Positions 1-64,000 of a stretch of 64,000 nt of DNA are shown here, one piece after another; position 1 is the first letter of the stretch; each line of letters begins with the position of its first letter. The stretch lies in the IMG/VR virus record IMGVR_UViG_3300023174_000147; one strand, written 5' to 3'. This stretch comes from an uncultured virus (IMG/VR IMGVR_UViG_3300023174_000147) (Duplodnaviria; Heunggongvirae; Uroviricota; Caudoviricetes). The position numbers were made by a program, and so were the translations under genes. The notes under the pieces are model-generated. The model did no database searches. It saw nothing but the letters and a program-made list of their open reading frames with translations, and was not told the origin of the DNA.

Positions 1-654
1 CTTTAATTCTTTCTTTAAATACAATGTTATCCAAGTTGCGTCCACAATATCATCAATCGGTTTGTTAACTACCTTAGCTGGTGTTATCCACTCAGTTTTG
101 TTAGTTTCTAATATATTAGCAAAGTTTGCTAAGTTTGTTTCATTCTCTTTGTAAATACATAGAGAATTATATAGTTCGTCTTTTTTAGCATTACCCTTTA
201 AGGCGAACTTTTTAATAGAGGTAGGGGAGAAAACGTGAAACTTGTCTGCTCCGACCCTATCTATTATTTTTTTTCTTAGTAGGGCAGTAGCCATAGAGAT
301 GTCTATTAGTGCATTACCATTAGACGAGAAGCTTAATCCCTCCATAGCAACATGAAATTCGGAATCACCCATAATTTCTTCTATAGCGTTCCATAACGAA
401 TCCACAATCTCTAAGAAATAAACTATTTTGATTCTTTCTCTTCCTGTGTAATCTTTGGGCAATTCCTTCTTATCTAAAAAGATAAATCTAAAATCATTCT
501 CAGTATCTAATATCGAGAATGGCTTCTTTGTGTTCTTTCTAAGAGATTCTGGGGTTCTATCGGATCTTGTTAAAGATCCCCAAGTGTATTTACCGTCCTT
601 ATAACAACAGAATGCTGGGGAGTTTATAGAAAAATCTATTCCTACTATATTCAT
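1..654 (-). CDS. RuvC-like Holliday junction resolvase (3' end runs off window; not in ORF track)
   Basis: Manual translation from ATG at 654: MNIVGIDFSINSPAFC...HVAMEGLSFSS...FSPTSIKKFALKGNAKKDELY...KPIDDIVDATWI; GID, E, KK-GNAKK and DxxDA motifs of RuvC/RNase H fold. Confidence 0.8.
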   Translation of the reverse strand, partial: MNIVGIDFSINSPAFCCYKDGKYTWGSLTRSDRTPESLRKNTKKPFSILDTENDFRFIFLDKKELPKDYTGRERIKIVYFLEIVDSLWNAIEEIMGDSEFHVAMEGLSFSSNGNALIDISMATALLRKKIIDRVGADKFHVFSPTSIKKFALKGNAKKDELYNSLCIYKENETNLANFANILETNKTEWITPAKVVNKPIDDIVDATWITLYLKKELK

Positions 655-671
655 ATAATAAAATTTACGGA

Positions 672-908
672 TTAAACAGCAGGATGAACCATCTGACCAA
701 CAGCTCCTGTGTAACCATAAACTTTAGAAAGCTTTTCGAAACAAGATTTCATTTGAGTATCAGTTAGGCAGTTTACTAAGTCGTTTAGCACTCTTTGATC
801 GTTACCTGCAGCTGAAACTAGAAGATTTTTCATTTGGTCTTTTTCACCACCTAGTGGCTGACCATACTTCATTTCGTTTAATTCTTTTACGTCTGAAAAC
901 TTTTTCAT
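672..908 (-). CDS. small protein with capsid-targeting-like leader (MKKFSDVKELNE)
   Basis: 78-aa ORF, own GATATATA motif ~20 nt upstream. Confidence 0.6.
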   Translation of the reverse strand: MKKFSDVKELNEMKYGQPLGGEKDQMKNLLVSAAGNDQRVLNDLVNCLTDTQMKSCFEKLSKVYGYTGAVGQMVHPAV

Positions 909-927
909 TTTTAGTGTTTAATTTAAT

Positions 928-935
928 TATATATC
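928..935 (-). promoter_or_regulatory. GATATATA putative late promoter
   Basis: Recurring intergenic octamer, upstream of ORF starting at 908. Confidence 0.6.
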
Positions 936-1484
936 TTACTTTGCTTCAAGAACTATATCTATATAGTTACATTTGAAACCTAAGTTAAATGCGCTGTATG
1001 TGGGGTTATTGTTGGTATAATTCAATTCAAGTTCAGAAAATGAAGTGAATAGAACCTCCTGAAAGGTTACCGACATAACTATGTTGCCCTCGTTGTCCAT
1101 TATCCTTAGAGGTAGAGCTTGAATAAATACTTGATCGTTGGCAAAATTTAGGAAATCAAGAACAGTATCCAGCATTATAAAGTAGTTAATAAACCCGTCA
1201 GCCATCTTAAAATTCATATTAAAGTCCTTTGAGAAAAGGTCCTGTATTGGTGTAGCACTCTTGTAAGCTATCTTTTTACCTAAATTTCTAACCTGCTCAA
1301 CAGAATCTATAGCAAGTCCAGGGAACCCCACCGACTGTATTGTACTATTTACATACTGGGCGACATCATCAAAAGGTATTGGTTGTTTCTTAATATAGTC
1401 CTCATACTTCTTTGTTACCCTTTCAGAGAAGAATCCTCTAGGGAAGTTGAAGTAAAAGCTATTTGATTTTGGATTAAGTAACAT
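936..1484 (-). CDS. tail completion/tube terminator protein, T4 gp3-like
   Basis: QSVGFPGL and LRIMDNEGNIVMSVTFQEVLFTSFSELELNY...F.CNYIDI resemble the gp3/gp19 tube-fold pattern. Confidence 0.6.
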   Translation of the reverse strand: MLLNPKSNSFYFNFPRGFFSERVTKKYEDYIKKQPIPFDDVAQYVNSTIQSVGFPGLAIDSVEQVRNLGKKIAYKSATPIQDLFSKDFNMNFKMADGFINYFIMLDTVLDFLNFANDQVFIQALPLRIMDNEGNIVMSVTFQEVLFTSFSELELNYTNNNPTYSAFNLGFKCNYIDIVLEAK

Positions 1485-1486
1485 GC

Positions 1487-3715
1487 TTATTTAATATTTG
1501 ATAATATAAAAGGTTCTAAAATTCCATTTGCTGCAGTTTTAAATTGTGCCTTAGTTAATTTAGGATACTGGATATATCCGGGTTTTCCGGGGGTGAGGAA
1601 GTAATTAACTATAGCTTGATCCTCCCATCCAGTAGCTAAGTAACCCTGTATCTGTGCTGATAATGCAGATATTAAAGCAGTTCCTGTCAACTGCTGACCT
1701 GAATTTGTTGTTGTTGTGCTTCCTGAATATGTCCCGGTGTTTCCGCTAGATGCAGGCTCTATAGTCTGGAATATTGGTTTAGGTGCTTGCTGTTTAACTG
1801 TTTCACTCCCAACAATCATGGCTCCGGAGCTTACCCCCGAAGGGGTAGCAGTAACGGTAACCGTTGGTTCAACAGTAGGTGATACTATCACTTCGCCTTC
1901 TTTTTTCCAATATCCCCAGAATAAAACTGATGTTGATTCATTAGATACTGGAGTTTGCGTCACAATGGGAATCTGGGCAATTGTTTCATTTGAACCTATT
2001 TGAACACTCTGTGTTCCAGCTGCTGTTTGAACAGTCACATTTCCATTAGTTATAAAAAATCTACGATCAGTAAATTTAAGAACCTTAGATGATTGTGATT
2101 CGTCAATCTTAAAAGCAAGCTCGCCCAAAGCTGGCTTTGCTATATTATTATCTTGTAGAGATGGAACGTAATTTTTATTTCCCGCATCGTCAAGAAATGC
2201 AATTTTATAAAGACCGCTATTGCTAAGATCTATCGCAACGGGTATTCCGTTAGGACCTTCTTTAATAAATTTGAATTTATAGTAGTTATCAAAAGGCGAT
2301 ATTGAAACAGTAAGTTTTCCGACGCCCAAAGCAGTAACATCTGACGTCCCGTTATTCTGCGTTAGATTTCCGTTCGTAAAAGATAGATTTGCTGCAGTTG
2401 CAGTTACGTAGTTCTGTTGTATGAAGACATTAGTATACTTAATTATTTCTCTTGGAATAGGCACATTATTAGAACCAACACTAATAGAAGAAGCAGAGTA
2501 AACTCTATTATAGATTTTCTGAACTTGCGGTAGATTCTGAAGCTTTATAGGAGTTATTGTTGTTCCCCATTGAGCAGGATTATTAGAAGCATAAGTTGAT
2601 ATTCTGATGACTCTACTTTGATCGGCACTGTTTATTAAAGACATTGTATACCTTAAAAAGAATGACGAAGAATAAGCAGCATTCTTTACGATAGGTCTAT
2701 AGTAATTAGGTGAATCATAAGCGGTAGTTTGTGTCGACTCGAATCGAGAAGTCTCTATTATAGCAGCACCAATTTGTTCTAATACCTCTATTTGATGGCT
2801 TATATAATAGCTGTTACCTATAGAATTTTGGAATAATACGAAATCCTCTACGAATCCCTCATTATCAGTTGCATAATACTCAAAAAATTGGCCCTTATTT
2901 GATTCTTTTATAGTAGCACCTATATTAGAAAAAGGATCTTCTTGTTCTAAAGAAAGTAGTGCTATTCTTGCAGAATCATATCTACTGTATCCTTCATAAT
3001 CAGTAGTGCTTTGTACCTGCCAAACTGAGATTCTGATCGGTGCATCAGAAACAAATCCATCACCGCTTTGACTTATTAAAGAAGCTAATGTCTGAGGTCT
3101 GAAATAATCAGATGCGGAAAGATATTTATAGTTCATATCTTTAAGATTAGGTATCTTGATTTCAAAATACTTATCATAAATATTTGACCCTATAATTACC
3201 GGATTGGGATTAAGCTCATAGTCCTGTTCGGTACCTTTCTTAAGAAGTATTTGGGAAGCAGTCACGTAATTTAAGTTCTGATCTTGAAATTCTATTTTAA
3301 GAATTATCCCATCTATATTTGAAAGGTTATACCCAGCTCTAATATGGTATTTAACCGAATCATAAATAACCAAAAGATTTGATGGAAATACTATCGGGAG
3401 GTCATCAGTGTTAGTTAACTGATCTGAATAATCATTAAACGGTATTATTAAATTCGAATCTAAAGTAACAAAAGAGTTTGTGCTTATCTGTACCACGCTA
3501 TTGCTAGCTGTGTTATGCGTTAGATCGTAGTCGCCATTAGGATTAAATATCTGTACAGCATCATCCTGATATCCATTAATAAGTTTATCATATCCTATTG
3601 TTGTTGGTCCGCTGTTAACAAAGTGATCCTCTGGCTGCGGTTGATCAGCATACATGTACTCCATTAGGAGATATGGTGTAAGCTGAACGAATTTTGATGT
3701 TGTGCTGTAAGCCAT
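1487..3715 (-). CDS. hypothetical virion structural protein with Thr/Pro/Ser-rich linker near C-terminus
   Basis: 742-aa ORF in structural operon, beta-rich composition. Confidence 0.55.
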   Translation of the reverse strand: MAYSTTSKFVQLTPYLLMEYMYADQPQPEDHFVNSGPTTIGYDKLINGYQDDAVQIFNPNGDYDLTHNTASNSVVQISTNSFVTLDSNLIIPFNDYSDQLTNTDDLPIVFPSNLLVIYDSVKYHIRAGYNLSNIDGIILKIEFQDQNLNYVTASQILLKKGTEQDYELNPNPVIIGSNIYDKYFEIKIPNLKDMNYKYLSASDYFRPQTLASLISQSGDGFVSDAPIRISVWQVQSTTDYEGYSRYDSARIALLSLEQEDPFSNIGATIKESNKGQFFEYYATDNEGFVEDFVLFQNSIGNSYYISHQIEVLEQIGAAIIETSRFESTQTTAYDSPNYYRPIVKNAAYSSSFFLRYTMSLINSADQSRVIRISTYASNNPAQWGTTITPIKLQNLPQVQKIYNRVYSASSISVGSNNVPIPREIIKYTNVFIQQNYVTATAANLSFTNGNLTQNNGTSDVTALGVGKLTVSISPFDNYYKFKFIKEGPNGIPVAIDLSNSGLYKIAFLDDAGNKNYVPSLQDNNIAKPALGELAFKIDESQSSKVLKFTDRRFFITNGNVTVQTAAGTQSVQIGSNETIAQIPIVTQTPVSNESTSVLFWGYWKKEGEVIVSPTVEPTVTVTATPSGVSSGAMIVGSETVKQQAPKPIFQTIEPASSGNTGTYSGSTTTTNSGQQLTGTALISALSAQIQGYLATGWEDQAIVNYFLTPGKPGYIQYPKLTKAQFKTAANGILEPFILSNIK

Positions 3716-3726
3716 TTAATTTTAAA

Positions 3727-4572
3727 TTATTTTCCGAATTGTAAAAATCTTGGTGAATAATGAACGCCAAACCCAATATAGAATCCGGGCAAAGGTCCTG
3801 TAGATACACCAAATATTCCGTAGCCAATCTGAACACCGAGTCCAAACTCCTTTCTAGCTGCTTTTAATGTTTTTCTAGTATCTGGATTATCGGTAATATC
3901 AAAGGAGTTAATGTCATTAAAAGTTAAACCGGGATAAGTTGTTGTTACCCTTGTCATCATTCTTTTTGTTTTATGATCTCTGTATATTCCTGTTGTGATG
4001 TCTATGTTTTGTTCTAGAATCAAAGAAGTAAGACCAGGTAAAATTGTAGATATGTATTTAGTTGAGTCCGATGGATCAACACGAAGACTTATCGTATACG
4101 GAGTTTTCCCTGTTATTTTTAGCTTATTATTTCCTGACATTGTAGGATTATGTAAAAAATTAATAGATTCGTCTCCATTTGAATCCTTTACAATAGTAGA
4201 AGCTATTTTAACGCTATCCCTAATTTCTGTTACTACGTTTATTACAGTATTCGGGGTGTTTCCTCTACCGCTAGATTTTAAACCTAGTTGATGGATTAGC
4301 TCTTTCTGACTTTTAGAAAGATCCGATACTTTTAGCTCATAAGCTGATTTTTCTTGAATCAGATGTTCGTTTTCAGACTTAATAGTTCTTACACTATCTA
4401 AAGATGCTAGATAGTTGTTGTGCTCTCTTTTAGCTTCCGCTTCCATGTGAGCTGTCTCCCCGCATTGCTTTAAAAACAGCAGGATCATAATAACAATAAC
4501 AGCAAGCATTAAAAATCTGCTGCTTAATACCGAAGATACTTTTAAAAGTGTATCCTTATTTAATAGTTTCAT
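3727..4572 (-). CDS. membrane-anchored coiled-coil protein with C-terminal amphipathic beta-hairpin; candidate spanin-like lysis protein
   Basis: N-terminal hydrophobic segment ending LFLKQC, helical segment, C-terminal FGLGVQIGYG...FYIGFGVHYS..F. Confidence 0.45.
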   Translation of the reverse strand: MKLLNKDTLLKVSSVLSSRFLMLAVIVIMILLFLKQCGETAHMEAEAKREHNNYLASLDSVRTIKSENEHLIQEKSAYELKVSDLSKSQKELIHQLGLKSSGRGNTPNTVINVVTEIRDSVKIASTIVKDSNGDESINFLHNPTMSGNNKLKITGKTPYTISLRVDPSDSTKYISTILPGLTSLILEQNIDITTGIYRDHKTKRMMTRVTTTYPGLTFNDINSFDITDNPDTRKTLKAARKEFGLGVQIGYGIFGVSTGPLPGFYIGFGVHYSPRFLQFGK

Positions 4573-4822
4573 ATATAGCTTCTTTTTTTTTCCATTTTAA
4601 ACCCATCGGATCCAACTGACCCTCACCGTATTTTTCTGATAAATTAAGAGAAAAACTTTTTTCTCTGCTCCTGCACTCTTCTAGTTCTTGGATTAATTCA
4701 GATGATCTTATTTCCATCTTCTTTATCGTCTCTTCTACCGTCATTATTTCGCCATGGATTCTAATAAAGTCCTGCGAGATACTTAAAACATCTTCTTTTT
4801 CTTTTTTAGTTAGATTTATCAT
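4556..4822 (-). CDS. small coiled-coil protein (EKYGEGQLD motif), possible fibre chaperone
   Basis: 88-aa ORF directly downstream of fibre genes. Confidence 0.55.
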   Translation of the reverse strand: MINLTKKEKEDVLSISQDFIRIHGEIMTVEETIKKMEIRSSELIQELEECRSREKSFSLNLSEKYGEGQLDPMGLKWKKKEAIYETIK

Positions 4823-4836
4823 TTTTTTATTTATTT

Positions 4837-6573
4837 TTAATTGGCTCCTCCCCCAGTTTTAGCAGTTGCATTAGTTGCAGTTACAATTACAGGTGCAGCA
4901 GAAACTATAGTTCCGATACTATAAATATCTGACAATGATATGTATCCGCTAGTGCCATCACAAGTTTTCCAGAATATTCTAGGATTACCATTAGTAGTAC
5001 TAGCTACGCCCAAGTATGTTAGATCAACATAGCAGCTTTGCATAGCATAGGCATTCAATGTAAGTTGTGGTCTAAAACTAACGTAATATTGAATAGTCTT
5101 AACCGTATTTTTTGTGGTGTGATAATTAAACACCAAACCGTTTATCTTATAGCTTTGACCTGCAGAAATATCATTAAGGAATATTCTATATGTATTGTTA
5201 TATCCCTTATTGTATAATCCATCAACGTCATTACTACTATAAGTAGGTATTCTGATATAAACCTCATAATTAGCTGAATAGTTATATGATGTTGGAGTTG
5301 CAAGTATTAGATTACTGTCCCAGTAAGCAAGCGAAGTTAGATCCATCACGTTATAAACGGTGGATGGAGTCGTTGTGCTTAAACCCCAAGGGAATGCGCT
5401 GACTGAAATTGTGGATGATCTAACTTCTTTTACTCTTTTAACAGGATATAGATATGGGCCTCCGGTAGCACCAGCAGGTTGACCCCCGGTAGATCCGAAT
5501 GTAGTCTGGAGATGTTTACCTGAGGATACACTTCCTCTAGGCTTAGCTGATAATATGGGAGCATTTTTATAGTCAAAAAACTCAAAGGCTGAATCTTGAG
5601 CACTAGAAGATAGTATCGATATACCAGCAGTAGAAGTTGTGGTTCCTGTTGGTGTGCTTTTCCCCGCACTGAAAACATACTGTCCCGACGAGTCATTGGT
5701 AATTTGAACCTTTATAGGTATTCTAGAGATTAAACTCGCAGAAGACAAAGTTAAATTCGAAGAAGATATAGAAATATCGCTACCTACACCAACTGTTGTG
5801 TTTGAGTACAGATAGAAATCACCGGTTCCGCCTAGATTAAAATCATTAACTGATGTTATTTTTGCGCTCTGCCCATATAAAAGTGTTCTTGCAGTATAAG
5901 AGTCTATGGTAATTCCTAATAACGATGAGATTTCAAAATTACCAACGGAAGTGTATCTCAATGAAGCTGAATTACCCAAAGTTCTCCAATAGAATGAGGG
6001 TACACCTGTGGAAATTGCACCAGTCTTAGAAAAAGATAATATAGGTCTAGTTATTTGATCCTCAGTAGACACTAATAACTTGCTTCTAGTTGGATTTATA
6101 CCTGACGCTGAAGAATAATCATCGTCTATAACTAAAGATGTATTAGACTCGTTTAAATTCCCGCTTTTTATACCTACTGCATACTTATCAATTACACCTG
6201 CAGGTCCAACTATTCCGTCATATACAGCAAAATAAGAGGAATTAAATAATGAATATCCGCTATATGACCAAGAACCGGTAGTACCTAATACGTTTACCGG
6301 GTAGTCGCTACTATTAGAATCTATCCACAAATCAAAAGGATTGCCTGATGTTGGTGCATCATCAAGTTTTGACCAAAGGGTTCCTCTTAGACCTGTTGGC
6401 CCAGTTAAACCGGGGTTTCCGGCAGGACCATCATATCCATTAGGTCCTTTAGAACCCTGATGTCCATTCGGGCCCACAGCAAAAGAAAGAATCTGATCAA
6501 AATTATAATTAATCTTCCTTTTTATATCCGAAGCTGAATCTCCAGTAAAAATATATTTAGTGTTAAAGTGCAT
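4837..6573 (-). CDS. tail fibre-like protein with short collagen motif (paralogue 3)
   Basis: IFTGDS..KINYNF then (GXY)11-W; Ser/Thr/Gly-rich body. Confidence 0.7.
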   Translation of the reverse strand: MHFNTKYIFTGDSASDIKRKINYNFDQILSFAVGPNGHQGSKGPNGYDGPAGNPGLTGPTGLRGTLWSKLDDAPTSGNPFDLWIDSNSSDYPVNVLGTTGSWSYSGYSLFNSSYFAVYDGIVGPAGVIDKYAVGIKSGNLNESNTSLVIDDDYSSASGINPTRSKLLVSTEDQITRPILSFSKTGAISTGVPSFYWRTLGNSASLRYTSVGNFEISSLLGITIDSYTARTLLYGQSAKITSVNDFNLGGTGDFYLYSNTTVGVGSDISISSSNLTLSSASLISRIPIKVQITNDSSGQYVFSAGKSTPTGTTTSTAGISILSSSAQDSAFEFFDYKNAPILSAKPRGSVSSGKHLQTTFGSTGGQPAGATGGPYLYPVKRVKEVRSSTISVSAFPWGLSTTTPSTVYNVMDLTSLAYWDSNLILATPTSYNYSANYEVYIRIPTYSSNDVDGLYNKGYNNTYRIFLNDISAGQSYKINGLVFNYHTTKNTVKTIQYYVSFRPQLTLNAYAMQSCYVDLTYLGVASTTNGNPRIFWKTCDGTSGYISLSDIYSIGTIVSAAPVIVTATNATAKTGGGAN

Positions 6574-6582
6574 ATCTGTATC

Positions 6583-8295
6583 TTAAAATGCTGTTGAATT
6601 TGTAGTGTACATTACCCCGCATTTACTTCCCGATATATTACCGCCATATGCGCTATAGTAAACTTTAAACCATCTACTGGTTCCTCCTGTAGAACCAGAT
6701 CCTTTTATATTCATAATCGTAAAATCTATATGTGAAACCCCTATAGCAGTGGCTCCAGTTAAATCTATAGCCTGGACAGAACCAGAAGGAGCATAAGGTG
6801 GATCACTAAAGGTATTAGTCGTGTTTAGCCCTAAGAATCTAATGTATTTACTATCGGAATCTGTTCTGACGCTAAAGCTAATTGCTTCGTAATCGTTTAA
6901 CATGTTTAGCCATCCGCCATTGTTATCAGTACCGCTTCCACCCGTTGCTGGTGTCCATAAGCAAACCCCTACTGTATCGGAAGGACCATATGTTCCAGGA
7001 CTGATAACAAAATCCGAACCATTATTTGCATTTATTCTCTGTGACTGTAGTCCAGTAGCTGAATATACTGCACCTGGTATTGCGGTATACCACTGAACAG
7101 TAATAGTCGGACCTCCCAGGTTGGTAGGGGCGGTAATAGTAGCTGTAAGAGACTGCGGCGGTTGTATTGAGTTAATTCTTTTATTATACCAAACTTCACC
7201 ATTAGCTTTAACATCGAAAATAATTTCTGTTGATGTGTAAGCAAGAAATAATCTAGATGCTCTACTTGATATAGTATTTAGTGATCTGTATGAAAGGTTG
7301 CCCGAATTTGCCTTTGTGCTTTCTAGCCAAAGCGGGGGTAGTGATGAATTTAATGTATTAGTAAAACTAAAAGTAAGAGGCATCTCGAATTTATTTCCCC
7401 CCGCAGCTATAGTGTATTTCATGTTTCTATTGGATAGTAGCATACTTCCAGTAGAAGAAAAATTAAATATAATTTTACCCAAAGCTGATATAGTAAGTCC
7501 CTGGCTTCCGCTAAGATTCAGGTTGAATCCAGTAGAATTATATATTGAGTTAGTTCCTCCATTGCTTGTTGTTGATAGATTTAATTGGCCAGAAGGAATA
7601 TCAAAAAATAAAGAATCCCCAATTTTCCAAGAAAGCCCATATTTTAAAGAGGCAGATGTAGATGTAGAAGACCAATAGAATCTAGGTATTTTAGAATTAA
7701 AAGATCCGTTTGACCCGTAATTGCTTTTGCTAAATGTCATCAGATTTTTTCCGGTTGCTCCTCCGTCAATGGCTATAATTACTTTAGAATATTGCGGGTT
7801 TGCACTTGCTGTAGCACCAGCTGAAGAAAGCGAGTTATCGCTAAGTACTAAGGTATAATCGGAGGGATTTATCGAAGTTAAGGTATATCCAGTATAAGAA
7901 GAATTTCCGACCGATGTTTGAATATTAGGATAAAGTCTAAATATATCCTGGGAAAGAATACCAAATCCATATTGGTTCCAACCAGAGGATGTAGAAAATT
8001 GATATATTGGATTGCCTAAGCCTAGTCCGGTATTCAACCAAAAATCATTATTAATATATCCGGTTGATCCTGGATTTGTATCACTTATAGTCCAAATACT
8101 TCCTCTTTCCCCCATATCACCATAAGAACCAATCGGACCAGTTTGCCCAGTATCGCCCTGAGGTCCTTGATCACCTATCTTACCATAAGGGCCTCCACCA
8201 AATGACAATAGATCAGAAAAGTTGGAGTTGACTTTATCAACTAGAACCTTCTGATTGTCTCCTTCTTGTATTCTTAGTAATTTTAAATCCGGCAT
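6583..8295 (-). CDS. tail fibre-like protein with short collagen motif (paralogue 2)
   Basis: IQEGDN..KVNSNF then (GXY)11-W. Confidence 0.7.
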   Translation of the reverse strand: MPDLKLLRIQEGDNQKVLVDKVNSNFSDLLSFGGGPYGKIGDQGPQGDTGQTGPIGSYGDMGERGSIWTISDTNPGSTGYINNDFWLNTGLGLGNPIYQFSTSSGWNQYGFGILSQDIFRLYPNIQTSVGNSSYTGYTLTSINPSDYTLVLSDNSLSSAGATASANPQYSKVIIAIDGGATGKNLMTFSKSNYGSNGSFNSKIPRFYWSSTSTSASLKYGLSWKIGDSLFFDIPSGQLNLSTTSNGGTNSIYNSTGFNLNLSGSQGLTISALGKIIFNFSSTGSMLLSNRNMKYTIAAGGNKFEMPLTFSFTNTLNSSLPPLWLESTKANSGNLSYRSLNTISSRASRLFLAYTSTEIIFDVKANGEVWYNKRINSIQPPQSLTATITAPTNLGGPTITVQWYTAIPGAVYSATGLQSQRINANNGSDFVISPGTYGPSDTVGVCLWTPATGGSGTDNNGGWLNMLNDYEAISFSVRTDSDSKYIRFLGLNTTNTFSDPPYAPSGSVQAIDLTGATAIGVSHIDFTIMNIKGSGSTGGTSRWFKVYYSAYGGNISGSKCGVMYTTNSTAF

Positions 8296-8324
8296 TTTTT
8301 CTACGAAATCTTAATAAGTTATTG

Positions 8325-8332
8325 TATATATC
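8325..8332 (-). promoter_or_regulatory. GATATATA putative late promoter
   Basis: Octamer ~30 nt upstream of ORF starting at 8295. Confidence 0.6.
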
Positions 8333-9905
8333 AATAAGTGAAAGATCCCCCAGAACCTCCGGTGGGCCCACTTGCCGCAGTGCTTGCCGACCAAGGCTGA
8401 TACGCTCTATAGTAAACTGTAGTTAGGCCAGATCCAGCAACTCCCCTAGCAATAGTAAGTTCTATAGTCGGAGATAAGAAAGGAAGTGTTACTTTAGTTA
8501 CACAAGAAGCAGAAGCTCCTGTCCCAACACCGATAAACTTGAAACCTGTTGCTGATGTTCCAGGTGAATCCGAACTGTTATGGACGGTTATGTTTATTGA
8601 CTCCCCCATTTGAAGTCCACCGGATCCTCCCCAACCAAAATCAGGGTCGTTATATAATCCTAGCCCTACGTGTTGTCCTGATACTATAGCGGGATTGATT
8701 ATCATCATATTCCCGTTATCTAAAGGGGATCCTACTGTTGCTGAAGTTCTTGATATGAAATACCAATTTATTGCTGTAGCCCCAGTATAACCAATAGTTC
8801 CAGCATTTGTTGAAGGGTAGGTTATGCTTTCCACCACTTTATTCATTTTAAGCTTGCCCTTAGTGGAAAGCCAGAGTTCTTTTCCTGTAGAGTTTTCTAG
8901 TGAAAGATGGTAAACAGTCTGTGAAAGTCCCGCATACGTATCACCGGTTCTTGTTGATCTAAATCCAGCTGTTCCTGTTGGTGTTATTATAGTATGTGGC
9001 GTATCTGGAGCTACAATAGTTGTTGAACTGATTGGATCTAGAAATCCCCCTGTTGTTCCAGATATGTTTAAATATTGACTAGTAATGTTCAATTGATCTG
9101 GAGTATTTATATTATACCCTCCGGTTGAGTATATTCCAGAACTTGAATCTGTTCCATAGGATATGTCCGTACCCTTTTGCGAAATCATATTCATAGAAGA
9201 AAATCCTCCTTCAAATCCACCAGAAGCTCCTATTGTCAGTGATCCACCAGGTATTCTAAGGCCTAAAGAATTTTCTGTTGGTATCGTGGATGGCCAATAG
9301 AAAAAAGGATGTAGTGAATAATCTGCTATAGTGCCGTCTGCTATATCGCTTCTAGAAAATTCTAAAAGAGGTGAATCATTTACACTACTATCATTAGATA
9401 TCGAAAATTTAGAAAGGAGTTCGTCGATAACACCGCTTTCTGGTGTAACGTCGCTAAGGACAAATAAATAATTTTTAGGCAATATCTGGGACATCTGTAT
9501 AGCAACACCGGTGCCTCCTGCATAGGTAGCTCCCGCTGGATAGGTGAAGCTATCTGTTCTAAATAGATCTGATCCTGTTCTTAGATTATATCCTGTAGAA
9601 TTCCATCCTGTCAGTTCTAATGTGTATATGTCACTAGTAGATGAATTTATCCAATAATCTCCTTCTTGTGCATAACCAGCTGGTGTTAGCGAAGAAACAA
9701 ACCATCTTGTTCCCCTTGCTCCGGATAATCCAGTATGGCCAAATGTGCCAACATCACCAATAGCTCCTCTGTCCCCTGTTGGGCCTAAAGTACCCTGGCT
9801 TCCTCCATGAAGTTCTACTATTTCATCGAAGTTGTTATTCAACTTGTTTACTAGCTGACCCTGGTTGTCACCGTAATTTAAGGCCTGTATATTAGTATTT
9901 GGCAT
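8331..9905 (-). CDS. tail fibre-like protein with short collagen motif (paralogue 1)
   Basis: LNYGDN..KLNNNF then (GXY)11-W. Confidence 0.7.
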   Translation of the reverse strand: MPNTNIQALNYGDNQGQLVNKLNNNFDEIVELHGGSQGTLGPTGDRGAIGDVGTFGHTGLSGARGTRWFVSSLTPAGYAQEGDYWINSSTSDIYTLELTGWNSTGYNLRTGSDLFRTDSFTYPAGATYAGGTGVAIQMSQILPKNYLFVLSDVTPESGVIDELLSKFSISNDSSVNDSPLLEFSRSDIADGTIADYSLHPFFYWPSTIPTENSLGLRIPGGSLTIGASGGFEGGFSSMNMISQKGTDISYGTDSSSGIYSTGGYNINTPDQLNITSQYLNISGTTGGFLDPISSTTIVAPDTPHTIITPTGTAGFRSTRTGDTYAGLSQTVYHLSLENSTGKELWLSTKGKLKMNKVVESITYPSTNAGTIGYTGATAINWYFISRTSATVGSPLDNGNMMIINPAIVSGQHVGLGLYNDPDFGWGGSGGLQMGESINITVHNSSDSPGTSATGFKFIGVGTGASASCVTKVTLPFLSPTIELTIARGVAGSGLTTVYYRAYQPWSASTAASGPTGGSGGSFTY

Positions 9906-9908
9906 TTC

Positions 9909-12900
9909 TTATATCTTAGCTATTCTTATATTAAACATTAGTGAGTAATAGAATCCAACTTCAGTTGAATATTCAAACTCATATATTAAATTGGTAATTG
10001 GTGTTAATTTATAGTTGCTATCTATAAAATATTCCATCTTATATCTATCAGAAGGAAATAAATCGCCTCTAACTATTTCTAAATCTGGTATTACAGTATT
10101 TGCTGTCTTTTTAACGTATAAATCAAATTCATCACCCCTGTATATAGGTGCAACATTTACATCTATGTAAGTGTTTATATCATCGTTTATTGATAAGGGA
10201 TCACCTACACCAAATTGTGATATCATGTTGTCTATAAAAACTTTCTTTACGCCAGAATTTAATAGGTATCTTCTAAGTATTCTATCTACTCTTATTATAC
10301 CTTTTATTTTACCCTGATCCGGAAAATTCTGCCAAATAACTTCTGCATTAGTAAATATCTTAAGATCCAATTTATTGTAATCAACACCAGAAAGATAAGG
10401 ACCGACTGATCCTATTCCAGTAGCCGAGTTACTTTTTGATATCTCCTGAACGCTTTTGATATAGCTATCAATTGTTGCATTTATTATCTTTGTATTTCTG
10501 CTACCCGTTGTTCTAGAAATCTCCAAAGTGATATAATTATTAGCCTGAATTGGATCTGGAGTTTGCATAACCTTCGAGCCAAAAAAAGTTTTATATTCTT
10601 TCATTGCTCTAGTACCTGCTACTGGAGATCCTTTACCGGTGCTAATGTATCTGTTATAATATCCAGGATCCCAAGACGAAGAGAATATATTAAAATCTTT
10701 TTTAGCTATAGGGGTTAATCCAATTAAAGGATAAACAGGACCCTGTGGATACGAGCTTGCAGCAGCTAATATATTAGATCCTTCCGAAACCTTGGTATAT
10801 GATAAATTTCTTGATATTCCGAAATATGCTTTATCTGGAGCGAAGTTACAATTTCTAAAAGATAAATCGATTGAATTAGATCCAATTATGGTATCGGATT
10901 TATCCCTATCGAAATGTATAACTTTTCTGAATATAGGCTCATATGCACCAGAATATCTAGTAAAGATAGACGGTAAACCCGGATCTGGATTTTTTATAGA
11001 ATAACCAGTTTCAACCCTTGCGCCTTTTAGTGTTTGCGGTCCACTATAATCTCTAACAACCAACGATCCGCTAGGTTTTGTTATTTTAGTTGGTTTTTCG
11101 AAATAAAGTTCAAACCCATCGGAAACTAATATTGTTGATACGGACGACGAATCCCATTCATAAGTTTGGTATTTTATATACTGGGAACTTCTATTGAATT
11201 TATCCGCTATATAAGATACCGAGCACCTTGATAATATCCCTTTATAATAGTTAGATCCGCCACCTAGCTGTACAACAGGTTTACCCTTGTATATAGAAGA
11301 GGGTCCAACAGGAACGGTTACTGGACTAGATGTGGAAAATGGTATGGCGAATAAATAAGAAGATCCCGTAGCGACCTTTCCGAACTCTACAAAGCTAGGG
11401 CCAACCCCAGTTGGCCAAGGATATGTGGATGATATAGGTGATACGCTAAAGCTTCCGGCCCCTGTTGAGCTTAGTCCTCCCGTAGCACCATCAGGATTTG
11501 GTACATATATAGTATGTATTTCCTCTCTTAGATCCGTATCATAATCAGGATTTTTTACTATATTTATAATTCCCGTTGTTCTGGTTGTATTAACAACACT
11601 GCCTGATACCAACGAAAGATCTAGAGCAGCACTTAATTTTATATCATCTATTGAATAAAATTTTTGCGAAGATGCTAAGGGATATTTTATTTTTTCCTTA
11701 TCGTTTAATGTATAAAGAAGAGTGTAATCTAAAATAGGATTTCCCCCTGTCCCCCCTGTATATCCAAGATCAAATGCCTTCTGATCCTTAATCACTATAT
11801 CACAAACAAAAAGTATAAATTTTTGCTGGTCATTTTCTATTACCTGATATTTAACAGGCGGCTGTATAATAGCGTTATCCTCAGGAATAGCTCTTAGTAT
11901 AGCAGAGAATTTATAATCTTCATAACCCCTATAATATTTTATGTAGCGGTCGGATTCTACCGAACCATCAAAATAAGTATCAGATCTTTTCTTTAGAACT
12001 ATTTTGCATCCTCTAAATATTGTCTCATAATATCCGGAAGCTTCGCTATAAACTAAAGGTGTAAATAATTCTTTAGTGTAAAATGAGCTGTCTCTAAATT
12101 CTGAATCATAATCAGAAGGTTCCACAGTAAAATACGAGGAAAGATATAAGACATCATTCGGATCTGCACTTTTTGCTTTATCCAAATCTATTCTGTGTGG
12201 GAGATAACTGTTCTGATCATTCATAAACTCCTTGGGAAAATATCTAGGCGGTTGCTCCAATAAAAACAATTCATGGGTTAGATATTTCGGATCAGGAGCT
12301 ATTTTTTCAAAGCTTGGAGAAAAATTTGTAGGAGAGAAAGCAGGGCTACTATTTAACCTATACCTATTTCCTCTAGAATCAGTACCTAGTGATGATCCCC
12401 ATTTATTTATATAAGGAACTATTCTTGATATGTTAGCTCTTTGTACCGTATAATTCTCCTTGAGATATTCATATTCAGTATTAATTTTACCGTAATAGAA
12501 TACTTCTTCCTTGGTTGGACTAACGTTCTTAGGGTCAAGTAAAATTCCTTGAATGCCTATAAATCCATTAAAAGATTCTAGGTCTCTGGTATATCCTATG
12601 CTAGAATAAGCTGCTGACGGAGAAGTGTATAAAACATCGGAATACTGTGCAGGGAATACTACCACATTTCCAGATGATGCTGTCCTCGATATAAGATCAT
12701 TTACTGCTGCATTGGAAGAACTTAGATTTAAACTTGGATCTGAAATTTTAAATGACGTATATCCGGTTACCCCGTAAAATAGATTACCCTCATTGTAGAT
12801 ATTTCCTGTACCCCCGTAGCTTATTTGCCCTTTTTTTACAAAATATGGGATATTAGGTTCTATTACACTATCAGTATCTGGTTTTATCTGGAAATACTTA

Positions 12901-15449
12901 TATGTTTCGGGAATTGGCGAATAGCTATAGTCGGAACTCCAGAAATCAAAATTAAATTCTTTAGTGTCAAAGAAAGTGAATACCCCAATGTTTAAAGACG
13001 CAGAATCATATACGTTAAAAGAACTGTCGGATCCCAAATTTATCTGTGAATATATGTCGCTAAGATTTAGTACAAGCTTATATTGAAAGTCATTAAAGCC
13101 AACGATTTTTCTAGTAATAGGATCAATCTTAGGATCATCTACGTACTTATTAACAGAGTCAATCATAGAAAATCCCGACTCGGTCTTAATGTAATAACCA
13201 GGTAAAACTTGATTTGAATATTTACTATCAAATACTATTCTATTGTTTTTATTCACCGTCCCGCCTATGAATTTAACATTCTCCGTAATCTCCGAAACAT
13301 CAGTCCCGTTTATCTTAACGTATCCTGGATATTCGAAAGTAGAATACTCAATCCAGTTATTAGATAAATTTGGACTAGTCGTAAATTGATTTCCCCCTGT
13401 TGGTCCTATCCAGCTAGATGTGGAATAATATATGTCATCATAAAGAACAATATCATTTTCTAAATATGTTGTCATGTTATCCCATGCCCCCTTATACTTA
13501 GAAGTAAAATTAGCATAGTTATCAAATATCGAAACAGAATATGTATTATTTCCGTATAGTCCTGAATTTTTAACTCTAATAATAGTGGATTGTCCCGAGT
13601 TACCGTAATCCATAGTTGAGATATCTATATCACCAAGCACCGAGTATAATGCTAAAGCTATCTCATTAGTTGTTCCCGTAGATGCGTTAAAATAGTAAGA
13701 ATTACCGGTTGAGTAATACGATCCGCCCGTCCATATCATCATAGATGAGTAATCTGCAGAACTTATCAAATCATACCTTCTTGATCCATCTTTTCTAGAT
13801 CCGTTTGGCCAATATAGTTTAATCGTCAAAGGTGTATTCTTATCATAAGATTGAAGAAATTCGATCTCTGTATAAGCTTTACCAGCACCCAAAGGTAGAT
13901 CTCCCTTTATAGTAACCAACTTATCGTCGCTCCCCGTAAATTTTAGAAGATCTATAGTTTTATTTTGTATTACCAGTGATCCTGATGTCGCACCCGTCGA
14001 TCCAGTTGCAGAAAATTCTCCAGTGGTATAATTAAAAGGTCCATAAGAATATTTAGGATTAGAACCCCCATATACTTGATAATCCTCAGTTCTTTTTAAA
14101 TTATAGAAGTTGTCATTTTTATCGGTTAAATAAAATAACTTATTTGGGTCCAACAGATTCACGTTATCTGAGCCTGGTAAAAATCCCGTTGCATTTTCAT
14201 AAAATAATCTAATCCCTGAAGTAGCACCTAACTCGTAGGAATTGTTATTATAATAATATCCGACATTATCCCTCGATGGTATAGGTGTATTTTCATTGCC
14301 TTCTAAATTTCTATACTCATAGAAGAATTTGCCATTTGTTCTTAAAGTAGCAATATCGTTTCTGGAAACATACATCCCAACATATCTGTTTATTGTGTAT
14401 AAATCAGAATCATCATCATCAAAGAAAAACTCAAGATTAAGAAGGTTGGGGCAAACTATACCATTTCGGGAAAATCCCGAAGTTACGTAATCCTCAAGAT
14501 CGATCATAGGATCTGATTTAGAAGAAGACAAATATTGATTCAGTAATTCACCCTTTCTGGTATAAACACCATCTGATACACTGACCCCTTTATAGTAGGT
14601 ATATGAATTATATCCCCAACTTATCTCAAGAGGTGAATTTGAGAATTGTTTATTGTTGAATATTGATCTTATGTACTTACCAATCTTAGTATTCTCTCGG
14701 AGATCAAAAGTTTTTATCGCAGTTGCTTTATTTAAGATCTTATTTTTAAATGTCGAAGATACGTCATCTACTAGTGGTAAATTTTCTAACTCTGCATATA
14801 CCGCAACCTTACCAGTACCACTTATTATACTGTAAGTTGAATTGTTTGTATTACCCTTGAATATTTGTCCATCATAATAGTATATGTCGCTCCCCGAAGG
14901 ATTCTTGCCGTAAGAAATTTTAAATTCCTCCGCAGTGTCATAATCAGCAATTACCTTGTAACTTTTAGTCGGTTCTATTTGGGTTACGTTTAGTGAATAC
15001 GGATAATCCATCGGATCATCTAATTTAAAGATAACAAAAAAATCGGGTATTTCATTCTTGATCCATAATGGAGCAAAATAGCTAAAATCCTCTGTATAGT
15101 TTTTATCAATTAAAGCAGATGCACCGCTTGCATAAAAAAAATCATACTGATCAGAAAAATACTGAGCGGGTTGGTTTTCACCATTACTGAATTTACCAAC
15201 CTGGAATATTATATCATTAGAGATCTTACCATTAGAAAAAAAAGTAGAGACATCACTTGCATAGCTATTCTCCCCTGTTACTGTGTATTTTTTAAATGCA
15301 TCATTACTTAGGGTGTTATTTACGTCCATTGAATTGAACCAAACACCGCCTTGAGAATCTACTGAAATTTTAAAATTCCCGGTTAATTTTGGATTCGTTC
15401 TAATAACAGAAAAAGAAGTATTATAATCAAAAAGTCTGGATTGAGACAT
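9909..15449 (-). CDS. large virion structural protein (1846 aa) with a CBM5/12-like motif
   Basis: Long ORF in structural operon; KGAWDNMTTYLENDIVLYDDIYY...SPNLSNNW resembles chitin-binding-type module. Confidence 0.6.
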   Translation of the reverse strand: MSQSRLFDYNTSFSVIRTNPKLTGNFKISVDSQGGVWFNSMDVNNTLSNDAFKKYTVTGENSYASDVSTFFSNGKISNDIIFQVGKFSNGENQPAQYFSDQYDFFYASGASALIDKNYTEDFSYFAPLWIKNEIPDFFVIFKLDDPMDYPYSLNVTQIEPTKSYKVIADYDTAEEFKISYGKNPSGSDIYYYDGQIFKGNTNNSTYSIISGTGKVAVYAELENLPLVDDVSSTFKNKILNKATAIKTFDLRENTKIGKYIRSIFNNKQFSNSPLEISWGYNSYTYYKGVSVSDGVYTRKGELLNQYLSSSKSDPMIDLEDYVTSGFSRNGIVCPNLLNLEFFFDDDDSDLYTINRYVGMYVSRNDIATLRTNGKFFYEYRNLEGNENTPIPSRDNVGYYYNNNSYELGATSGIRLFYENATGFLPGSDNVNLLDPNKLFYLTDKNDNFYNLKRTEDYQVYGGSNPKYSYGPFNYTTGEFSATGSTGATSGSLVIQNKTIDLLKFTGSDDKLVTIKGDLPLGAGKAYTEIEFLQSYDKNTPLTIKLYWPNGSRKDGSRRYDLISSADYSSMMIWTGGSYYSTGNSYYFNASTGTTNEIALALYSVLGDIDISTMDYGNSGQSTIIRVKNSGLYGNNTYSVSIFDNYANFTSKYKGAWDNMTTYLENDIVLYDDIYYSTSSWIGPTGGNQFTTSPNLSNNWIEYSTFEYPGYVKINGTDVSEITENVKFIGGTVNKNNRIVFDSKYSNQVLPGYYIKTESGFSMIDSVNKYVDDPKIDPITRKIVGFNDFQYKLVLNLSDIYSQINLGSDSSFNVYDSASLNIGVFTFFDTKEFNFDFWSSDYSYSPIPETYKYFQIKPDTDSVIEPNIPYFVKKGQISYGGTGNIYNEGNLFYGVTGYTSFKISDPSLNLSSSNAAVNDLISRTASSGNVVVFPAQYSDVLYTSPSAAYSSIGYTRDLESFNGFIGIQGILLDPKNVSPTKEEVFYYGKINTEYEYLKENYTVQRANISRIVPYINKWGSSLGTDSRGNRYRLNSSPAFSPTNFSPSFEKIAPDPKYLTHELFLLEQPPRYFPKEFMNDQNSYLPHRIDLDKAKSADPNDVLYLSSYFTVEPSDYDSEFRDSSFYTKELFTPLVYSEASGYYETIFRGCKIVLKKRSDTYFDGSVESDRYIKYYRGYEDYKFSAILRAIPEDNAIIQPPVKYQVIENDQQKFILFVCDIVIKDQKAFDLGYTGGTGGNPILDYTLLYTLNDKEKIKYPLASSQKFYSIDDIKLSAALDLSLVSGSVVNTTRTTGIINIVKNPDYDTDLREEIHTIYVPNPDGATGGLSSTGAGSFSVSPISSTYPWPTGVGPSFVEFGKVATGSSYLFAIPFSTSSPVTVPVGPSSIYKGKPVVQLGGGSNYYKGILSRCSVSYIADKFNRSSQYIKYQTYEWDSSSVSTILVSDGFELYFEKPTKITKPSGSLVVRDYSGPQTLKGARVETGYSIKNPDPGLPSIFTRYSGAYEPIFRKVIHFDRDKSDTIIGSNSIDLSFRNCNFAPDKAYFGISRNLSYTKVSEGSNILAAASSYPQGPVYPLIGLTPIAKKDFNIFSSSWDPGYYNRYISTGKGSPVAGTRAMKEYKTFFGSKVMQTPDPIQANNYITLEISRTTGSRNTKIINATIDSYIKSVQEISKSNSATGIGSVGPYLSGVDYNKLDLKIFTNAEVIWQNFPDQGKIKGIIRVDRILRRYLLNSGVKKVFIDNMISQFGVGDPLSINDDINTYIDVNVAPIYRGDEFDLYVKKTANTVIPDLEIVRGDLFPSDRYKMEYFIDSNYKLTPITNLIYEFEYSTEVGFYYSLMFNIRIAKI

Positions 15450-15473
15450 ATTTTAAGCCCGTATTATGTTTTA

Positions 15474-18400
15474 TTAAAAATTAAGTGATTTAACACCGCT
15501 ATCAAAATTAGGAGCTACTAAAGTGTCATTTTGATATGCTCCACTGACCTGTATATCGAACGAGAATGAGTCATCATTTCTTATTTGTATATCAATACCT
15601 AATTTTTTAGTGTATGCTATATTAGATAAATTTCCAGCCTTTCTCCATCCCCCAATATATCCTAATTTATCCACTGCTCTAAATTGGAATATTACTGGTA
15701 TATTTATTGAATTTGTTTCGCCTTCGCCTAAATATGTAACAGATAATACTGTTGTTCCTGGTACCTGTAATACAGTGTTAGAAACCGGACCAAGATATAA
15801 ATAAGCCCCACATGAATATTTACCTATTAGATACTCGTCATTAGAAGAGAATCCTAATTTATCCGCGTACATATTATCTTCTCTGGCTGCAGTAGCGCCA
15901 GTAGCAAAATCTATAGGGGTTCTTGATGATTGCTGAACCCAATATTGTGGTAAACTAGTATCACCCCAGAATGTTTGCGTGTGTCTAAATGGTGCATAAC
16001 TTACAGAAGTTGAGCTGTAAGGCTTAACCATATCTGGATAACTAGTGAATGAATAAGTACTTCCAACAGAAGTCAAGTAAGGATGACTTGTGTGTATACA
16101 GAATTCTGATAAATATCCGTTTCCTACCGGAGATCCGCCCGTTGTACCGGTGAATGTTCCGTTCCAAACAGCTGCTGCAGTACCACCTATGACTGTACTA
16201 TATGATGAAGTTAATGTAGGATCATAAGGTGTAAAAATTGTACCGTTCTGCGGATAAATCCCGGATGTACCAAAATTACTTTGTGTGGAAGATGAAATCC
16301 CGTTATATGTATACGAAGAGCTATACGAGTTTGTGAAATATTGACCCAAATCAGTTAGTGCAGGATTGTAATAAAGTACCTGATTAAATCCTATGTTTTT
16401 ATACCTAGGATAAAGATACTGTGAATACGCGCTAGACGAAGCATAAGGAGGAGCCTGTCTAAAATCTGTTGAGCTTTCAACATCATTAGTTACTAGTGCA
16501 GTCAAAGATATAGGACCATCGCCATATCTCAAATTATCATTATACCCTACAGGGAATGCCGAGGATATTGAAGATGGTACTTTAGTCTCTAGTCCCCCTG
16601 GAATTATAGAAGCAAGTTCTATCGGATTAGCTTTCTCATTGTATAGCTGAATATTATAAGATATGGAAGCTATTTTACCAGCATCAGTGGTCGTTGCATT
16701 AGTAAATATGTCATTATAGAATCCGGAATTAAGTTTGATCGTAGATCCCTTAGAAACTTTTATTTTATTATTATTTGCATCTACTATATAAACCTGAAGG
16801 ATTCCCTTAGTATTACTTAATTCAGCTTTTAACATTGTTAACTGATTCTGTAAATCTGTTAACTTATCAAATAGATTTACTACAGTCCCAGCATTGCTAT
16901 AAAACCCGCTAGCAATACCAACTGAACTGTGGTAATATGTAGCATTGCCAGAGGTAAATTGCTCAGATAAGTGAGAGGGTAAACCTTGAGCATTTAGCTC
17001 TGCTTGCATTCTTGTAACTGCAGAATCTTCGGTATTAGTTCTTAATGCTACATCCACCCCGGTAACTGATAAGTTATCAGGGAAAGATACTATAGTGGAT
17101 TGGGAGTAATCAGAAGTTAAAGGATTCTCTGGCCATCCAGCTTCAGATATTGAAGCTATTTGGATTTCTAATTTTTCGCCCTTTGTTATAGCTAGATCTA
17201 GCTGATTAATATTTTGAACATCAGAATTAGAAGGATCCTCTGGTGCCCATATATAAACGCCCTTCTTTGGATCATAAACTTTTTTTCTAATGTCAGTTTT
17301 GTATTCTGTCCAATTAGAAAAAGAAGCATTTTTCTTAGTTCCGTCATTGTCCAAAAATTCTATCTGATCGTTTGGCTGTGCTGATCCGCTATCACTAAGA
17401 TATCTGTACCTAACTTTAAATTGAATAACCTCCTGTGACCCTGTTGATGGACTAATCTGAGGAGACGGAAATGCCCAGAATCCCCTAACTCTATATTTAG
17501 GTGGGGTTACTATTTGAGGAGCATCCACGCTGAGGGTCTTAACTTCGGAAACTAGAGAAGAATAGAGTTCTACTTTTTTAACTCTCTCCTGTATAAGTGA
17601 GCTTAGATTTGCTTTAACTGCCTCTACGTTAACTCCTATTGGAGTTGTCTTTTGTCCGGTTACACTAACTGGACTTAAATTAGAACCTAATATAGGACTG
17701 GAATTTACATTAGTTAATTGTAAGGATCCTTCGTTTATAGCAGAAAACCCAGTGTTTAATTGAAGTTTAGATTGGTTGATTGATTCATCAAGCTGATTTA
17801 TTTCGCTCTTTATAGATGATTTCATCGCTAATTTATCATTAACAACTTTTATCGGTGTAGAATCTGTTACCTGTTTGTTTATCTGTACTACTTTAAAATT
17901 ACTTTGTGCTATTACCGGTGCAGTCGGTACTAATCCCTCAATAGCAGGCACTTTATTTTCTTTAGCTGCCCCAAGAAATATTTTACCCAGATCTGATACT
18001 TCACTTAGGTAATATGCTTCTAGATTTACAACTTGACCATTTGAATTTTTAGTCTGAAGTTCGTTGCTCCAAAAAACAATACCAGTTGACCATACCGCTC
18101 CAACTATATTGAAATTATCGTCAATAGCTTTAAAGAAAATTCCTTGTCTTTCGTTATATCCAATATTAACCTGTGCATATCTAGGACCAAAATCTGTCGA
18201 AGATATCGAAAGCGTGTTTGCACCTATTGTAATTGGTTGATATCCGGAAATTCTTTTAGCCTGTATAGAAGATTGATCTCTATCTACCGATGTTACCTGA
18301 TACAGTGTTCCGTCTTGTGTTGCTATCTGATCGCCAACATTAAGTGATCTACCGTCGACAAATGTGCTAAGCGTATCTGTATATGCAAGTTTATCAAGTT

Positions 18401-19124
18401 TGTAATTTCTTCTTGTTTCCTGAAATTGATTCCCGCTTGCATCAGTAATGGTAACTAGATCGTCATAATAACTGGTTACACTAAATCCACCAACAAATCT
18501 TATTGTTCTTAGTGGAAGCTGTTCTATCGACTCGTCTACAAAATACCCAATCCCATTATCTGTTAATGTCTGAATAAATTGATCATAAGAAAGATCATTT
18601 CTACCCTTTAAACTCGTATCAAAATAATTCTTCTGAGTATCTGTGGTGGTATTTGCAATTATCCGCTTAACCACTATTCTATCTGCTGCTTCTGGAACTT
18701 GGCCCGTTACATTTACGTTTATGTATAAAAGAGGGGTTAAAAAGCTTTCAAAGAACCAGTTATCCTTAACATCAAATGTGCTTGGTACTGCTAGGTTTGT
18801 TAATCTAGCGGGTTCTTTTAAAGGCTCGCTTTTGTAAATCTGAGAGTATGTGCCATCTGGATTTCTTACCGTTGCAGATGAATCGCTAATACCAGCTAAA
18901 GATTGAATGTTATTATCAATTCTTTGAATTTCCCCCCTTAAAAAGCCATAAGAAGGAATGTTTTGGTTTTGAGGTAGACCTTGTTCGTCAAGGAATTCTA
19001 TCGTAACTGTATCATTAGTAGATACCGCAACTTCATTTAATCCATTTATAATTTCTAATGAATTTTTTTGGAGCCTCAGAAACTGAGCTACTAATGAACT
19101 TATTGAATTTTGTGTGCCTGCCAT
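15474..19124 (-). CDS. large virion structural protein with coiled-coil segments
   Basis: 1216-aa ORF, heptad segments (LFDKLTDLQNQLTMLKAEL), structural context. Confidence 0.55.
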   Translation of the reverse strand: MAGTQNSISSLVAQFLRLQKNSLEIINGLNEVAVSTNDTVTIEFLDEQGLPQNQNIPSYGFLRGEIQRIDNNIQSLAGISDSSATVRNPDGTYSQIYKSEPLKEPARLTNLAVPSTFDVKDNWFFESFLTPLLYINVNVTGQVPEAADRIVVKRIIANTTTDTQKNYFDTSLKGRNDLSYDQFIQTLTDNGIGYFVDESIEQLPLRTIRFVGGFSVTSYYDDLVTITDASGNQFQETRRNYKLDKLAYTDTLSTFVDGRSLNVGDQIATQDGTLYQVTSVDRDQSSIQAKRISGYQPITIGANTLSISSTDFGPRYAQVNIGYNERQGIFFKAIDDNFNIVGAVWSTGIVFWSNELQTKNSNGQVVNLEAYYLSEVSDLGKIFLGAAKENKVPAIEGLVPTAPVIAQSNFKVVQINKQVTDSTPIKVVNDKLAMKSSIKSEINQLDESINQSKLQLNTGFSAINEGSLQLTNVNSSPILGSNLSPVSVTGQKTTPIGVNVEAVKANLSSLIQERVKKVELYSSLVSEVKTLSVDAPQIVTPPKYRVRGFWAFPSPQISPSTGSQEVIQFKVRYRYLSDSGSAQPNDQIEFLDNDGTKKNASFSNWTEYKTDIRKKVYDPKKGVYIWAPEDPSNSDVQNINQLDLAITKGEKLEIQIASISEAGWPENPLTSDYSQSTIVSFPDNLSVTGVDVALRTNTEDSAVTRMQAELNAQGLPSHLSEQFTSGNATYYHSSVGIASGFYSNAGTVVNLFDKLTDLQNQLTMLKAELSNTKGILQVYIVDANNNKIKVSKGSTIKLNSGFYNDIFTNATTTDAGKIASISYNIQLYNEKANPIELASIIPGGLETKVPSSISSAFPVGYNDNLRYGDGPISLTALVTNDVESSTDFRQAPPYASSSAYSQYLYPRYKNIGFNQVLYYNPALTDLGQYFTNSYSSSYTYNGISSSTQSNFGTSGIYPQNGTIFTPYDPTLTSSYSTVIGGTAAAVWNGTFTGTTGGSPVGNGYLSEFCIHTSHPYLTSVGSTYSFTSYPDMVKPYSSTSVSYAPFRHTQTFWGDTSLPQYWVQQSSRTPIDFATGATAAREDNMYADKLGFSSNDEYLIGKYSCGAYLYLGPVSNTVLQVPGTTVLSVTYLGEGETNSINIPVIFQFRAVDKLGYIGGWRKAGNLSNIAYTKKLGIDIQIRNDDSFSFDIQVSGAYQNDTLVAPNFDSGVKSLNF

Positions 19125-19137
19125 TTAATTTTTAATG

Positions 19138-21342
19138 TTATTGGTTATTCGTTAAACTTTTTCCTACTATATCTACTTGGAATTTTAAATTCTTCTCATC
19201 TATACAGACAATTTCAAAAACTGGCATATAATCATATGCAGAAAATGAGCTATCATCAAGTGAAACTATAAGAGTAGAATAAGCAACTCCTGATGGATTG
19301 CTTAATGGGTATAACCCATCAGCATTAGTTAATATGTTTATTATAAAATTATTAGGATATACTTGATCGCCAAAGGATATTCTAAATCTTTGTCCTGACA
19401 CCCATCTAGAGTTTGCGCTATCCTTTAATCTTATTGTTAAATCTCCATTTAGAGTTAGTGGTGTGCTATTATTAACGTGCTTGAAATAATTTGAATAATT
19501 TATGAGCGGTATCTCGTTTAATCCGCTCTGTGTTAAAGTTCCTTTACTTAAAGTATTGGAGATATTAAAATCCTGTACAGCATTTATAACAGAGAGTTGA
19601 TTGGGTACACTTCTATCTACAATTATACCAGCACCTTGTTTAACGAGATCTAGATCATACGATATTTCAACGCTAGTTTGATTATTTAGTATTGATCTTA
19701 CTAAATCATAATTCTGATCAATAAGTTGCATTATAGACTGTGTATTGTTGAATAAAGCTTGATTTGCAGCTAATGTTTTTTCAATACTTTCTATTCTTCT
19801 GTCCATATTGATGGAAGTTGGACTGCTTAGAGTTACATTTTCTAAATTTGTTACCCTGTTACTTAATCCAATAAAATCAGAAGAAGCATTATTTAGTGTC
19901 GAGCTAGCATCTTGTAAAACGTTCATGGCATCCATGAACATAGAGAGAGAGAATGGCGAGTAATCATTTATAGCTTGCTCTACCCCAGTCTGATCAACAT
20001 CAGTATCAAATTTTAGATTAATTTTAAATCCGTATGAGTTACCATTTAATTTGGTTACCGGATTAGGCCTATGTTTCTTTAATCTAGGAATATAAATATC
20101 ACCTCCTTCACTATTTACGTCATCTAAAAATAAGACACCATACAGGTTCGTAGCGGACGTAGAAGGATTCGCTGGATCATATACATCATAATATATCAAT
20201 ACTGTGTTAAACTCAAAGTCTGCTGCATCTGCGGTGGCGTTAAACTCCTCTAATGTAGAAATATTAGAATTGGTTAATATCTGCTGGTATGAGTTTGGAT
20301 TGAAATCAATACCAATAGAATCCAATTTGCTCCTAGTGTAAACTAGAGTGTTAGAATTATCGGTCTTGGTAAGAATATAGTTAGAAGGATCAGTAAAAAT
20401 GTTTTCTGAAAAATAAGTGTTTGCTGTGTCTCTAGGAGAATACCAGTTACCAGCTGCAGTGGCTCCGTTAATTCCGGTATCGAAATATGTAGCTGTAGGT
20501 GCTCCTAAAACATCATCATCAAAAATTGCTAGAGTTGTTAATCCACTAGGATTAGTTTCGTCATAATTTCTGCCGAAAAGATATTCATCATTTAAAGGAT
20601 TACTTGGGTTATTAGTCCATTGATAATCTGGATAATAATTTTTATCAGTTACGTTCTTAAATAAAACATATGGTGTATTTCCGTCCTTAGTTGGAATATA
20701 AACATAAACCTCAGAATATGCGTTTGTTGAATTCTTTACAGAGTTAACGATATCTAAATTACCAACATACTGAACCACCCTATTATATGGTGCTCCAGTC
20801 ATTCCATAAGCTCCTGTAGTTCCGTAAGGTGCATCGCCTTCAACGTATCTTTTCTGAGTTATGGGAACGTCATTGACAATAGTAACGGTATTCTGATCCA
20901 ATGCAGGAGAAACCTCAGTCGAATCAGCCGCTGAATATCTAATCGCTCCTATTTCCTTTAACCATTTAAAAAATATTCTTTCCGAAATATTTTGCTTTAG
21001 TGAAGAATCGTATTGATCGTCACCTGTTATAGTAGACTCTATGTTTAAGCAATAGCTCTGAAAACTTTGGGAGAAATCTATATTTGCATCGCCAGTTATA
21101 ATTTGCTGAGTGCTATTAGCCCAATCGAGAAATGCACTGTCCGGACCATTTAATCTTACGTAGTTGGTTTGAGTAGATGCACTGTTATCTATATTAGGTA
21201 TGTTCAATAAAGCAAACTTGGAAAATCTAAATTTACTGTCAGAGTTATTGAACGTAAATGAAAGATCCTCAGCAGACGAAGAAAAGGTGTAGAATGTCCC
21301 TCCCTGTACTTGTAAAGGCCGCACAAAAGGTGTTTTTGCCAT
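19138..21342 (-). CDS. hypothetical virion structural protein
   Basis: 734-aa ORF, short coiled coil (LSNRVTNLEN..MDRRIESIEK), structural context. Confidence 0.55.
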   Translation of the reverse strand: MAKTPFVRPLQVQGGTFYTFSSSAEDLSFTFNNSDSKFRFSKFALLNIPNIDNSASTQTNYVRLNGPDSAFLDWANSTQQIITGDANIDFSQSFQSYCLNIESTITGDDQYDSSLKQNISERIFFKWLKEIGAIRYSAADSTEVSPALDQNTVTIVNDVPITQKRYVEGDAPYGTTGAYGMTGAPYNRVVQYVGNLDIVNSVKNSTNAYSEVYVYIPTKDGNTPYVLFKNVTDKNYYPDYQWTNNPSNPLNDEYLFGRNYDETNPSGLTTLAIFDDDVLGAPTATYFDTGINGATAAGNWYSPRDTANTYFSENIFTDPSNYILTKTDNSNTLVYTRSKLDSIGIDFNPNSYQQILTNSNISTLEEFNATADAADFEFNTVLIYYDVYDPANPSTSATNLYGVLFLDDVNSEGGDIYIPRLKKHRPNPVTKLNGNSYGFKINLKFDTDVDQTGVEQAINDYSPFSLSMFMDAMNVLQDASSTLNNASSDFIGLSNRVTNLENVTLSSPTSINMDRRIESIEKTLAANQALFNNTQSIMQLIDQNYDLVRSILNNQTSVEISYDLDLVKQGAGIIVDRSVPNQLSVINAVQDFNISNTLSKGTLTQSGLNEIPLINYSNYFKHVNNSTPLTLNGDLTIRLKDSANSRWVSGQRFRISFGDQVYPNNFIINILTNADGLYPLSNPSGVAYSTLIVSLDDSSFSAYDYMPVFEIVCIDEKNLKFQVDIVGKSLTNNQ

Positions 21343-21366
21343 TTTTATTTTTTATTTATTATTTTA

Positions 21367-22281
21367 TTAAACCGTTACATTAGTGCCTGATAAAACGATC
21401 CAAGAACCATTTTGATCTGCTTGGCCTTGGCCGACTCTAGGTTCCCATTGAAGAGTTACTGATGAACGATAAGCTTTGCTAGCAGCTATTGTTATACCAC
21501 CGGTAGCATATCCACCATAATTAGCACTGGTATTAAATCCGGTGTAGTAGGTTGAGGTTGTTCCTGTTACCCCAGTATAGATATACCCTGTTGCCGCTGA
21601 CGTATTAACGATAGTTACTCTAGTTCCTTGTGCAATATTAGGTAGGGTTAAACCTACTGGGGATGTTCCGTCGACAACTTTCATATAGAATCCAGTAGGT
21701 CCACAATTTGCATAAATAACGTCTTCTAAACCTGAAAATTGATAAGGAGAGTTTACTGAGGTAACAAGTCCACCACCACCAATTCCAGATGCTGTTGAAG
21801 CAAACGCCGAACCTGCAGTTAAACCACTTCTATAAGTTGTATTTGAACTTATAACGTGACCCACAGGACCTAATTTAAGTGCTCCATTAGCACTTAGACT
21901 TCCATTAAAACTAGATGTTCCGCCAGCTACGAAAATAGAGGATGATCCAAATGTAACCGTTCCATTTAGTACTACAGCTCCTGATGCTGTTATATCAGTA
22001 GATTGTACGCTTACAAATGAAGCTGCTCCTAAGTTGTTTACTGATGCTGTAGGTACGCCCGTAGAAGGAATAGATAAAGCATCAAAAGCTCCAATCTTTG
22101 CTTGTACTTTACCCGTAGAAGCCCCACTAAGATCTAGTATTCCGTTTACCGTATCGATACCAAAAACTGTGATGTATCCATTTATCCAATTTTGTAAGAT
22201 CAGGAAGTTGGAGTTGATCGTTACTCTTGAGCCTGAGATCGAGTCAGTGCCTAGAATTTCTGTAATGTTTACTGTTGCCAT
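21367..22281 (-). CDS. fibre/spike-like virion protein
   Basis: N-terminus ILGTDSISGSRVTINSNF resembles that of the three collagen fibres; Gly/Ser/Thr-rich. Confidence 0.55.
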   Translation of the reverse strand: MATVNITEILGTDSISGSRVTINSNFLILQNWINGYITVFGIDTVNGILDLSGASTGKVQAKIGAFDALSIPSTGVPTASVNNLGAASFVSVQSTDITASGAVVLNGTVTFGSSSIFVAGGTSSFNGSLSANGALKLGPVGHVISSNTTYRSGLTAGSAFASTASGIGGGGLVTSVNSPYQFSGLEDVIYANCGPTGFYMKVVDGTSPVGLTLPNIAQGTRVTIVNTSAATGYIYTGVTGTTSTYYTGFNTSANYGGYATGGITIAASKAYRSSVTLQWEPRVGQGQADQNGSWIVLSGTNVTV

Positions 22282-22310
22282 TTTATTATTTTTATTTCTT
22301 TTTGAATTGA

Positions 22311-22320
22311 AATATATATC
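22311..22320. promoter_or_regulatory. AATATATATC: GATATATA on minus strand overlapping AATATATA on plus strand; possible bidirectional promoter
   Basis: Lies between divergent starts at 22281 (-) and 22344 (+). Confidence 0.55.
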
Positions 22321-22343
22321 TACATCTCAGACAACACTTAAAT

Positions 22344-22499
22344 ATGGCAATACTCAAAAATGAACTTACCATAATGGACATCAAAGACATATCTTTAAGT
22401 CCAAAACAAGTGATTTATTCCAAGAATATAGACAATTTTACTAGCATCAAAAAAATCAATCAGATTAAGGATAGTCCGTGCGGTTACTACAAAAAATAA
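22344..22499 (+). CDS. small hypothetical protein (51 aa, MAILKNELTIMDIKDISLSPKQ...), not in ORF track
   Basis: Manual translation; fills gap and ends 7 nt before phoH. Confidence 0.45.
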   Translation: MAILKNELTIMDIKDISLSPKQVIYSKNIDNFTSIKKINQIKDSPCGYYKK

Positions 22500-22506
22500 A
22501 TATAAT

Positions 22507-23274
22507 ATGGCTAACAGAAAAAAAAGAATTAGTGACGAAGAATTTTATGAAACGTTCCCCCCGGGATACCAATCTCCTAATGTATCTAAATTTGATCTAC
22601 AAAAATTAAAAGTAGATTTCAAATTTAAAAACGAGAGTCAAAAAAATCTAATAAATTTAATTAATGGAAATAAAATCACTATCGTGGCTGGTCCAGCTGG
22701 AACAGGAAAAACTTATCTAGCATGCGCACAAGCTTTAAAGCTTTTAAAAACGGACCAAAGATTTAAAAAAATAATTCTAGTTAAAAGTGTGACTGTTTTA
22801 GAAGGGGAGGAAGTAGGATTTCTTAAAGGTGATCTTAAAGAAAAAATGTTGCCATTTACTATATCTTTCCTCGATAACTTCCATAAAATAATCGGGGAGG
22901 GATTAACTCAAGCGATGCTGGACCAGAACTACATTGAGGTTTTGCCGCTAGCTTTTATTAGGGGGAGATCAATAGATAATGCAATTATAATTGTGGATGA
23001 AGCTCAAAATATAACTCAAAAAAATATGAGATCCACAATGACCAGAATAGGTACGGACACCAAGATGATTATTACAGGGGACACCAAACAGGTAGACATG
23101 AAAAACCCAAAGCTATCATCGCTTGACTTAGTTGTTAAAATCTTCCAGAATAAGGATAATATTGGAACAATGCACTTTGGTATTGGCGATATTGTCAGGG
23201 ATCCTATAGTAAAATTAATAGAGGAAACTTTTGATGAATGGGATGAGAAAAACTCAAAACAAAATAAAGAATAA
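22507..23274 (+). CDS. phoH: PhoH-like ATPase
   Basis: GPAGTGKTYLA, GFLKGDLKEKM, PLAFIRGRS, IIVDEAQN, TRIG, ITGDTKQVD, DIVRDP. Confidence 0.95.
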   Translation: MANRKKRISDEEFYETFPPGYQSPNVSKFDLQKLKVDFKFKNESQKNLINLINGNKITIVAGPAGTGKTYLACAQALKLLKTDQRFKKIILVKSVTVLEGEEVGFLKGDLKEKMLPFTISFLDNFHKIIGEGLTQAMLDQNYIEVLPLAFIRGRSIDNAIIIVDEAQNITQKNMRSTMTRIGTDTKMIITGDTKQVDMKNPKLSSLDLVVKIFQNKDNIGTMHFGIGDIVRDPIVKLIEETFDEWDEKNSKQNKE

Positions 23275-23286
23275 GTCTTTTACGGC

Positions 23287-26200
23287 TTATTCTTTATTAA
23301 ACGTAGAATCCGGATTATCTGGTATAATTATAGCAGATCCAAATTGACCCTTATTAGTTCTCATTATTTCAATTTCTTGATTTATTAGATCCCTACCTAA
23401 TCTCATTGCTTTGTAATCTCTAGCAATAAAAGGAGGATTAGGATATCCATAGTCGATAGAATCTACAAAATCCGGCCTTTTATCATCCGGCCTTTTGTCT
23501 TTGTGATTTATTACTTTTATAAATCCTGCCTTAGAAACTTCGTAAACATTACCCTCTGAATCTTCTACCTGATTGTATATAGTATAATAGCCTGGATTTA
23601 CGAACGTATAAATAAAATAAGGGCTTTCTTTAATATTAAGAAATTCCTCACCCGTTTCAGGATTACTTAATACCCATTTATTATTTGTCTTACCGTAAAT
23701 ATTAGAAGCATAATTATTAAAAATTACAGTGGACAGTAACGGGATTTCCATATAACTATCTGTCGAATGAACATCGCACCAAGTCCAAGCACCTGAACCT
23801 GGTCTGGATATAATATTACCTAAGTTTATACCAAGTTCTGGTTTATATTGTTTTATTATGGAAGAAAATCCTGCAGTAGCACCAAAATATATTAGACTTC
23901 CCGTTCCCCCTGTAGTTCCGCTAGTATTTATACCTGACGAAAATAGGTTAGATGAGCTGTCTTTAGTGAATGCTATATCGCCAGTGAATAGGCCTAAATT
24001 TTCTAGATCCAAATTTTTACCTGCATTATTTGTCTTCAATAAAGCTACGTTATATCCGGTTAATCCTGGCGTGTTTATCTGATATGATGATATGAATTGA
24101 TTGTTATCTAATTTATCAAAATATAAAATTTCCATCTCCCTATCAAAGACACCAGTCTTATTTGAGAATATATTCTTTACTGTTCCCTGGTCAGTTATCT
24201 CTGCAGTATAAAGATAATTATCTCCAGTCGATCCTAGAATTATCTGGCTTCCGAAATAACTACCTGTTATACCCTGTCCATAGTCACCTATTATAGTGTT
24301 TACGCAGTATCCAGACTTATCTTTGGCTGAATATATTTTATCTATATTTCCGTTTGCAGATGTTCCTCCTATATTTATTACTCCCCCTGTTATCCCATTT
24401 CCTGTTGGCCCCGATATTATGTAAAAAGGATAGCTGCTATATGGAGAGGGCGATGGGTGATAAACGTTTAATCCGAACATGCTAAAGTTACCTTTAGATT
24501 GTCCTGTAATCAAAACACCCGTTTCGTTATCTGATGATTTTATCCCGCTTATGTAAAAACCCCCGGTAGTTCCTGTAGTATTTATGACATTATCTAGAGC
24601 AAGATTATCGCAATCCAATTTTACGTAAGACCCAAAGGTATTCTCTGATGCATTGCCTATAATACTAGGTGATGTACTTAAATCATCATTTCTATTCCAA
24701 GCATTTTTTAATGTGTCAAAAGTGACCGGGCTACTTGCTTCGTGTGTAATAGCAAGATTCACATAGTATCTACTGGAATCTATTGATGTGTAAGCAGTTC
24801 CCCCTGGATATGTTGATGTTGGTACGAAATGTCTAAATGAATTTATTTTATATGCTTTTTGTACTGAATTGTTATAATCTCCAGTAACACCAGCAAATGA
24901 TGAAATGTTACCTAGATCTCTTCCTATTTTAGCTACAAATATAGCTTTAGAATTTTGCTGGGACGTATTATTATAAAGTGTATATGGATAAACTACTGGG
25001 AATCTGTCATATATGTAAATACTAACCGGTGTTCCGTTAGTGTAATTATTAACTGCATTAGTTGAACCGTATTGATAAGTAACCCCGATACTGAAAGAAT
25101 CCGAATCTCGGTAAATCTGATCTATTCTATAATAGGAGATGTCAACGGAATCACTATCTACATCTAGTTCTATAGTTTGTCCTGTTAATATATTGCTAAT
25201 AGTAGAATACTGGTTAACACTGGAGGAATCCGTGAAATTAAGGTAGATTCTGTTAACAGTATTATAATTTCCGCCATATCCTGCAGTTACGCCGATAAAT
25301 CCTAGATCGCAATATGTTGAGGCGACAGTATCCTTATTACCAATAGAAAGATCCCATATTGCGGAAAGAAGAACTGCTCCCGTATCGGGAACCCCTATTC
25401 CTGCTATAGATCCAGAAGTTGCACCGGGTACCATAGGGTTAGTAACTCCTATCGGAGAACCTGTTGCTCCAGTAGGTCCACTTAGATTTTCATATGCGCT
25501 CCATACATACTCGCCAACTTCTATAAACTTATCAAATGTTCCGGAAGCATATAAATAAAGACCATCTTCACTTGAACATATACTTTGGACATCAGTACTA
25601 AATCCTCTAAAAGGAAGTATCGAATCAACCTTTCCGCTTTCCGAATAAGCGACTATAAATCCGGTTTTACCGTTATTTGCGGTATTGTATGTCGAAGAAG
25701 TACTAGAATTTAAGCTAGGACCAACACCAGATAATATAGCTGGTGTATTGTCTGCGTAATAGCCGAATTGAACCGAATAACTTCCGGTGTATATGTCGGG
25801 TATAACACTTCCCGCGATGTAGTATTTATTTTCACCAAAGAATGTTTGAGATGTAGATGATGTTACGTTAACCATACCAATATTACCTGATGCTCCAGAA
25901 ATATACGAGATTGCTTCATCCCAAACAGGTGCTTGTATGCTTTCGGTTATCTGATCTTCTTCAAATGTTGGGATCGGCCAATTATTCCAATATGCTTGTT
26001 TACCAGCTCTTCCGTCAGCTATATCACTTAGCTTAGTTGTCAAAAATAAATTATCTAGGTCTAATCCAGGATGCTTGTATGCTAAAAAAGAATTATCATA
26101 AACCATCCACTCAGGATAATCCCACGTGTATTTGTTTATTTTTGGCAAAGGTGCGCCTCCCCCGGTAGCAGTATAATATGTGAAGTTCCATCCAGTAGCT

Positions 26201-27306
26201 CCTGCGTATTTTGATGATCCATAAACGTGGGGTAGATCGTAATCGAAATTTGAAAGAGTATTATAACCAAGAACCCATAGGTCATTTTCGTGTATAGTGA
26301 GATTATCTTGTGTTGTATTATGTCCTATTATCTCTATACCAAGAACACCATTGGAGGGTAAGGCGGAATTAGAATTATTAAATTGAGTGTGTGTAGTGCC
26401 ATTGAAATGCCAAAGCCCGGTACCGAGTCCAAGCTCGCCATCTCCTTTGGAGTAGAAAACGTGGCCATTTTCTCTTGCCTTTATAGATGTTATTGGGCCT
26501 CCGCTAATAGAGTAATTCCAAAATTCTATGCCATCGAAATAAGAAAGTCCAATATCTGTCCCTATCCAAAGGTTACCATTTTCATCAAAATCTAAGCAAT
26601 AAATATTATCTGATATTATCCCACTTGTGCTTGAGTTATAGATCTTTGCTTGTTGAATGTATTTAGATCCGTTTGTTAGTGTAAGAGTCTGTAGCTTTCC
26701 CTGCGGAACTACAAAGAGTCCTTGGGAAGTACCCATATAGTATAAATAGTCCTTTCCGCCATATCCCTTTGTTTTTATATCATAAATATGTGGCCAGGTG
26801 TAATCATCAACGGTTTCATCCCATTTATCAATTTCTTTAAAATAATAAAATAACCTTCCTCCGGTAGCTCCTTTAATTCTAGTGTAAGCAGATGCACCTG
26901 TACCCCCTATTCCGTTAAGAGGATTAACGAAAGCTAAAATATCGTCACCGAAAGGACAGGCATAAACCAGGGAGACCTCTTGAGGCTGATCGAATGTACC
27001 TAATGCTTGGAATGTCCAATTGCCGCCCTCGTCAACATTGTTGGTATTAATCCAAAAAACAGCAACCTGATTGAAATTACCCGCTGTTGGTCCTTGTGCA
27101 ACACCAACCCAAGCTTTATCATCAGGATCTATCGAGATAGATCTAGTATCTAAGTAATACGGCGAAACTTGTGGAACTGCAGAGTTTGTGCTATTATAAT
27201 ATTCCCAACTTGATCCATTAAATCTTCTAACATCCTGTCCCGAAGCCCAAACATAAAATTCTTGGTCTAAATCTATCTGATTAATATAAAGTGAGCTGCT
27301 TGGCAT
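23287..27306 (-). CDS. virion protein with Reg_prop/PorZ-like beta-propeller repeats and C-terminal PKD-like domain
   Basis: YNSSTSGIISDNIYCLDFDENGNLWIGTDIGLSYFDG; FNNSNSALPSN; YTFVNPGYYTIYNQVEDSEGN. Confidence 0.65.
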   Translation of the reverse strand: MPSSSLYINQIDLDQEFYVWASGQDVRRFNGSSWEYYNSTNSAVPQVSPYYLDTRSISIDPDDKAWVGVAQGPTAGNFNQVAVFWINTNNVDEGGNWTFQALGTFDQPQEVSLVYACPFGDDILAFVNPLNGIGGTGASAYTRIKGATGGRLFYYFKEIDKWDETVDDYTWPHIYDIKTKGYGGKDYLYYMGTSQGLFVVPQGKLQTLTLTNGSKYIQQAKIYNSSTSGIISDNIYCLDFDENGNLWIGTDIGLSYFDGIEFWNYSISGGPITSIKARENGHVFYSKGDGELGLGTGLWHFNGTTHTQFNNSNSALPSNGVLGIEIIGHNTTQDNLTIHENDLWVLGYNTLSNFDYDLPHVYGSSKYAGATGWNFTYYTATGGGAPLPKINKYTWDYPEWMVYDNSFLAYKHPGLDLDNLFLTTKLSDIADGRAGKQAYWNNWPIPTFEEDQITESIQAPVWDEAISYISGASGNIGMVNVTSSTSQTFFGENKYYIAGSVIPDIYTGSYSVQFGYYADNTPAILSGVGPSLNSSTSSTYNTANNGKTGFIVAYSESGKVDSILPFRGFSTDVQSICSSEDGLYLYASGTFDKFIEVGEYVWSAYENLSGPTGATGSPIGVTNPMVPGATSGSIAGIGVPDTGAVLLSAIWDLSIGNKDTVASTYCDLGFIGVTAGYGGNYNTVNRIYLNFTDSSSVNQYSTISNILTGQTIELDVDSDSVDISYYRIDQIYRDSDSFSIGVTYQYGSTNAVNNYTNGTPVSIYIYDRFPVVYPYTLYNNTSQQNSKAIFVAKIGRDLGNISSFAGVTGDYNNSVQKAYKINSFRHFVPTSTYPGGTAYTSIDSSRYYVNLAITHEASSPVTFDTLKNAWNRNDDLSTSPSIIGNASENTFGSYVKLDCDNLALDNVINTTGTTGGFYISGIKSSDNETGVLITGQSKGNFSMFGLNVYHPSPSPYSSYPFYIISGPTGNGITGGVINIGGTSANGNIDKIYSAKDKSGYCVNTIIGDYGQGITGSYFGSQIILGSTGDNYLYTAEITDQGTVKNIFSNKTGVFDREMEILYFDKLDNNQFISSYQINTPGLTGYNVALLKTNNAGKNLDLENLGLFTGDIAFTKDSSSNLFSSGINTSGTTGGTGSLIYFGATAGFSSIIKQYKPELGINLGNIISRPGSGAWTWCDVHSTDSYMEIPLLSTVIFNNYASNIYGKTNNKWVLSNPETGEEFLNIKESPYFIYTFVNPGYYTIYNQVEDSEGNVYEVSKAGFIKVINHKDKRPDDKRPDFVDSIDYGYPNPPFIARDYKAMRLGRDLINQEIEIMRTNKGQFGSAIIIPDNPDSTFNKE

Positions 27307-27329
27307 TTATTTTTTTTTAAATTATATTC

Positions 27330-27337
27330 TATATATT
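27330..27337 (-). promoter_or_regulatory. AATATATA variant of putative late promoter
   Basis: ~24 nt upstream of ORF starting at 27306. Confidence 0.45.
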
Positions 27338-27365
27338 TGAATTACTATAATTGGTATATTAGCAA

Positions 27366-29069
27366 TTAAGGATTTCCGAAATACCAGCCTCTTACTGGGG
27401 TATCAGCTGAAGTGTACACTGTCTGATATGGGTTAGCTATCCTATTAGTGTTAAAAGAGATCCAATTTGAAATCCCAGGAGAGGTTGGTGTTCCTGGAAA
27501 AACATAAGGAGGCCAAGGTCCATTATCAGTTAAATCCACTGCTACTATATAAGGTCCAGTCCCTCTATCTATAATAGAGATCTTAAGTCCATTGAAAGCA
27601 TTTACATCGTATGCTCCCAAGTCATACGCCCATGCGTAATCGGGAGAGGCTGAAGCAACTATATTGGAATCATATCCAGCTGAAATTAAAGCTCGGTTTA
27701 TTAATGTTGCAACACCAAATCTTAATCCAGAAGTTGTATCCTGCATAACTACTAAATTACCATCCGGACTATTCCCTGGTGATCCCCCTGAGGAAATTGT
27801 AACGGGGACTGTAATATCTTGTTCAGGCTCTATCATATCAATTGATCCAGAACCGCTGAATTTTATTGTTAAATAAAGCTCTATTTTTAATCCCGTATTT
27901 GTAAACTGACTGGAGGGTAAACAAGCTCCACCTTTACCTCCACTCGCTCCGGTTGCTCCGTCAAGGCCTACACTATAAGCTACCGGGGATCTACCTAAAC
28001 CTATACTTAATTCAAGAGCTCTGGAAGACTGATATCCTATGGAAGCTTCATTAAAAATCAGAGATTCGACCTGCTTAGCTGTCCAATACCTGTTAATTAA
28101 TAAATTTTTAGCGTATGCGTTTGTATCTGCGAAATAAAATACATAACTAAAATAAGTACCAAGGTCTTCAGGGATCATATAATTACCCTGTGTGTATCTG
28201 GTTAAAGATCTCCATCCTGTCTGTGTAACTCCAAGAGCATCAAAGGCAGAGCTTGAAGCAATGTATTGTCCTCCAAACATTCCGCTGTTTGTAAACTCTA
28301 TATCTTGTGAAGAAGACCAGTAGGTAGTAGTTTCTCCTTGAGCCCTAAATTGTGTGTTGTTTATAGGGAGGTATGATGCGTAATTAGTATCTACAAGATA
28401 GGCATTACCTGAACCAGCCATACCCAATGTTCCCACAGCTGCTCCTGTGTCACTAACATTATAGTAATTAGTTCCTGCAGTGAAACCCGACATTAGGTAA
28501 TTATAAGGCTCGAATCCGCCATTTTTGCTGTATGTAACATTCACGTTGGAAGACGATGTGTTTCCCAAAGCGCTATTGAAAGCAACAGATGATGTTGAAG
28601 TGTAAGTTGAATACACAGCACCAGATTCAGATCCAGTTAAATTCAGCCAGCTGTAAAGGGGGGTCTGCTCAGATTGCGACGTTCCGGTAAATCCGGTCAC
28701 CCCAGCAAGGATCCAGCTATAATAAGAAAGATTCCCGGTAGATCCTGCTGCAGTATAGCTTACAGATGTTCCCATGGGTACTGATGAAACAGTATCAACA
28801 TTTGTAGATAACGTAACCGAAATATTCTCGGGTGACACAACAATTATATTCGATTCTTCTTTGGTAGAGCTATTAGTTTCTACTCCTTTATATACTGTCA
28901 AGGAAACATTAAACCCTAAAGATGATGGTGAAAGATATCTAACAATAGGATTGGTATCAGCGGAAAATGTTGGGCTTCCCCCAGAAAAACCCCAACGTCT
29001 TCTTGTTGGATTTCCAACTGAGGCATCTTGGAATAAAACGTAATCCCCCTGGTTTATCGATAGTGACAT
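27366..29069 (-). CDS. virion protein with N-terminal PKD domain
   Basis: VLFQDASVGNPTRRRWGFSGGSP..S...NPIVRY...FNVSLTV. Confidence 0.65.
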   Translation of the reverse strand: MSLSINQGDYVLFQDASVGNPTRRRWGFSGGSPTFSADTNPIVRYLSPSSLGFNVSLTVYKGVETNSSTKEESNIIVVSPENISVTLSTNVDTVSSVPMGTSVSYTAAGSTGNLSYYSWILAGVTGFTGTSQSEQTPLYSWLNLTGSESGAVYSTYTSTSSVAFNSALGNTSSSNVNVTYSKNGGFEPYNYLMSGFTAGTNYYNVSDTGAAVGTLGMAGSGNAYLVDTNYASYLPINNTQFRAQGETTTYWSSSQDIEFTNSGMFGGQYIASSSAFDALGVTQTGWRSLTRYTQGNYMIPEDLGTYFSYVFYFADTNAYAKNLLINRYWTAKQVESLIFNEASIGYQSSRALELSIGLGRSPVAYSVGLDGATGASGGKGGACLPSSQFTNTGLKIELYLTIKFSGSGSIDMIEPEQDITVPVTISSGGSPGNSPDGNLVVMQDTTSGLRFGVATLINRALISAGYDSNIVASASPDYAWAYDLGAYDVNAFNGLKISIIDRGTGPYIVAVDLTDNGPWPPYVFPGTPTSPGISNWISFNTNRIANPYQTVYTSADTPVRGWYFGNP

Positions 29070-29091
29070 TGAAAGATAAGATAATTTAAAC

Positions 29092-29099
29092 TATATATC
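29092..29099 (-). promoter_or_regulatory. GATATATA putative late promoter
   Basis: ~23 nt upstream of ORF starting at 29069. Confidence 0.6.
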
Positions 29100-29112
29100 C
29101 ACTATAAAAGGA

Positions 29113-32100
29113 TCATGGATAAGTGCCGTAGGTAAAACCTGCAATAAGCAATCCGCTACCCCCTATAATCGAAGGTGGAGCAGAGCTGGCAGAAACAGAA
29201 ACGTTTGAATTATTTATTATTACATTTATAGGTGGTGTATCTAAGGGAAGATTACCGCTTTCATTTGGGATAGGTCTATAGTAAAAATTCTGTATATTTG
29301 GATCAGAAGAGTTATTTAATTGATCTGCAAGTTCACCAATAGTTAATGACGATGCTCCTGGCTGTATTGTCATTCCGATAGGATACGGATAAAATTCATT
29401 ACCTGTGCTGATTTTTATAAAATCCCCAGGGGTTATATTATGTAATTCATATCCACCGAGCCAGTCATTATTAAACTCATAATCAAACCACGTGTGTGCA
29501 TAACCTTCGTCCCATGCATTATCAGTAAATATGTTCCAGTTTAATTTTTTAGTCCCCCAGTATTTTAAATTTGCATTAGGTAAATCCGGGCTAGATTCAG
29601 ACCAATACACATAAGATTCGATTGGACTAACTCCACCACTCAATCCAGTAGAACTAGAAATTACAGAAAGAGATCCAGTAGCTTCATAGGTAAGTTGAAC
29701 CCCATTTTGATCAGCACCCAATTCATCAGGTGCGCTGATAACTAACGTAACATTAGGGGAGTTTCCTGGATCTGTACATGATGCAAAATAATCTGGATAT
29801 GTTCTAAGCGAGTTAATGGACGATGTGATAGCATTCACACTCCTATATAAAGAATCTCCAGATTCGCTAGATCCTACCAATCTTCCGCCTACATATACTG
29901 AAATAGAACCTGCTCCTGTAGCATATTGATTTGGGTATATTAAAGAATATACTGATAATCTAGTAGGTCCAGCTTGATTAATTGTATAACTCCATGAACT
30001 TTGGATTATTATCGGTATTTTAAAAGTATTATTAGATCCGTCGGGTACTATTATTGTCCATCTTCCAACAAGCTGAGGTATAGTTCCAAATAATGTTACT
30101 TCATCACCTGTTTGTAGACCATGATTAGCAGAACAAATAACGGTGGCAAAACTATATTGGCCAGGGATTATCTGATATGAAGTTATTTCGGTTATGGTTA
30201 TATTAGATTGGGTAAGAGAAATATATCCAGTTGCTCCGATAGGATCCGCATTAACTTTAACATAAGCATCCTGTCCTTCTTCTGATTTATTGCCATAAGT
30301 TGCAAAATCTAAAATCTCACTAGGTATTGTTTTTTCTAAAACCTCTATAGATTCACCTTCAGCTGGATATTCCCAGATTGAGTTATAATCTTCCCAACCT
30401 TTAAAAACATTTCTCCATGTATAATCTTCAACTTCTCTGTATCTTGTCCAAGCATCTATATCAACGATTTTAGGGTTAACCGTTATAGCTCCATTTTTTA
30501 TTGCTACTGTTTTAGCGTTAAAAGCGTCATAGACGTTGCACGTTACTTGATAAACCCCAGTGTATGGTACAAAGTGGGCTAAGGTATAAAAGTCCAGTAT
30601 AGAGCCTCTAAATTGAAAATTATAAGGGCTTCCTTGCTGTGTCGCTGGCTTGTTCACTATCCATTCGATATCAACCATATTAGAAAAATCAACATTTTTC
30701 CAATTCAATAAAGAATAGTTTTGTATGCTTGAAAATAGTGATGCCTCATCGGTATTTATAACAGTAGAGTTATCAAGGAAAATTGTATAAATACCCGTCG
30801 AATAGCTAACCGCAGTTACTGTACCGAACACGTTTGTTGGCTTATATAAAACCCTACTTCCGACTTTAAATACAGGGGTCAAAAGAGAAGACCAATTTAT
30901 ATTCAATTCATCCCATGACCATCTATCCAAAATAAGTTCCAAAACTATTGGCATTCCTATAGGGGTCTTATAGGTCAATCCTGTTATCGGATCAATATAA
31001 GCAGGCGGATCATATTTCCCATCACCAAGTTGTAATAATTCTCCATTCTGCTTCAGATCATAAAAGTTACTAATAGCGTTTAGCAATGAATCATTCTGAG
31101 TTGGTGTATAATACTGTTGATTTGAAAGCGGATCTATTGTATTTCCAAGATCCGATAATTCGGATGGAGCTACATTTATAACTCCATTTAAAAGAGATTT
31201 ATTATTGGATGAATAGTAGTAAACAGGAGATGTTTGTTGTGGGCTTACATTCCAAATTAAACCGGGTCCTCCCGAGGTAACACCATTATTAGTTAAACCG
31301 ATAGGGTCAACTTGAGATAGTAGTGGATCTGTGGTTATATAAAAATCAAATCCTGCTGTAGAAAGACTAAATTCATAGGTCTTTCCTGCGTTAATATTCA
31401 ATACAGGATTTGGTCCTGATAAGCCAGTTGCTCCGGTAAGTCCAGTTATGTATATGGCACTTCCTGTACCACCCAATACACTTGTCTGAACATTAAAATA
31501 ATTATAATATGAAGAAGGGGTTTGTATGGATGTACTTAGGGGTCTAATTGAAAAGTTCCTAAGATCCTCAATAAATCCAAAATCTGGTGTAACTTTAATA
31601 TCAGTATAAAAACCAGAATCAATATCAGGTCTTTGCATAATATCAGTCCATGCTTTGGTATTATAAACATTAAAGTAAATTCCCTCCCCTGTTATATCTA
31701 TAATTCTAGCATTTAATGGTAAATAATCTCTCTTAAGTCTTTCCTTAAGGGCAAACATTTTTATAAGGACCTCTTCCTGAGTGAATTGAAAAGAATCAAC
31801 TACTTCTGGATATCCATAGTCCGAATCATATCCTGTCGTTTTGTTTATATCGTAATAAAGTCCAAACAAAGACGTTTTTTTATAGGTTCTACTAGGCAGT
31901 ATTGTATTGTCTGAAGAAACGTCTAACACATATTGTCCATCTGAATTCGGCCCGTATGTTTGAACTAATTTATATTTTCCTGAATTAGGATTATCTAAAA
32001 CATCTCCAATCTGATAGCCCTGGCTATATCCTTTAGACTGCTGTTGTTTTATTGCATCAAGAAATCCTTGATTTTGCTGTAACGGTGATTCTAATCGTGC

Positions 32101-33306
32101 GCTCTTATATTGGAGATTTAACCAATATTCCTTTATTCTTAAATCCTGATATCCAAAAAATCTGATTGCATTTATCAAACCCTTATAACTACCTAGATAT
32201 GGGAAAATCTCCTCTCCAGCTATTAATAATTCTTTTCTTTTGTCGTTTATCTCTATGTAATTAGGTAAAGGCTCCTTCGGATCATGATCTCTAAGTATAA
32301 TCGAATCTTCAGGGTAAAAAGCTCTTCCCATGTTTTGTAACATGACGCTAAACCTTTCGTCCTCACCGACAATTTCTCCATAGAAATCCATCTCAATAAT
32401 TTTTTCGGGAGTTCCTGTACTAATATCTTCTATGATTAATTTCCTCTCGTAGATATTAGAAGCTAAATCTGTTGCATTTATTGCAACGTTTATAGATAAA
32501 GCCTCGGAATTTACTACTGATGTTGAGACATATCCGCTTCCTGTGAGTGTATCTGCAGAATTTGAGTCTACACTATAAACTATATTGGGATAACTGATTA
32601 TCAAAGGTTGGCCGTCTCCGCCTTCCATTTGATTCTCTATTTTATAAGTGAATATAATCTCAGATACATCAGTCTCACCATAACTATCATTATACCATCT
32701 AGATCTCCACTTAGCAGCGGTAGCTCCAGTAGCCCCTGTATGCGGAAGTCCATATTCTAAAGTACCAGAATTATTAAGTGTCTGAACAATGAATATTTGC
32801 TGGTTCTCGTAAAGTCCGGAAGAAACTGGATCGAAATATATGTTACCCTTAAAATAACCGCCTGGCCTATTTGTGTAAGCTGTAGTGAAATATATTTGAT
32901 TATTTAGACTTATTAATCTTTGTCCGTTTATAGCATCAAGTTCAAAGCTAACCCTTAGGTAAGTGGAGTTATTAGTTATAGAGGATATCTTTGCTTCAAA
33001 TTCGCCTTGACCTACGATTCTACCTTTAATGTATACGTCTGCACCATTAAGTATGTAGTTATTTATTTCTAATCCCCACTCAAGAATGTTAAATCCATTT
33101 AGATCTTCTATATTCAGATCAATATAACCAGGATCAACATCAAGTTGACTAACAGAAACCTGCCCAGATGATGAAGATGAAGATGATGTTACATAGGTAA
33201 AATTATGATCGAGATTACTCGGTCCGGTTGCACCTATATAATCGAAGTTTAATGGACTCCCGGTTTTATCGTAAAAATTAAGCCTCCTATAGAAAAATTC
33301 TGACAT
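29113..33306 (-). CDS. multidomain baseplate wedge protein (gp7-like position) with cupredoxin-like, SH3-like, PKD-like and HGL..GD (FCCH-like) inserts
   Basis: Follows gp25/gp6-like genes; GSYKGLINAIRFFGY; accessory domain motifs recognised by eye. Confidence 0.55.
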   Translation of the reverse strand: MSEFFYRRLNFYDKTGSPLNFDYIGATGPSNLDHNFTYVTSSSSSSSGQVSVSQLDVDPGYIDLNIEDLNGFNILEWGLEINNYILNGADVYIKGRIVGQGEFEAKISSITNNSTYLRVSFELDAINGQRLISLNNQIYFTTAYTNRPGGYFKGNIYFDPVSSGLYENQQIFIVQTLNNSGTLEYGLPHTGATGATAAKWRSRWYNDSYGETDVSEIIFTYKIENQMEGGDGQPLIISYPNIVYSVDSNSADTLTGSGYVSTSVVNSEALSINVAINATDLASNIYERKLIIEDISTGTPEKIIEMDFYGEIVGEDERFSVMLQNMGRAFYPEDSIILRDHDPKEPLPNYIEINDKRKELLIAGEEIFPYLGSYKGLINAIRFFGYQDLRIKEYWLNLQYKSARLESPLQQNQGFLDAIKQQQSKGYSQGYQIGDVLDNPNSGKYKLVQTYGPNSDGQYVLDVSSDNTILPSRTYKKTSLFGLYYDINKTTGYDSDYGYPEVVDSFQFTQEEVLIKMFALKERLKRDYLPLNARIIDITGEGIYFNVYNTKAWTDIMQRPDIDSGFYTDIKVTPDFGFIEDLRNFSIRPLSTSIQTPSSYYNYFNVQTSVLGGTGSAIYITGLTGATGLSGPNPVLNINAGKTYEFSLSTAGFDFYITTDPLLSQVDPIGLTNNGVTSGGPGLIWNVSPQQTSPVYYYSSNNKSLLNGVINVAPSELSDLGNTIDPLSNQQYYTPTQNDSLLNAISNFYDLKQNGELLQLGDGKYDPPAYIDPITGLTYKTPIGMPIVLELILDRWSWDELNINWSSLLTPVFKVGSRVLYKPTNVFGTVTAVSYSTGIYTIFLDNSTVINTDEASLFSSIQNYSLLNWKNVDFSNMVDIEWIVNKPATQQGSPYNFQFRGSILDFYTLAHFVPYTGVYQVTCNVYDAFNAKTVAIKNGAITVNPKIVDIDAWTRYREVEDYTWRNVFKGWEDYNSIWEYPAEGESIEVLEKTIPSEILDFATYGNKSEEGQDAYVKVNADPIGATGYISLTQSNITITEITSYQIIPGQYSFATVICSANHGLQTGDEVTLFGTIPQLVGRWTIIVPDGSNNTFKIPIIIQSSWSYTINQAGPTRLSVYSLIYPNQYATGAGSISVYVGGRLVGSSESGDSLYRSVNAITSSINSLRTYPDYFASCTDPGNSPNVTLVISAPDELGADQNGVQLTYEATGSLSVISSSTGLSGGVSPIESYVYWSESSPDLPNANLKYWGTKKLNWNIFTDNAWDEGYAHTWFDYEFNNDWLGGYELHNITPGDFIKISTGNEFYPYPIGMTIQPGASSLTIGELADQLNNSSDPNIQNFYYRPIPNESGNLPLDTPPINVIINNSNVSVSASSAPPSIIGGSGLLIAGFTYGTYP

Positions 33307-33309
33307 ATT

Positions 33310-33840
33310 TTAAAAAACTCTTTTATTATTTTTTTTAACGGTGTAATTGACAAAATTCTTAATTTGCTTAGTTGTTTCAACTAGTCCAAAAACTACTCTG
33401 TTAAAATATCCAAGTATCCCTTCTTTAATAGGATCTCTATAAAGAACATTAGACAAAGATCTTTTTAATAATTGATCTTTATAATCAAATCCATTATAAA
33501 GATTGTCATTAAAGCTATCCCGTATATCATAAATGTTCTGAGTGGGATCAAATTCATAATATCTCCTTTCTACTGGAATTTTAGGCATTGATTTCATTAT
33601 AGACTTATATTGAATTCCATCTGAGCACGGGGAATATCTATATTCACCTAGACCACTTGATAATATTCTTCTGTATCCAGAACAACCTATATTATAGGCT
33701 CTATCAGAAGCAAGCTCTGCAGTAGGATAAAAATCCTTTGGATCATAAAAAGTAGTGTTATCTGTTCTCGGTTTTATCCCAGATACCGTATAATTTACTC
33801 CTTTTTTTAGATCAGGGAAAAATGGTGAATAATTATCCAT
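33310..33840 (-). CDS. small baseplate-region protein
   Basis: TAATG coupling to gp6-like gene; A..RA..IGCSG...PC motif. Confidence 0.55.
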   Translation of the reverse strand: MDNYSPFFPDLKKGVNYTVSGIKPRTDNTTFYDPKDFYPTAELASDRAYNIGCSGYRRILSSGLGEYRYSPCSDGIQYKSIMKSMPKIPVERRYYEFDPTQNIYDIRDSFNDNLYNGFDYKDQLLKRSLSNVLYRDPIKEGILGYFNRVVFGLVETTKQIKNFVNYTVKKNNKRVF

Positions 33841-35564
33841 TAGCTATTTTTTATAAGTTGTGATTTCATATCGGCATTTAAAGACATGTTAAAATTAACA
33901 GGTATTATTTTGGTAATGCTTATATTAAGAGCTCCGGGCTTACCTTGTATTATACCTTGCTGATAATTTGTACCATTCCTATCCGTCCATCCACCTCTTA
34001 AAACAATCAATTCACCTCTTCCGATTACCACATCGCCAAATTCGTTCAGGCCTATTTGTTGTTGTAACTGGGCATCAGAAACATTGGTTAAACCCCTCAT
34101 GAGCGTTTGATTTTCTTCATTTGCTTGACCTACAAAATAAAAAGAAACAGAGTCAACGCCTTCTACGGATTCAACAATAGCAATCATATCTGATTTTGGA
34201 ATAAAGTCTCTTCTTTTTAAATTGAGCATATATTCCGAGATTTTCTTCCTTATCGTTTGTCTTATTGTTTCTGGATCATACCCTTCGAACATTGTGATAA
34301 CAACATTTGCTATGAATCTTTTTATCTGTGGCTCAACTATTCTAACAACCGTTGTTGCGATCATAGATCCGGAATCCTCAATAAGATTTATCACTTTATT
34401 TTTTTGATTAGTTGTAAGTAAAAAATCAGATACCGGAATATCGAAGTAATCTTCATTAGAAGAAATGTTTAGGGTTATGTCAGGAACCAAGAAAATATAA
34501 ATTACGTTATCATCATCAAGATAATCATCATCGAAAGTAGAAAAAGCTTGAATCTGAGAAAATATACCCAGCTTGTTAAGAAAAATCTCATAATTCTGCG
34601 CATTAGCAAAAACAAAAGACCTGCTGGTCTTTGGAGCGACTAATCTTATAATATTTACTGTCTCCGGATTTGTACCAAACGATGGATCTACAGAATTAAA
34701 AGCATCCATATAATTATTTAAGTCTACCTCATTTCCAAATAGATCTGTCCCGGTAGTAACGAATTTGTAGGTTAGCGGTTTTTCTCTAGTGGAAATAGCG
34801 TTTCCTGATCCACCAGAGGTCTGAAGATATTCTATTCTTATTCTCGATCCCCTTTGAGGAACCATACCAAAATTAGAATTACCAAAATAAACGTCCAATC
34901 CTTCCTGGATACCTGTTCTAACAATAAATCCCTTTCCGTTTAAAGGTATATCATATAGGGAATCGTACCTTCTCCATTTTTCCTCATTAACATAAACATC
35001 AACATAGAATTGATCAAGATAAGCTCCAGAAGAAGACGGGAGATTAAAACTTTGCAAAGCGTTTCCCGTTCCGGTTACTACGGAACTAATAAAATCTCCC
35101 TGTGCTACTTTAACTCTAAGAGGGCTTGGACTACCGCTAAGCTGAATAGTTACCCTTGAAGATCCAAAAATTAAAGAATATAATTTTCCATTTTCCTGAC
35201 ATCTTATCTGTGCGTGATTATTTATTATAACGGCACTTCCGCCAATATCTGATTGCCTTCTATTCCAGGATAAAGTTACTTCACCCTGAGCAGTGCTTGC
35301 TCTTCCTGGGTCATATCCAGCAATTCTAGCCAAACTTCTAACAGAATAATCCCTAGTTGCTTGCTCGATATTTAATTCTGTTATCGAATCCTCTATGAAA
35401 TAAAGGATCATCTGGGAAAGGTTTTGTAAAACGAATAAAATCTGTCCCCATGCAGATGCTACAGTAAACAGATTAGTTGTTTGGTTATAAGTGTCCTGCA
35501 AGAAGGAAAACGTGTCGTTTAATAGACCGTTAATAAGGACATTATTCTTCTTAAAAATATTCAT
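33840..35564 (-). CDS. baseplate wedge subunit, T4 gp6-like
   Basis: ELNIEQATRDYSVRSLARIAGY, VYFGNSNFGMVPQRGSRIRIEYLQTSGGSGN, PETVNIIRLVAP. Confidence 0.85.
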   Translation of the reverse strand: MNIFKKNNVLINGLLNDTFSFLQDTYNQTTNLFTVASAWGQILFVLQNLSQMILYFIEDSITELNIEQATRDYSVRSLARIAGYDPGRASTAQGEVTLSWNRRQSDIGGSAVIINNHAQIRCQENGKLYSLIFGSSRVTIQLSGSPSPLRVKVAQGDFISSVVTGTGNALQSFNLPSSSGAYLDQFYVDVYVNEEKWRRYDSLYDIPLNGKGFIVRTGIQEGLDVYFGNSNFGMVPQRGSRIRIEYLQTSGGSGNAISTREKPLTYKFVTTGTDLFGNEVDLNNYMDAFNSVDPSFGTNPETVNIIRLVAPKTSRSFVFANAQNYEIFLNKLGIFSQIQAFSTFDDDYLDDDNVIYIFLVPDITLNISSNEDYFDIPVSDFLLTTNQKNKVINLIEDSGSMIATTVVRIVEPQIKRFIANVVITMFEGYDPETIRQTIRKKISEYMLNLKRRDFIPKSDMIAIVESVEGVDSVSFYFVGQANEENQTLMRGLTNVSDAQLQQQIGLNEFGDVVIGRGELIVLRGGWTDRNGTNYQQGIIQGKPGALNISITKIIPVNFNMSLNADMKSQLIKNS

Positions 35565-35573
35565 TTCTCTATA

Positions 35574-35945
35574 TTAGGTTATTCTTAGTGTAACTAGAGG
35601 ACTTAATCCTCCATTTACCGGTATTTTAAAATCTATTGTTGCTATATCTCTTTCTGTTCCGACATAAAATTTAAGATCATAAGAGCCTCCGAGTTTTCCA
35701 AAAAGAGGTATATACGTTTTTAAAAATAGACTCAATTCGTTTCTTATACTAGATTCAGATAAATTTAAACTAAATATAAGCTCCTCTAGATTAAGTCCGA
35801 ATTTGGTATCACCTAATACTTCACCCTTGTTTGTGAGAAGCATCATTTTTAATTGACCTATGCAAATCTCCACCGGGTCGGTTGTTTCGATCTGGTATGG
35901 GTTGTAGCTTGGGTCTAATGGATCCCTGTTATAAATCTCTCTCAT
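35574..35945 (-). CDS. baseplate wedge subunit, T4 gp25-like
   Basis: QLKMMLLTNKGEVLGDTKFGLNLEELIF. Confidence 0.85.
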   Translation of the reverse strand: MREIYNRDPLDPSYNPYQIETTDPVEICIGQLKMMLLTNKGEVLGDTKFGLNLEELIFSLNLSESSIRNELSLFLKTYIPLFGKLGGSYDLKFYVGTERDIATIDFKIPVNGGLSPLVTLRIT

Positions 35946-35959
35946 AAATATTACTTTAT

Positions 35960-35967
35960 TATATATC
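35960..35967 (-). promoter_or_regulatory. GATATATA putative late promoter
   Basis: ~15 nt upstream of ORF starting at 35945. Confidence 0.6.
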
Positions 35968-36154
35968 GCATTTTTTTATTCCTATAAAAACATAGAACAA
36001 AATAAAATTTTATATTATAAATGATACATAAAGAAAATACACCATCATTATGGAAAGCATAAATACAATATCAGAAAGAATAAAAAATACAAAAGGATCT
36101 CAAATTGGACCAATTATAAATAAGATAAAAAGAAATTACATAAGTAATTGAGCA

Positions 36155-36931
36155 TTAATTCCATTGGAGGAAGTACGAGGGAGTTGATTCACCCGAAATT
36201 TGGTCCATAACTTCCTGTAATTCTGATTCACCTGTGGTTCTTATATCAGAAGCATTTATTTGAACACCGCCAGGTAAATTATAAGTAAACACAGAAAGCA
36301 TGTTAGCCAAAGCAATCTTAGATTTGGCAATGCAATATCTAACAAAAAGCTCATCAGCAAAAAGATCGTCATCATTCAGAGCAACAAAACACCTAATAGA
36401 TACGTCAGTACCGCCAACACCAAATCCTTGAGCAAGCTGTCCCTTACCCGATCTACCCGGATCCCTACCTAAAATGGTTAATTTTTTGCTATTTTTATTC
36501 CATTTAAAAGCAAAAGTCTCTAATAGATATGCTTTAGCTAAATCGAAATATGAGTACATAACAGTACGGTAAACTAAGTTATCACCAACAAAAGGAGAAA
36601 GTAATAATTCAGATCCAAGTAATTTGGAATCTCCAAAATCCCTATCTGGTGTACCTGATATACCAGATCCGCCAACTTCTCTAACATCATATACACTAAT
36701 AATAGATTCTGGTAATTTTATTTGTCTGGTTGCTCTAAATTCAGGATGCCTGAATATTTCATTTTGCAAAATAAAAACCCTATCCTCAACCGCATATTGA
36801 TAGTTATCAAAGAACCATGCTTTGGCTCTTTTGATTATTCTTTTTGTTTCTTGCTGATTAAGATTATACGGAAGGGCACAGCTAAAAGAAAGTGCGTCTT
36901 CTATTTCTTGAATTAATTCTTCTTCTGTCAT
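36155..36931 (-). CDS. neck/head-tail adaptor protein, T4 gp13-like
   Basis: LPESIISV, FKWNKNSKKLTI, VRYCIAKSK...NLPGGVQINASDI...GESEL. Confidence 0.8.
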   Translation of the reverse strand: MTEEELIQEIEDALSFSCALPYNLNQQETKRIIKRAKAWFFDNYQYAVEDRVFILQNEIFRHPEFRATRQIKLPESIISVYDVREVGGSGISGTPDRDFGDSKLLGSELLLSPFVGDNLVYRTVMYSYFDLAKAYLLETFAFKWNKNSKKLTILGRDPGRSGKGQLAQGFGVGGTDVSIRCFVALNDDDLFADELFVRYCIAKSKIALANMLSVFTYNLPGGVQINASDIRTTGESELQEVMDQISGESTPSYFLQWN

Positions 36932-36947
36932 CTTTTAGCGGTTATTT

Positions 36948-38354
36948 TTAAAAGTTCATGTTACCAAATCTTGGATTATTGTATCTATCGTTTAAATCTT
37001 TTAATCTCTTATCTGTAACAAATCTTTCTTTTCTGAAATCCTCCCAGCCTTTAACTTTTAGTGTCTCCTTGCTAACATCAGCATTTTCACCAATTTCACC
37101 GGCTCTTAGAACTCCCTCTTTTATCTTGCAATTAATGCTCTTACCTGCACAGTCTATAAAGCAGTCTTCAAGTTCGTTGCCAAAATCAATAACGCAATCT
37201 TTAACCTTAGAAGATACCACAGTTGTATCACTAACAATGTAGCATTCCTCGATCGAAGATTTTTTTATCTTTGAGCTGTAAATATTACAGTTTTTAATTA
37301 TTCCGTTTTTAATATCGCAAAGAATAAGATCTATATCTTTAAGTTCTAAAGCTTCCCTACTTCTAGCATCTTTTAATTGGCATCTTCCTGTTGTTGTGTC
37401 GTAATTAAAATATCCAGAGGTAACATTACCTTCGACAATTATATCGAAAATCTTATCTCTAATAACTGACCAATACGTTTTTATGTTCTCGTCCCATCCT
37501 TTAAGGTCTACAAATACATGGAAATCTGGGAAATTTCTAAAAAAGAACTCAGGATCACTAAAAGATCTAACGACCTTAGTGTATTGATTCATCATGCTTT
37601 GTAGCTTAGCAAGATCATCTTTTGAATAACCCGATATTCTGTGACTAAGTAAATCATAAAGATATAGCAGTACATAATCTATTATTTCCCTAATATCTTT
37701 ACTTTTTTTCTGGTAATCTCTATTTCCTAAATATCTAAATTCAAGATATCCCTTTGGTATTTTTGTAAAGTTTACCCCATAATATTTGTCCTCCGGAACT
37801 TTGAACATTTTAGGGTCTATCGAAGTTAGATTTTCTACCATAGCAAATCTGTTTCTCGGAACCACTCTTTTTATGGATTTAGCGTAAACATTTTTGGATC
37901 TGTTTCCAAATTTAGAGTATATGAAATTTTCATCTAATCCTAGTATGAACTTTAGCTTATCTAGATTTTCCATTCTATCCTTAACATCCTTTCTAAATTT
38001 GTCAAAGCTAACAGAGAATTGAAAAGCACATCTATCATTTGTCCAGCCATTCTCATCTATCCAATTGAGAACTTTTATTAATATCGGGATGGCTTCATTA
38101 TAAGGTAAAGGTCCAGTGATGAATTCAACCATTTTGCTCCCACCTGAATAATCTGGTTCTAATTTGCAGGTATTTGCATCCACAACAATATTAGAGTGGT
38201 ATCTTTCGGATACCACTACTTTTTTATTAATTAACTTAGAAAGAGATTCAGCTGTTCTGCCCTTTAGTATGTTGGTATAGAATTCAAATTCGAATCCTAT
38301 TACAGATGAGCTAAGAGCATGAAGCTTATCAAAATGTGTTCTATTGTCGATCAT
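36948..38354 (-). CDS. putative amidoligase (COOH-NH2 ligase, Amidoligase_2-like) with C-terminal beta-helix-like repeats
   Basis: GFEFEFY, LEPDYSGG, VEFITGPL, TNDRC, KYYGVNF, YLEFRYLG; C-terminal I-K-x-C/S-x repeats. Confidence 0.75.
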   Translation of the reverse strand: MIDNRTHFDKLHALSSSVIGFEFEFYTNILKGRTAESLSKLINKKVVVSERYHSNIVVDANTCKLEPDYSGGSKMVEFITGPLPYNEAIPILIKVLNWIDENGWTNDRCAFQFSVSFDKFRKDVKDRMENLDKLKFILGLDENFIYSKFGNRSKNVYAKSIKRVVPRNRFAMVENLTSIDPKMFKVPEDKYYGVNFTKIPKGYLEFRYLGNRDYQKKSKDIREIIDYVLLYLYDLLSHRISGYSKDDLAKLQSMMNQYTKVVRSFSDPEFFFRNFPDFHVFVDLKGWDENIKTYWSVIRDKIFDIIVEGNVTSGYFNYDTTTGRCQLKDARSREALELKDIDLILCDIKNGIIKNCNIYSSKIKKSSIEECYIVSDTTVVSSKVKDCVIDFGNELEDCFIDCAGKSINCKIKEGVLRAGEIGENADVSKETLKVKGWEDFRKERFVTDKRLKDLNDRYNNPRFGNMNF

Positions 38355-39534
38355 TTACCGGATCTGCGAAAATTTTTCCGCTAGCTGGTTCAACTTCATA
38401 AACCGTAACTAGTAGATCATCCCCAGGCTTAAGATTTTTGGTTTTTTTACCAATTCTCTCCTGAGGGATAAGAGCCATAAGACCAAATTCTACAAGATCA
38501 ATAAGGACACCATTTTTTCTCTTGTGCTTAATCCTTGCTTTAATTTGCTCGCATGTTCCGTCCTTGATTTGTTTGTCAAGATCGTGTATGATAACGTTTC
38601 TTTCTAGAGGTTTTTCTAGAGTTAATGTTAATCTGTTATTGTCTTTAATTTCCTTAACGTAGAATTCGATCTCGTCGCCTGGATTTACACCAGTGATAGA
38701 GTTATCCTCGCTGAATTCTGTTTTGTGAATAAGCCCGGTATAAACTTCTTCCCATTCAACGAATACTCCAAAGTCGCTTGTTCCTGTAACATATCCTTTA
38801 TATTTCTTAGTAAGATCCAATTCCTGAATCTTGCTTTCCATAATTTTGTTGAGGTATTTCTTATAAGAAACGATGAAGATATCTTTAGCCTCAACGTAAC
38901 CTTCGATCATTACTTGTAATTCTTTTCCAATGTATGATTCAAAATCTGTAATTCTGTTAGCAGCTGCCAAAGATCCAGGTAAGAAACATTTAATACCGGA
39001 TAGATCGACGATGTATCCACCTTTGTTGATGCTTTCAATCTTAACAGTATATGCACTAGATTCTTTTTTAATCTGTTCAAATAATTCAAGTCTAATACTG
39101 TGGATGTAGTATTCAACAACAGAACCTGTGTATGTCCCTCCGATTTTTCTAACCTTAGCCTGTAGAGCATCTCCAGGATTGAAAGATATCCCAGTTATTC
39201 TTAATTTTTCCGCGTCCTTTTTCTCTTTCTTGAGATCTATGTAAATTGTTTGTCCTGTGCTCGTTTGCGCTAATGCCTCTGTCTCATTAATGCTAACAAT
39301 CTTACATGGATAAACGTTACCCTCATTAAGATCTTTAGATAAACTCATATTTTCAGGGACTTCTTTGAAATAATTGTTATAGCCGTCTAAAAGCTCCTGT
39401 GCATAGGGCTCGTGGCAATAAATTTTAGATCCGCTAGGGATTCTTTTTAGTTTGGTGTTTGGATTTCTGCCATTTCCTATATCCCAACTGAAATCGTCTG
39501 GATTGTAGATGTTAGTTGATGTAAAATCAATCAT
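38341..39534 (-). CDS. rpsA: ribosomal protein S1 homologue (about four S1/OB domains)
   Basis: NKGGYIVDLSGIKCFLPGSL, GYVTGTSDFGVFVEWEEVYTGLIHKTE, VNPGDEIEFYVKEI, LKPGDDLLVTVYEV. Confidence 0.85.
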   Translation of the reverse strand: MIDFTSTNIYNPDDFSWDIGNGRNPNTKLKRIPSGSKIYCHEPYAQELLDGYNNYFKEVPENMSLSKDLNEGNVYPCKIVSINETEALAQTSTGQTIYIDLKKEKKDAEKLRITGISFNPGDALQAKVRKIGGTYTGSVVEYYIHSIRLELFEQIKKESSAYTVKIESINKGGYIVDLSGIKCFLPGSLAAANRITDFESYIGKELQVMIEGYVEAKDIFIVSYKKYLNKIMESKIQELDLTKKYKGYVTGTSDFGVFVEWEEVYTGLIHKTEFSEDNSITGVNPGDEIEFYVKEIKDNNRLTLTLEKPLERNVIIHDLDKQIKDGTCEQIKARIKHKRKNGVLIDLVEFGLMALIPQERIGKKTKNLKPGDDLLVTVYEVEPASGKIFADPVNDRQ

Positions 39535-39566
39535 GTTTTTTTTGTTTAAGAAGTTATTAATTCTAG

Positions 39567-39574
39567 TATATATC
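39567..39574 (-). promoter_or_regulatory. GATATATA putative late promoter
   Basis: ~33 nt upstream of S1 start. Confidence 0.6.
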
Positions 39575-39608
39575 TAAGCTTAAGTTCCTTTAAAAAACCC
39601 GTAATTTT

Positions 39609-41075
39609 TTAAAAAACTATAGGCACAAAACCTATCATAGGGGCAGGTCCGGCTGGTGTTGGTATACCACCATTATAAATGAGTTTAAATTCAAGCATAT
39701 TGGCGGCAAACGATAAGGCTAGAGCAGTAGCAACAGCGGTAGCACTGATTCTTCTTTCTGGTATAGTTTTAAAAAGTTTTCCTGTATTAAATGCTCTTCT
39801 GAGATAATCAGCAAGTCTTTTTCGACTTCCGTAATAAATGGGAATATAAAAACCACCTAAAGGAGGGGTAATTATACACGGAGGGACAGGAGGGGCTGCT
39901 GAAAAAGGCTGCTGTAGTGCAGAAGCCCAATAAGCTAAAACACCGTCTGCCATGATTACATAAGGATCATCTGTATCTTCTTCTGGTTTATTTGGATCCT
40001 CTTGATTTCTGTAATTATCAGCAATCTCATTAACCAATTTAGTTTTAAGATCCATGCTTCTTTTAAACTCAGCAGCATATCTTTCTTTCTTCCTCTGATC
40101 CAGAAAAAGAGAAAAGCCGGAGTCATATTTACGAGAGTTATCATCAACACCCTTCACATAAGTAAATTTTAATATAAAATCTTCAGTGTATCTTGATGGT
40201 ATTTTTTGAGGATCATTATAGTGGTTTTCTTGAAAAATCTTACTGGTTAAAACATCCGATTTATACTGAGAAAAATCGGTAGATTTTATCAATCTTAAAA
40301 CTGAGCCCTCGTCAGCTTCCTCTACCTCTTGAGTGTTCTTAACTCGAATGACATACTTTTTTCTACCCGAATCTGTTCTGATGGAGGATATAATTCCCTC
40401 TATGTCTCTTTTGTTAAGGTTGTTTGCAACAGAAACTGTAGCAATAACATCATCGCCAACTACTAGATCTTTTTTAAGAATATTTTTACTTTTCTCGTTA
40501 ATTCTAGCTAAAACTTTTCTACCCAAATCTCTTTCATATCCAGTAGCAAGAGAATTAAGCCAAATTAGATATCCTGAGGTTCCATCAAACTTAGAAAGTA
40601 TGGTGTCCGATAATTTATCAATCAATTCATTTTCGTCCTTCGGATACTTTGGAAAAGTATCAAACATCTGTGAGAAAGTAAAGTCAGGTATAGATGCTCC
40701 GTTTTCCTTTGACCATGCTAAAAATTCAGTATCGAATTTATCTAGATACTCGTCGATGTTAACGGAAGGAATAGGTTCTTTCAGATCCTCATATTTTGGG
40801 TCTTTTAATTTATCATCCAATGTAGGGGATCTTTCACTCTCGAGCAATTTAAAAGCTTTCGAAAATGCAATCTTTAATAATTTAGTATTTCCTTTCCTGT
40901 GTAAGTTGCCAAACGGGGTTTGCGCCTTTCCGTTTACAGCTAAAACATATTGATCCGCAAGATATGTTGCGAAATCATCGACATCCTTTCCTGCCGGATC
41001 ATAAGATCCTTTTATAGATTGCCCAGATAGTTTATCGCCAACATTAGTTATAAAAGAACTCCAATCTGCTGACAT
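39609..41075 (-). CDS. hypothetical baseplate-spike-associated protein with SH3-like insert
   Basis: Directly downstream of gp5-like gene; Pro-rich C-terminus. Confidence 0.5.
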   Translation of the reverse strand: MSADWSSFITNVGDKLSGQSIKGSYDPAGKDVDDFATYLADQYVLAVNGKAQTPFGNLHRKGNTKLLKIAFSKAFKLLESERSPTLDDKLKDPKYEDLKEPIPSVNIDEYLDKFDTEFLAWSKENGASIPDFTFSQMFDTFPKYPKDENELIDKLSDTILSKFDGTSGYLIWLNSLATGYERDLGRKVLARINEKSKNILKKDLVVGDDVIATVSVANNLNKRDIEGIISSIRTDSGRKKYVIRVKNTQEVEEADEGSVLRLIKSTDFSQYKSDVLTSKIFQENHYNDPQKIPSRYTEDFILKFTYVKGVDDNSRKYDSGFSLFLDQRKKERYAAEFKRSMDLKTKLVNEIADNYRNQEDPNKPEEDTDDPYVIMADGVLAYWASALQQPFSAAPPVPPCIITPPLGGFYIPIYYGSRKRLADYLRRAFNTGKLFKTIPERRISATAVATALALSFAANMLEFKLIYNGGIPTPAGPAPMIGFVPIVF

Positions 41076-41077
41076 TG

Positions 41078-41779
41078 TTATTTAGTTTTAGTTACTTGAC
41101 TTAAGTGTTGGGGATCAACCATAGGAACTACTGGAACTCCGGAAGGTCCTACCCCAGTTGGATGCGTATGCGCATTAAAAAAAGTTAAAAATGTACTTCC
41201 CAAAACAAGTTTTTCTATAGCTCCTTCTCCCAGCTCTATATTTTGTGATTTTACAATTACTTTTTGCTTTGCTCCCTGTTTTTCCATTCTAACCTCGTCA
41301 TCATTCAGCTTTAAAACTATCCGGAGTTTCTCTTTATTCGTTCCCGCGTTCTGTGTGTCTATCTGAATAGTCGCATCACCTAGCTGAAAAACAAGACCTT
41401 TTTTTCTGGTATAAATCATCTTAAGAGCTCCCGGTTGAGCCTCTGAATCGTAAATTAAAGACTGAGTTCCGTCATAAGAATTATCATCTCTAAGCTCGGC
41501 GAGTAGATCCTTCGATATCTCTTTGATAAAGTGATAATTCATTTTATAGTAATTATTATCCTCGAATTCAACAGCTACAACCGAACCTAATCTAGGTATA
41601 GATATATTTCCCCCACCGAAGCTTCCGCCAAAGGCTAGACCTGAGATCTGTTCTGCCCATGGTAAATCATCTGACGGGATTCCATCAAATATTCCGAAAA
41701 CTTCTATTCTTGCTCTCCCCTGATAAAGTGGATCCTTAATATCAACCACTTTACCAAGGTACGTTTTTTGACTTGGCAT
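41078..41779 (-). CDS. baseplate central spike, gp5/gpV-like (OB fold, HxH apex motif)
   Basis: YLGKVVDIKDPLYQGRARIEVFG...DLPWA...IPRLGSVVAVEFED; C-terminal FNAHTHPTGVGPSG. Confidence 0.85.
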   Translation of the reverse strand: MPSQKTYLGKVVDIKDPLYQGRARIEVFGIFDGIPSDDLPWAEQISGLAFGGSFGGGNISIPRLGSVVAVEFEDNNYYKMNYHFIKEISKDLLAELRDDNSYDGTQSLIYDSEAQPGALKMIYTRKKGLVFQLGDATIQIDTQNAGTNKEKLRIVLKLNDDEVRMEKQGAKQKVIVKSQNIELGEGAIEKLVLGSTFLTFFNAHTHPTGVGPSGVPVVPMVDPQHLSQVTKTK

Positions 41780-41781
41780 AA

Positions 41782-44253
41782 TTATTCAAATTTTTCAGGC
41801 TCGGGATTCATTCCCCCCGTACTGATATTATATTTATATTCAGACTTTAAATTTCCTAAATTTAATGGGTTTTCTATAATGAAATCCCCGCTGGTATTAG
41901 GATATGCTTTACCTATGTCTCCTCTAGATTTTTTGTTAGCGTTCTCTATTTTTTGATAAACTGCATTTGGTTTAGTGGAAAATGTGTTTGAAGGATCCCT
42001 GAGTTCACCATTCGAAGAAATCTTTTGAGTCTGTGCATAGACAGGTCCTGCTTCTATATTAGCCTGTGAAGCTGATTTCACTGGATCGGGATAAACCTTC
42101 TGTTCTGGTAGAGACATTGGATTTTGATTAACCTGATAAACATCTTCCGATATTGTTGGATAAACCCTCTGTGGCACACCGAGTTCACTTCCAGGAACGT
42201 TGACATAAACATCTTCATTAGGATTTGTATAGACCCTATCGGGTACACCAAGATCAGTTCCAGGAACGTTGGAATATGAATCACCTCCTGGCGCTACATA
42301 AACTCTATCGGGGACTCCTAGATCCGGTCCAGGCGAGCTTGTGTACTCATCACCTCCTGGTGCTGGATAGACTCTATCAGGAACTCCTAAAGCAGTTCCT
42401 GGAACATCCGCGTAAGCGTCCCCGCCTGGAGCAGGATATATTCTCGACGGAACACCAAGATCAGTACCAGGTACATTAGCATAAACGTCGCTGCTAGGAT
42501 CTGGATAAACCCTATCAGGAACTCCTAGATCAGGTCCAGGAACGGTAGCATAAACGTCACCATTAGGAACCGGATAGACTCTTCCGGGAACACCAAGATC
42601 TTTACCAGGAACTTCATTATAAACATCACCTGACGGGACATTATAAACTCTATCAGGTACACCTAAATCAGGTCCAGGTACGCTTGGGTATCTATCACCT
42701 CCGGGTGGTGGATATACTCTTCCTTGGATTCCTGATACACTGCTAACTCCTAAATCCTGTCCTGGGACTTTAGCATAAACATCGCCAGAAGTTTTTTTAT
42801 AGACCCTTTGTGGCGGTCCACCCAATCCAGTCGTTTGCGGATTAGGTAATTCTGTCTTTTTAAATCCTGCATTTACGTTTCCTAATTGATCAAGAAACTG
42901 CTGTGCACTATTGAAAGAAAGATTGCCTAATATTTGCGAAGGATTTAAACTATAGATATTACCTAAAGCTAATGAATCTAAACCTGCAACGTTAGGTTTT
43001 ATAAAGCTCGCAACGCCTTCGTTAATAAGATCGTTTAGTGAATTGCTTAAAAAGTTAGTTAATAATTCACCGCCTAATGAAAGAATATCACTACCCAAAT
43101 TGCTAGGATTTCTTTGAACCGATGATCTGGCTCCGTCCCAGCTATCGCCAAGAACCATCGGTTTACCGTCTTGTCTGATATTCGGATATTGTGATCTCAT
43201 TCTAACCCTGCCCACTATGATTCTAAATTTCTGACCTACTGGTGTTGCTGTATCTGAACCTGCACTGATTTCGCTTGGTATTGCTGTGCTCTCGCTAAAA
43301 TCAAATTCACAGTTTCTGCACTCAAAAACAATAACTGGTTTTATCCCGGTCTGATCCTGTTGATTTCTTAACATAGAAAAATCATTATCAACACCAGCAC
43401 CGTTTAAAACGTTTCCGACAAATGAATTAAATCCGCTTGCAGGATTTGTGTTTGAAGATCCCCCATTATATTCGCTATTTTGCTCACCAGCCACATCACC
43501 CAAATTTGTACCTGGATTATTACCAGATCCCAGCATTGATGTTAAATTGTCTATCGTAGTTAAAGCAGCGGACGATCCAATAAGTCTAGAAGTCTTAAAG
43601 AAATTACGAATCTCAGAAACGAAAATATACATTGTAAACTTTCTTAAGTTTCTGGGTATAAGCTCTCTCATATTATCATAGTCGAAAGTTGCCTGATTAT
43701 ATAGATCTGCAAGAGCAGTTATTCTCAAATTTAGCGACTCCAATGTGGTAAATTCTAAAGCCTTACCTGCAGTCCGCTGCGAATTAAACTCAGATCCTGC
43801 CTCTGTTGCAAAGCCCTTTCTAGCAACAAGAGGTAATTGATCTAATCCAGATATCGATTGTATAAACCAAGGAGAATTATTAAGTAAATCGCTTAAACTA
43901 TTTTTAAACTGAATTAGCATATCCGATCTTTTTCCTCCCCGCTGAAATTCAGCTTCTCTCTCCTGTAGATATGTTATCGCAGAATAAAAATTGATTGCTC
44001 CATTAGGGGTAGTCCTGTATGAGTATTGGGGTTGTCCAAATGGATTGGATGAAGAGAATCCGCTGGGTATATAAGACGTTTCTTTAAAAAGAGGACTAGG
44101 CGGAAGTCCATCGTCATCCCTTACTGGGAGTGCACCAAAATCTATCACTATTTTAAATCCAAGATATGTTGGATCCTCGTACTTTCCTTGTTTGGATAGC
44201 TTAAAGCCTTTTAAAAATAGACTTCTTAATTTATCTGTTGCTCCTAATGACAT
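41782..44253 (-). CDS. baseplate/tube-initiator-like protein with C-terminal 23-aa tandem repeats
   Basis: Between hub and spike genes; repeat consensus PDRVYPxPxGDVYxxVPGxDLGV. Confidence 0.5.
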   Translation of the reverse strand: MSLGATDKLRSLFLKGFKLSKQGKYEDPTYLGFKIVIDFGALPVRDDDGLPPSPLFKETSYIPSGFSSSNPFGQPQYSYRTTPNGAINFYSAITYLQEREAEFQRGGKRSDMLIQFKNSLSDLLNNSPWFIQSISGLDQLPLVARKGFATEAGSEFNSQRTAGKALEFTTLESLNLRITALADLYNQATFDYDNMRELIPRNLRKFTMYIFVSEIRNFFKTSRLIGSSAALTTIDNLTSMLGSGNNPGTNLGDVAGEQNSEYNGGSSNTNPASGFNSFVGNVLNGAGVDNDFSMLRNQQDQTGIKPVIVFECRNCEFDFSESTAIPSEISAGSDTATPVGQKFRIIVGRVRMRSQYPNIRQDGKPMVLGDSWDGARSSVQRNPSNLGSDILSLGGELLTNFLSNSLNDLINEGVASFIKPNVAGLDSLALGNIYSLNPSQILGNLSFNSAQQFLDQLGNVNAGFKKTELPNPQTTGLGGPPQRVYKKTSGDVYAKVPGQDLGVSSVSGIQGRVYPPPGGDRYPSVPGPDLGVPDRVYNVPSGDVYNEVPGKDLGVPGRVYPVPNGDVYATVPGPDLGVPDRVYPDPSSDVYANVPGTDLGVPSRIYPAPGGDAYADVPGTALGVPDRVYPAPGGDEYTSSPGPDLGVPDRVYVAPGGDSYSNVPGTDLGVPDRVYTNPNEDVYVNVPGSELGVPQRVYPTISEDVYQVNQNPMSLPEQKVYPDPVKSASQANIEAGPVYAQTQKISSNGELRDPSNTFSTKPNAVYQKIENANKKSRGDIGKAYPNTSGDFIIENPLNLGNLKSEYKYNISTGGMNPEPEKFE
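42133..42813 (-). repeat. coding tandem repeat, about 10 units of 69 nt (23 aa)
   Basis: Units such as PDRVYNVPSGDVYNEVPGKDLGV and PDRVYPDPSSDVYANVPGTDLGV; degenerate at DNA level. Confidence 0.9.
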
Positions 44254-44271
44254 TAATAGATTTAATTTTTA

Positions 44272-44279
44272 TATTTATC
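44272..44279 (-). promoter_or_regulatory. GATAAATA variant of putative late promoter
   Basis: ~19 nt upstream of ORF starting at 44253; one base from both GATATATA and T4 TATAAATA. Confidence 0.5.
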
Positions 44280-44287
44280 CTTCTTTT

Positions 44288-45847
44288 TTAGAACATGTTT
44301 TTAAGTATTGAAATAGGGAATGCTTTAGGCGCAGCACCAGAAGAGTTAGCCTTCCATGTTCTTTTAGCTAGTATTAAATGTTGCTTCATACCTGCACTTG
44401 ACCTGCTCCAATATATAGACATAGAGACAACGACATAATTGCCAGACAAAAACTCATCTTTAGTTGGAGTCATAGCTGTATTATTTTCTCTATTAGGAAG
44501 ATTTCCAACATTCTGTTGTCTTATACCCCCGCTCGAAACGTAAATGGCAACAGGTATAACCTGACCTCTATAAATTCCAGGAAAGAAATCAGTGAGCTCC
44601 ACTTCTAGTGTTAGTTTTGTGCAATCGTTTATATTGATAAGATTCTGATATTTTGCATGATAATAATTTTTATGTACACCATCATTAGCAGAAACCTGTG
44701 TATTCAATACACCAAGCCATTCTCTTCTTTTTTCTTCCTTGTACTCATTTCCCCTAGCTCTTCCTTTTTGTAGGATGGAACCTACACCAACGTGCTCAGC
44801 AGTGATTGATTCTATTGGGTAGCTAACATATTTTTGTTTAGGATCGTCATTTGCATCGTTTTCGTCATAGAATCCTATATCAGTAATATAGCCGCTCTCA
44901 TTTACATTATTACCTGCTCTAGAAGTTAATGTATATCCATTTATGAAATACGGAACTAAGCCAAATCCTACCCTATTAGTTATTACTAAAGGTACTGTTT
45001 GAGCTGTTGGAGCGGTTCCCTCTGGAATAGCAGCATCTATCTTATTACCTGCTGACGTGTATCCTGGTAAAATCCTAGCCTCAGCTTTAGGATCTTCGTC
45101 AAAGGCAAATTGAGCTCCAAGATTAACGAAATTGAGATTATAATAAGGATCTATCCAGCAATCATAAAAGCTCGTATCATCGTCTTTATATGATCTGAGC
45201 GAAACCTCCCGAATGAAATCATAATAAGAATAATTTGGACATATCCAAGTCATTTTATCATCTAGAGATTTATCATTAGACGAAAACCCTAAATTCAGAT
45301 CTTGCGAAACCTCCAGCAGAGTATCATGGGAATTTAAACTGCTGAATGATTTTATTCTGTTTGTATAAAGCCCAGGTATTCTGCATTCTGCAACTATGCT
45401 AAATCTTAAATTAATTCCCCTTCCTTCGGGATCACTTCCGGTTTCTGAATATTTGCTTGACACATCACTAGAAACATTCAATATATTAAAATCCATTCTT
45501 ATTGGCTTATAATAATCACCGGGTGCTCTCATATAAAGTGAAACTATGTCTCCATCTTTAGGATAATTCACAGAGATAAATATGCTTTCAGCTGCGATAA
45601 AAGAAAATCTGATGACTGGAATAAAGCCGCCAAGATCCATGTCAAATTTAGTAAGATACAATGAAATGTTATATCCATTAATTGAAATAAAAGGGACATT
45701 TAATCCTGTAGATTTTTCCGCTGTTTCCCCTGAGCTTCTTAATGAATCAACATCGGTAGCACCATTAGCAAAGTCAGTCTGAATTAGCTCATCCAGCTTC
45801 ATATTGTTTAGCGCTACACTAGATATAATTATAGAATCTCTTTCCAT
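44288..45847 (-). CDS. baseplate hub protein, gp27/late-control-D-like
   Basis: Position after gp53-like gene; WIDPYYNLNFVNL; FLSGNYVVVSMSIYW. Confidence 0.6.
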   Translation of the reverse strand: MERDSIIISSVALNNMKLDELIQTDFANGATDVDSLRSSGETAEKSTGLNVPFISINGYNISLYLTKFDMDLGGFIPVIRFSFIAAESIFISVNYPKDGDIVSLYMRAPGDYYKPIRMDFNILNVSSDVSSKYSETGSDPEGRGINLRFSIVAECRIPGLYTNRIKSFSSLNSHDTLLEVSQDLNLGFSSNDKSLDDKMTWICPNYSYYDFIREVSLRSYKDDDTSFYDCWIDPYYNLNFVNLGAQFAFDEDPKAEARILPGYTSAGNKIDAAIPEGTAPTAQTVPLVITNRVGFGLVPYFINGYTLTSRAGNNVNESGYITDIGFYDENDANDDPKQKYVSYPIESITAEHVGVGSILQKGRARGNEYKEEKRREWLGVLNTQVSANDGVHKNYYHAKYQNLININDCTKLTLEVELTDFFPGIYRGQVIPVAIYVSSGGIRQQNVGNLPNRENNTAMTPTKDEFLSGNYVVVSMSIYWSRSSAGMKQHLILAKRTWKANSSGAAPKAFPISILKNMF

Positions 45848-45853
45848 TTATCT

Positions 45854-46444
45854 TTAGTTTGTCTGTGGTGTATTAAATCCACCTCCCCCAGCATTCGGAG
45901 CAAATACAAAAAATCCATTCTTCCTGAATATAGGTTTTTCCCCAGGTTGTAAAACGTTAGGCGGAAGATTAAGCTCAGGTTTATTTTTTATTTTATCTTG
46001 TAAAAATTTTTTTCTGCCATCGCTTACCTTAAATTTCTTCTGCTCCTGATTTTTCTTAAATACGTTATTAGGATTTGTGTTTGTATTAGAAGAAACTTCC
46101 TGATTCTGTGCTTTCTTAACTCTAAAAGATTCCTTTACTGTACCAGAATCGGGAATTGCTAAAGCCATACCTTCTTTTAAAGAAAAAGGATTACCTATTG
46201 CATTAAACTTTAATAGCGATCCAACCATACCAGGATCTCCCAGCTTAATAGCTGCTATTAAATCGGGTCTCATTTGGTAATACTCGGTAACGATAAAAAA
46301 GGAAGCTATAGATACTGGTAAGTTGTTATAAGTTATTGATGCTTTAGTTAAATCCCATATACCATAAGTCCCTGTAGAATTCAAATTATTTTGTGGATTG
46401 AATACCGATTTATTCTGAGTAATAGTGTCTATTATTAATGCCAT
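45854..46444 (-). CDS. baseplate wedge protein, gp53/LysM-like
   Basis: IVTEYYQMRPDLIA...G......LLKFNAIGNPFSLKEGMALAIP. Confidence 0.75.
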   Translation of the reverse strand: MALIIDTITQNKSVFNPQNNLNSTGTYGIWDLTKASITYNNLPVSIASFFIVTEYYQMRPDLIAAIKLGDPGMVGSLLKFNAIGNPFSLKEGMALAIPDSGTVKESFRVKKAQNQEVSSNTNTNPNNVFKKNQEQKKFKVSDGRKKFLQDKIKNKPELNLPPNVLQPGEKPIFRKNGFFVFAPNAGGGGFNTPQTN

Positions 46445-46454
46445 TTTATATTAA

Positions 46455-48329
46455 TTAATTTCCTCCTGGACCTTTCATGTCAGCTAGATTGTCAATACTG
46501 CTCTTCCATAATCCATCTTGCAATCCTTGATCTGGCGTATCCCCACTAAGTACGTTTCCTGCCACATCAGCAAAGGATCCAAAGCTTTGTAAGTTAGCAG
46601 ACGTTTTTTCAGAGCTATGATAAAGCCTTCCGTCTCCCCTATTGAATATGCTTTCAATCTCTCCCCTTTCTCTGTCTCTTGCGTGTTTGAGTTTGAATGT
46701 TGCTTTCATAGTAGTTGGAAAATCATCAGGGCCTAGTGTGTCACCAAATTCAATGCTAACATCATCACATAGCAAATTTCCAATCATTGCAATAGGATTA
46801 CAAGGATTACCTATAACTACGTGCCATTCTCCTATCGGTGCTCCAGTTAAAAAGCTTAAAGGTGCTTGGTACTTCTCTATAAATTCACCGGTAATAGCTG
46901 TTTTCAAGAATCTAGAAGCATCGTCGCCCAAAGCATTTGTTATTTCTTTTAGCGTATCAGATATGTTATTTCCTGCATTTTTGCCTAGCCTTGTATAGAT
47001 CTCTTTTATCTTATCAATCAATGCCTGATCATTTTCTCCTCCGCCACCTCCACCTGTAGTTTCTGGTGTCTCAGCTGAATCTCCGCCACTAGTGAGGTTA
47101 CCTAATTTGGATCCGTATGTAAGTAGCCATCCCATAGGATCTTTATAATATTCCTGTAGACCTTCGTCTCCACCAGGAAATCCTATGGCAGGGAAATTGG
47201 AGTTATATCTAATATCTGGGGTTAAAAAATTCCCATAATTTGTACCGATCGATAAAAGATTACCCATCAAATCCAAAAAAGCAGCCTTACTGTTAACTTC
47301 GCCTACAGAGCTTAATTCATATTCAAATATCAGATTTAATCCGGCCCAGCTAAAACTAAGACCTGTATTTCTAGTGTATCCATTGGTAACAACATCAACA
47401 GGGGTCCAAATATATTCTCCCATTATACCAGCCCTTTCCTTAGAAAGATCTCTTAGCCCCTTAGCTCTTATACCCTTAGATATAGTTTCATCCTTGTCAG
47501 TTGCAATAATAACGCCTTCAGCAAGAGCTGCACCTGCATCAAAAGCATTACCCATTCCCTCTGATATTTTTTGCAAAACACCACCAAAAAACTTAACCGG
47601 GCCATCCTGAAAGAATCCCTTAGAAAAAGCTTCTTGTACTAAAGTAGCACCCTGATTGCTTTCTTGCCAATTTATACCTGTGCTGAATGTTATAAGGTCA
47701 CTTAGAACATTTCCAGTATTACCGCCAAACCAAGTAACTGCCTGTGCAACGGGTCTTCCTGCTCCCCCTGCATGATACGATTCACTGCTTTTAATATTAT
47801 TTTTAGATCCAGGCACAGAAAGATTATCCAAAACTGGGGTAGGAAATCTTCTTAGAGTTATCATGTAGTTGTTAGGAATGGTGCCGTAGTGCTTACAATA
47901 CAAGAAGTCTTTCCAATAATAAGGCGCGGAAAGCCCCCCTATTATAGACCCCTCTATATTACCGAGGAGCCCCCTTAATATTCCTGTGTTCTGATCACTT
48001 GCTGCTTCGAATGTTGCAGTTTCTCTAACTAAAAACCCAGCTGTTGGATTTTTGGACTGTATTGAGGATACCTTAGTGTTATAGTTGGAAGACTCCGATC
48101 TATAATAAGCATCAACGAAATCATTTCCACCGCTTCCTAGAGAATAAAAAAGGTATTGGCCGTATTTTCCAGGAGTCCTCTTAGCAGCCTCGTAGAATAA
48201 ACTTCTAGCAGTCGGACCCTTATATGGATTATTAGAACCTAGATTGCTTGCTTCTGATATTATATCATTAGCAGTACCCTGAAGTGTTGCTTCATAGAGT
48301 AGGCCAATCTTTTGCTTATCTATTGACAT
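46455..48329 (-). CDS. baseplate tail-tube cap/initiator, gp48/gp54-like
   Basis: Position upstream of gp53-like gene; IGNLLCDDVSIEF...DDFPTTMKATFKLK. Confidence 0.5.
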   Translation of the reverse strand: MSIDKQKIGLLYEATLQGTANDIISEASNLGSNNPYKGPTARSLFYEAAKRTPGKYGQYLFYSLGSGGNDFVDAYYRSESSNYNTKVSSIQSKNPTAGFLVRETATFEAASDQNTGILRGLLGNIEGSIIGGLSAPYYWKDFLYCKHYGTIPNNYMITLRRFPTPVLDNLSVPGSKNNIKSSESYHAGGAGRPVAQAVTWFGGNTGNVLSDLITFSTGINWQESNQGATLVQEAFSKGFFQDGPVKFFGGVLQKISEGMGNAFDAGAALAEGVIIATDKDETISKGIRAKGLRDLSKERAGIMGEYIWTPVDVVTNGYTRNTGLSFSWAGLNLIFEYELSSVGEVNSKAAFLDLMGNLLSIGTNYGNFLTPDIRYNSNFPAIGFPGGDEGLQEYYKDPMGWLLTYGSKLGNLTSGGDSAETPETTGGGGGGENDQALIDKIKEIYTRLGKNAGNNISDTLKEITNALGDDASRFLKTAITGEFIEKYQAPLSFLTGAPIGEWHVVIGNPCNPIAMIGNLLCDDVSIEFGDTLGPDDFPTTMKATFKLKHARDRERGEIESIFNRGDGRLYHSSEKTSANLQSFGSFADVAGNVLSGDTPDQGLQDGLWKSSIDNLADMKGPGGN

Positions 48330-48349
48330 TTTTAACTATCCCCATTTTT

Positions 48350-48679
48350 TTACAAATCGTGGATAGCATAGTCTATTATTTCGGAGAAATCCTCAAGAAA
48401 CTCCCCTAAATTTGATTTAAAATCAGGAGGCATGTTTCTATAGCAAACAAGTATACTATCACACTTATTACTATATATTCCTTGAGTTATTTTATTGCGA
48501 ATTGAATGATTTAGTATAAATTCAGATTCTGGATTTAGATTAACTGTCTCATATCCAAGATCTCTTATTATTTTAGTTATATCTATAACATAGAAATCAC
48601 AAGAAAAAATTGATTTTTTTCTTGCCTCTTTGGGTGAGTGCTTGGAAATATAAAAATTCACATTAATCCTTTTATCCAT
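48350..48679 (-). CDS. hypothetical protein
   Basis: 109-aa ORF in operon. Confidence 0.55.
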   Translation of the reverse strand: MDKRINVNFYISKHSPKEARKKSIFSCDFYVIDITKIIRDLGYETVNLNPESEFILNHSIRNKITQGIYSNKCDSILVCYRNMPPDFKSNLGEFLEDFSEIIDYAIHDL

Positions 48680-48682
48680 TCA

Positions 48683-48961
48683 TTAAGTATTTTCTATTTT
48701 ATCCCAGTCTTTATTCATAAGCATGGACTGGAAACTCCCATAATCATTTGATTCGTTACGGTAAATAAATATCTCATTATCTTTGACACTATCGGGTTTT
48801 TGTGATTTCTTATTTGCAATTTCTTGATTCTTCATATCTTGAAGATTTTGCCTATGCAATTCTTTTCCATTTTCTAAGTTAGATGTTGTTGAAAATGGCT
48901 TATGTGGTTTAAGTAAACCGAAATGTTTAAGAAGTTTTCTTCTCTCTCTTCTGTTCTGCAT
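48683..48961 (-). CDS. hypothetical protein with basic N-terminus (NRRERRK)
   Basis: 92-aa ORF with A-rich leader. Confidence 0.55.
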   Translation of the reverse strand: MQNRRERRKLLKHFGLLKPHKPFSTTSNLENGKELHRQNLQDMKNQEIANKKSQKPDSVKDNEIFIYRNESNDYGSFQSMLMNKDWDKIENT

Positions 48962-48975
48962 TTTTTTTATTTTTT

Positions 48976-49563
48976 TTAAATTTCTACAGTAAATCCTTTT
49001 GATTTTCCAAAAGTTGAATCGTCTCTATTATAAAGGTCCATGCCAACCACGAATTTAAAAAGTTTTAAAAATATAGCAGGAATGAAAACATCCTTTGCTT
49101 TAACAACATCATTAGCAGGGATGAATATAAATTCGGATAATTTTTCACTCTCTGATCCATCGGTTGTTGCTATATCCTTATCTAAACCTGTAACATCAAC
49201 GCCAAAACATGGATGCTCTGCATCAACCATTTTAGAAGCTGTTACAGTTCCTAAAAAATGCCATTTAGAATTATCTGTAACATCAAATCCAGATTCTTCT
49301 TTAAGCTCTCTTTTTGCGGTCTCCAGAAAATCTGGATCTTCGTCTTCTGATGTCCCCGAAATGAGACTAATAGAATATCCGCCCTCTCTGAAAGGGTTTT
49401 TTTCCTTCAGAACTCCTAGCATTAAAGGCAATCCCTGGTCATCGTTAATAAAGGGGAGTATCATAACGGACTCTACCGTTGATCTTATGCCTACTTTACC
49501 TTCTCTCTCTATAACATCAAATCTAGGCGTAGAAGAAAGTATTTTTTCTTGTGAGTTATTCAT
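48976..49563 (-). CDS. Nudix hydrolase
   Basis: Nudix box GTSEDEDPDFLETAKRELKEESGF. Confidence 0.85.
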   Translation of the reverse strand: MNNSQEKILSSTPRFDVIEREGKVGIRSTVESVMILPFINDDQGLPLMLGVLKEKNPFREGGYSISLISGTSEDEDPDFLETAKRELKEESGFDVTDNSKWHFLGTVTASKMVDAEHPCFGVDVTGLDKDIATTDGSESEKLSEFIFIPANDVVKAKDVFIPAIFLKLFKFVVGMDLYNRDDSTFGKSKGFTVEI

Positions 49564-50197
49564 CGTCGGGTTTTTTATTGTTTGTTACTAATGCTTTTTT
49601 TTCCTGAACTTTAGGGGTTTCTTTCTTTTCATAATATGATTTTTCAATAGAATCTGCAAGAGAGGCTTTAATATCATTTATATCAACCCCATCTAAAACA
49701 AAGTCTATTATTTCTCTTTCCGCATCTTCAAAAGAGCCCGATAAAACGTTGTAAAGATCTTTTGATGGAAGATTCAATTTTATATTAATTGAAACATCAA
49801 CCATGTTCTTTTTCTGTTTTTTCAGTAGCTTATATATCGGAGAATCGTTTTGTTGGATTTTTGGATCTTCGTATATGATGGACGTAACGGTTGTTTGCTC
49901 ATTAGGTTTTGGATAATTAACAGGTGCACTGTGGACGGGCTGTGCGGGTAACATTATTACATACTCGCTAAGAAGCTCAGAGTTTATTCTTTTCCCGCTT
50001 TCAAATACTATGAATGTAGCATCCCCATTTAATACGATATCTTTATATTTTTCATCCATTCCAATATCATCACCTTTGATCCACTGATAGTCAAATGCAC
50101 CATAGTATGAACGAGCATCGTTTATTGTTTGTTCGCTTATTTCCATTTTTTTCTTTTTTTTATCCTTCTTATTAAATAATGAAGATAGTATCCCCAT
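49556..50197 (-). CDS. hypothetical protein (likely start at ATG 50197, MGILSSLF)
   Basis: ORF track 49556..50263; internal ATG preferred over upstream GTG. Confidence 0.55.
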   Translation of the reverse strand: MGILSSLFNKKDKKKKKMEISEQTINDARSYYGAFDYQWIKGDDIGMDEKYKDIVLNGDATFIVFESGKRINSELLSEYVIMLPAQPVHSAPVNYPKPNEQTTVTSIIYEDPKIQQNDSPIYKLLKKQKKNMVDVSINIKLNLPSKDLYNVLSGSFEDAEREIIDFVLDGVDINDIKASLADSIEKSYYEKKETPKVQEKKALVTNNKKPDDE

Positions 50198-50201
50198 AGC
50201 T

Positions 50202-50303
50202 TTACTTTTTATTGGATTTTTTAGTAATTGTTTCTGTAGTTTTTTGATTATACGATTCACCAAATAATCTTAGGTTGCTGTAAAGATCATTAATAGTTGC
50301 CAC
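50202..50303 (-). CDS. possible 33-aa ORF (GTG start, MATINDLYSNLRLFGESYNQK...)
   Basis: Manual translation; fills gap and ends 4 nt before next ATG. Confidence 0.25.
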   Translation of the reverse strand: MATINDLYSNLRLFGESYNQKTTETITKKSNKK

Positions 50304-50361
50304 AGAGAATATCCATATCTAATTGTAGAAATTAGAGGTCTCTTTGTTTCGGCTTTAAAAT

Positions 50362-51279
50362 TTATTCTTTTGGTAGTTTTGAAGAGATCTCTTCCACGTC
50401 CTTTTTATCCATGAATTCGGAAAGGAGTGCTGCTACATTTTTTAGCATTTCTCTGTCTTCTGATCTTGACTCTACTGATCTTTTATAGTGATTGAATAAT
50501 GACTCCTCGTCTGTATTATTCTGTATACACATTGACCTTTTGGTTAGATACTTAATATATGGATCTGGATTTTTTATCTCGCTAAATCCTTTATTCACTG
50601 TAATTACGTTCATATTAGGAATTTTGAAAGATGTTTTCTTGTCTAATGAATCATTGTTTATGTAAACGCAAGGGTGATGATCACTAGGATTTAGATATAT
50701 TTTAAACTTTGATAAAAAATCTTCTTTACTTCTTTTTGTTATTTCAATAAGCATACCATTATCCAGTGTAGCATCCCAAACATAATCACCGCAGGATTTA
50801 AAAGATTCTACGGAACCTGGGATTCCTATCAGATCCATAAGCAATTCCACATCGTCCTGTGCATTTTGTTTTGTTCTTTCCTGCCCTGTTGTTTTTGAAT
50901 TCTCTAAATGATTAGCAAAATCTTCAATAAAATCTTCTATCCTGGATTTATTTACACCCTTTGATAACCATTTTGAGTATGTATTGATATTCAATTCTAT
51001 TATAGATCCATCACTATCTTTTTTAATAGAAACTGCGTTATTAGGTATCCATATATAATCCGATTCGTTACCGTCATTATTAACATAACAAATAGCTATA
51101 GATGTCTCATTTTTCTTTGGTATTATTATCTTATCAGGTGTGGTTTCTTTGCCTTCCGCTGTTAGATCAACGGGTGATATGATATACCCTCCGTTCCAAG
51201 AATCTTTAATCCCAGGTATATTATAAGACTCGCTCTCGTTAATCTTAGACTTCTGAAAATCATTAAATCCTAGTATCAT
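50362..51279 (-). CDS. probable internal head protein (leader MILGFNDFQKSKINE)
   Basis: ATG at 51279 follows the upstream stop; CTS-like leader. Confidence 0.55.
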   Translation of the reverse strand: MILGFNDFQKSKINESESYNIPGIKDSWNGGYIISPVDLTAEGKETTPDKIIIPKKNETSIAICYVNNDGNESDYIWIPNNAVSIKKDSDGSIIELNINTYSKWLSKGVNKSRIEDFIEDFANHLENSKTTGQERTKQNAQDDVELLMDLIGIPGSVESFKSCGDYVWDATLDNGMLIEITKRSKEDFLSKFKIYLNPSDHHPCVYINNDSLDKKTSFKIPNMNVITVNKGFSEIKNPDPYIKYLTKRSMCIQNNTDEESLFNHYKRSVESRSEDREMLKNVAALLSEFMDKKDVEEISSKLPKE

Positions 51280-51280
51280 C

Positions 51281-51727
51281 TTAGTTTCTATAATCGCTTC
51301 CAAAGGAAACAGTAATTTTGAATTTTTTAGGATCAGTAGACTTATTCATATCAATAGTCAAATTATTAGGATAGGTAGGTATTACACTAGCAAGTTTATC
51401 AACATGAAGCTGACTGTAATCTATAGTTTTACCTGGGATTAGATCCATATCGAATTTTTTAGGCTCTTCATTTGGATAATCATCCACGCTAAATTCAAGT
51501 TCTACCAAATTAATATTAAATATAAGATCATCAATACCTGCTTTTTTAACTATAAGATCCACGCTATATTCAATAAAAGCTTTAGCATCGTCAATATCAG
51601 CGTATTCTTCAGGCCTGTTAAAAAGATCAATCTCAATATACTTTAGCTCCATTCCAAATGAGTAATCTCCTCTAGAACTACCCTTTTTAGAAGAGCTAAA
51701 TGCAGAATAGTCGTAAATTCTTCCCAC
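51281..51727 (-). CDS. hypothetical protein (GTG start, MGRIYDYSAF)
   Basis: 148-aa ORF downstream of GATATATA. Confidence 0.55.
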   Translation of the reverse strand: MGRIYDYSAFSSSKKGSSRGDYSFGMELKYIEIDLFNRPEEYADIDDAKAFIEYSVDLIVKKAGIDDLIFNINLVELEFSVDDYPNEEPKKFDMDLIPGKTIDYSQLHVDKLASVIPTYPNNLTIDMNKSTDPKKFKITVSFGSDYRN

Positions 51728-51746
51728 TTTTGTTAGATTTTTCTTC

Positions 51747-51754
51747 TATATATC
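51747..51754 (-). promoter_or_regulatory. GATATATA putative late promoter
   Basis: ~20 nt upstream of ORF starting at 51727. Confidence 0.6.
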
Positions 51755-51778
51755 TAATTTACTATTTTTAATAACTGA

Positions 51779-51786
51779 AATATATA
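51779..51786 (+). promoter_or_regulatory. AATATATA variant on plus strand
   Basis: ~30 nt upstream of plus-strand ORF at 51816. Confidence 0.45.
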
Positions 51787-51815
51787 ATTAAGTATGCTAA
51801 CTAAATAATAATGGT

Positions 51816-52544
51816 ATGTCAAAGAGAATAAGTCCTATATGGTTTTTAAAAGAACCTATAGATCCAGAACACAAAGAGTATATCTTATTAGATTACCTGA
51901 AGGAGATAAGTAAGGAATTAAACAAGGAAAATTGTTATTCCATAATGAAGGAAATATCTAAGATAGTTAAGATATTAAACGATTTTAGAAGAGGAAAGAC
52001 GTTAAGCGAATACGCATTAAAGTCTCTAAAAAAAGAGGATAAAGCATATGCTAATTCATTTAGTATCGAAGAATTAGATCAGGATCAGCAGGAGACCCTC
52101 ATGTTAATTGTAGAAGAATCTCTGCAGACACTTTATGGATATTCTGAGGTTTGTCTAGACATTCTTAAAGAAGAAGAATCAAAAATAAAAATATTCAGAA
52201 TACAGTCTAAATTTGATGTCGATAATAAATTAGACAATTCGGGTATTGTTATCATAAGGAATATGGTAACAGATAAGTTACTTAATTACTTTTTTAAATC
52301 AAAAGTTAAAATGGAAACAGCGGAAGGTGATAAGGAGGTTTCAATTCTAAAGAAGATTCATCTAAAGAATTCTTTCTTCTCTCTAAATTATGAGTATATT
52401 TACCACGAAATACTAAACGAAATTAGCACGGGCATGAAATATTCGCCAAAATTTTATGTCGTTGAAATATACGAAAACTTCGAAGAAAGTTCAGAAATTC
52501 ACAAGTTAGCCAAAGAGAAATTCATAGAACACATAGGAATATAA
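51816..52544 (+). CDS. hypothetical protein (W...PIDPEHKEYILLDYL N-terminal motif)
   Basis: 242-aa ORF filling the gap, followed by terminator. Confidence 0.7.
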   Translation: MSKRISPIWFLKEPIDPEHKEYILLDYLKEISKELNKENCYSIMKEISKIVKILNDFRRGKTLSEYALKSLKKEDKAYANSFSIEELDQDQQETLMLIVEESLQTLYGYSEVCLDILKEEESKIKIFRIQSKFDVDNKLDNSGIVIIRNMVTDKLLNYFFKSKVKMETAEGDKEVSILKKIHLKNSFFSLNYEYIYHEILNEISTGMKYSPKFYVVEIYENFEESSEIHKLAKEKFIEHIGI

Positions 52545-52551
52545 AGACCAC

Positions 52552-52578
52552 AAAAAAAGAGCCAATAGGCTCTTTTTT
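52552..52578. terminator. bidirectional intrinsic terminator
   Basis: AAAAAAAGAGCC-aata-GGCTCTTTTTT between convergent genes. Confidence 0.85.
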
Positions 52579-52593
52579 ATTATATTATTTTTT

Positions 52594-52929
52594 TTAGAAA
52601 TCATTTAGTCTTTTTATATCCAACGATTCGCTAGTATTCATATTAAAAACCCCACCTACCCCAGGAGCATCAATCATACCTGTCTTATCGTTCCCTATAT
52701 TTATTCTGTAACCCGGCGCATCTATTTTAGATTGATTACCAAAAACCGAATCTGCGTAGCCAGCATAGTCATATGCAGGTTCTCTTTTTATTTCAGACTG
52801 TCCAGATTTTGGAGATATCTCACCTGACTGATTTTCAGCAGAAAGGGGTTTATATGTATTATCGTGAACTTTTGAAAGGAATTTCTTAAAATCTAAGATT
52901 TCTCTTTGCGATACATTTTGTATATTCAT
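52594..52929 (-). CDS. small probable head-associated protein
   Basis: ILDFKKF near N-terminus and ESLDIKRLNDF at C-terminus resemble the CTS-like motif. Confidence 0.55.
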   Translation of the reverse strand: MNIQNVSQREILDFKKFLSKVHDNTYKPLSAENQSGEISPKSGQSEIKREPAYDYAGYADSVFGNQSKIDAPGYRINIGNDKTGMIDAPGVGGVFNMNTSESLDIKRLNDF

Positions 52930-52946
52930 GGTTTTATTTTTTAATA

Positions 52947-53612
52947 TTAAGATTCTTTTTTACCTGTTAATGAATTCCAGAAAGTCGAAAGGTAATCCAT
53001 AGCTCCGTCGCCGCTTTGTCCAGAGTAAGCTGAGCTGCTCGATTTCCCGTAGAATTGAGAGGCTTTCTTCCTCGCTATATCAGAAAGCTGAGATTTGTCA
53101 TGGGGATCTAAAGATGCAATAGCATCTCTACCAATTGAACCCTTTGCTCCCGGACCTCCGAATGCCTCAATCAAAGAATCTTCGATCATTTTTTTGCCTT
53201 TCTCTGATTGTAATCCTTCCCTTAATGTTGAATAAAGCCATCCGTTAGGTTTTATTCCCATTTGGGTAGCTAAAGAATCTAATCCTTTTCTTTGGATAAA
53301 TTCTTGTAAAGCCTTTGCCATCATGGGAGCAAGATATTGAACATTAGCTTTCTCCCCTGTCAATAACTTTGGATAATCTGAAATTGGGATTTGGTCAATA
53401 ACTTCCTGCACTATAACTGACATATTGGAGTTTTCTTCAACCCCTAATTGCTCCATTAATTTAGCAGCAACTTTTTGTTTTATAGTTTTTCTAAGACCTT
53501 CTCCGGCAAATCCAAGTAAACCGTTGAAGAATCCTGCTAGATCGCTAAATTGAAATGCTTCATTTGTTTCCTCACCAGAAAATGAATCGAAATTTTTAAT
53601 AATTCTAGACAT
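52947..53612 (-). CDS. probable internal head protein (leader MSRIIKNFDSFSGEETNE)
   Basis: CTS-like leader, helical composition, GATATATA upstream. Confidence 0.55.
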   Translation of the reverse strand: MSRIIKNFDSFSGEETNEAFQFSDLAGFFNGLLGFAGEGLRKTIKQKVAAKLMEQLGVEENSNMSVIVQEVIDQIPISDYPKLLTGEKANVQYLAPMMAKALQEFIQRKGLDSLATQMGIKPNGWLYSTLREGLQSEKGKKMIEDSLIEAFGGPGAKGSIGRDAIASLDPHDKSQLSDIARKKASQFYGKSSSSAYSGQSGDGAMDYLSTFWNSLTGKKES

Positions 53613-53632
53613 CTGTGTTCTTTTATTTTAAC

Positions 53633-53640
53633 TATATATC
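53633..53640 (-). promoter_or_regulatory. GATATATA putative late promoter
   Basis: ~21 nt upstream of ORF starting at 53612. Confidence 0.6.
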
Positions 53641-53670
53641 CACAGAAGAATTATTAATCTAAGAAGGAAC

Positions 53671-55077
53671 CTATGCTTCCTCAAGGAAAAGATCCACCGC
53701 TTTTTGTCTATATTTAAGCTTATCTTCCTTTATTTCGGGATTCTTTAAAGCTTCTTTCTTTCTGTTTACTATAGAGTCAGGCAGCATAGGACCAAATGTG
53801 TCTTTTAGTATCTTTTTGTCGGTTCTCCATTCGATAGGGAGATGTAAGGCAAATCTAACTATATCCAGATTTAAGAAAGGGCTTCTTAACTCTAGTGTAT
53901 GAGCCATTGACATTTTATCTAATCTAGGTAAATGATAATAAGGTAACTCATCAAAAACATCGGATTGCTGTGAATCGTATTCATGAATCCTAGAATACCC
54001 GCCGAATAACTCATCCGATCCATCTCCACTTAGGACTATCCTATATCCAGATTCTCTCTTAACTGCCTCAAATAAATGATACTGGGGAACTACAGAGCCT
54101 AAATCCACTGGTGTTTCGTTCCATAGCGTGTATATAAGCGCATTCTTAGTTGAATCCATACCATAGTCTAGGAAATTAACAGGCGTGCTTAAATGTGTGC
54201 TTAAATCGTTTACAAAAGGAGTTTCACCATTCTCTATGCTAAACCAGGTAACCTTGGCATTCATATGTTTTAATATCCCTGCTATTATTGAAGAATCTAG
54301 TCCTCCTGATACCAAAAGTGATATTGGATAGTTCTTAGAAACAAGTCTATTAGATACACTTTCAAACATCTTATCCCATAGCCATTCCATGTGGGTTTCA
54401 TAATCTGCATCCACCAGCTCTGCTATCGGGGATTCCCAAGTTCTATAATAAGGACCGTATGTTTGATCGAATAACGGAGATGTTATATTATAGAAATAGA
54501 AAGTGTTTGGCAAGATCCTTTTAATCGATTTAATCGGTGTTCGGTTATCCCTATTATAACCCCATTTTCTAATCGAGCTTATATAGGTTTCGTCCAATTC
54601 ATCTAATGGTGCTCTTAGACCCTTTATCTCCGAACAGATCTCGCCAAGATCATTCTTATAAAGGCATTTCTTACCCAATGGGTCAGTGAATGCTATCACG
54701 CTACCTTTATTAGAATCATAGATAACTACTGCCCAAAACCCATCCCATGTTTGTATATGCGGTGAATAAGCAGCGGCAAAGAATTCTAAACTTCCGCCTT
54801 TATATCCACCAAATAAGCTACAAAGGTATTCAGTATCAGATGAGAAATTACTTCTGTCATAATTAAAGATCTCCCCGTTAAACATTAAATAAACGCCAGG
54901 AGAAATCTCCCTAGGCTGATTCCATTCGTCACCGTCCAATGTTTGAATAGGAAGCCTATGGTGGCATAGAGTAACCTTATCTAGTTCCTCTACGGATTTT
55001 TCGATTCCCCTGTGTTTTATTGTATCTAAAATTTCAGGATGCTTATCTGCTCTAGTTGTTAATAATATTCCGCACAT
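53671..55077 (-). CDS. asnB: asparagine synthetase B-like glutamine amidotransferase
   Basis: MCGI N-terminal Cys, HRG, HRL, FNGEIFNY, SDTE, SGGLDSS, LSGDGSDELFGGY, RLDKMSMAHTLELRSPFL. Confidence 0.9.
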   Translation of the reverse strand: MCGILLTTRADKHPEILDTIKHRGIEKSVEELDKVTLCHHRLPIQTLDGDEWNQPREISPGVYLMFNGEIFNYDRSNFSSDTEYLCSLFGGYKGGSLEFFAAAYSPHIQTWDGFWAVVIYDSNKGSVIAFTDPLGKKCLYKNDLGEICSEIKGLRAPLDELDETYISSIRKWGYNRDNRTPIKSIKRILPNTFYFYNITSPLFDQTYGPYYRTWESPIAELVDADYETHMEWLWDKMFESVSNRLVSKNYPISLLVSGGLDSSIIAGILKHMNAKVTWFSIENGETPFVNDLSTHLSTPVNFLDYGMDSTKNALIYTLWNETPVDLGSVVPQYHLFEAVKRESGYRIVLSGDGSDELFGGYSRIHEYDSQQSDVFDELPYYHLPRLDKMSMAHTLELRSPFLNLDIVRFALHLPIEWRTDKKILKDTFGPMLPDSIVNRKKEALKNPEIKEDKLKYRQKAVDLFLEEA

Positions 55078-55083
55078 ATTTTT

Positions 55084-55644
55084 TTAATTAAAAAGTATAT
55101 CTTCAAACACTGAAGCTATATCGCTTACCGATTGATCATTAAATTTATTTTCAAATACCCATATTTTATGAAGTCCAGCTTCTTGAAACATTGATATTAC
55201 TTTCTCGTAAGTGTCTCTCTCCCTACTATCACCGTCAATATGATCCCACTGATCTTTGCTTCTATCGGACTTATCTGGATTTTGACCCTTTATATAAACA
55301 ATAGTGATTTCGTCAAGGAGAAAGTATTTCTTAACTATCTCTATTTGATTTCTAGCTTCTTCTTCTGTTATTCTTCCCTCTAGCAATCCCCACACTAAGA
55401 CGGTTAATATTCCTCTGTCGTGTATAAAAGATTCCTGCGGTACATCCTTTGCTAGCTGCATAAGCATAAACTCCTTGCCCAAAGAAAAGGCATGTGCTTC
55501 CTTGCTATTCTCGCTTTTTAAATTAAGATCGCTGAAGAAATTAGCAAATTTAAACTGAAATCTCGGAATGTGGAAAGAATGTGAGATGAACTCTGATAAA
55601 AATGTTTTGCCTGAATTTCTCGGGCCTTCAAATACGTATACCAT
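55084..55644 (-). CDS. thymidylate-kinase-like P-loop nucleoside monophosphate kinase (likely start ATG 55644)
   Basis: MVYVFEGPRNSGKT Walker A; FIHDRG motif. Confidence 0.75.
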   Translation of the reverse strand: MVYVFEGPRNSGKTFLSEFISHSFHIPRFQFKFANFFSDLNLKSENSKEAHAFSLGKEFMLMQLAKDVPQESFIHDRGILTVLVWGLLEGRITEEEARNQIEIVKKYFLLDEITIVYIKGQNPDKSDRSKDQWDHIDGDSRERDTYEKVISMFQEAGLHKIWVFENKFNDQSVSDIASVFEDILFN

Positions 55645-55686
55645 ATATTTCTTTCTATAGTGGAACACAATACATGTTCCATCCAG

Positions 55687-55694
55687 CAAATATA
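55687..55694 (-). promoter_or_regulatory. TATATTTG, Bacteroidota primary-sigma -7 element (TAnnTTTG)
   Basis: Just after a terminator and ~43 nt upstream of kinase ATG; no clean -33 TTTG seen. Confidence 0.45.
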
Positions 55695-55718
55695 ATAAAT
55701 CGGTACGGTGAAATCACG

Positions 55719-55752
55719 AAAAACCCCAATCTTTATTAGGATTGGGGTTTTT
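55719..55752. terminator. intrinsic terminator
   Basis: AAAAACCCCAATC...GATTGGGGTTTTT inverted repeat right after stop at 55754. Confidence 0.85.
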
Positions 55753-55753
55753 G

Positions 55754-58231
55754 TTATTTTGTATCAGTGTTGATACACTTGAAAGGTGATTGTTGTGGTA
55801 TCTCATCAAATGAAGTAGCATTCATTCTTTTAACGTGTGTTGCTATACTAGGATAAATGTCAGCAGCTATATAATAGCAGTTATTCCCTAGAATGTTTTT
55901 TATTCCACCATCAGACCCTTTTAGGTTACCTAATATTCCTATTCCATCAAGTGTAGATGACATCTGTCTTTTAGAAGAAGTTTTTCTTTTCTTGATATCG
56001 TCATACTCACCTACGATAATTTTAGATCCCTCGTAAGTCAATAGAGGTCCGCTATCTGAATCGTCTTCAGTTAAACCGAATATACTATCCTTAGATATTC
56101 TTTTAGCTGTAGAAGCTCCTAAAACGTTATCATTGATCCATTTAATACAGCTTACAAATTTACTTCCGTCAAAAGTAACACAGTTAGCTAGCATAACAAG
56201 GAAGTTATTAATAGCAACAAATTCTTCCTTTCCTAGATCAGGATTTTTATCACTTTTCTGAAGTGCAATATTAAATGCTTTAGCTATATCGCCCTTAAGA
56301 TTATCGTAATCAACAAAAGGTATTTCTTTATTCTTAATAGAGGATTCCATCATTTCAAAAGGTCCGGAAAGATCCAGCTCATCGTTATTTGAATTTGTTT
56401 TAAGCAAACTTTTAATGCCATCATATCTCCACTGAGGTCTGATCATACCAAATGTGGTCCATCCCTTAAGGTAATTTCTAAGGAATTCTGTTGCGTCCTC
56501 ATTTCCTAAAGTTTTAATCTGTCTAGCCTCCGCCCACTTATTCCAGTTACATGGTGTTTTCAATGAAGATGTTGCAAGATTGATATTATAAACTGCCCCT
56601 TTAGCAAAGAAGTATGAGAACTCTTCAGTTGGTTTAGCTTCATCTAAAGCTAAATTCCAATCTTTTATAAACTCTGTGCTATATGATGCTTTAAGAGATC
56701 CATCTTGTTTAACAAAATCATCAGACTCAACTTTTATGCTATATTCGGATCTAAGCTTTTTAGCTAACCCCTTTACTCCAGATGCTGATTTTGAATCGGA
56801 AGATCCAGCAGATTTTTCTGAAGGAGTTTCTGCTTTATGTACTTTATATTGTACATCAAGCTCTTTTTCAAATTCCGCATTATTTATTGATATTTTACTC
56901 TCATTAACAACAGAGAATAGTTCTGATATGCTTTTAACGTGTCCAAAATTAGATGCGTTCTCGTGCATTTTAGTTCCTATTGTATGTAAAGCTGAATTGA
57001 TAGCTTTCCTGTTCTTATCAGAAACCCAATCAGATGAAATTATATCGCTTAATAATGCTTGATCTATTTGGCCGTTTATGTTTTTATTACCAGATAATTT
57101 TTGAATGACCGAAATAACAGAAGTTGTAGCAGGTCCATATTTACCATTTGGTCCTCCTTTAGATTTTATTAATTTTCCAGCGGGGGTAATGCCGTCGCAA
57201 AGTGCAGTTTGTATAGCGAAGATTAATCCACTTCCTTTTATTTTTCTATCTGCGTCAGTATCTCCTCTTTTTAAAGGAAAAACTACTTTTGCAGTTTCAA
57301 CTTCCTTGGCCTCATTCTCGTCCTTGATTATTTTAACCGCTATTCCGTATTGAGTCTTTGCTCTGGTCATAAGATCCAATGCTTGGCTGACTAAATTAGT
57401 AACGTCAGAATAGCTAGTATAAACTTCTTCGTCATCCTCTAACTTCTGTAAAGATCTGTTTGCTGTTTGGATCATGGTGTTGTTAAACTCTTCTTGAAAT
57501 TTATCAACCTGTTTTTCTAGATCCTCAAGGAGTTTTCTATTTTTGTCACCGCCTTCAGTATTATCTAAAGCTTTTCTTTTTTCATCAAGCTCTATGAAAG
57601 TTCTTTTCCAATCTCTTCCATATCCTGATTTTTGATCTTTACCTTCGGCAGAGCTTATTAAATTTGTGAGCGATTTTTTTAGATTATTTACTCTGTGCTT
57701 ATAACCGGTAAAAATGGATTCATTTAAAAAGTCAGTGGAATCAAAGTCCTCGTTATCGTTCAGCTTCTTAGCATCTTCCTCAGCTTGCTTTGCAATGTTA
57801 TCAATAGAATTCTGCAGCTTATTGATAGCTAGCTTGAATTGCTTAAATATAACCTCGTCTTTAGATTTAGAAATCTCAGAAGTTCTATCTAGAGCTTCTG
57901 CAAATTTATGTAGACTCTCCAGATATAATCTTTTAGTCTCTGCATATTTAGAATCTACTAAATCATTATCATCTGCATAATCTATCAATTTAGCTGTTAA
58001 TGATTTTACTGTTTTAGAATCTGCAACATTAGAAAGTTTAAGTCTAATGGCATCGGGATTTCTATCTCTTTTTGGAGCTAGATCAAATGTCAATATTTTA
58101 AAAGCATTTAGTGCATTATCGCAAACTTTAACAAGCAAAGAATCTACTTGTTCATTTTCTAAAAGCTTAGTGTAATATCCCTCCAATAGCTGTTTAGCTA
58201 CCTGATTCTGTATGTATGGATTATTGTTCAT
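55754..58231 (-). CDS. large probable internal head/ejection protein with peptidoglycan-binding-like domain (likely start ATG 58231)
   Basis: PLKRGD...IQTAL...NGKYGPATTSVISVIQKLSG...NGQID; several L/V-N-E candidate cleavage sites. Confidence 0.55.
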   Translation of the reverse strand: MNNNPYIQNQVAKQLLEGYYTKLLENEQVDSLLVKVCDNALNAFKILTFDLAPKRDRNPDAIRLKLSNVADSKTVKSLTAKLIDYADDNDLVDSKYAETKRLYLESLHKFAEALDRTSEISKSKDEVIFKQFKLAINKLQNSIDNIAKQAEEDAKKLNDNEDFDSTDFLNESIFTGYKHRVNNLKKSLTNLISSAEGKDQKSGYGRDWKRTFIELDEKRKALDNTEGGDKNRKLLEDLEKQVDKFQEEFNNTMIQTANRSLQKLEDDEEVYTSYSDVTNLVSQALDLMTRAKTQYGIAVKIIKDENEAKEVETAKVVFPLKRGDTDADRKIKGSGLIFAIQTALCDGITPAGKLIKSKGGPNGKYGPATTSVISVIQKLSGNKNINGQIDQALLSDIISSDWVSDKNRKAINSALHTIGTKMHENASNFGHVKSISELFSVVNESKISINNAEFEKELDVQYKVHKAETPSEKSAGSSDSKSASGVKGLAKKLRSEYSIKVESDDFVKQDGSLKASYSTEFIKDWNLALDEAKPTEEFSYFFAKGAVYNINLATSSLKTPCNWNKWAEARQIKTLGNEDATEFLRNYLKGWTTFGMIRPQWRYDGIKSLLKTNSNNDELDLSGPFEMMESSIKNKEIPFVDYDNLKGDIAKAFNIALQKSDKNPDLGKEEFVAINNFLVMLANCVTFDGSKFVSCIKWINDNVLGASTAKRISKDSIFGLTEDDSDSGPLLTYEGSKIIVGEYDDIKKRKTSSKRQMSSTLDGIGILGNLKGSDGGIKNILGNNCYYIAADIYPSIATHVKRMNATSFDEIPQQSPFKCINTDTK

Positions 58232-58241
58232 GATTGACGTT

Positions 58242-58514
58242 TTAGTATATATTTTCTTTGGGCTCAGCAGCATTCTTAACAGTATTGCTCTTTTGTATTT
58301 CGGATGAAAGAGTTTTCATTAAAAGCGATATCTCTTGGTATATTCCAGCTTGCTGATTTATGCTTGCTATTTCTGAAGCAGAATCCCCTGGTTTTTTGGA
58401 TTCTTTAGCTTTTTTAATTGCATCAAACTTCTGAGAAAGAGTTGTTTTTATTCCCTGTATTTTGGTCTCTTCGCTGTCTTCCTCGTTAACAATGAATTCT
58501 TTAAATTTAAGCAT
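58242..58514 (-). CDS. small probable internal head protein (MLKFKEFIVNEE; likely start ATG 58514)
   Basis: Leader closely resembles T4 internal protein CTS. Confidence 0.6.
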   Translation of the reverse strand: MLKFKEFIVNEEDSEETKIQGIKTTLSQKFDAIKKAKESKKPGDSASEIASINQQAGIYQEISLLMKTLSSEIQKSNTVKNAAEPKENIY

Positions 58515-59445
58515 ATTTTCTAGCAATTGTTATTTTAGATCTCAGATCTCTTATTTCATCCATATATTTCTCTCTAATCTCTTTTATTCTCCTGGAAGCA
58601 AATGTTCTTGCCTCCTCTGGATTATTTGAGTTTTCTATATCTTTGTTTAAGATATCCCTTTCCATATCCATGGCAACATATCGATCATTTCTTTCCTTCA
58701 GAAGGAATGAAACTAACTTTTTTGCCTGTGGTGTATCATACCCCTTTATTGCATTGGTAAATTCGGTTAATGGCAATTTAGCTAAAAATTCAAAAGAAGC
58801 ATCACTTTCATTTCCGCCTTTAGATTTTTTTTCGGTATTACTACCATCGCCTCCTGTATATTTACCCATTTCTTTGAACCTTTCACCTGATTCTATATCC
58901 TTGGTCATCAAGTTACCGTACTTATTTCTGAAGTCAGCATCCTTTTGTTTAGCTTTTAGTAATGCTGTTTTATATTTTGAATATAAAGTCCCAGAAAGTG
59001 AAGAATCGGCTAGATTTTTAGCTCTCCTATACATCTCCTCAGCTATATCAACATCAACTTTAGTTTTAAGTTTTTCCCAGTATACTTTAACCCTTTTATT
59101 TTTACCTATAACGTCTCTAACTTTAACAAATATGCTTTCAGTTCTTTTTTCATGTGCTCTCGACTGAGCGTCCATCAGCTGATTGTTTCTTTGGATTAGT
59201 CGATCGATTCTTTTTATTTCTGCAGGATCGCTTTTAGTTTGTGATCTTTCTAGATCTAACTTGTCAATTTCTACCTGGATATCCTCCCACTTTTCAACAT
59301 ACTCAAGCTCTGCTGATCTGTACTCATTAGCTAATTTATCTAATGAATCTATACTGCCACCAAAATTACTGCTTAACCAGTTTTTTATCTGATCCAATAC
59401 ATTAGCTTCGTTTAAGCTGTCCCATTCTTTAAAGTTTAAAGTCAT
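58507..59445 (-). CDS. coiled-coil probable internal head protein (MTLNFKEWDSLNE)
   Basis: CTS-like leader; paralogous to 59448..60596. Confidence 0.6.
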   Translation of the reverse strand: MTLNFKEWDSLNEANVLDQIKNWLSSNFGGSIDSLDKLANEYRSAELEYVEKWEDIQVEIDKLDLERSQTKSDPAEIKRIDRLIQRNNQLMDAQSRAHEKRTESIFVKVRDVIGKNKRVKVYWEKLKTKVDVDIAEEMYRRAKNLADSSLSGTLYSKYKTALLKAKQKDADFRNKYGNLMTKDIESGERFKEMGKYTGGDGSNTEKKSKGGNESDASFEFLAKLPLTEFTNAIKGYDTPQAKKLVSFLLKERNDRYVAMDMERDILNKDIENSNNPEEARTFASRRIKEIREKYMDEIRDLRSKITIARKYA

Positions 59446-59447
59446 TG

Positions 59448-60596
59448 TTAGTCATTTAGTTTGTTCTTTGCAGATCTCAATTTGCTAACGTTAATGTTAC
59501 CGGAAGAGGTAACAAACACATCAGAAATTATTTTTTTAGTACCTGAATTAGCATCCTCACCATCAACTATACCTTGGTTTATTAAATTAGCTAGCTTAGT
59601 GAACTCTTGCTCTTTGCTCAATTTCTTATTTATGTCGCTCTCAGTTTTACCCAGATCCCTAAATAATTTTAAAAGGTTCTTTTTAGAATCTAAGGCTGAG
59701 CTAAGTTCAAGCAGCTCAACTTTAATTTTCTCTATATAAGACTTTCTAACCTTATCAGGATTAGCACCTATTCTTTTTTCTAGCGTGGTTAATTTTCTTT
59801 CTATATCTGCTCTTAGATCAGCAATATCCTTCTCCAGTTCTTTTTTTCTTTCTATAATATCCTTAGCTCTTCTACCTGCAACTTTTTTCTTTTCCTTCTC
59901 AGGATCTAAAGAAAGATCTTTAGCATCAGGTTCATTACCTTTTTCCTCTTCCTCTTCTTTCTTGTCCATCTGGTCTTTCAGAGCTTTAGCTTTTTTCTCT
60001 GCCTCTTTCTTTTTAGCATTAATCTTATCCTGATATTTCTTGATGTCTGCGTCATCAGCTTTACCCTTAGCCAATTTATATTCAAGTTCTGCTAATGCGA
60101 TCTCGTCGTCTGCTCTTCCTGCTTCATAATAATCTCTTCTTCTAGTGTTATTATCAATAACCTTAGTTACGAAATCCTTAGCTTTTTTTATCTTAAGTGA
60201 ATGTGATTTAAGGAAAGATTCAAACTCTTTTATTTTAGAATCCCTATCTCTTTCAACGGCATTTATTTTTTCCTTGTCGTTTATTGAACTTAAGCCATCT
60301 ATTTCGGATTCTAGCTTTTCGATATTTTCTTCGAAATCTGCTCTTTTTTCGATGGAATCAATTTCCAAATCTACAAGAAGCTTTCTTGCTTTGTCGATCA
60401 TACCTACTCTAGATAAAGATCCTAGGAAAAATTTAGAAAGTGAATTTTTAAGATAATCTCCGACAATGCCCTCGTTTACTGTGTGATTGGGTTCAGATCT
60501 CTCCAGAGAAGCAAACTCTTCACTAAGTTCACGGTCTACAGTTTCTATCAGAGACTCATATTTTTTAAAATCATTAAATGATGGTAGATTCTTCAT
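59448..60596 (-). CDS. coiled-coil probable internal head protein (MKNLPSFNDF)
   Basis: CTS-like leader, K/E-rich helices. Confidence 0.6.
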   Translation of the reverse strand: MKNLPSFNDFKKYESLIETVDRELSEEFASLERSEPNHTVNEGIVGDYLKNSLSKFFLGSLSRVGMIDKARKLLVDLEIDSIEKRADFEENIEKLESEIDGLSSINDKEKINAVERDRDSKIKEFESFLKSHSLKIKKAKDFVTKVIDNNTRRRDYYEAGRADDEIALAELEYKLAKGKADDADIKKYQDKINAKKKEAEKKAKALKDQMDKKEEEEEKGNEPDAKDLSLDPEKEKKKVAGRRAKDIIERKKELEKDIADLRADIERKLTTLEKRIGANPDKVRKSYIEKIKVELLELSSALDSKKNLLKLFRDLGKTESDINKKLSKEQEFTKLANLINQGIVDGEDANSGTKKIISDVFVTSSGNINVSKLRSAKNKLND

Positions 60597-60622
60597 TATA
60601 ATACAATACTTTTTTTACATTG

Positions 60623-60630
60623 TATATATC
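60623..60630 (-). promoter_or_regulatory. GATATATA putative late promoter
   Basis: ~27 nt upstream of ORF starting at 60596. Confidence 0.6.
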
Positions 60631-60672
60631 CAATTAAGATTTTTTATTCTTAAACGGGTCTGTAATATATTT

Positions 60673-62391
60673 CTAGGTTAGCGAAAACTTATAGTTTCCA
60701 CAATCCCATATCTTATAATAGCCCATTCCGTGCATTATGTTATCTACCGTATCGTCCTGGGAATATCCTTTTTCTACTAATTTCTTTTTAGTCCAATTTA
60801 ATCTATTGGATCTTTTCCCGTCTATACACCAATAATATCCAGGATCTGTAATCTTAACTAGGGAAAACCCTGATTTATTATACGAGGTAGTTGTCCAATC
60901 AGGAGAGAATGATATATCGCAATATGTAACCAGTGAATTGCCGATGTTTTTTCTAAAATATGAAATAATTTTAGAAACCCCGCCTATCACTATATTGCCT
61001 TTCTTTGTACAACTTCTTATTACCTCATATTCAAATTTAGTTTTACTTGATTCTATAAGTTTTCTAGTTTTAGAAAAACTCATTATTGACAATAATTCAT
61101 TCTCACTATATAAGCCTAATATTATACTAGCGGTAGAATAACCTTTTATGTGATTCTCAGTACAGAATTTTCTGTAATCCGATTGAGCTACATTAAGCAC
61201 TGTACATTTTCTAGCATATGTTCTTTTAGTTGATATATTAAGGGTAGCAGAAATCATTGATTTAATGAGATCCTTTTTATAAGTCCAATCATCTTCCCAT
61301 ATATTGTATAGTTTAATGCCCTTAGATAATAGGTATTTGCTCTTTTCCTGGTGATATTCTTTAGTCTTATAAACTTCAGAATGCCAATATAGTCCATTAA
61401 ATTCGAATGCAATCTTAGGCTCAGGTAAAAATATATCAGATTCTGAAAATTTAGAGGTTCCCCTAAATATTTCTCTATCATTTCTTTTTATATCTCCATC
61501 ATATATGCTACTTATAAATTCGTGAAGTTCATCTTCCATTTTAGATCCTGCCATATTGGGAGGATTACATGAAGGACAGGGATTAATAGAATTTCTTAAT
61601 TTATAGTTTATTGATACCGGGTGATTTGTGAATTCTTTATCACATACGGTACAAAGCAATTTGGATCTAATAGAATTATAAACTAATAGTTTTATATTAA
61701 ATTCATCTAGTTTTTCACCCAATTCATTTCGCTTTGTGGTGGAGGATGATGTTGCAACTTTCTCTGCAATATCTTTATTTTTCATTGCGTTAATATTACC
61801 ATATTTAGCTTTATTAGTATTAGAAGCTTTTTCCCCCTGTATGAAATTTAAGCTTCCGTGTCTATCTATACATGTAGAGTTTCTTTTCTCTAGAATTTCG
61901 CTATTTCTCAATGCATGCTCAGTACCATATTTTTCCAGCATTGTTGCTTTTATCGCAATTTTAGTATCTTCACATTTGAAATTATGATCTACACCGTATT
62001 TGTTTAGCATGGTATTTTTGTATTTTTCTCTAGCAGAGGATCCTTCACCGAAGTAATTATTACCATATTTTTCATCTATAGTCTTTTTGAACGATTCAAC
62101 TTTCATTTTAGATCTACATTCTTTAACACCACAAGTTGGATGATAGCCATTAGAATATCTATAAAATATCCTGCTATTAATACAATATGGACATTTAGCG
62201 ATTTCTGTTACATTCTCTGTTAAATGCCAAAGTCTTCTTCCGATTTCGCATTCAGGTTCAAGATAGCTAGTTTTTTCTGTTATTTCTGATAGCAGACGTG
62301 AGTTATTTCTTATTATAGAGAAAATCCCATTAGCTGCAATCCCGTCTTTTTTACGTTTATTTAGTTCATTAATTATATCAGAAAGTATCAT
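60673..62391 (-). mobile_element. free-standing Hef-like homing endonuclease gene (Zn ribbons, KYG repeats, PD-(D/E)XK/Vsr-like nuclease, C-terminal GNAT/Mom-like domain)
   Basis: CPYC..CGVKEC; KYGVDHNF/KYGTEHAL repeats; ESDIFLPEPKIAFEFNGLYWHS..YHQEK..IWEDDW; ARKC..NHIKG..GGVSKII..TYCD..IWDCG. Confidence 0.75.
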
Positions 62392-62412
62392 GTCTCTATA
62401 TATTGTTTATAT

Positions 62413-62420
62413 TATATATC
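62413..62420 (-). promoter_or_regulatory. GATATATA putative late promoter
   Basis: Between capsid terminator and endonuclease start at 62391. Confidence 0.6.
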
Positions 62421-62429
62421 ATTATATGC

Positions 62430-62462
62430 AAAAAAAGTCCTAGTGTTTCCACCAGGACTTTT
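62430..62462 (-). terminator. intrinsic terminator of major capsid gene
   Basis: Minus strand AGTCCTGGTG-GAAA-CACTAGGACT followed by T run. Confidence 0.85.
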
Positions 62463-62482
62463 ATTTATTGGGTTAGTTAAGA

Positions 62483-64000
62483 TTAAGCTAAACCGCCAGC
62501 AGGTACTTGTACAAAGAATGTTAAGTACATAGTTTCTGGTAAGAAACCAGCTTCTACTAAAGCGTATCTTGATTTAACTGCTATTTTAGGTGACATCGTA
62601 CCTTCAGAGATAGTTTGGATACTTTCAGCCATCATGTAAGGCATAAATTTAATACCTGGTTCGTCGTCTCCTCCTTTTCTACCGACACAAACTCTTGTGT
62701 CATTGTAGCTCATGTTTTGATCAACATATACAGTCATACCAGCAAGAGAACCTACAGGGTATAATGTACCGTTGTTTTGAGTTAAAGTATTAGAGAATGG
62801 TGCGAAAGTGAACTGAGAGATATCTTGAAGTGCACTTGCAACTGCAGCGTTTGTAATGATGAAGTTAGCAGGACCTCTTCTACCTCTATTAGCTACCACG
62901 TTAGCAGCTGCAAGAAGTCTAGAGAATAATCTTCTTTGTAAAGTTGATAAGTTCTCATATCCTCCTGATGCAGGACCTGCAGGGATTGCCATAGTTTTAG
63001 CAGTATCGTCTTTCTGTACGTAAGCTAATGTAGTACCCTGAGTACCGCCGATAATTAAGTTTAAGTTAAGGTTTTGAGCTTCGACGTTCAAAAATTGTTG
63101 GTGATTAGACCATCCTAAAGCAAATGCTCTTGAAAGGATGTGCTTGTTGATTGCTTGAGAAACCTCGTTAACTAATGCGTTCTCGATCATTGAAATAACG
63201 TCGATACCGAATTGTTTGTTAAGATCTTGAATTTGCTCAGTTGTAACTGATGCAGCAACTTGGAAAGTTTCAGCCTCTACGAATTTAGTGAAAGTTGAAA
63301 GACCCATTGAGTTGAAGTAAGTAGACTCAGCAACACCTCTTAACATTGGGTTGTAAGTTTTAGTACCATCAACATAAGGACCTTGATAAGCGTCAGTGTT
63401 GTTGAAGCCAGCACCAGAGTAACCTTGAATGTGATCTTCTAAAGCTTTAACTAATTGTGCAGTACCAGCTGTTGCAGAAGTATAAAATCCTGATCCAGCA
63501 CTTGCAGTAACTACTTGTGCAGGAGTACCGTTGAAGTAAGAAGCAACGTTAGAACCTGATGCGATACCAGTGATTTGGAAAATAGGGAAACCATCAATTC
63601 TAGATAAACCTACGAAAGTTAAAAGTAAAGTGTTGCTAATAGAAGCAGTACCACCTACTGTGAATGTACCAGCAGTAGCACCAGTAACACCTGTTCCAGT
63701 TGCTGATTGGAAAGTAGGGAATTTGATCATTGAAGGAGCAGTAGCTAACTGATCAGCAGCTGAAGTAGCAGTAGCAGCAGCAACTTTACCACCTGCGTAT
63801 ACGTAGTCTAAGTAAGACAAGATACCAGTTGGACCTGACATAGGGATAACAGGAACGATGTCAAAACCTACAGTCTTCGCAGCTACTTGAATAGCTAATG
63901 GAAGTAATGAAGGGAATTTATCGCCTGAACCTTGCCAAGTGTTGTTATAAAAACCAGCGTTTGCGCCAGTTGAATAAGCACTACCGGGATATGAAGCACC
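62483..64000 (-). CDS. gp23: major capsid protein, T4 gp23-like (5' end outside window)
   Basis: Frame open to window edge: LLPLAIQVAAKTVGFDIVPVIPMSGPTG; TTEQIQDL; RGRRGPANF; VGSLAGMTVYVD; FMPY; PKIAVKSRYAL. Confidence 0.95.
   Translation of the reverse strand, partial: GASYPGSAYSTGANAGFYNNTWQGSGDKFPSLLPLAIQVAAKTVGFDIVPVIPMSGPTGILSYLDYVYAGGKVAAATATSAADQLATAPSMIKFPTFQSATGTGVTGATAGTFTVGGTASISNTLLLTFVGLSRIDGFPIFQITGIASGSNVASYFNGTPAQVVTASAGSGFYTSATAGTAQLVKALEDHIQGYSGAGFNNTDAYQGPYVDGTKTYNPMLRGVAESTYFNSMGLSTFTKFVEAETFQVAASVTTEQIQDLNKQFGIDVISMIENALVNEVSQAINKHILSRAFALGWSNHQQFLNVEAQNLNLNLIIGGTQGTTLAYVQKDDTAKTMAIPAGPASGGYENLSTLQRRLFSRLLAAANVVANRGRRGPANFIITNAAVASALQDISQFTFAPFSNTLTQNNGTLYPVGSLAGMTVYVDQNMSYNDTRVCVGRKGGDDEPGIKFMPYMMAESIQTISEGTMSPKIAVKSRYALVEAGFLPETMYLTFFVQVPAGGLA

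Follow-up and report, generated by a model that had tools for sequence, protein, structure and literature searches.

A G-x-T-G motif scattered through virion proteins of jumbo phages, a candidate acceptor sequence for a phage-encoded glycosyltransferase

Results

Motif-bearing genes of the locus

The stretch of DNA analysed here (the window) comprises 64,000 nucleotides from an uncultured Caudoviricetes virus. Ten minus-strand genes between positions 4837 and 33306 encode proteins that carry the four-residue motif G-x-T-G, and the gene for the major capsid protein runs from 62483 past the window end. The features are as follows.

4837..6573, minus strand: fibre-like protein, 578 aa, short collagen neck; four G-x-T-G outside collagen and two inside
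6583..8295, minus strand: fibre-like protein, 570 aa, short collagen neck; three G-x-T-G and two G-x-T-A outside collagen
8331..9905, minus strand: fibre-like protein, 524 aa, short collagen neck; four G-x-T-G outside collagen
9909..15449, minus strand: large tail/baseplate-module protein of 1,846 aa, placed in the virion on gene order; seven G-x-T-G
15474..19124, minus strand: tail-module protein of 1,216 aa (phrog_29329); a single loop region with one G-x-T-G and two G-x-T-A, not enriched alone
19138..21342, minus strand: conserved module protein of 734 aa, a clade marker; residues 174-183 form a GTTG/GMTG loop
21367..22281, minus strand: Gly/Thr-rich module protein of 304 aa; two G-x-T-G, not enriched alone
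23287..27306, minus strand: beta-rich protein of 1,339 aa, fold matches to multi-propeller proteins; 15 G-x-T-G and four G-x-T-A
27366..29069, minus strand: module protein of 567 aa; four G-x-T-G in total, with rapid site turnover across orthologues
29113..33306, minus strand: protein of 1,397 aa adjoining the baseplate wedge gene (phrog_28177); six G-x-T-G
33310..62391, no strand assigned: contrast region with baseplate wedge, neck, hub, enzymes and others; G-x-T-G at chance
63644..63691, minus strand: part of the major capsid protein (T4 gp23 type) where its variable insertion carries GVTG-ATA and GGTA sites

A sequence-only reading had illustrated a broader motif, G-x-T-[G/A/S], with eight peptides from 9909..33306 and one from the capsid, all of which were found in the translated reading frames.

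Enrichment of G-x-T-G in the window

With collagen masked, the ten proteins (9,075 aa) contained 47 G-x-T-G sites, compared with 6.7 expected from whole-protein shuffles and 7.8 or 9.0 when shuffling was confined to segments of 30 or 12 aa; the maximum among 200 shuffles was 17. Stricter masking, which removed tracts of at least four Gly-x-y triplets, left 43 sites against 8.5 expected, with a maximum of 18 among 1,000 shuffles. The motif exceeds all composition-controlled shuffles and, as had been claimed, occurs outside collagen tracts. Among 11,165 gapped and ungapped patterns it ranked first in these proteins (log10 p of -22.6). The assertion that nearly every large protein of this region carries it was upheld for eight of the ten (individually enriched at p<0.05) and failed for 15474..19124 and 21367..22281. 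The remaining 33 window proteins contained G-x-T-G at chance level (4 versus 4.3 expected), in agreement with its supposed rarity in enzymes and core baseplate proteins.

The sequon itself had to be narrowed. G-x-T-A was weakly enriched in the ten proteins (13 versus 4.6), and G-x-T-S was not (11 versus 9.0), reaching 1.5-fold in pooled orthologues. G-x-S-G was likewise not enriched (12 versus 8.8), and both this form and G-x-T-S were dropped as motif variants. Gly occupied position -2 before TG in 43 of 130 cases and before SG in 11 of 97. The sequon D-[ST]-[ALVIMT], quoted in the sequence-only reading for Bacteroidota O-glycosylation, stood at chance (33 versus 34.5).

Restriction to a clade and turnover of sites

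G-x-T-G was enriched 3.1- to 8.9-fold in all 75 loci of the related clade. The 22 outgroup loci contained 0-5 sites versus 0.5-3.5 expected, with no enrichment except in one mild case. Orthologues held 920 instances of the motif, compared with 107-252 for five permuted motifs. Their alignments revealed 129 distinct site columns, 17 of them occupied in a majority of sequences and 85 rare, and the flanks of the sites were less conserved in four of six protein families. The two sites of the loop in 19138..21342 were retained in 40 of 41 and 33 of 41 orthologues. Orthologues of 9909..15449 had no site in phage LR756500 and two in the sister phage G062, falling to none with collagen masked; the LR756500 orthologue of 29113..33306 also had none. 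In 23287..27306, the richest carrier, the sites lie mostly at predicted loops: 12 of 15 motif Thr residues were in coil, a weak result given that the same held for 51 of the 86 remaining Thr and for 7 of 10 G-x-nonT-G controls.

The capsid and the sheath extend the pattern beyond the tail-module proteins. In the window capsid alone, G-x-T-G was not significantly enriched (2 versus 0.5, p=0.11), and one of the two sites is a core GPTG common to motif-free relatives such as Lak-B5. When the insertions of 25 related clade capsids were pooled, 32 sites were found versus 7.8 expected, with no site in 7 of the 25. The proposed accumulation in the capsid insertion thus holds for the clade pool and not for the window capsid by itself. 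In all 11 clade genomes examined the sheath carried five to eight sites, compared with none or one in 10 other genomes.

A candidate enzyme in the genomes of clade relatives

The likely modifier, judged from its sequence and distribution, belongs to the GT2-TPR glycosyltransferases, with GmaR, SunS and ThuS among its relatives. All 10 near-complete clade records contained it, and none of seven near-complete outgroup records did. Profile searches matched it to GmaR (2e-21), SunS (3e-20) and ThuS (7msk, 4e-14), and its structure model (pLDDT 94) gave SunS/ThuS as top fold matches. The N-terminus is a GT-A (GT2) domain (Pfam PF00535, above cut-off) with a DxD motif, D118-A-D120, that is invariant across 79 homologues; the model is helical from residue 206, with TPR matches by sequence and fold. 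It would work like the SunS family of S-glycosyltransferases (TIGR04195) without being a member, scoring 29.9 bits against a curated cut-off of 350.

Bacterial homologues occur in many phyla and adjoin Gly-x-Thr collagens. A nearby reading frame with at least six G-x-T-G was found at 40 of 78 homologue loci and at none of 20 control loci of other GT2 genes; a paired figure of 17/20 versus 0/20 is biased because the genomes were picked after their neighbourhoods were known, and 40/78 is the unselected value. Non-collagen proteins adjoining the bacterial homologues showed no G-x-T-G enrichment (87 versus 80.5).

The enzyme was not found in the motif-free outgroups LR756500, MaF61, LR756504, Lak-B5, pT24 and PAU. 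When 333 reading frames of the clade genome G002 were screened, only the GT2-TPR gene and its GT2 paralogue matched every one of the four motif-positive genomes used for comparison while matching none of three negatives. Tandem G-x-T-G-x-T-G occurred at least five times in 20 of 20 enzyme-bearing phage records and at most once in 14 of 15 records without the enzyme. The gene adjoined presumed substrates in none of 49 clade loci. No copy was seen for the window's own virus, where the gene would lie outside the window: the nearest record gave no GT2 match, and a contig that matches the left end of the window exactly extends only 12 kb past it, whereas in G002 the gene (contig positions 215079-216344, minus strand) lies about 24 kb past.

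The presence of the enzyme does not predict scattered sites. G062 has it (47% identity) with 9 G-x-T-G versus 6.9 expected, and its large orthologues hold none once collagen is masked; the cultured phage Tunturi_5, G059 and G061 have it with the motif in collagen only; LR756501 and LR756502 have divergent copies, with none or one site in the sheath and capsid insertion. The comparison of enzyme with motif rests on about two independent origins.

The second of these is a distant T4-like lineage (G071 and G109) with its own GT2-TPR enzyme, placed on a separate branch of a quick midpoint-rooted tree. G-x-T-G was enriched in both genomes (58 versus 14 and 55 versus 16) and in the sheath (145 versus 18 across 41 sequences). 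Two cyanophages without the enzyme showed no such excess (10 versus 16.5 and 15 versus 20.6), and cyanophage S-8S55 has a Gly-x-Thr collagen without the enzyme. The proposal of a phage-encoded Thr O-glycosyltransferase is supported in part, by a candidate enzyme, matching presence and absence, a biochemical precedent and a second lineage, for a sequon narrower than first drawn: G-x-T-G, with G-x-T-A weaker.

Discussion

Competing explanations of the motif

The best reading of the motif is a Thr O-glycosylation sequon for the phage enzyme, with glycosylation predicted from sequence. At a probability of roughly 0.65, we hold that G-x-T-G is the acceptor of a phage GT-A/TPR protein O-glycosyltransferase, that it had its origin in collagen, and that sites were gained on globular virion proteins. 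It is unlikely instead that the enzyme acts on Gly-x-Thr collagen fibres only, the scattered sites being unmodified and reflecting a habit, structural or mutational, that Gly/Thr-rich loops and fibre repeats have in this clade and that folding or packing maintains. The phages that have the enzyme without scattering would fit such a habit. So would the cyanophages, in which a different Gly/Thr motif, G-I-x-T, is strongly enriched (57 versus 10) without the enzyme; lineage-specific short motifs therefore arise without one. In G071, an NGxTG fibre repeat includes 24 of 58 sites. However, that form covers only 2 of 43 sites in the window. These 43 lie outside continuous Gly-x-y tracts of four or more triplets, and 29 of them lack a neighbouring triplet altogether. 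The sheath and capsid, neither of which is a trimeric fibre, also carry sites, and orthologues of the same fold lack them. Ser does not replace Thr (4.3-fold for Thr versus 0.8-fold for Ser), and the second lineage, having acquired its enzyme separately, has the same sheath motif.

Less probable still is modification or binding by another agent, be it a host cytoplasmic GT2-TPR enzyme, another phage glycosyltransferase, or some decoration or chaperone protein with an affinity for G-x-T-G. G002 does encode many further glycosyltransferases, bacterial homologues are widespread, and several reading frames, a GT4 among them, are common to G002, G004 and G085 and absent from G062 and LR756500. Yet the second lineage has none of these shared reading frames, only the GT2-TPR enzyme and its paralogue, and the Bacteroidota-type sequon is at chance. 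That the sites are neutral fragments of collagen-gene DNA, spread by recombination or slippage, seems very improbable. Gly-x-Thr collagen genes are present in these genomes, and some sites consist of two or three triplets at period 3 (GATGATA, GPTGATG). Against a DNA-level repeat, which we rejected as their source, the 12 nt that encode a site were distinct in 51 of 54 cases; the sites are also limited to virion proteins, and some persist in 33 of 33 orthologues while their flanks vary. The residue x differs too, being chiefly Val, Ala, Ser, Gly or Thr in the phages and chiefly Ala and Pro in bacterial collagens.

A proposed course of virion glycosylation

In the favoured reading, a soluble phage-encoded enzyme of the GmaR/SunS/SgtA type would recognise G-x-T-G with x small or hydrophobic, and G-x-T-A less well. 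Its ancestral substrate would be the Gly-x-Thr collagen of fibres; the sequon looks derived from this usual partner of the enzyme family rather than freely invented. The clade would then have gained and retained single sites in variable loops of tail-module proteins and in the sheath and capsid insertions. The enzyme would put the first sugar on these Thr residues in the host cytoplasm, and variable phage glycosyltransferases and nucleotide-sugar genes may lengthen it into a particle coat. Because the tag is scattered over tail, sheath and capsid and the enzyme is of a collagen-glycosylating type, the phage family probably sugar-coats the whole particle with the predicted glycans; the sites would then be exposed, and the coat might act as a shield. 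More tentatively, at slightly below even odds, a collagen enzyme may have turned to general virion O-glycosylation through a portable sequon at least twice in T4-like phages, giving hundreds to thousands of glycans per particle; jointly with this, capsid, sheath and baseplate loops may have accumulated G-x-T-G while a variable island of sugar genes extends the glycans.

If true, this would allow glycosylated virions to be predicted by a sequence rule in an abundant group of uncultured jumbo phages, and would provide a likely role for many of their orphan glycosyltransferases. Substrates would have evolved toward an enzyme in two lineages. The candidate is a small soluble enzyme with defined peptides, open to simple testing. 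Our search of the literature on phage virion or collagen glycosylation, in which subscription papers were poorly covered, found no paper on an internal sequon.

Comparison with known systems

The substrates of Listeria GmaR and the glycocin transferases SunS/ThuS are flagellin or leader-bearing peptides. By profile and fold, these proteins (PDB 22ao, 7msn/7msp, 7msk) are the best solved relatives of the phage enzyme, at a structural identity of about 14-17%. GmaR, as far as described in PMC3150276, likewise has a glycosyltransferase domain followed by TPRs, and the phage enzyme lacks its anti-repressor domain. Clostridioides difficile SgtA transfers O-GlcNAc onto Thr of GPT/GAT collagen peptides (collagen-like BclA3); in vitro, a lone GPTG or GATG site in a peptide is enough for modification (Tables 1-2 of PMC7157674). 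By its description there, SgtA shares the N-terminal GT-A domain and C-terminal TPRs of the phage enzyme. SgtA takes Ser equally well or better than Thr (PMC7157674), whereas the phage motif is Thr-only, and the phage sites stand singly or in pairs in globular virion proteins, far from the enzyme gene.

Moraphages are large phages of aquatic habitats whose predicted hosts are Bacteroidota; they have DnaJ, glutamine synthetase and a core set of four glycosyltransferase orthogroups (PMC12619734). G002, which encodes DnaJ, glutamine synthetase and many glycosyltransferases, resembles them by gene content only; the available part of that account gives these glycosyltransferases no substrate and contains no sequon. 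In mycobacteriophage Che8, phage glycosyltransferases are reported to coat the subunits of capsid and tail with glycans (Freeman et al. 2023, via PMC12619734 and PMC11256854). The mycobacteriophage glycans are placed by these accounts at the C-termini of the capsid and tail tube proteins, whereas here the predicted acceptor is an internal four-residue motif in about ten proteins of T4-like jumbo phages.

GxTG is enriched in the proteins of 4837..33306

The window corresponds to the structural module of a T4-like jumbo phage and includes genes for neck, hub and gp23-type capsid proteins, together with the following:

936..1484, tail tube gene
33840..35564, baseplate wedge gene

From gene order and weak fibre matches, we infer an outer virion location for the products of 4837..33306. 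A conserved 734-aa module protein (19138..21342), used as a marker, was 35% identical to that of the uncultured 462-kb phage LR756500 and 27-30% identical to those of MaF61, Lak, pT24/PTm1 and PAU. It matched 75 IMG/VR loci at 64-100%, which with the window form the clade discussed here. Elsewhere in the window, a homing/HNH endonuclease lies immediately downstream of the capsid gene (60673-62391), where the relative G002 has none, and an asparagine-synthetase-like amidotransferase adjoins a nucleotide-kinase-like gene (53671-55689), a pair possibly serving base modification.

The sequence-only reading had proposed G-x-T-[G/A/S] as a virion-wide Thr O-glycosylation sequon, and the peptides it quoted were found in the translated sequence. 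In the ten minus-strand ORFs of 4837..33306, with collagen masked beforehand, Gly-x-Thr-Gly (GxTG) occurred 47 times against 6.7-9.0 expected, the range from three kinds of composition-controlled shuffle, and ranked first among 11,165 patterns tested; the remaining 33 window proteins held 4 against 4.3. Under stricter masking the count was 43 against 8.5 (maximum of 1,000 shuffles, 18), and the residue two before TG was Gly in 43 of 130 cases, compared with 11 of 97 before SG. GxTA was also enriched (13 against 4.6), but GxTS, the third proposed form, stayed at chance level, as did GxSG. Nearly every large protein of the region had been said to carry the motif; eight of the ten were individually enriched and two were not. 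Pooled orthologues revealed a Thr-specific third position (Thr 4.3-fold, Ser 0.8-fold), Gly (4.5-fold) or Ala (3.3-fold) at the fourth, and at x a preference for Ala, Val and Pro with avoidance of Asp, Asn, Glu and Gln.

The motif follows the clade into sheath and capsid

All 75 clade loci, which are mutually related and partly redundant, were enriched in GxTG by 3.1- to 8.9-fold. A search with the LR756500 marker gave 44 loci, of which 23 were analysed, the rest being known contigs of the window clade. One of the 23 turned out to be a clade member (19 against 4.4); the 22 outgroup loci (29-36% identity) held 0-5 GxTG where 0.5-3.5 were expected, and none exceeded the ratio of 4 against 0.7.

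The sheath gene lies outside the window and was read in relatives. Its variable middle part held 5-8 GxTG in 11 of 11 clade genomes (0.7-1.1 expected), compared with 0-1 in the sheath of 10 non-clade genomes. The variable capsid insertion, where the motif had been noticed, held 32 sites against 7.8 pooled over 25 clade sequences, seven of which had none; seven enzyme-free outgroups held 2 against 0.8. In a predicted structure covering residues 1-1,200 of the 23287..27306 product (mean pLDDT 76.5; fold matches of propeller type), the motif Thr fell in coil at 12 of 15 sites, compared with 51 of 86 other Thr and 7 of 10 G-x-x-G controls, a predicted placement that weakly backs exposure in loops.

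Other repeats occur in the clade. In G085 (L624-L635), Thr-Pro-Thr repeats are the top motif of structural proteins (94 against 24) and may be another kind of acceptor. In G002, two fibre genes of great length (L088:1-10180) consist of Gly-Thr-Ser/Gly-Ser-Ser triplets, a collagen-like Ser/Thr repeat that lacks Pro and differs from GxTG.

A GT2-TPR glycosyltransferase is the candidate enzyme

The sequence-only reading had pointed to glycosyltransferases and sugar pathways as something to look for in the rest of the genome. Both are present in G002 (348 kb; marker 94% identical; gene order as in the window), where the enzyme was sought; the candidate gene is known from G002 and other relatives, and the copy belonging to the window's own genome was not seen. 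A Pfam scan of 112 G002 ORFs revealed six GT2, GT4, GT6, GT7, GT9 and GT11 genes, along with GDP-mannose dehydratase, epimerases, UDP-Galp mutase and methyltransferases. Most of these glyco genes vary between relatives; a 421-aa GT2-TPR protein is constant. Large variable glyco islands occupy about 22-66 kb, 187-191 kb and 342-347 kb of G002 (L089-L091, L097, L105).

GT2-TPR matched strongly in 21 of 31 clade records and in 10 of 10 of those at least 90% complete, the 10 without a match being 37-52% complete. None of 7 near-complete outgroup records had it, nor, by profile search, did six named outgroup phages. Its profile matches were to GmaR (2e-21), SunS (3e-20) and 7msk (ThuS; 4e-14), and the six best fold matches of its model (pLDDT 94) were SunS and ThuS; it did not qualify as a SunS equivalog. 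Four of 333 G002 ORFs recurred in the motif-positive relatives G004 and G085 and in one or more second-lineage genomes (see below), and none of the four was present in LR756500 or the two cyanophages compared. They are GT2-TPR, a GT2 paralogue and a pair of UV endonucleases that G109 lacks.

The enzyme is associated with Gly-x-Thr collagen

Once a short, phage-like locus had been set aside, 40 of 78 bacterial loci had an ORF with at least six GxTG within 8-10 kb of the GT2-TPR homologue, as did 17 of 31 distant viral loci. Control loci around other GT2 genes, in genomes picked after the data were seen, gave 0 of 20. In the window clade, the gene stood beside a GxTG-rich ORF in 0 of 49 loci. 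Tandem GxTGxTG occurred at least five times in 20 of 20 enzyme-bearing phage records. Of 15 records without the enzyme, several of them near-copies, 14 had it no more than once; cyanophage S-8S55 was the sole exception. Many environmental Chlamydiota and other bacteria have GT2-TPR beside Gly-Ala-Thr/Gly-Pro-Thr collagen genes (L262-L339), one of which holds 399 GxTG.

A second, distant T4-like lineage (G071, G109), whose G071 member has a capsid with about 57% identity to cyanomyoviruses, carries a GT2-TPR of 39% identity that a quick tree placed among bacterial sequences, apart from that of the window clade. GxTG was the top or second pattern in G071 (58 against 14.1) and G109 (55 against 16.2). 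An NGxTG fibre repeat accounts for 24 of the 58 G071 sites, the others numbering 34 against 12.3. The sheath-family protein of this lineage held 145 against 18 over 41 sequences, and two enzyme-free cyanophages held 10 against 16.5 and 15 against 20.6. Here (G068, G071, G109) the motif is broadened to G-[ILV]-T and GxTF, the latter at 19 against 1.9 in G068 and 22 against 5.1 in G071, with no enrichment in the window.

Scattered sites as acceptors, and other explanations

We favour, at a probability of about 0.65, the scattered GxTG sites being acceptors for GT2-TPR. The data fit a scheme of three states: neither enzyme nor motif; the enzyme together with Gly-x-Thr collagen fibres; and the enzyme with sites dispersed through loops of globular virion proteins. 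This last state would have arisen in the window's clade and, it seems, a second time in the G071 lineage. The sugar, any chain extension and the purpose, which may be protection, hydration or masking, are conjectural.

The enzyme alone is insufficient for scattered GxTG. The sister phage G062 (marker 50%, enzyme 47%) held 9 against 6.9 overall. It has sites in its fibre and as short runs in a further two proteins, and its orthologues of the large proteins had zero after masking. The runs (GATG/GGTG; 15653-18244 and 126370-127734) lie in non-fibre proteins, one of them encoded some 6 kb from GT2-TPR and bearing an N-terminal pattern called capsid-targeting in the sequence-only reading. In Tunturi_5, G059 and G061 the enzyme is accompanied by collagen sites alone; LR756501 and LR756502 carry collagen runs and divergent copies of the enzyme, with sheath and capsid free of scattering. 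Fragments G076, G077, G082 and G083 reached 1.7- to 2.7-fold on small counts, and non-collagen proteins beside bacterial homologues were not enriched. Cyanophages S-8S55 and S-SKS1 (L552-L571) are strongly enriched in a different motif, G-I-x-T, in structural proteins (57 against 10; 60 against 15); other Gly/Thr motifs can thus become enriched without GT2-TPR, which counts against our reading. That the sites are an unmodified structural habit is unlikely, at roughly one chance in five, and service by another modifier or binder is about half as probable; neutral copying is very improbable.

Because 29 of 43 window sites have no adjacent triplet and 51 of 54 have distinct codings, scattered GxTG represents neither collagen nor repeated DNA. 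GxTG had 920 instances, compared with 107-252 for five permuted motifs. Over six orthologue families it fell in 129 alignment columns, of which 17 were majority-held and 85 occurred in at most 15% of sequences; flanking residues showed below-average conservation in four of the families and did not in the remaining two.

Comparison with known systems

Enzymes of this type, collagen as their substrate and glycosylated phage virions have all been described before. The literature searched did not turn up an internal sequon dispersed over capsid, sheath and tail proteins, and to that extent the dispersion is the new part. By description, the phage enzyme shares its GT-A plus TPR architecture with C. 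difficile SgtA, which transfers O-GlcNAc onto Thr in collagen peptides from BclA3, among them single-site ones with the sequence GPTG or GATG, and can also glycosylate Ser (PMC7157674).
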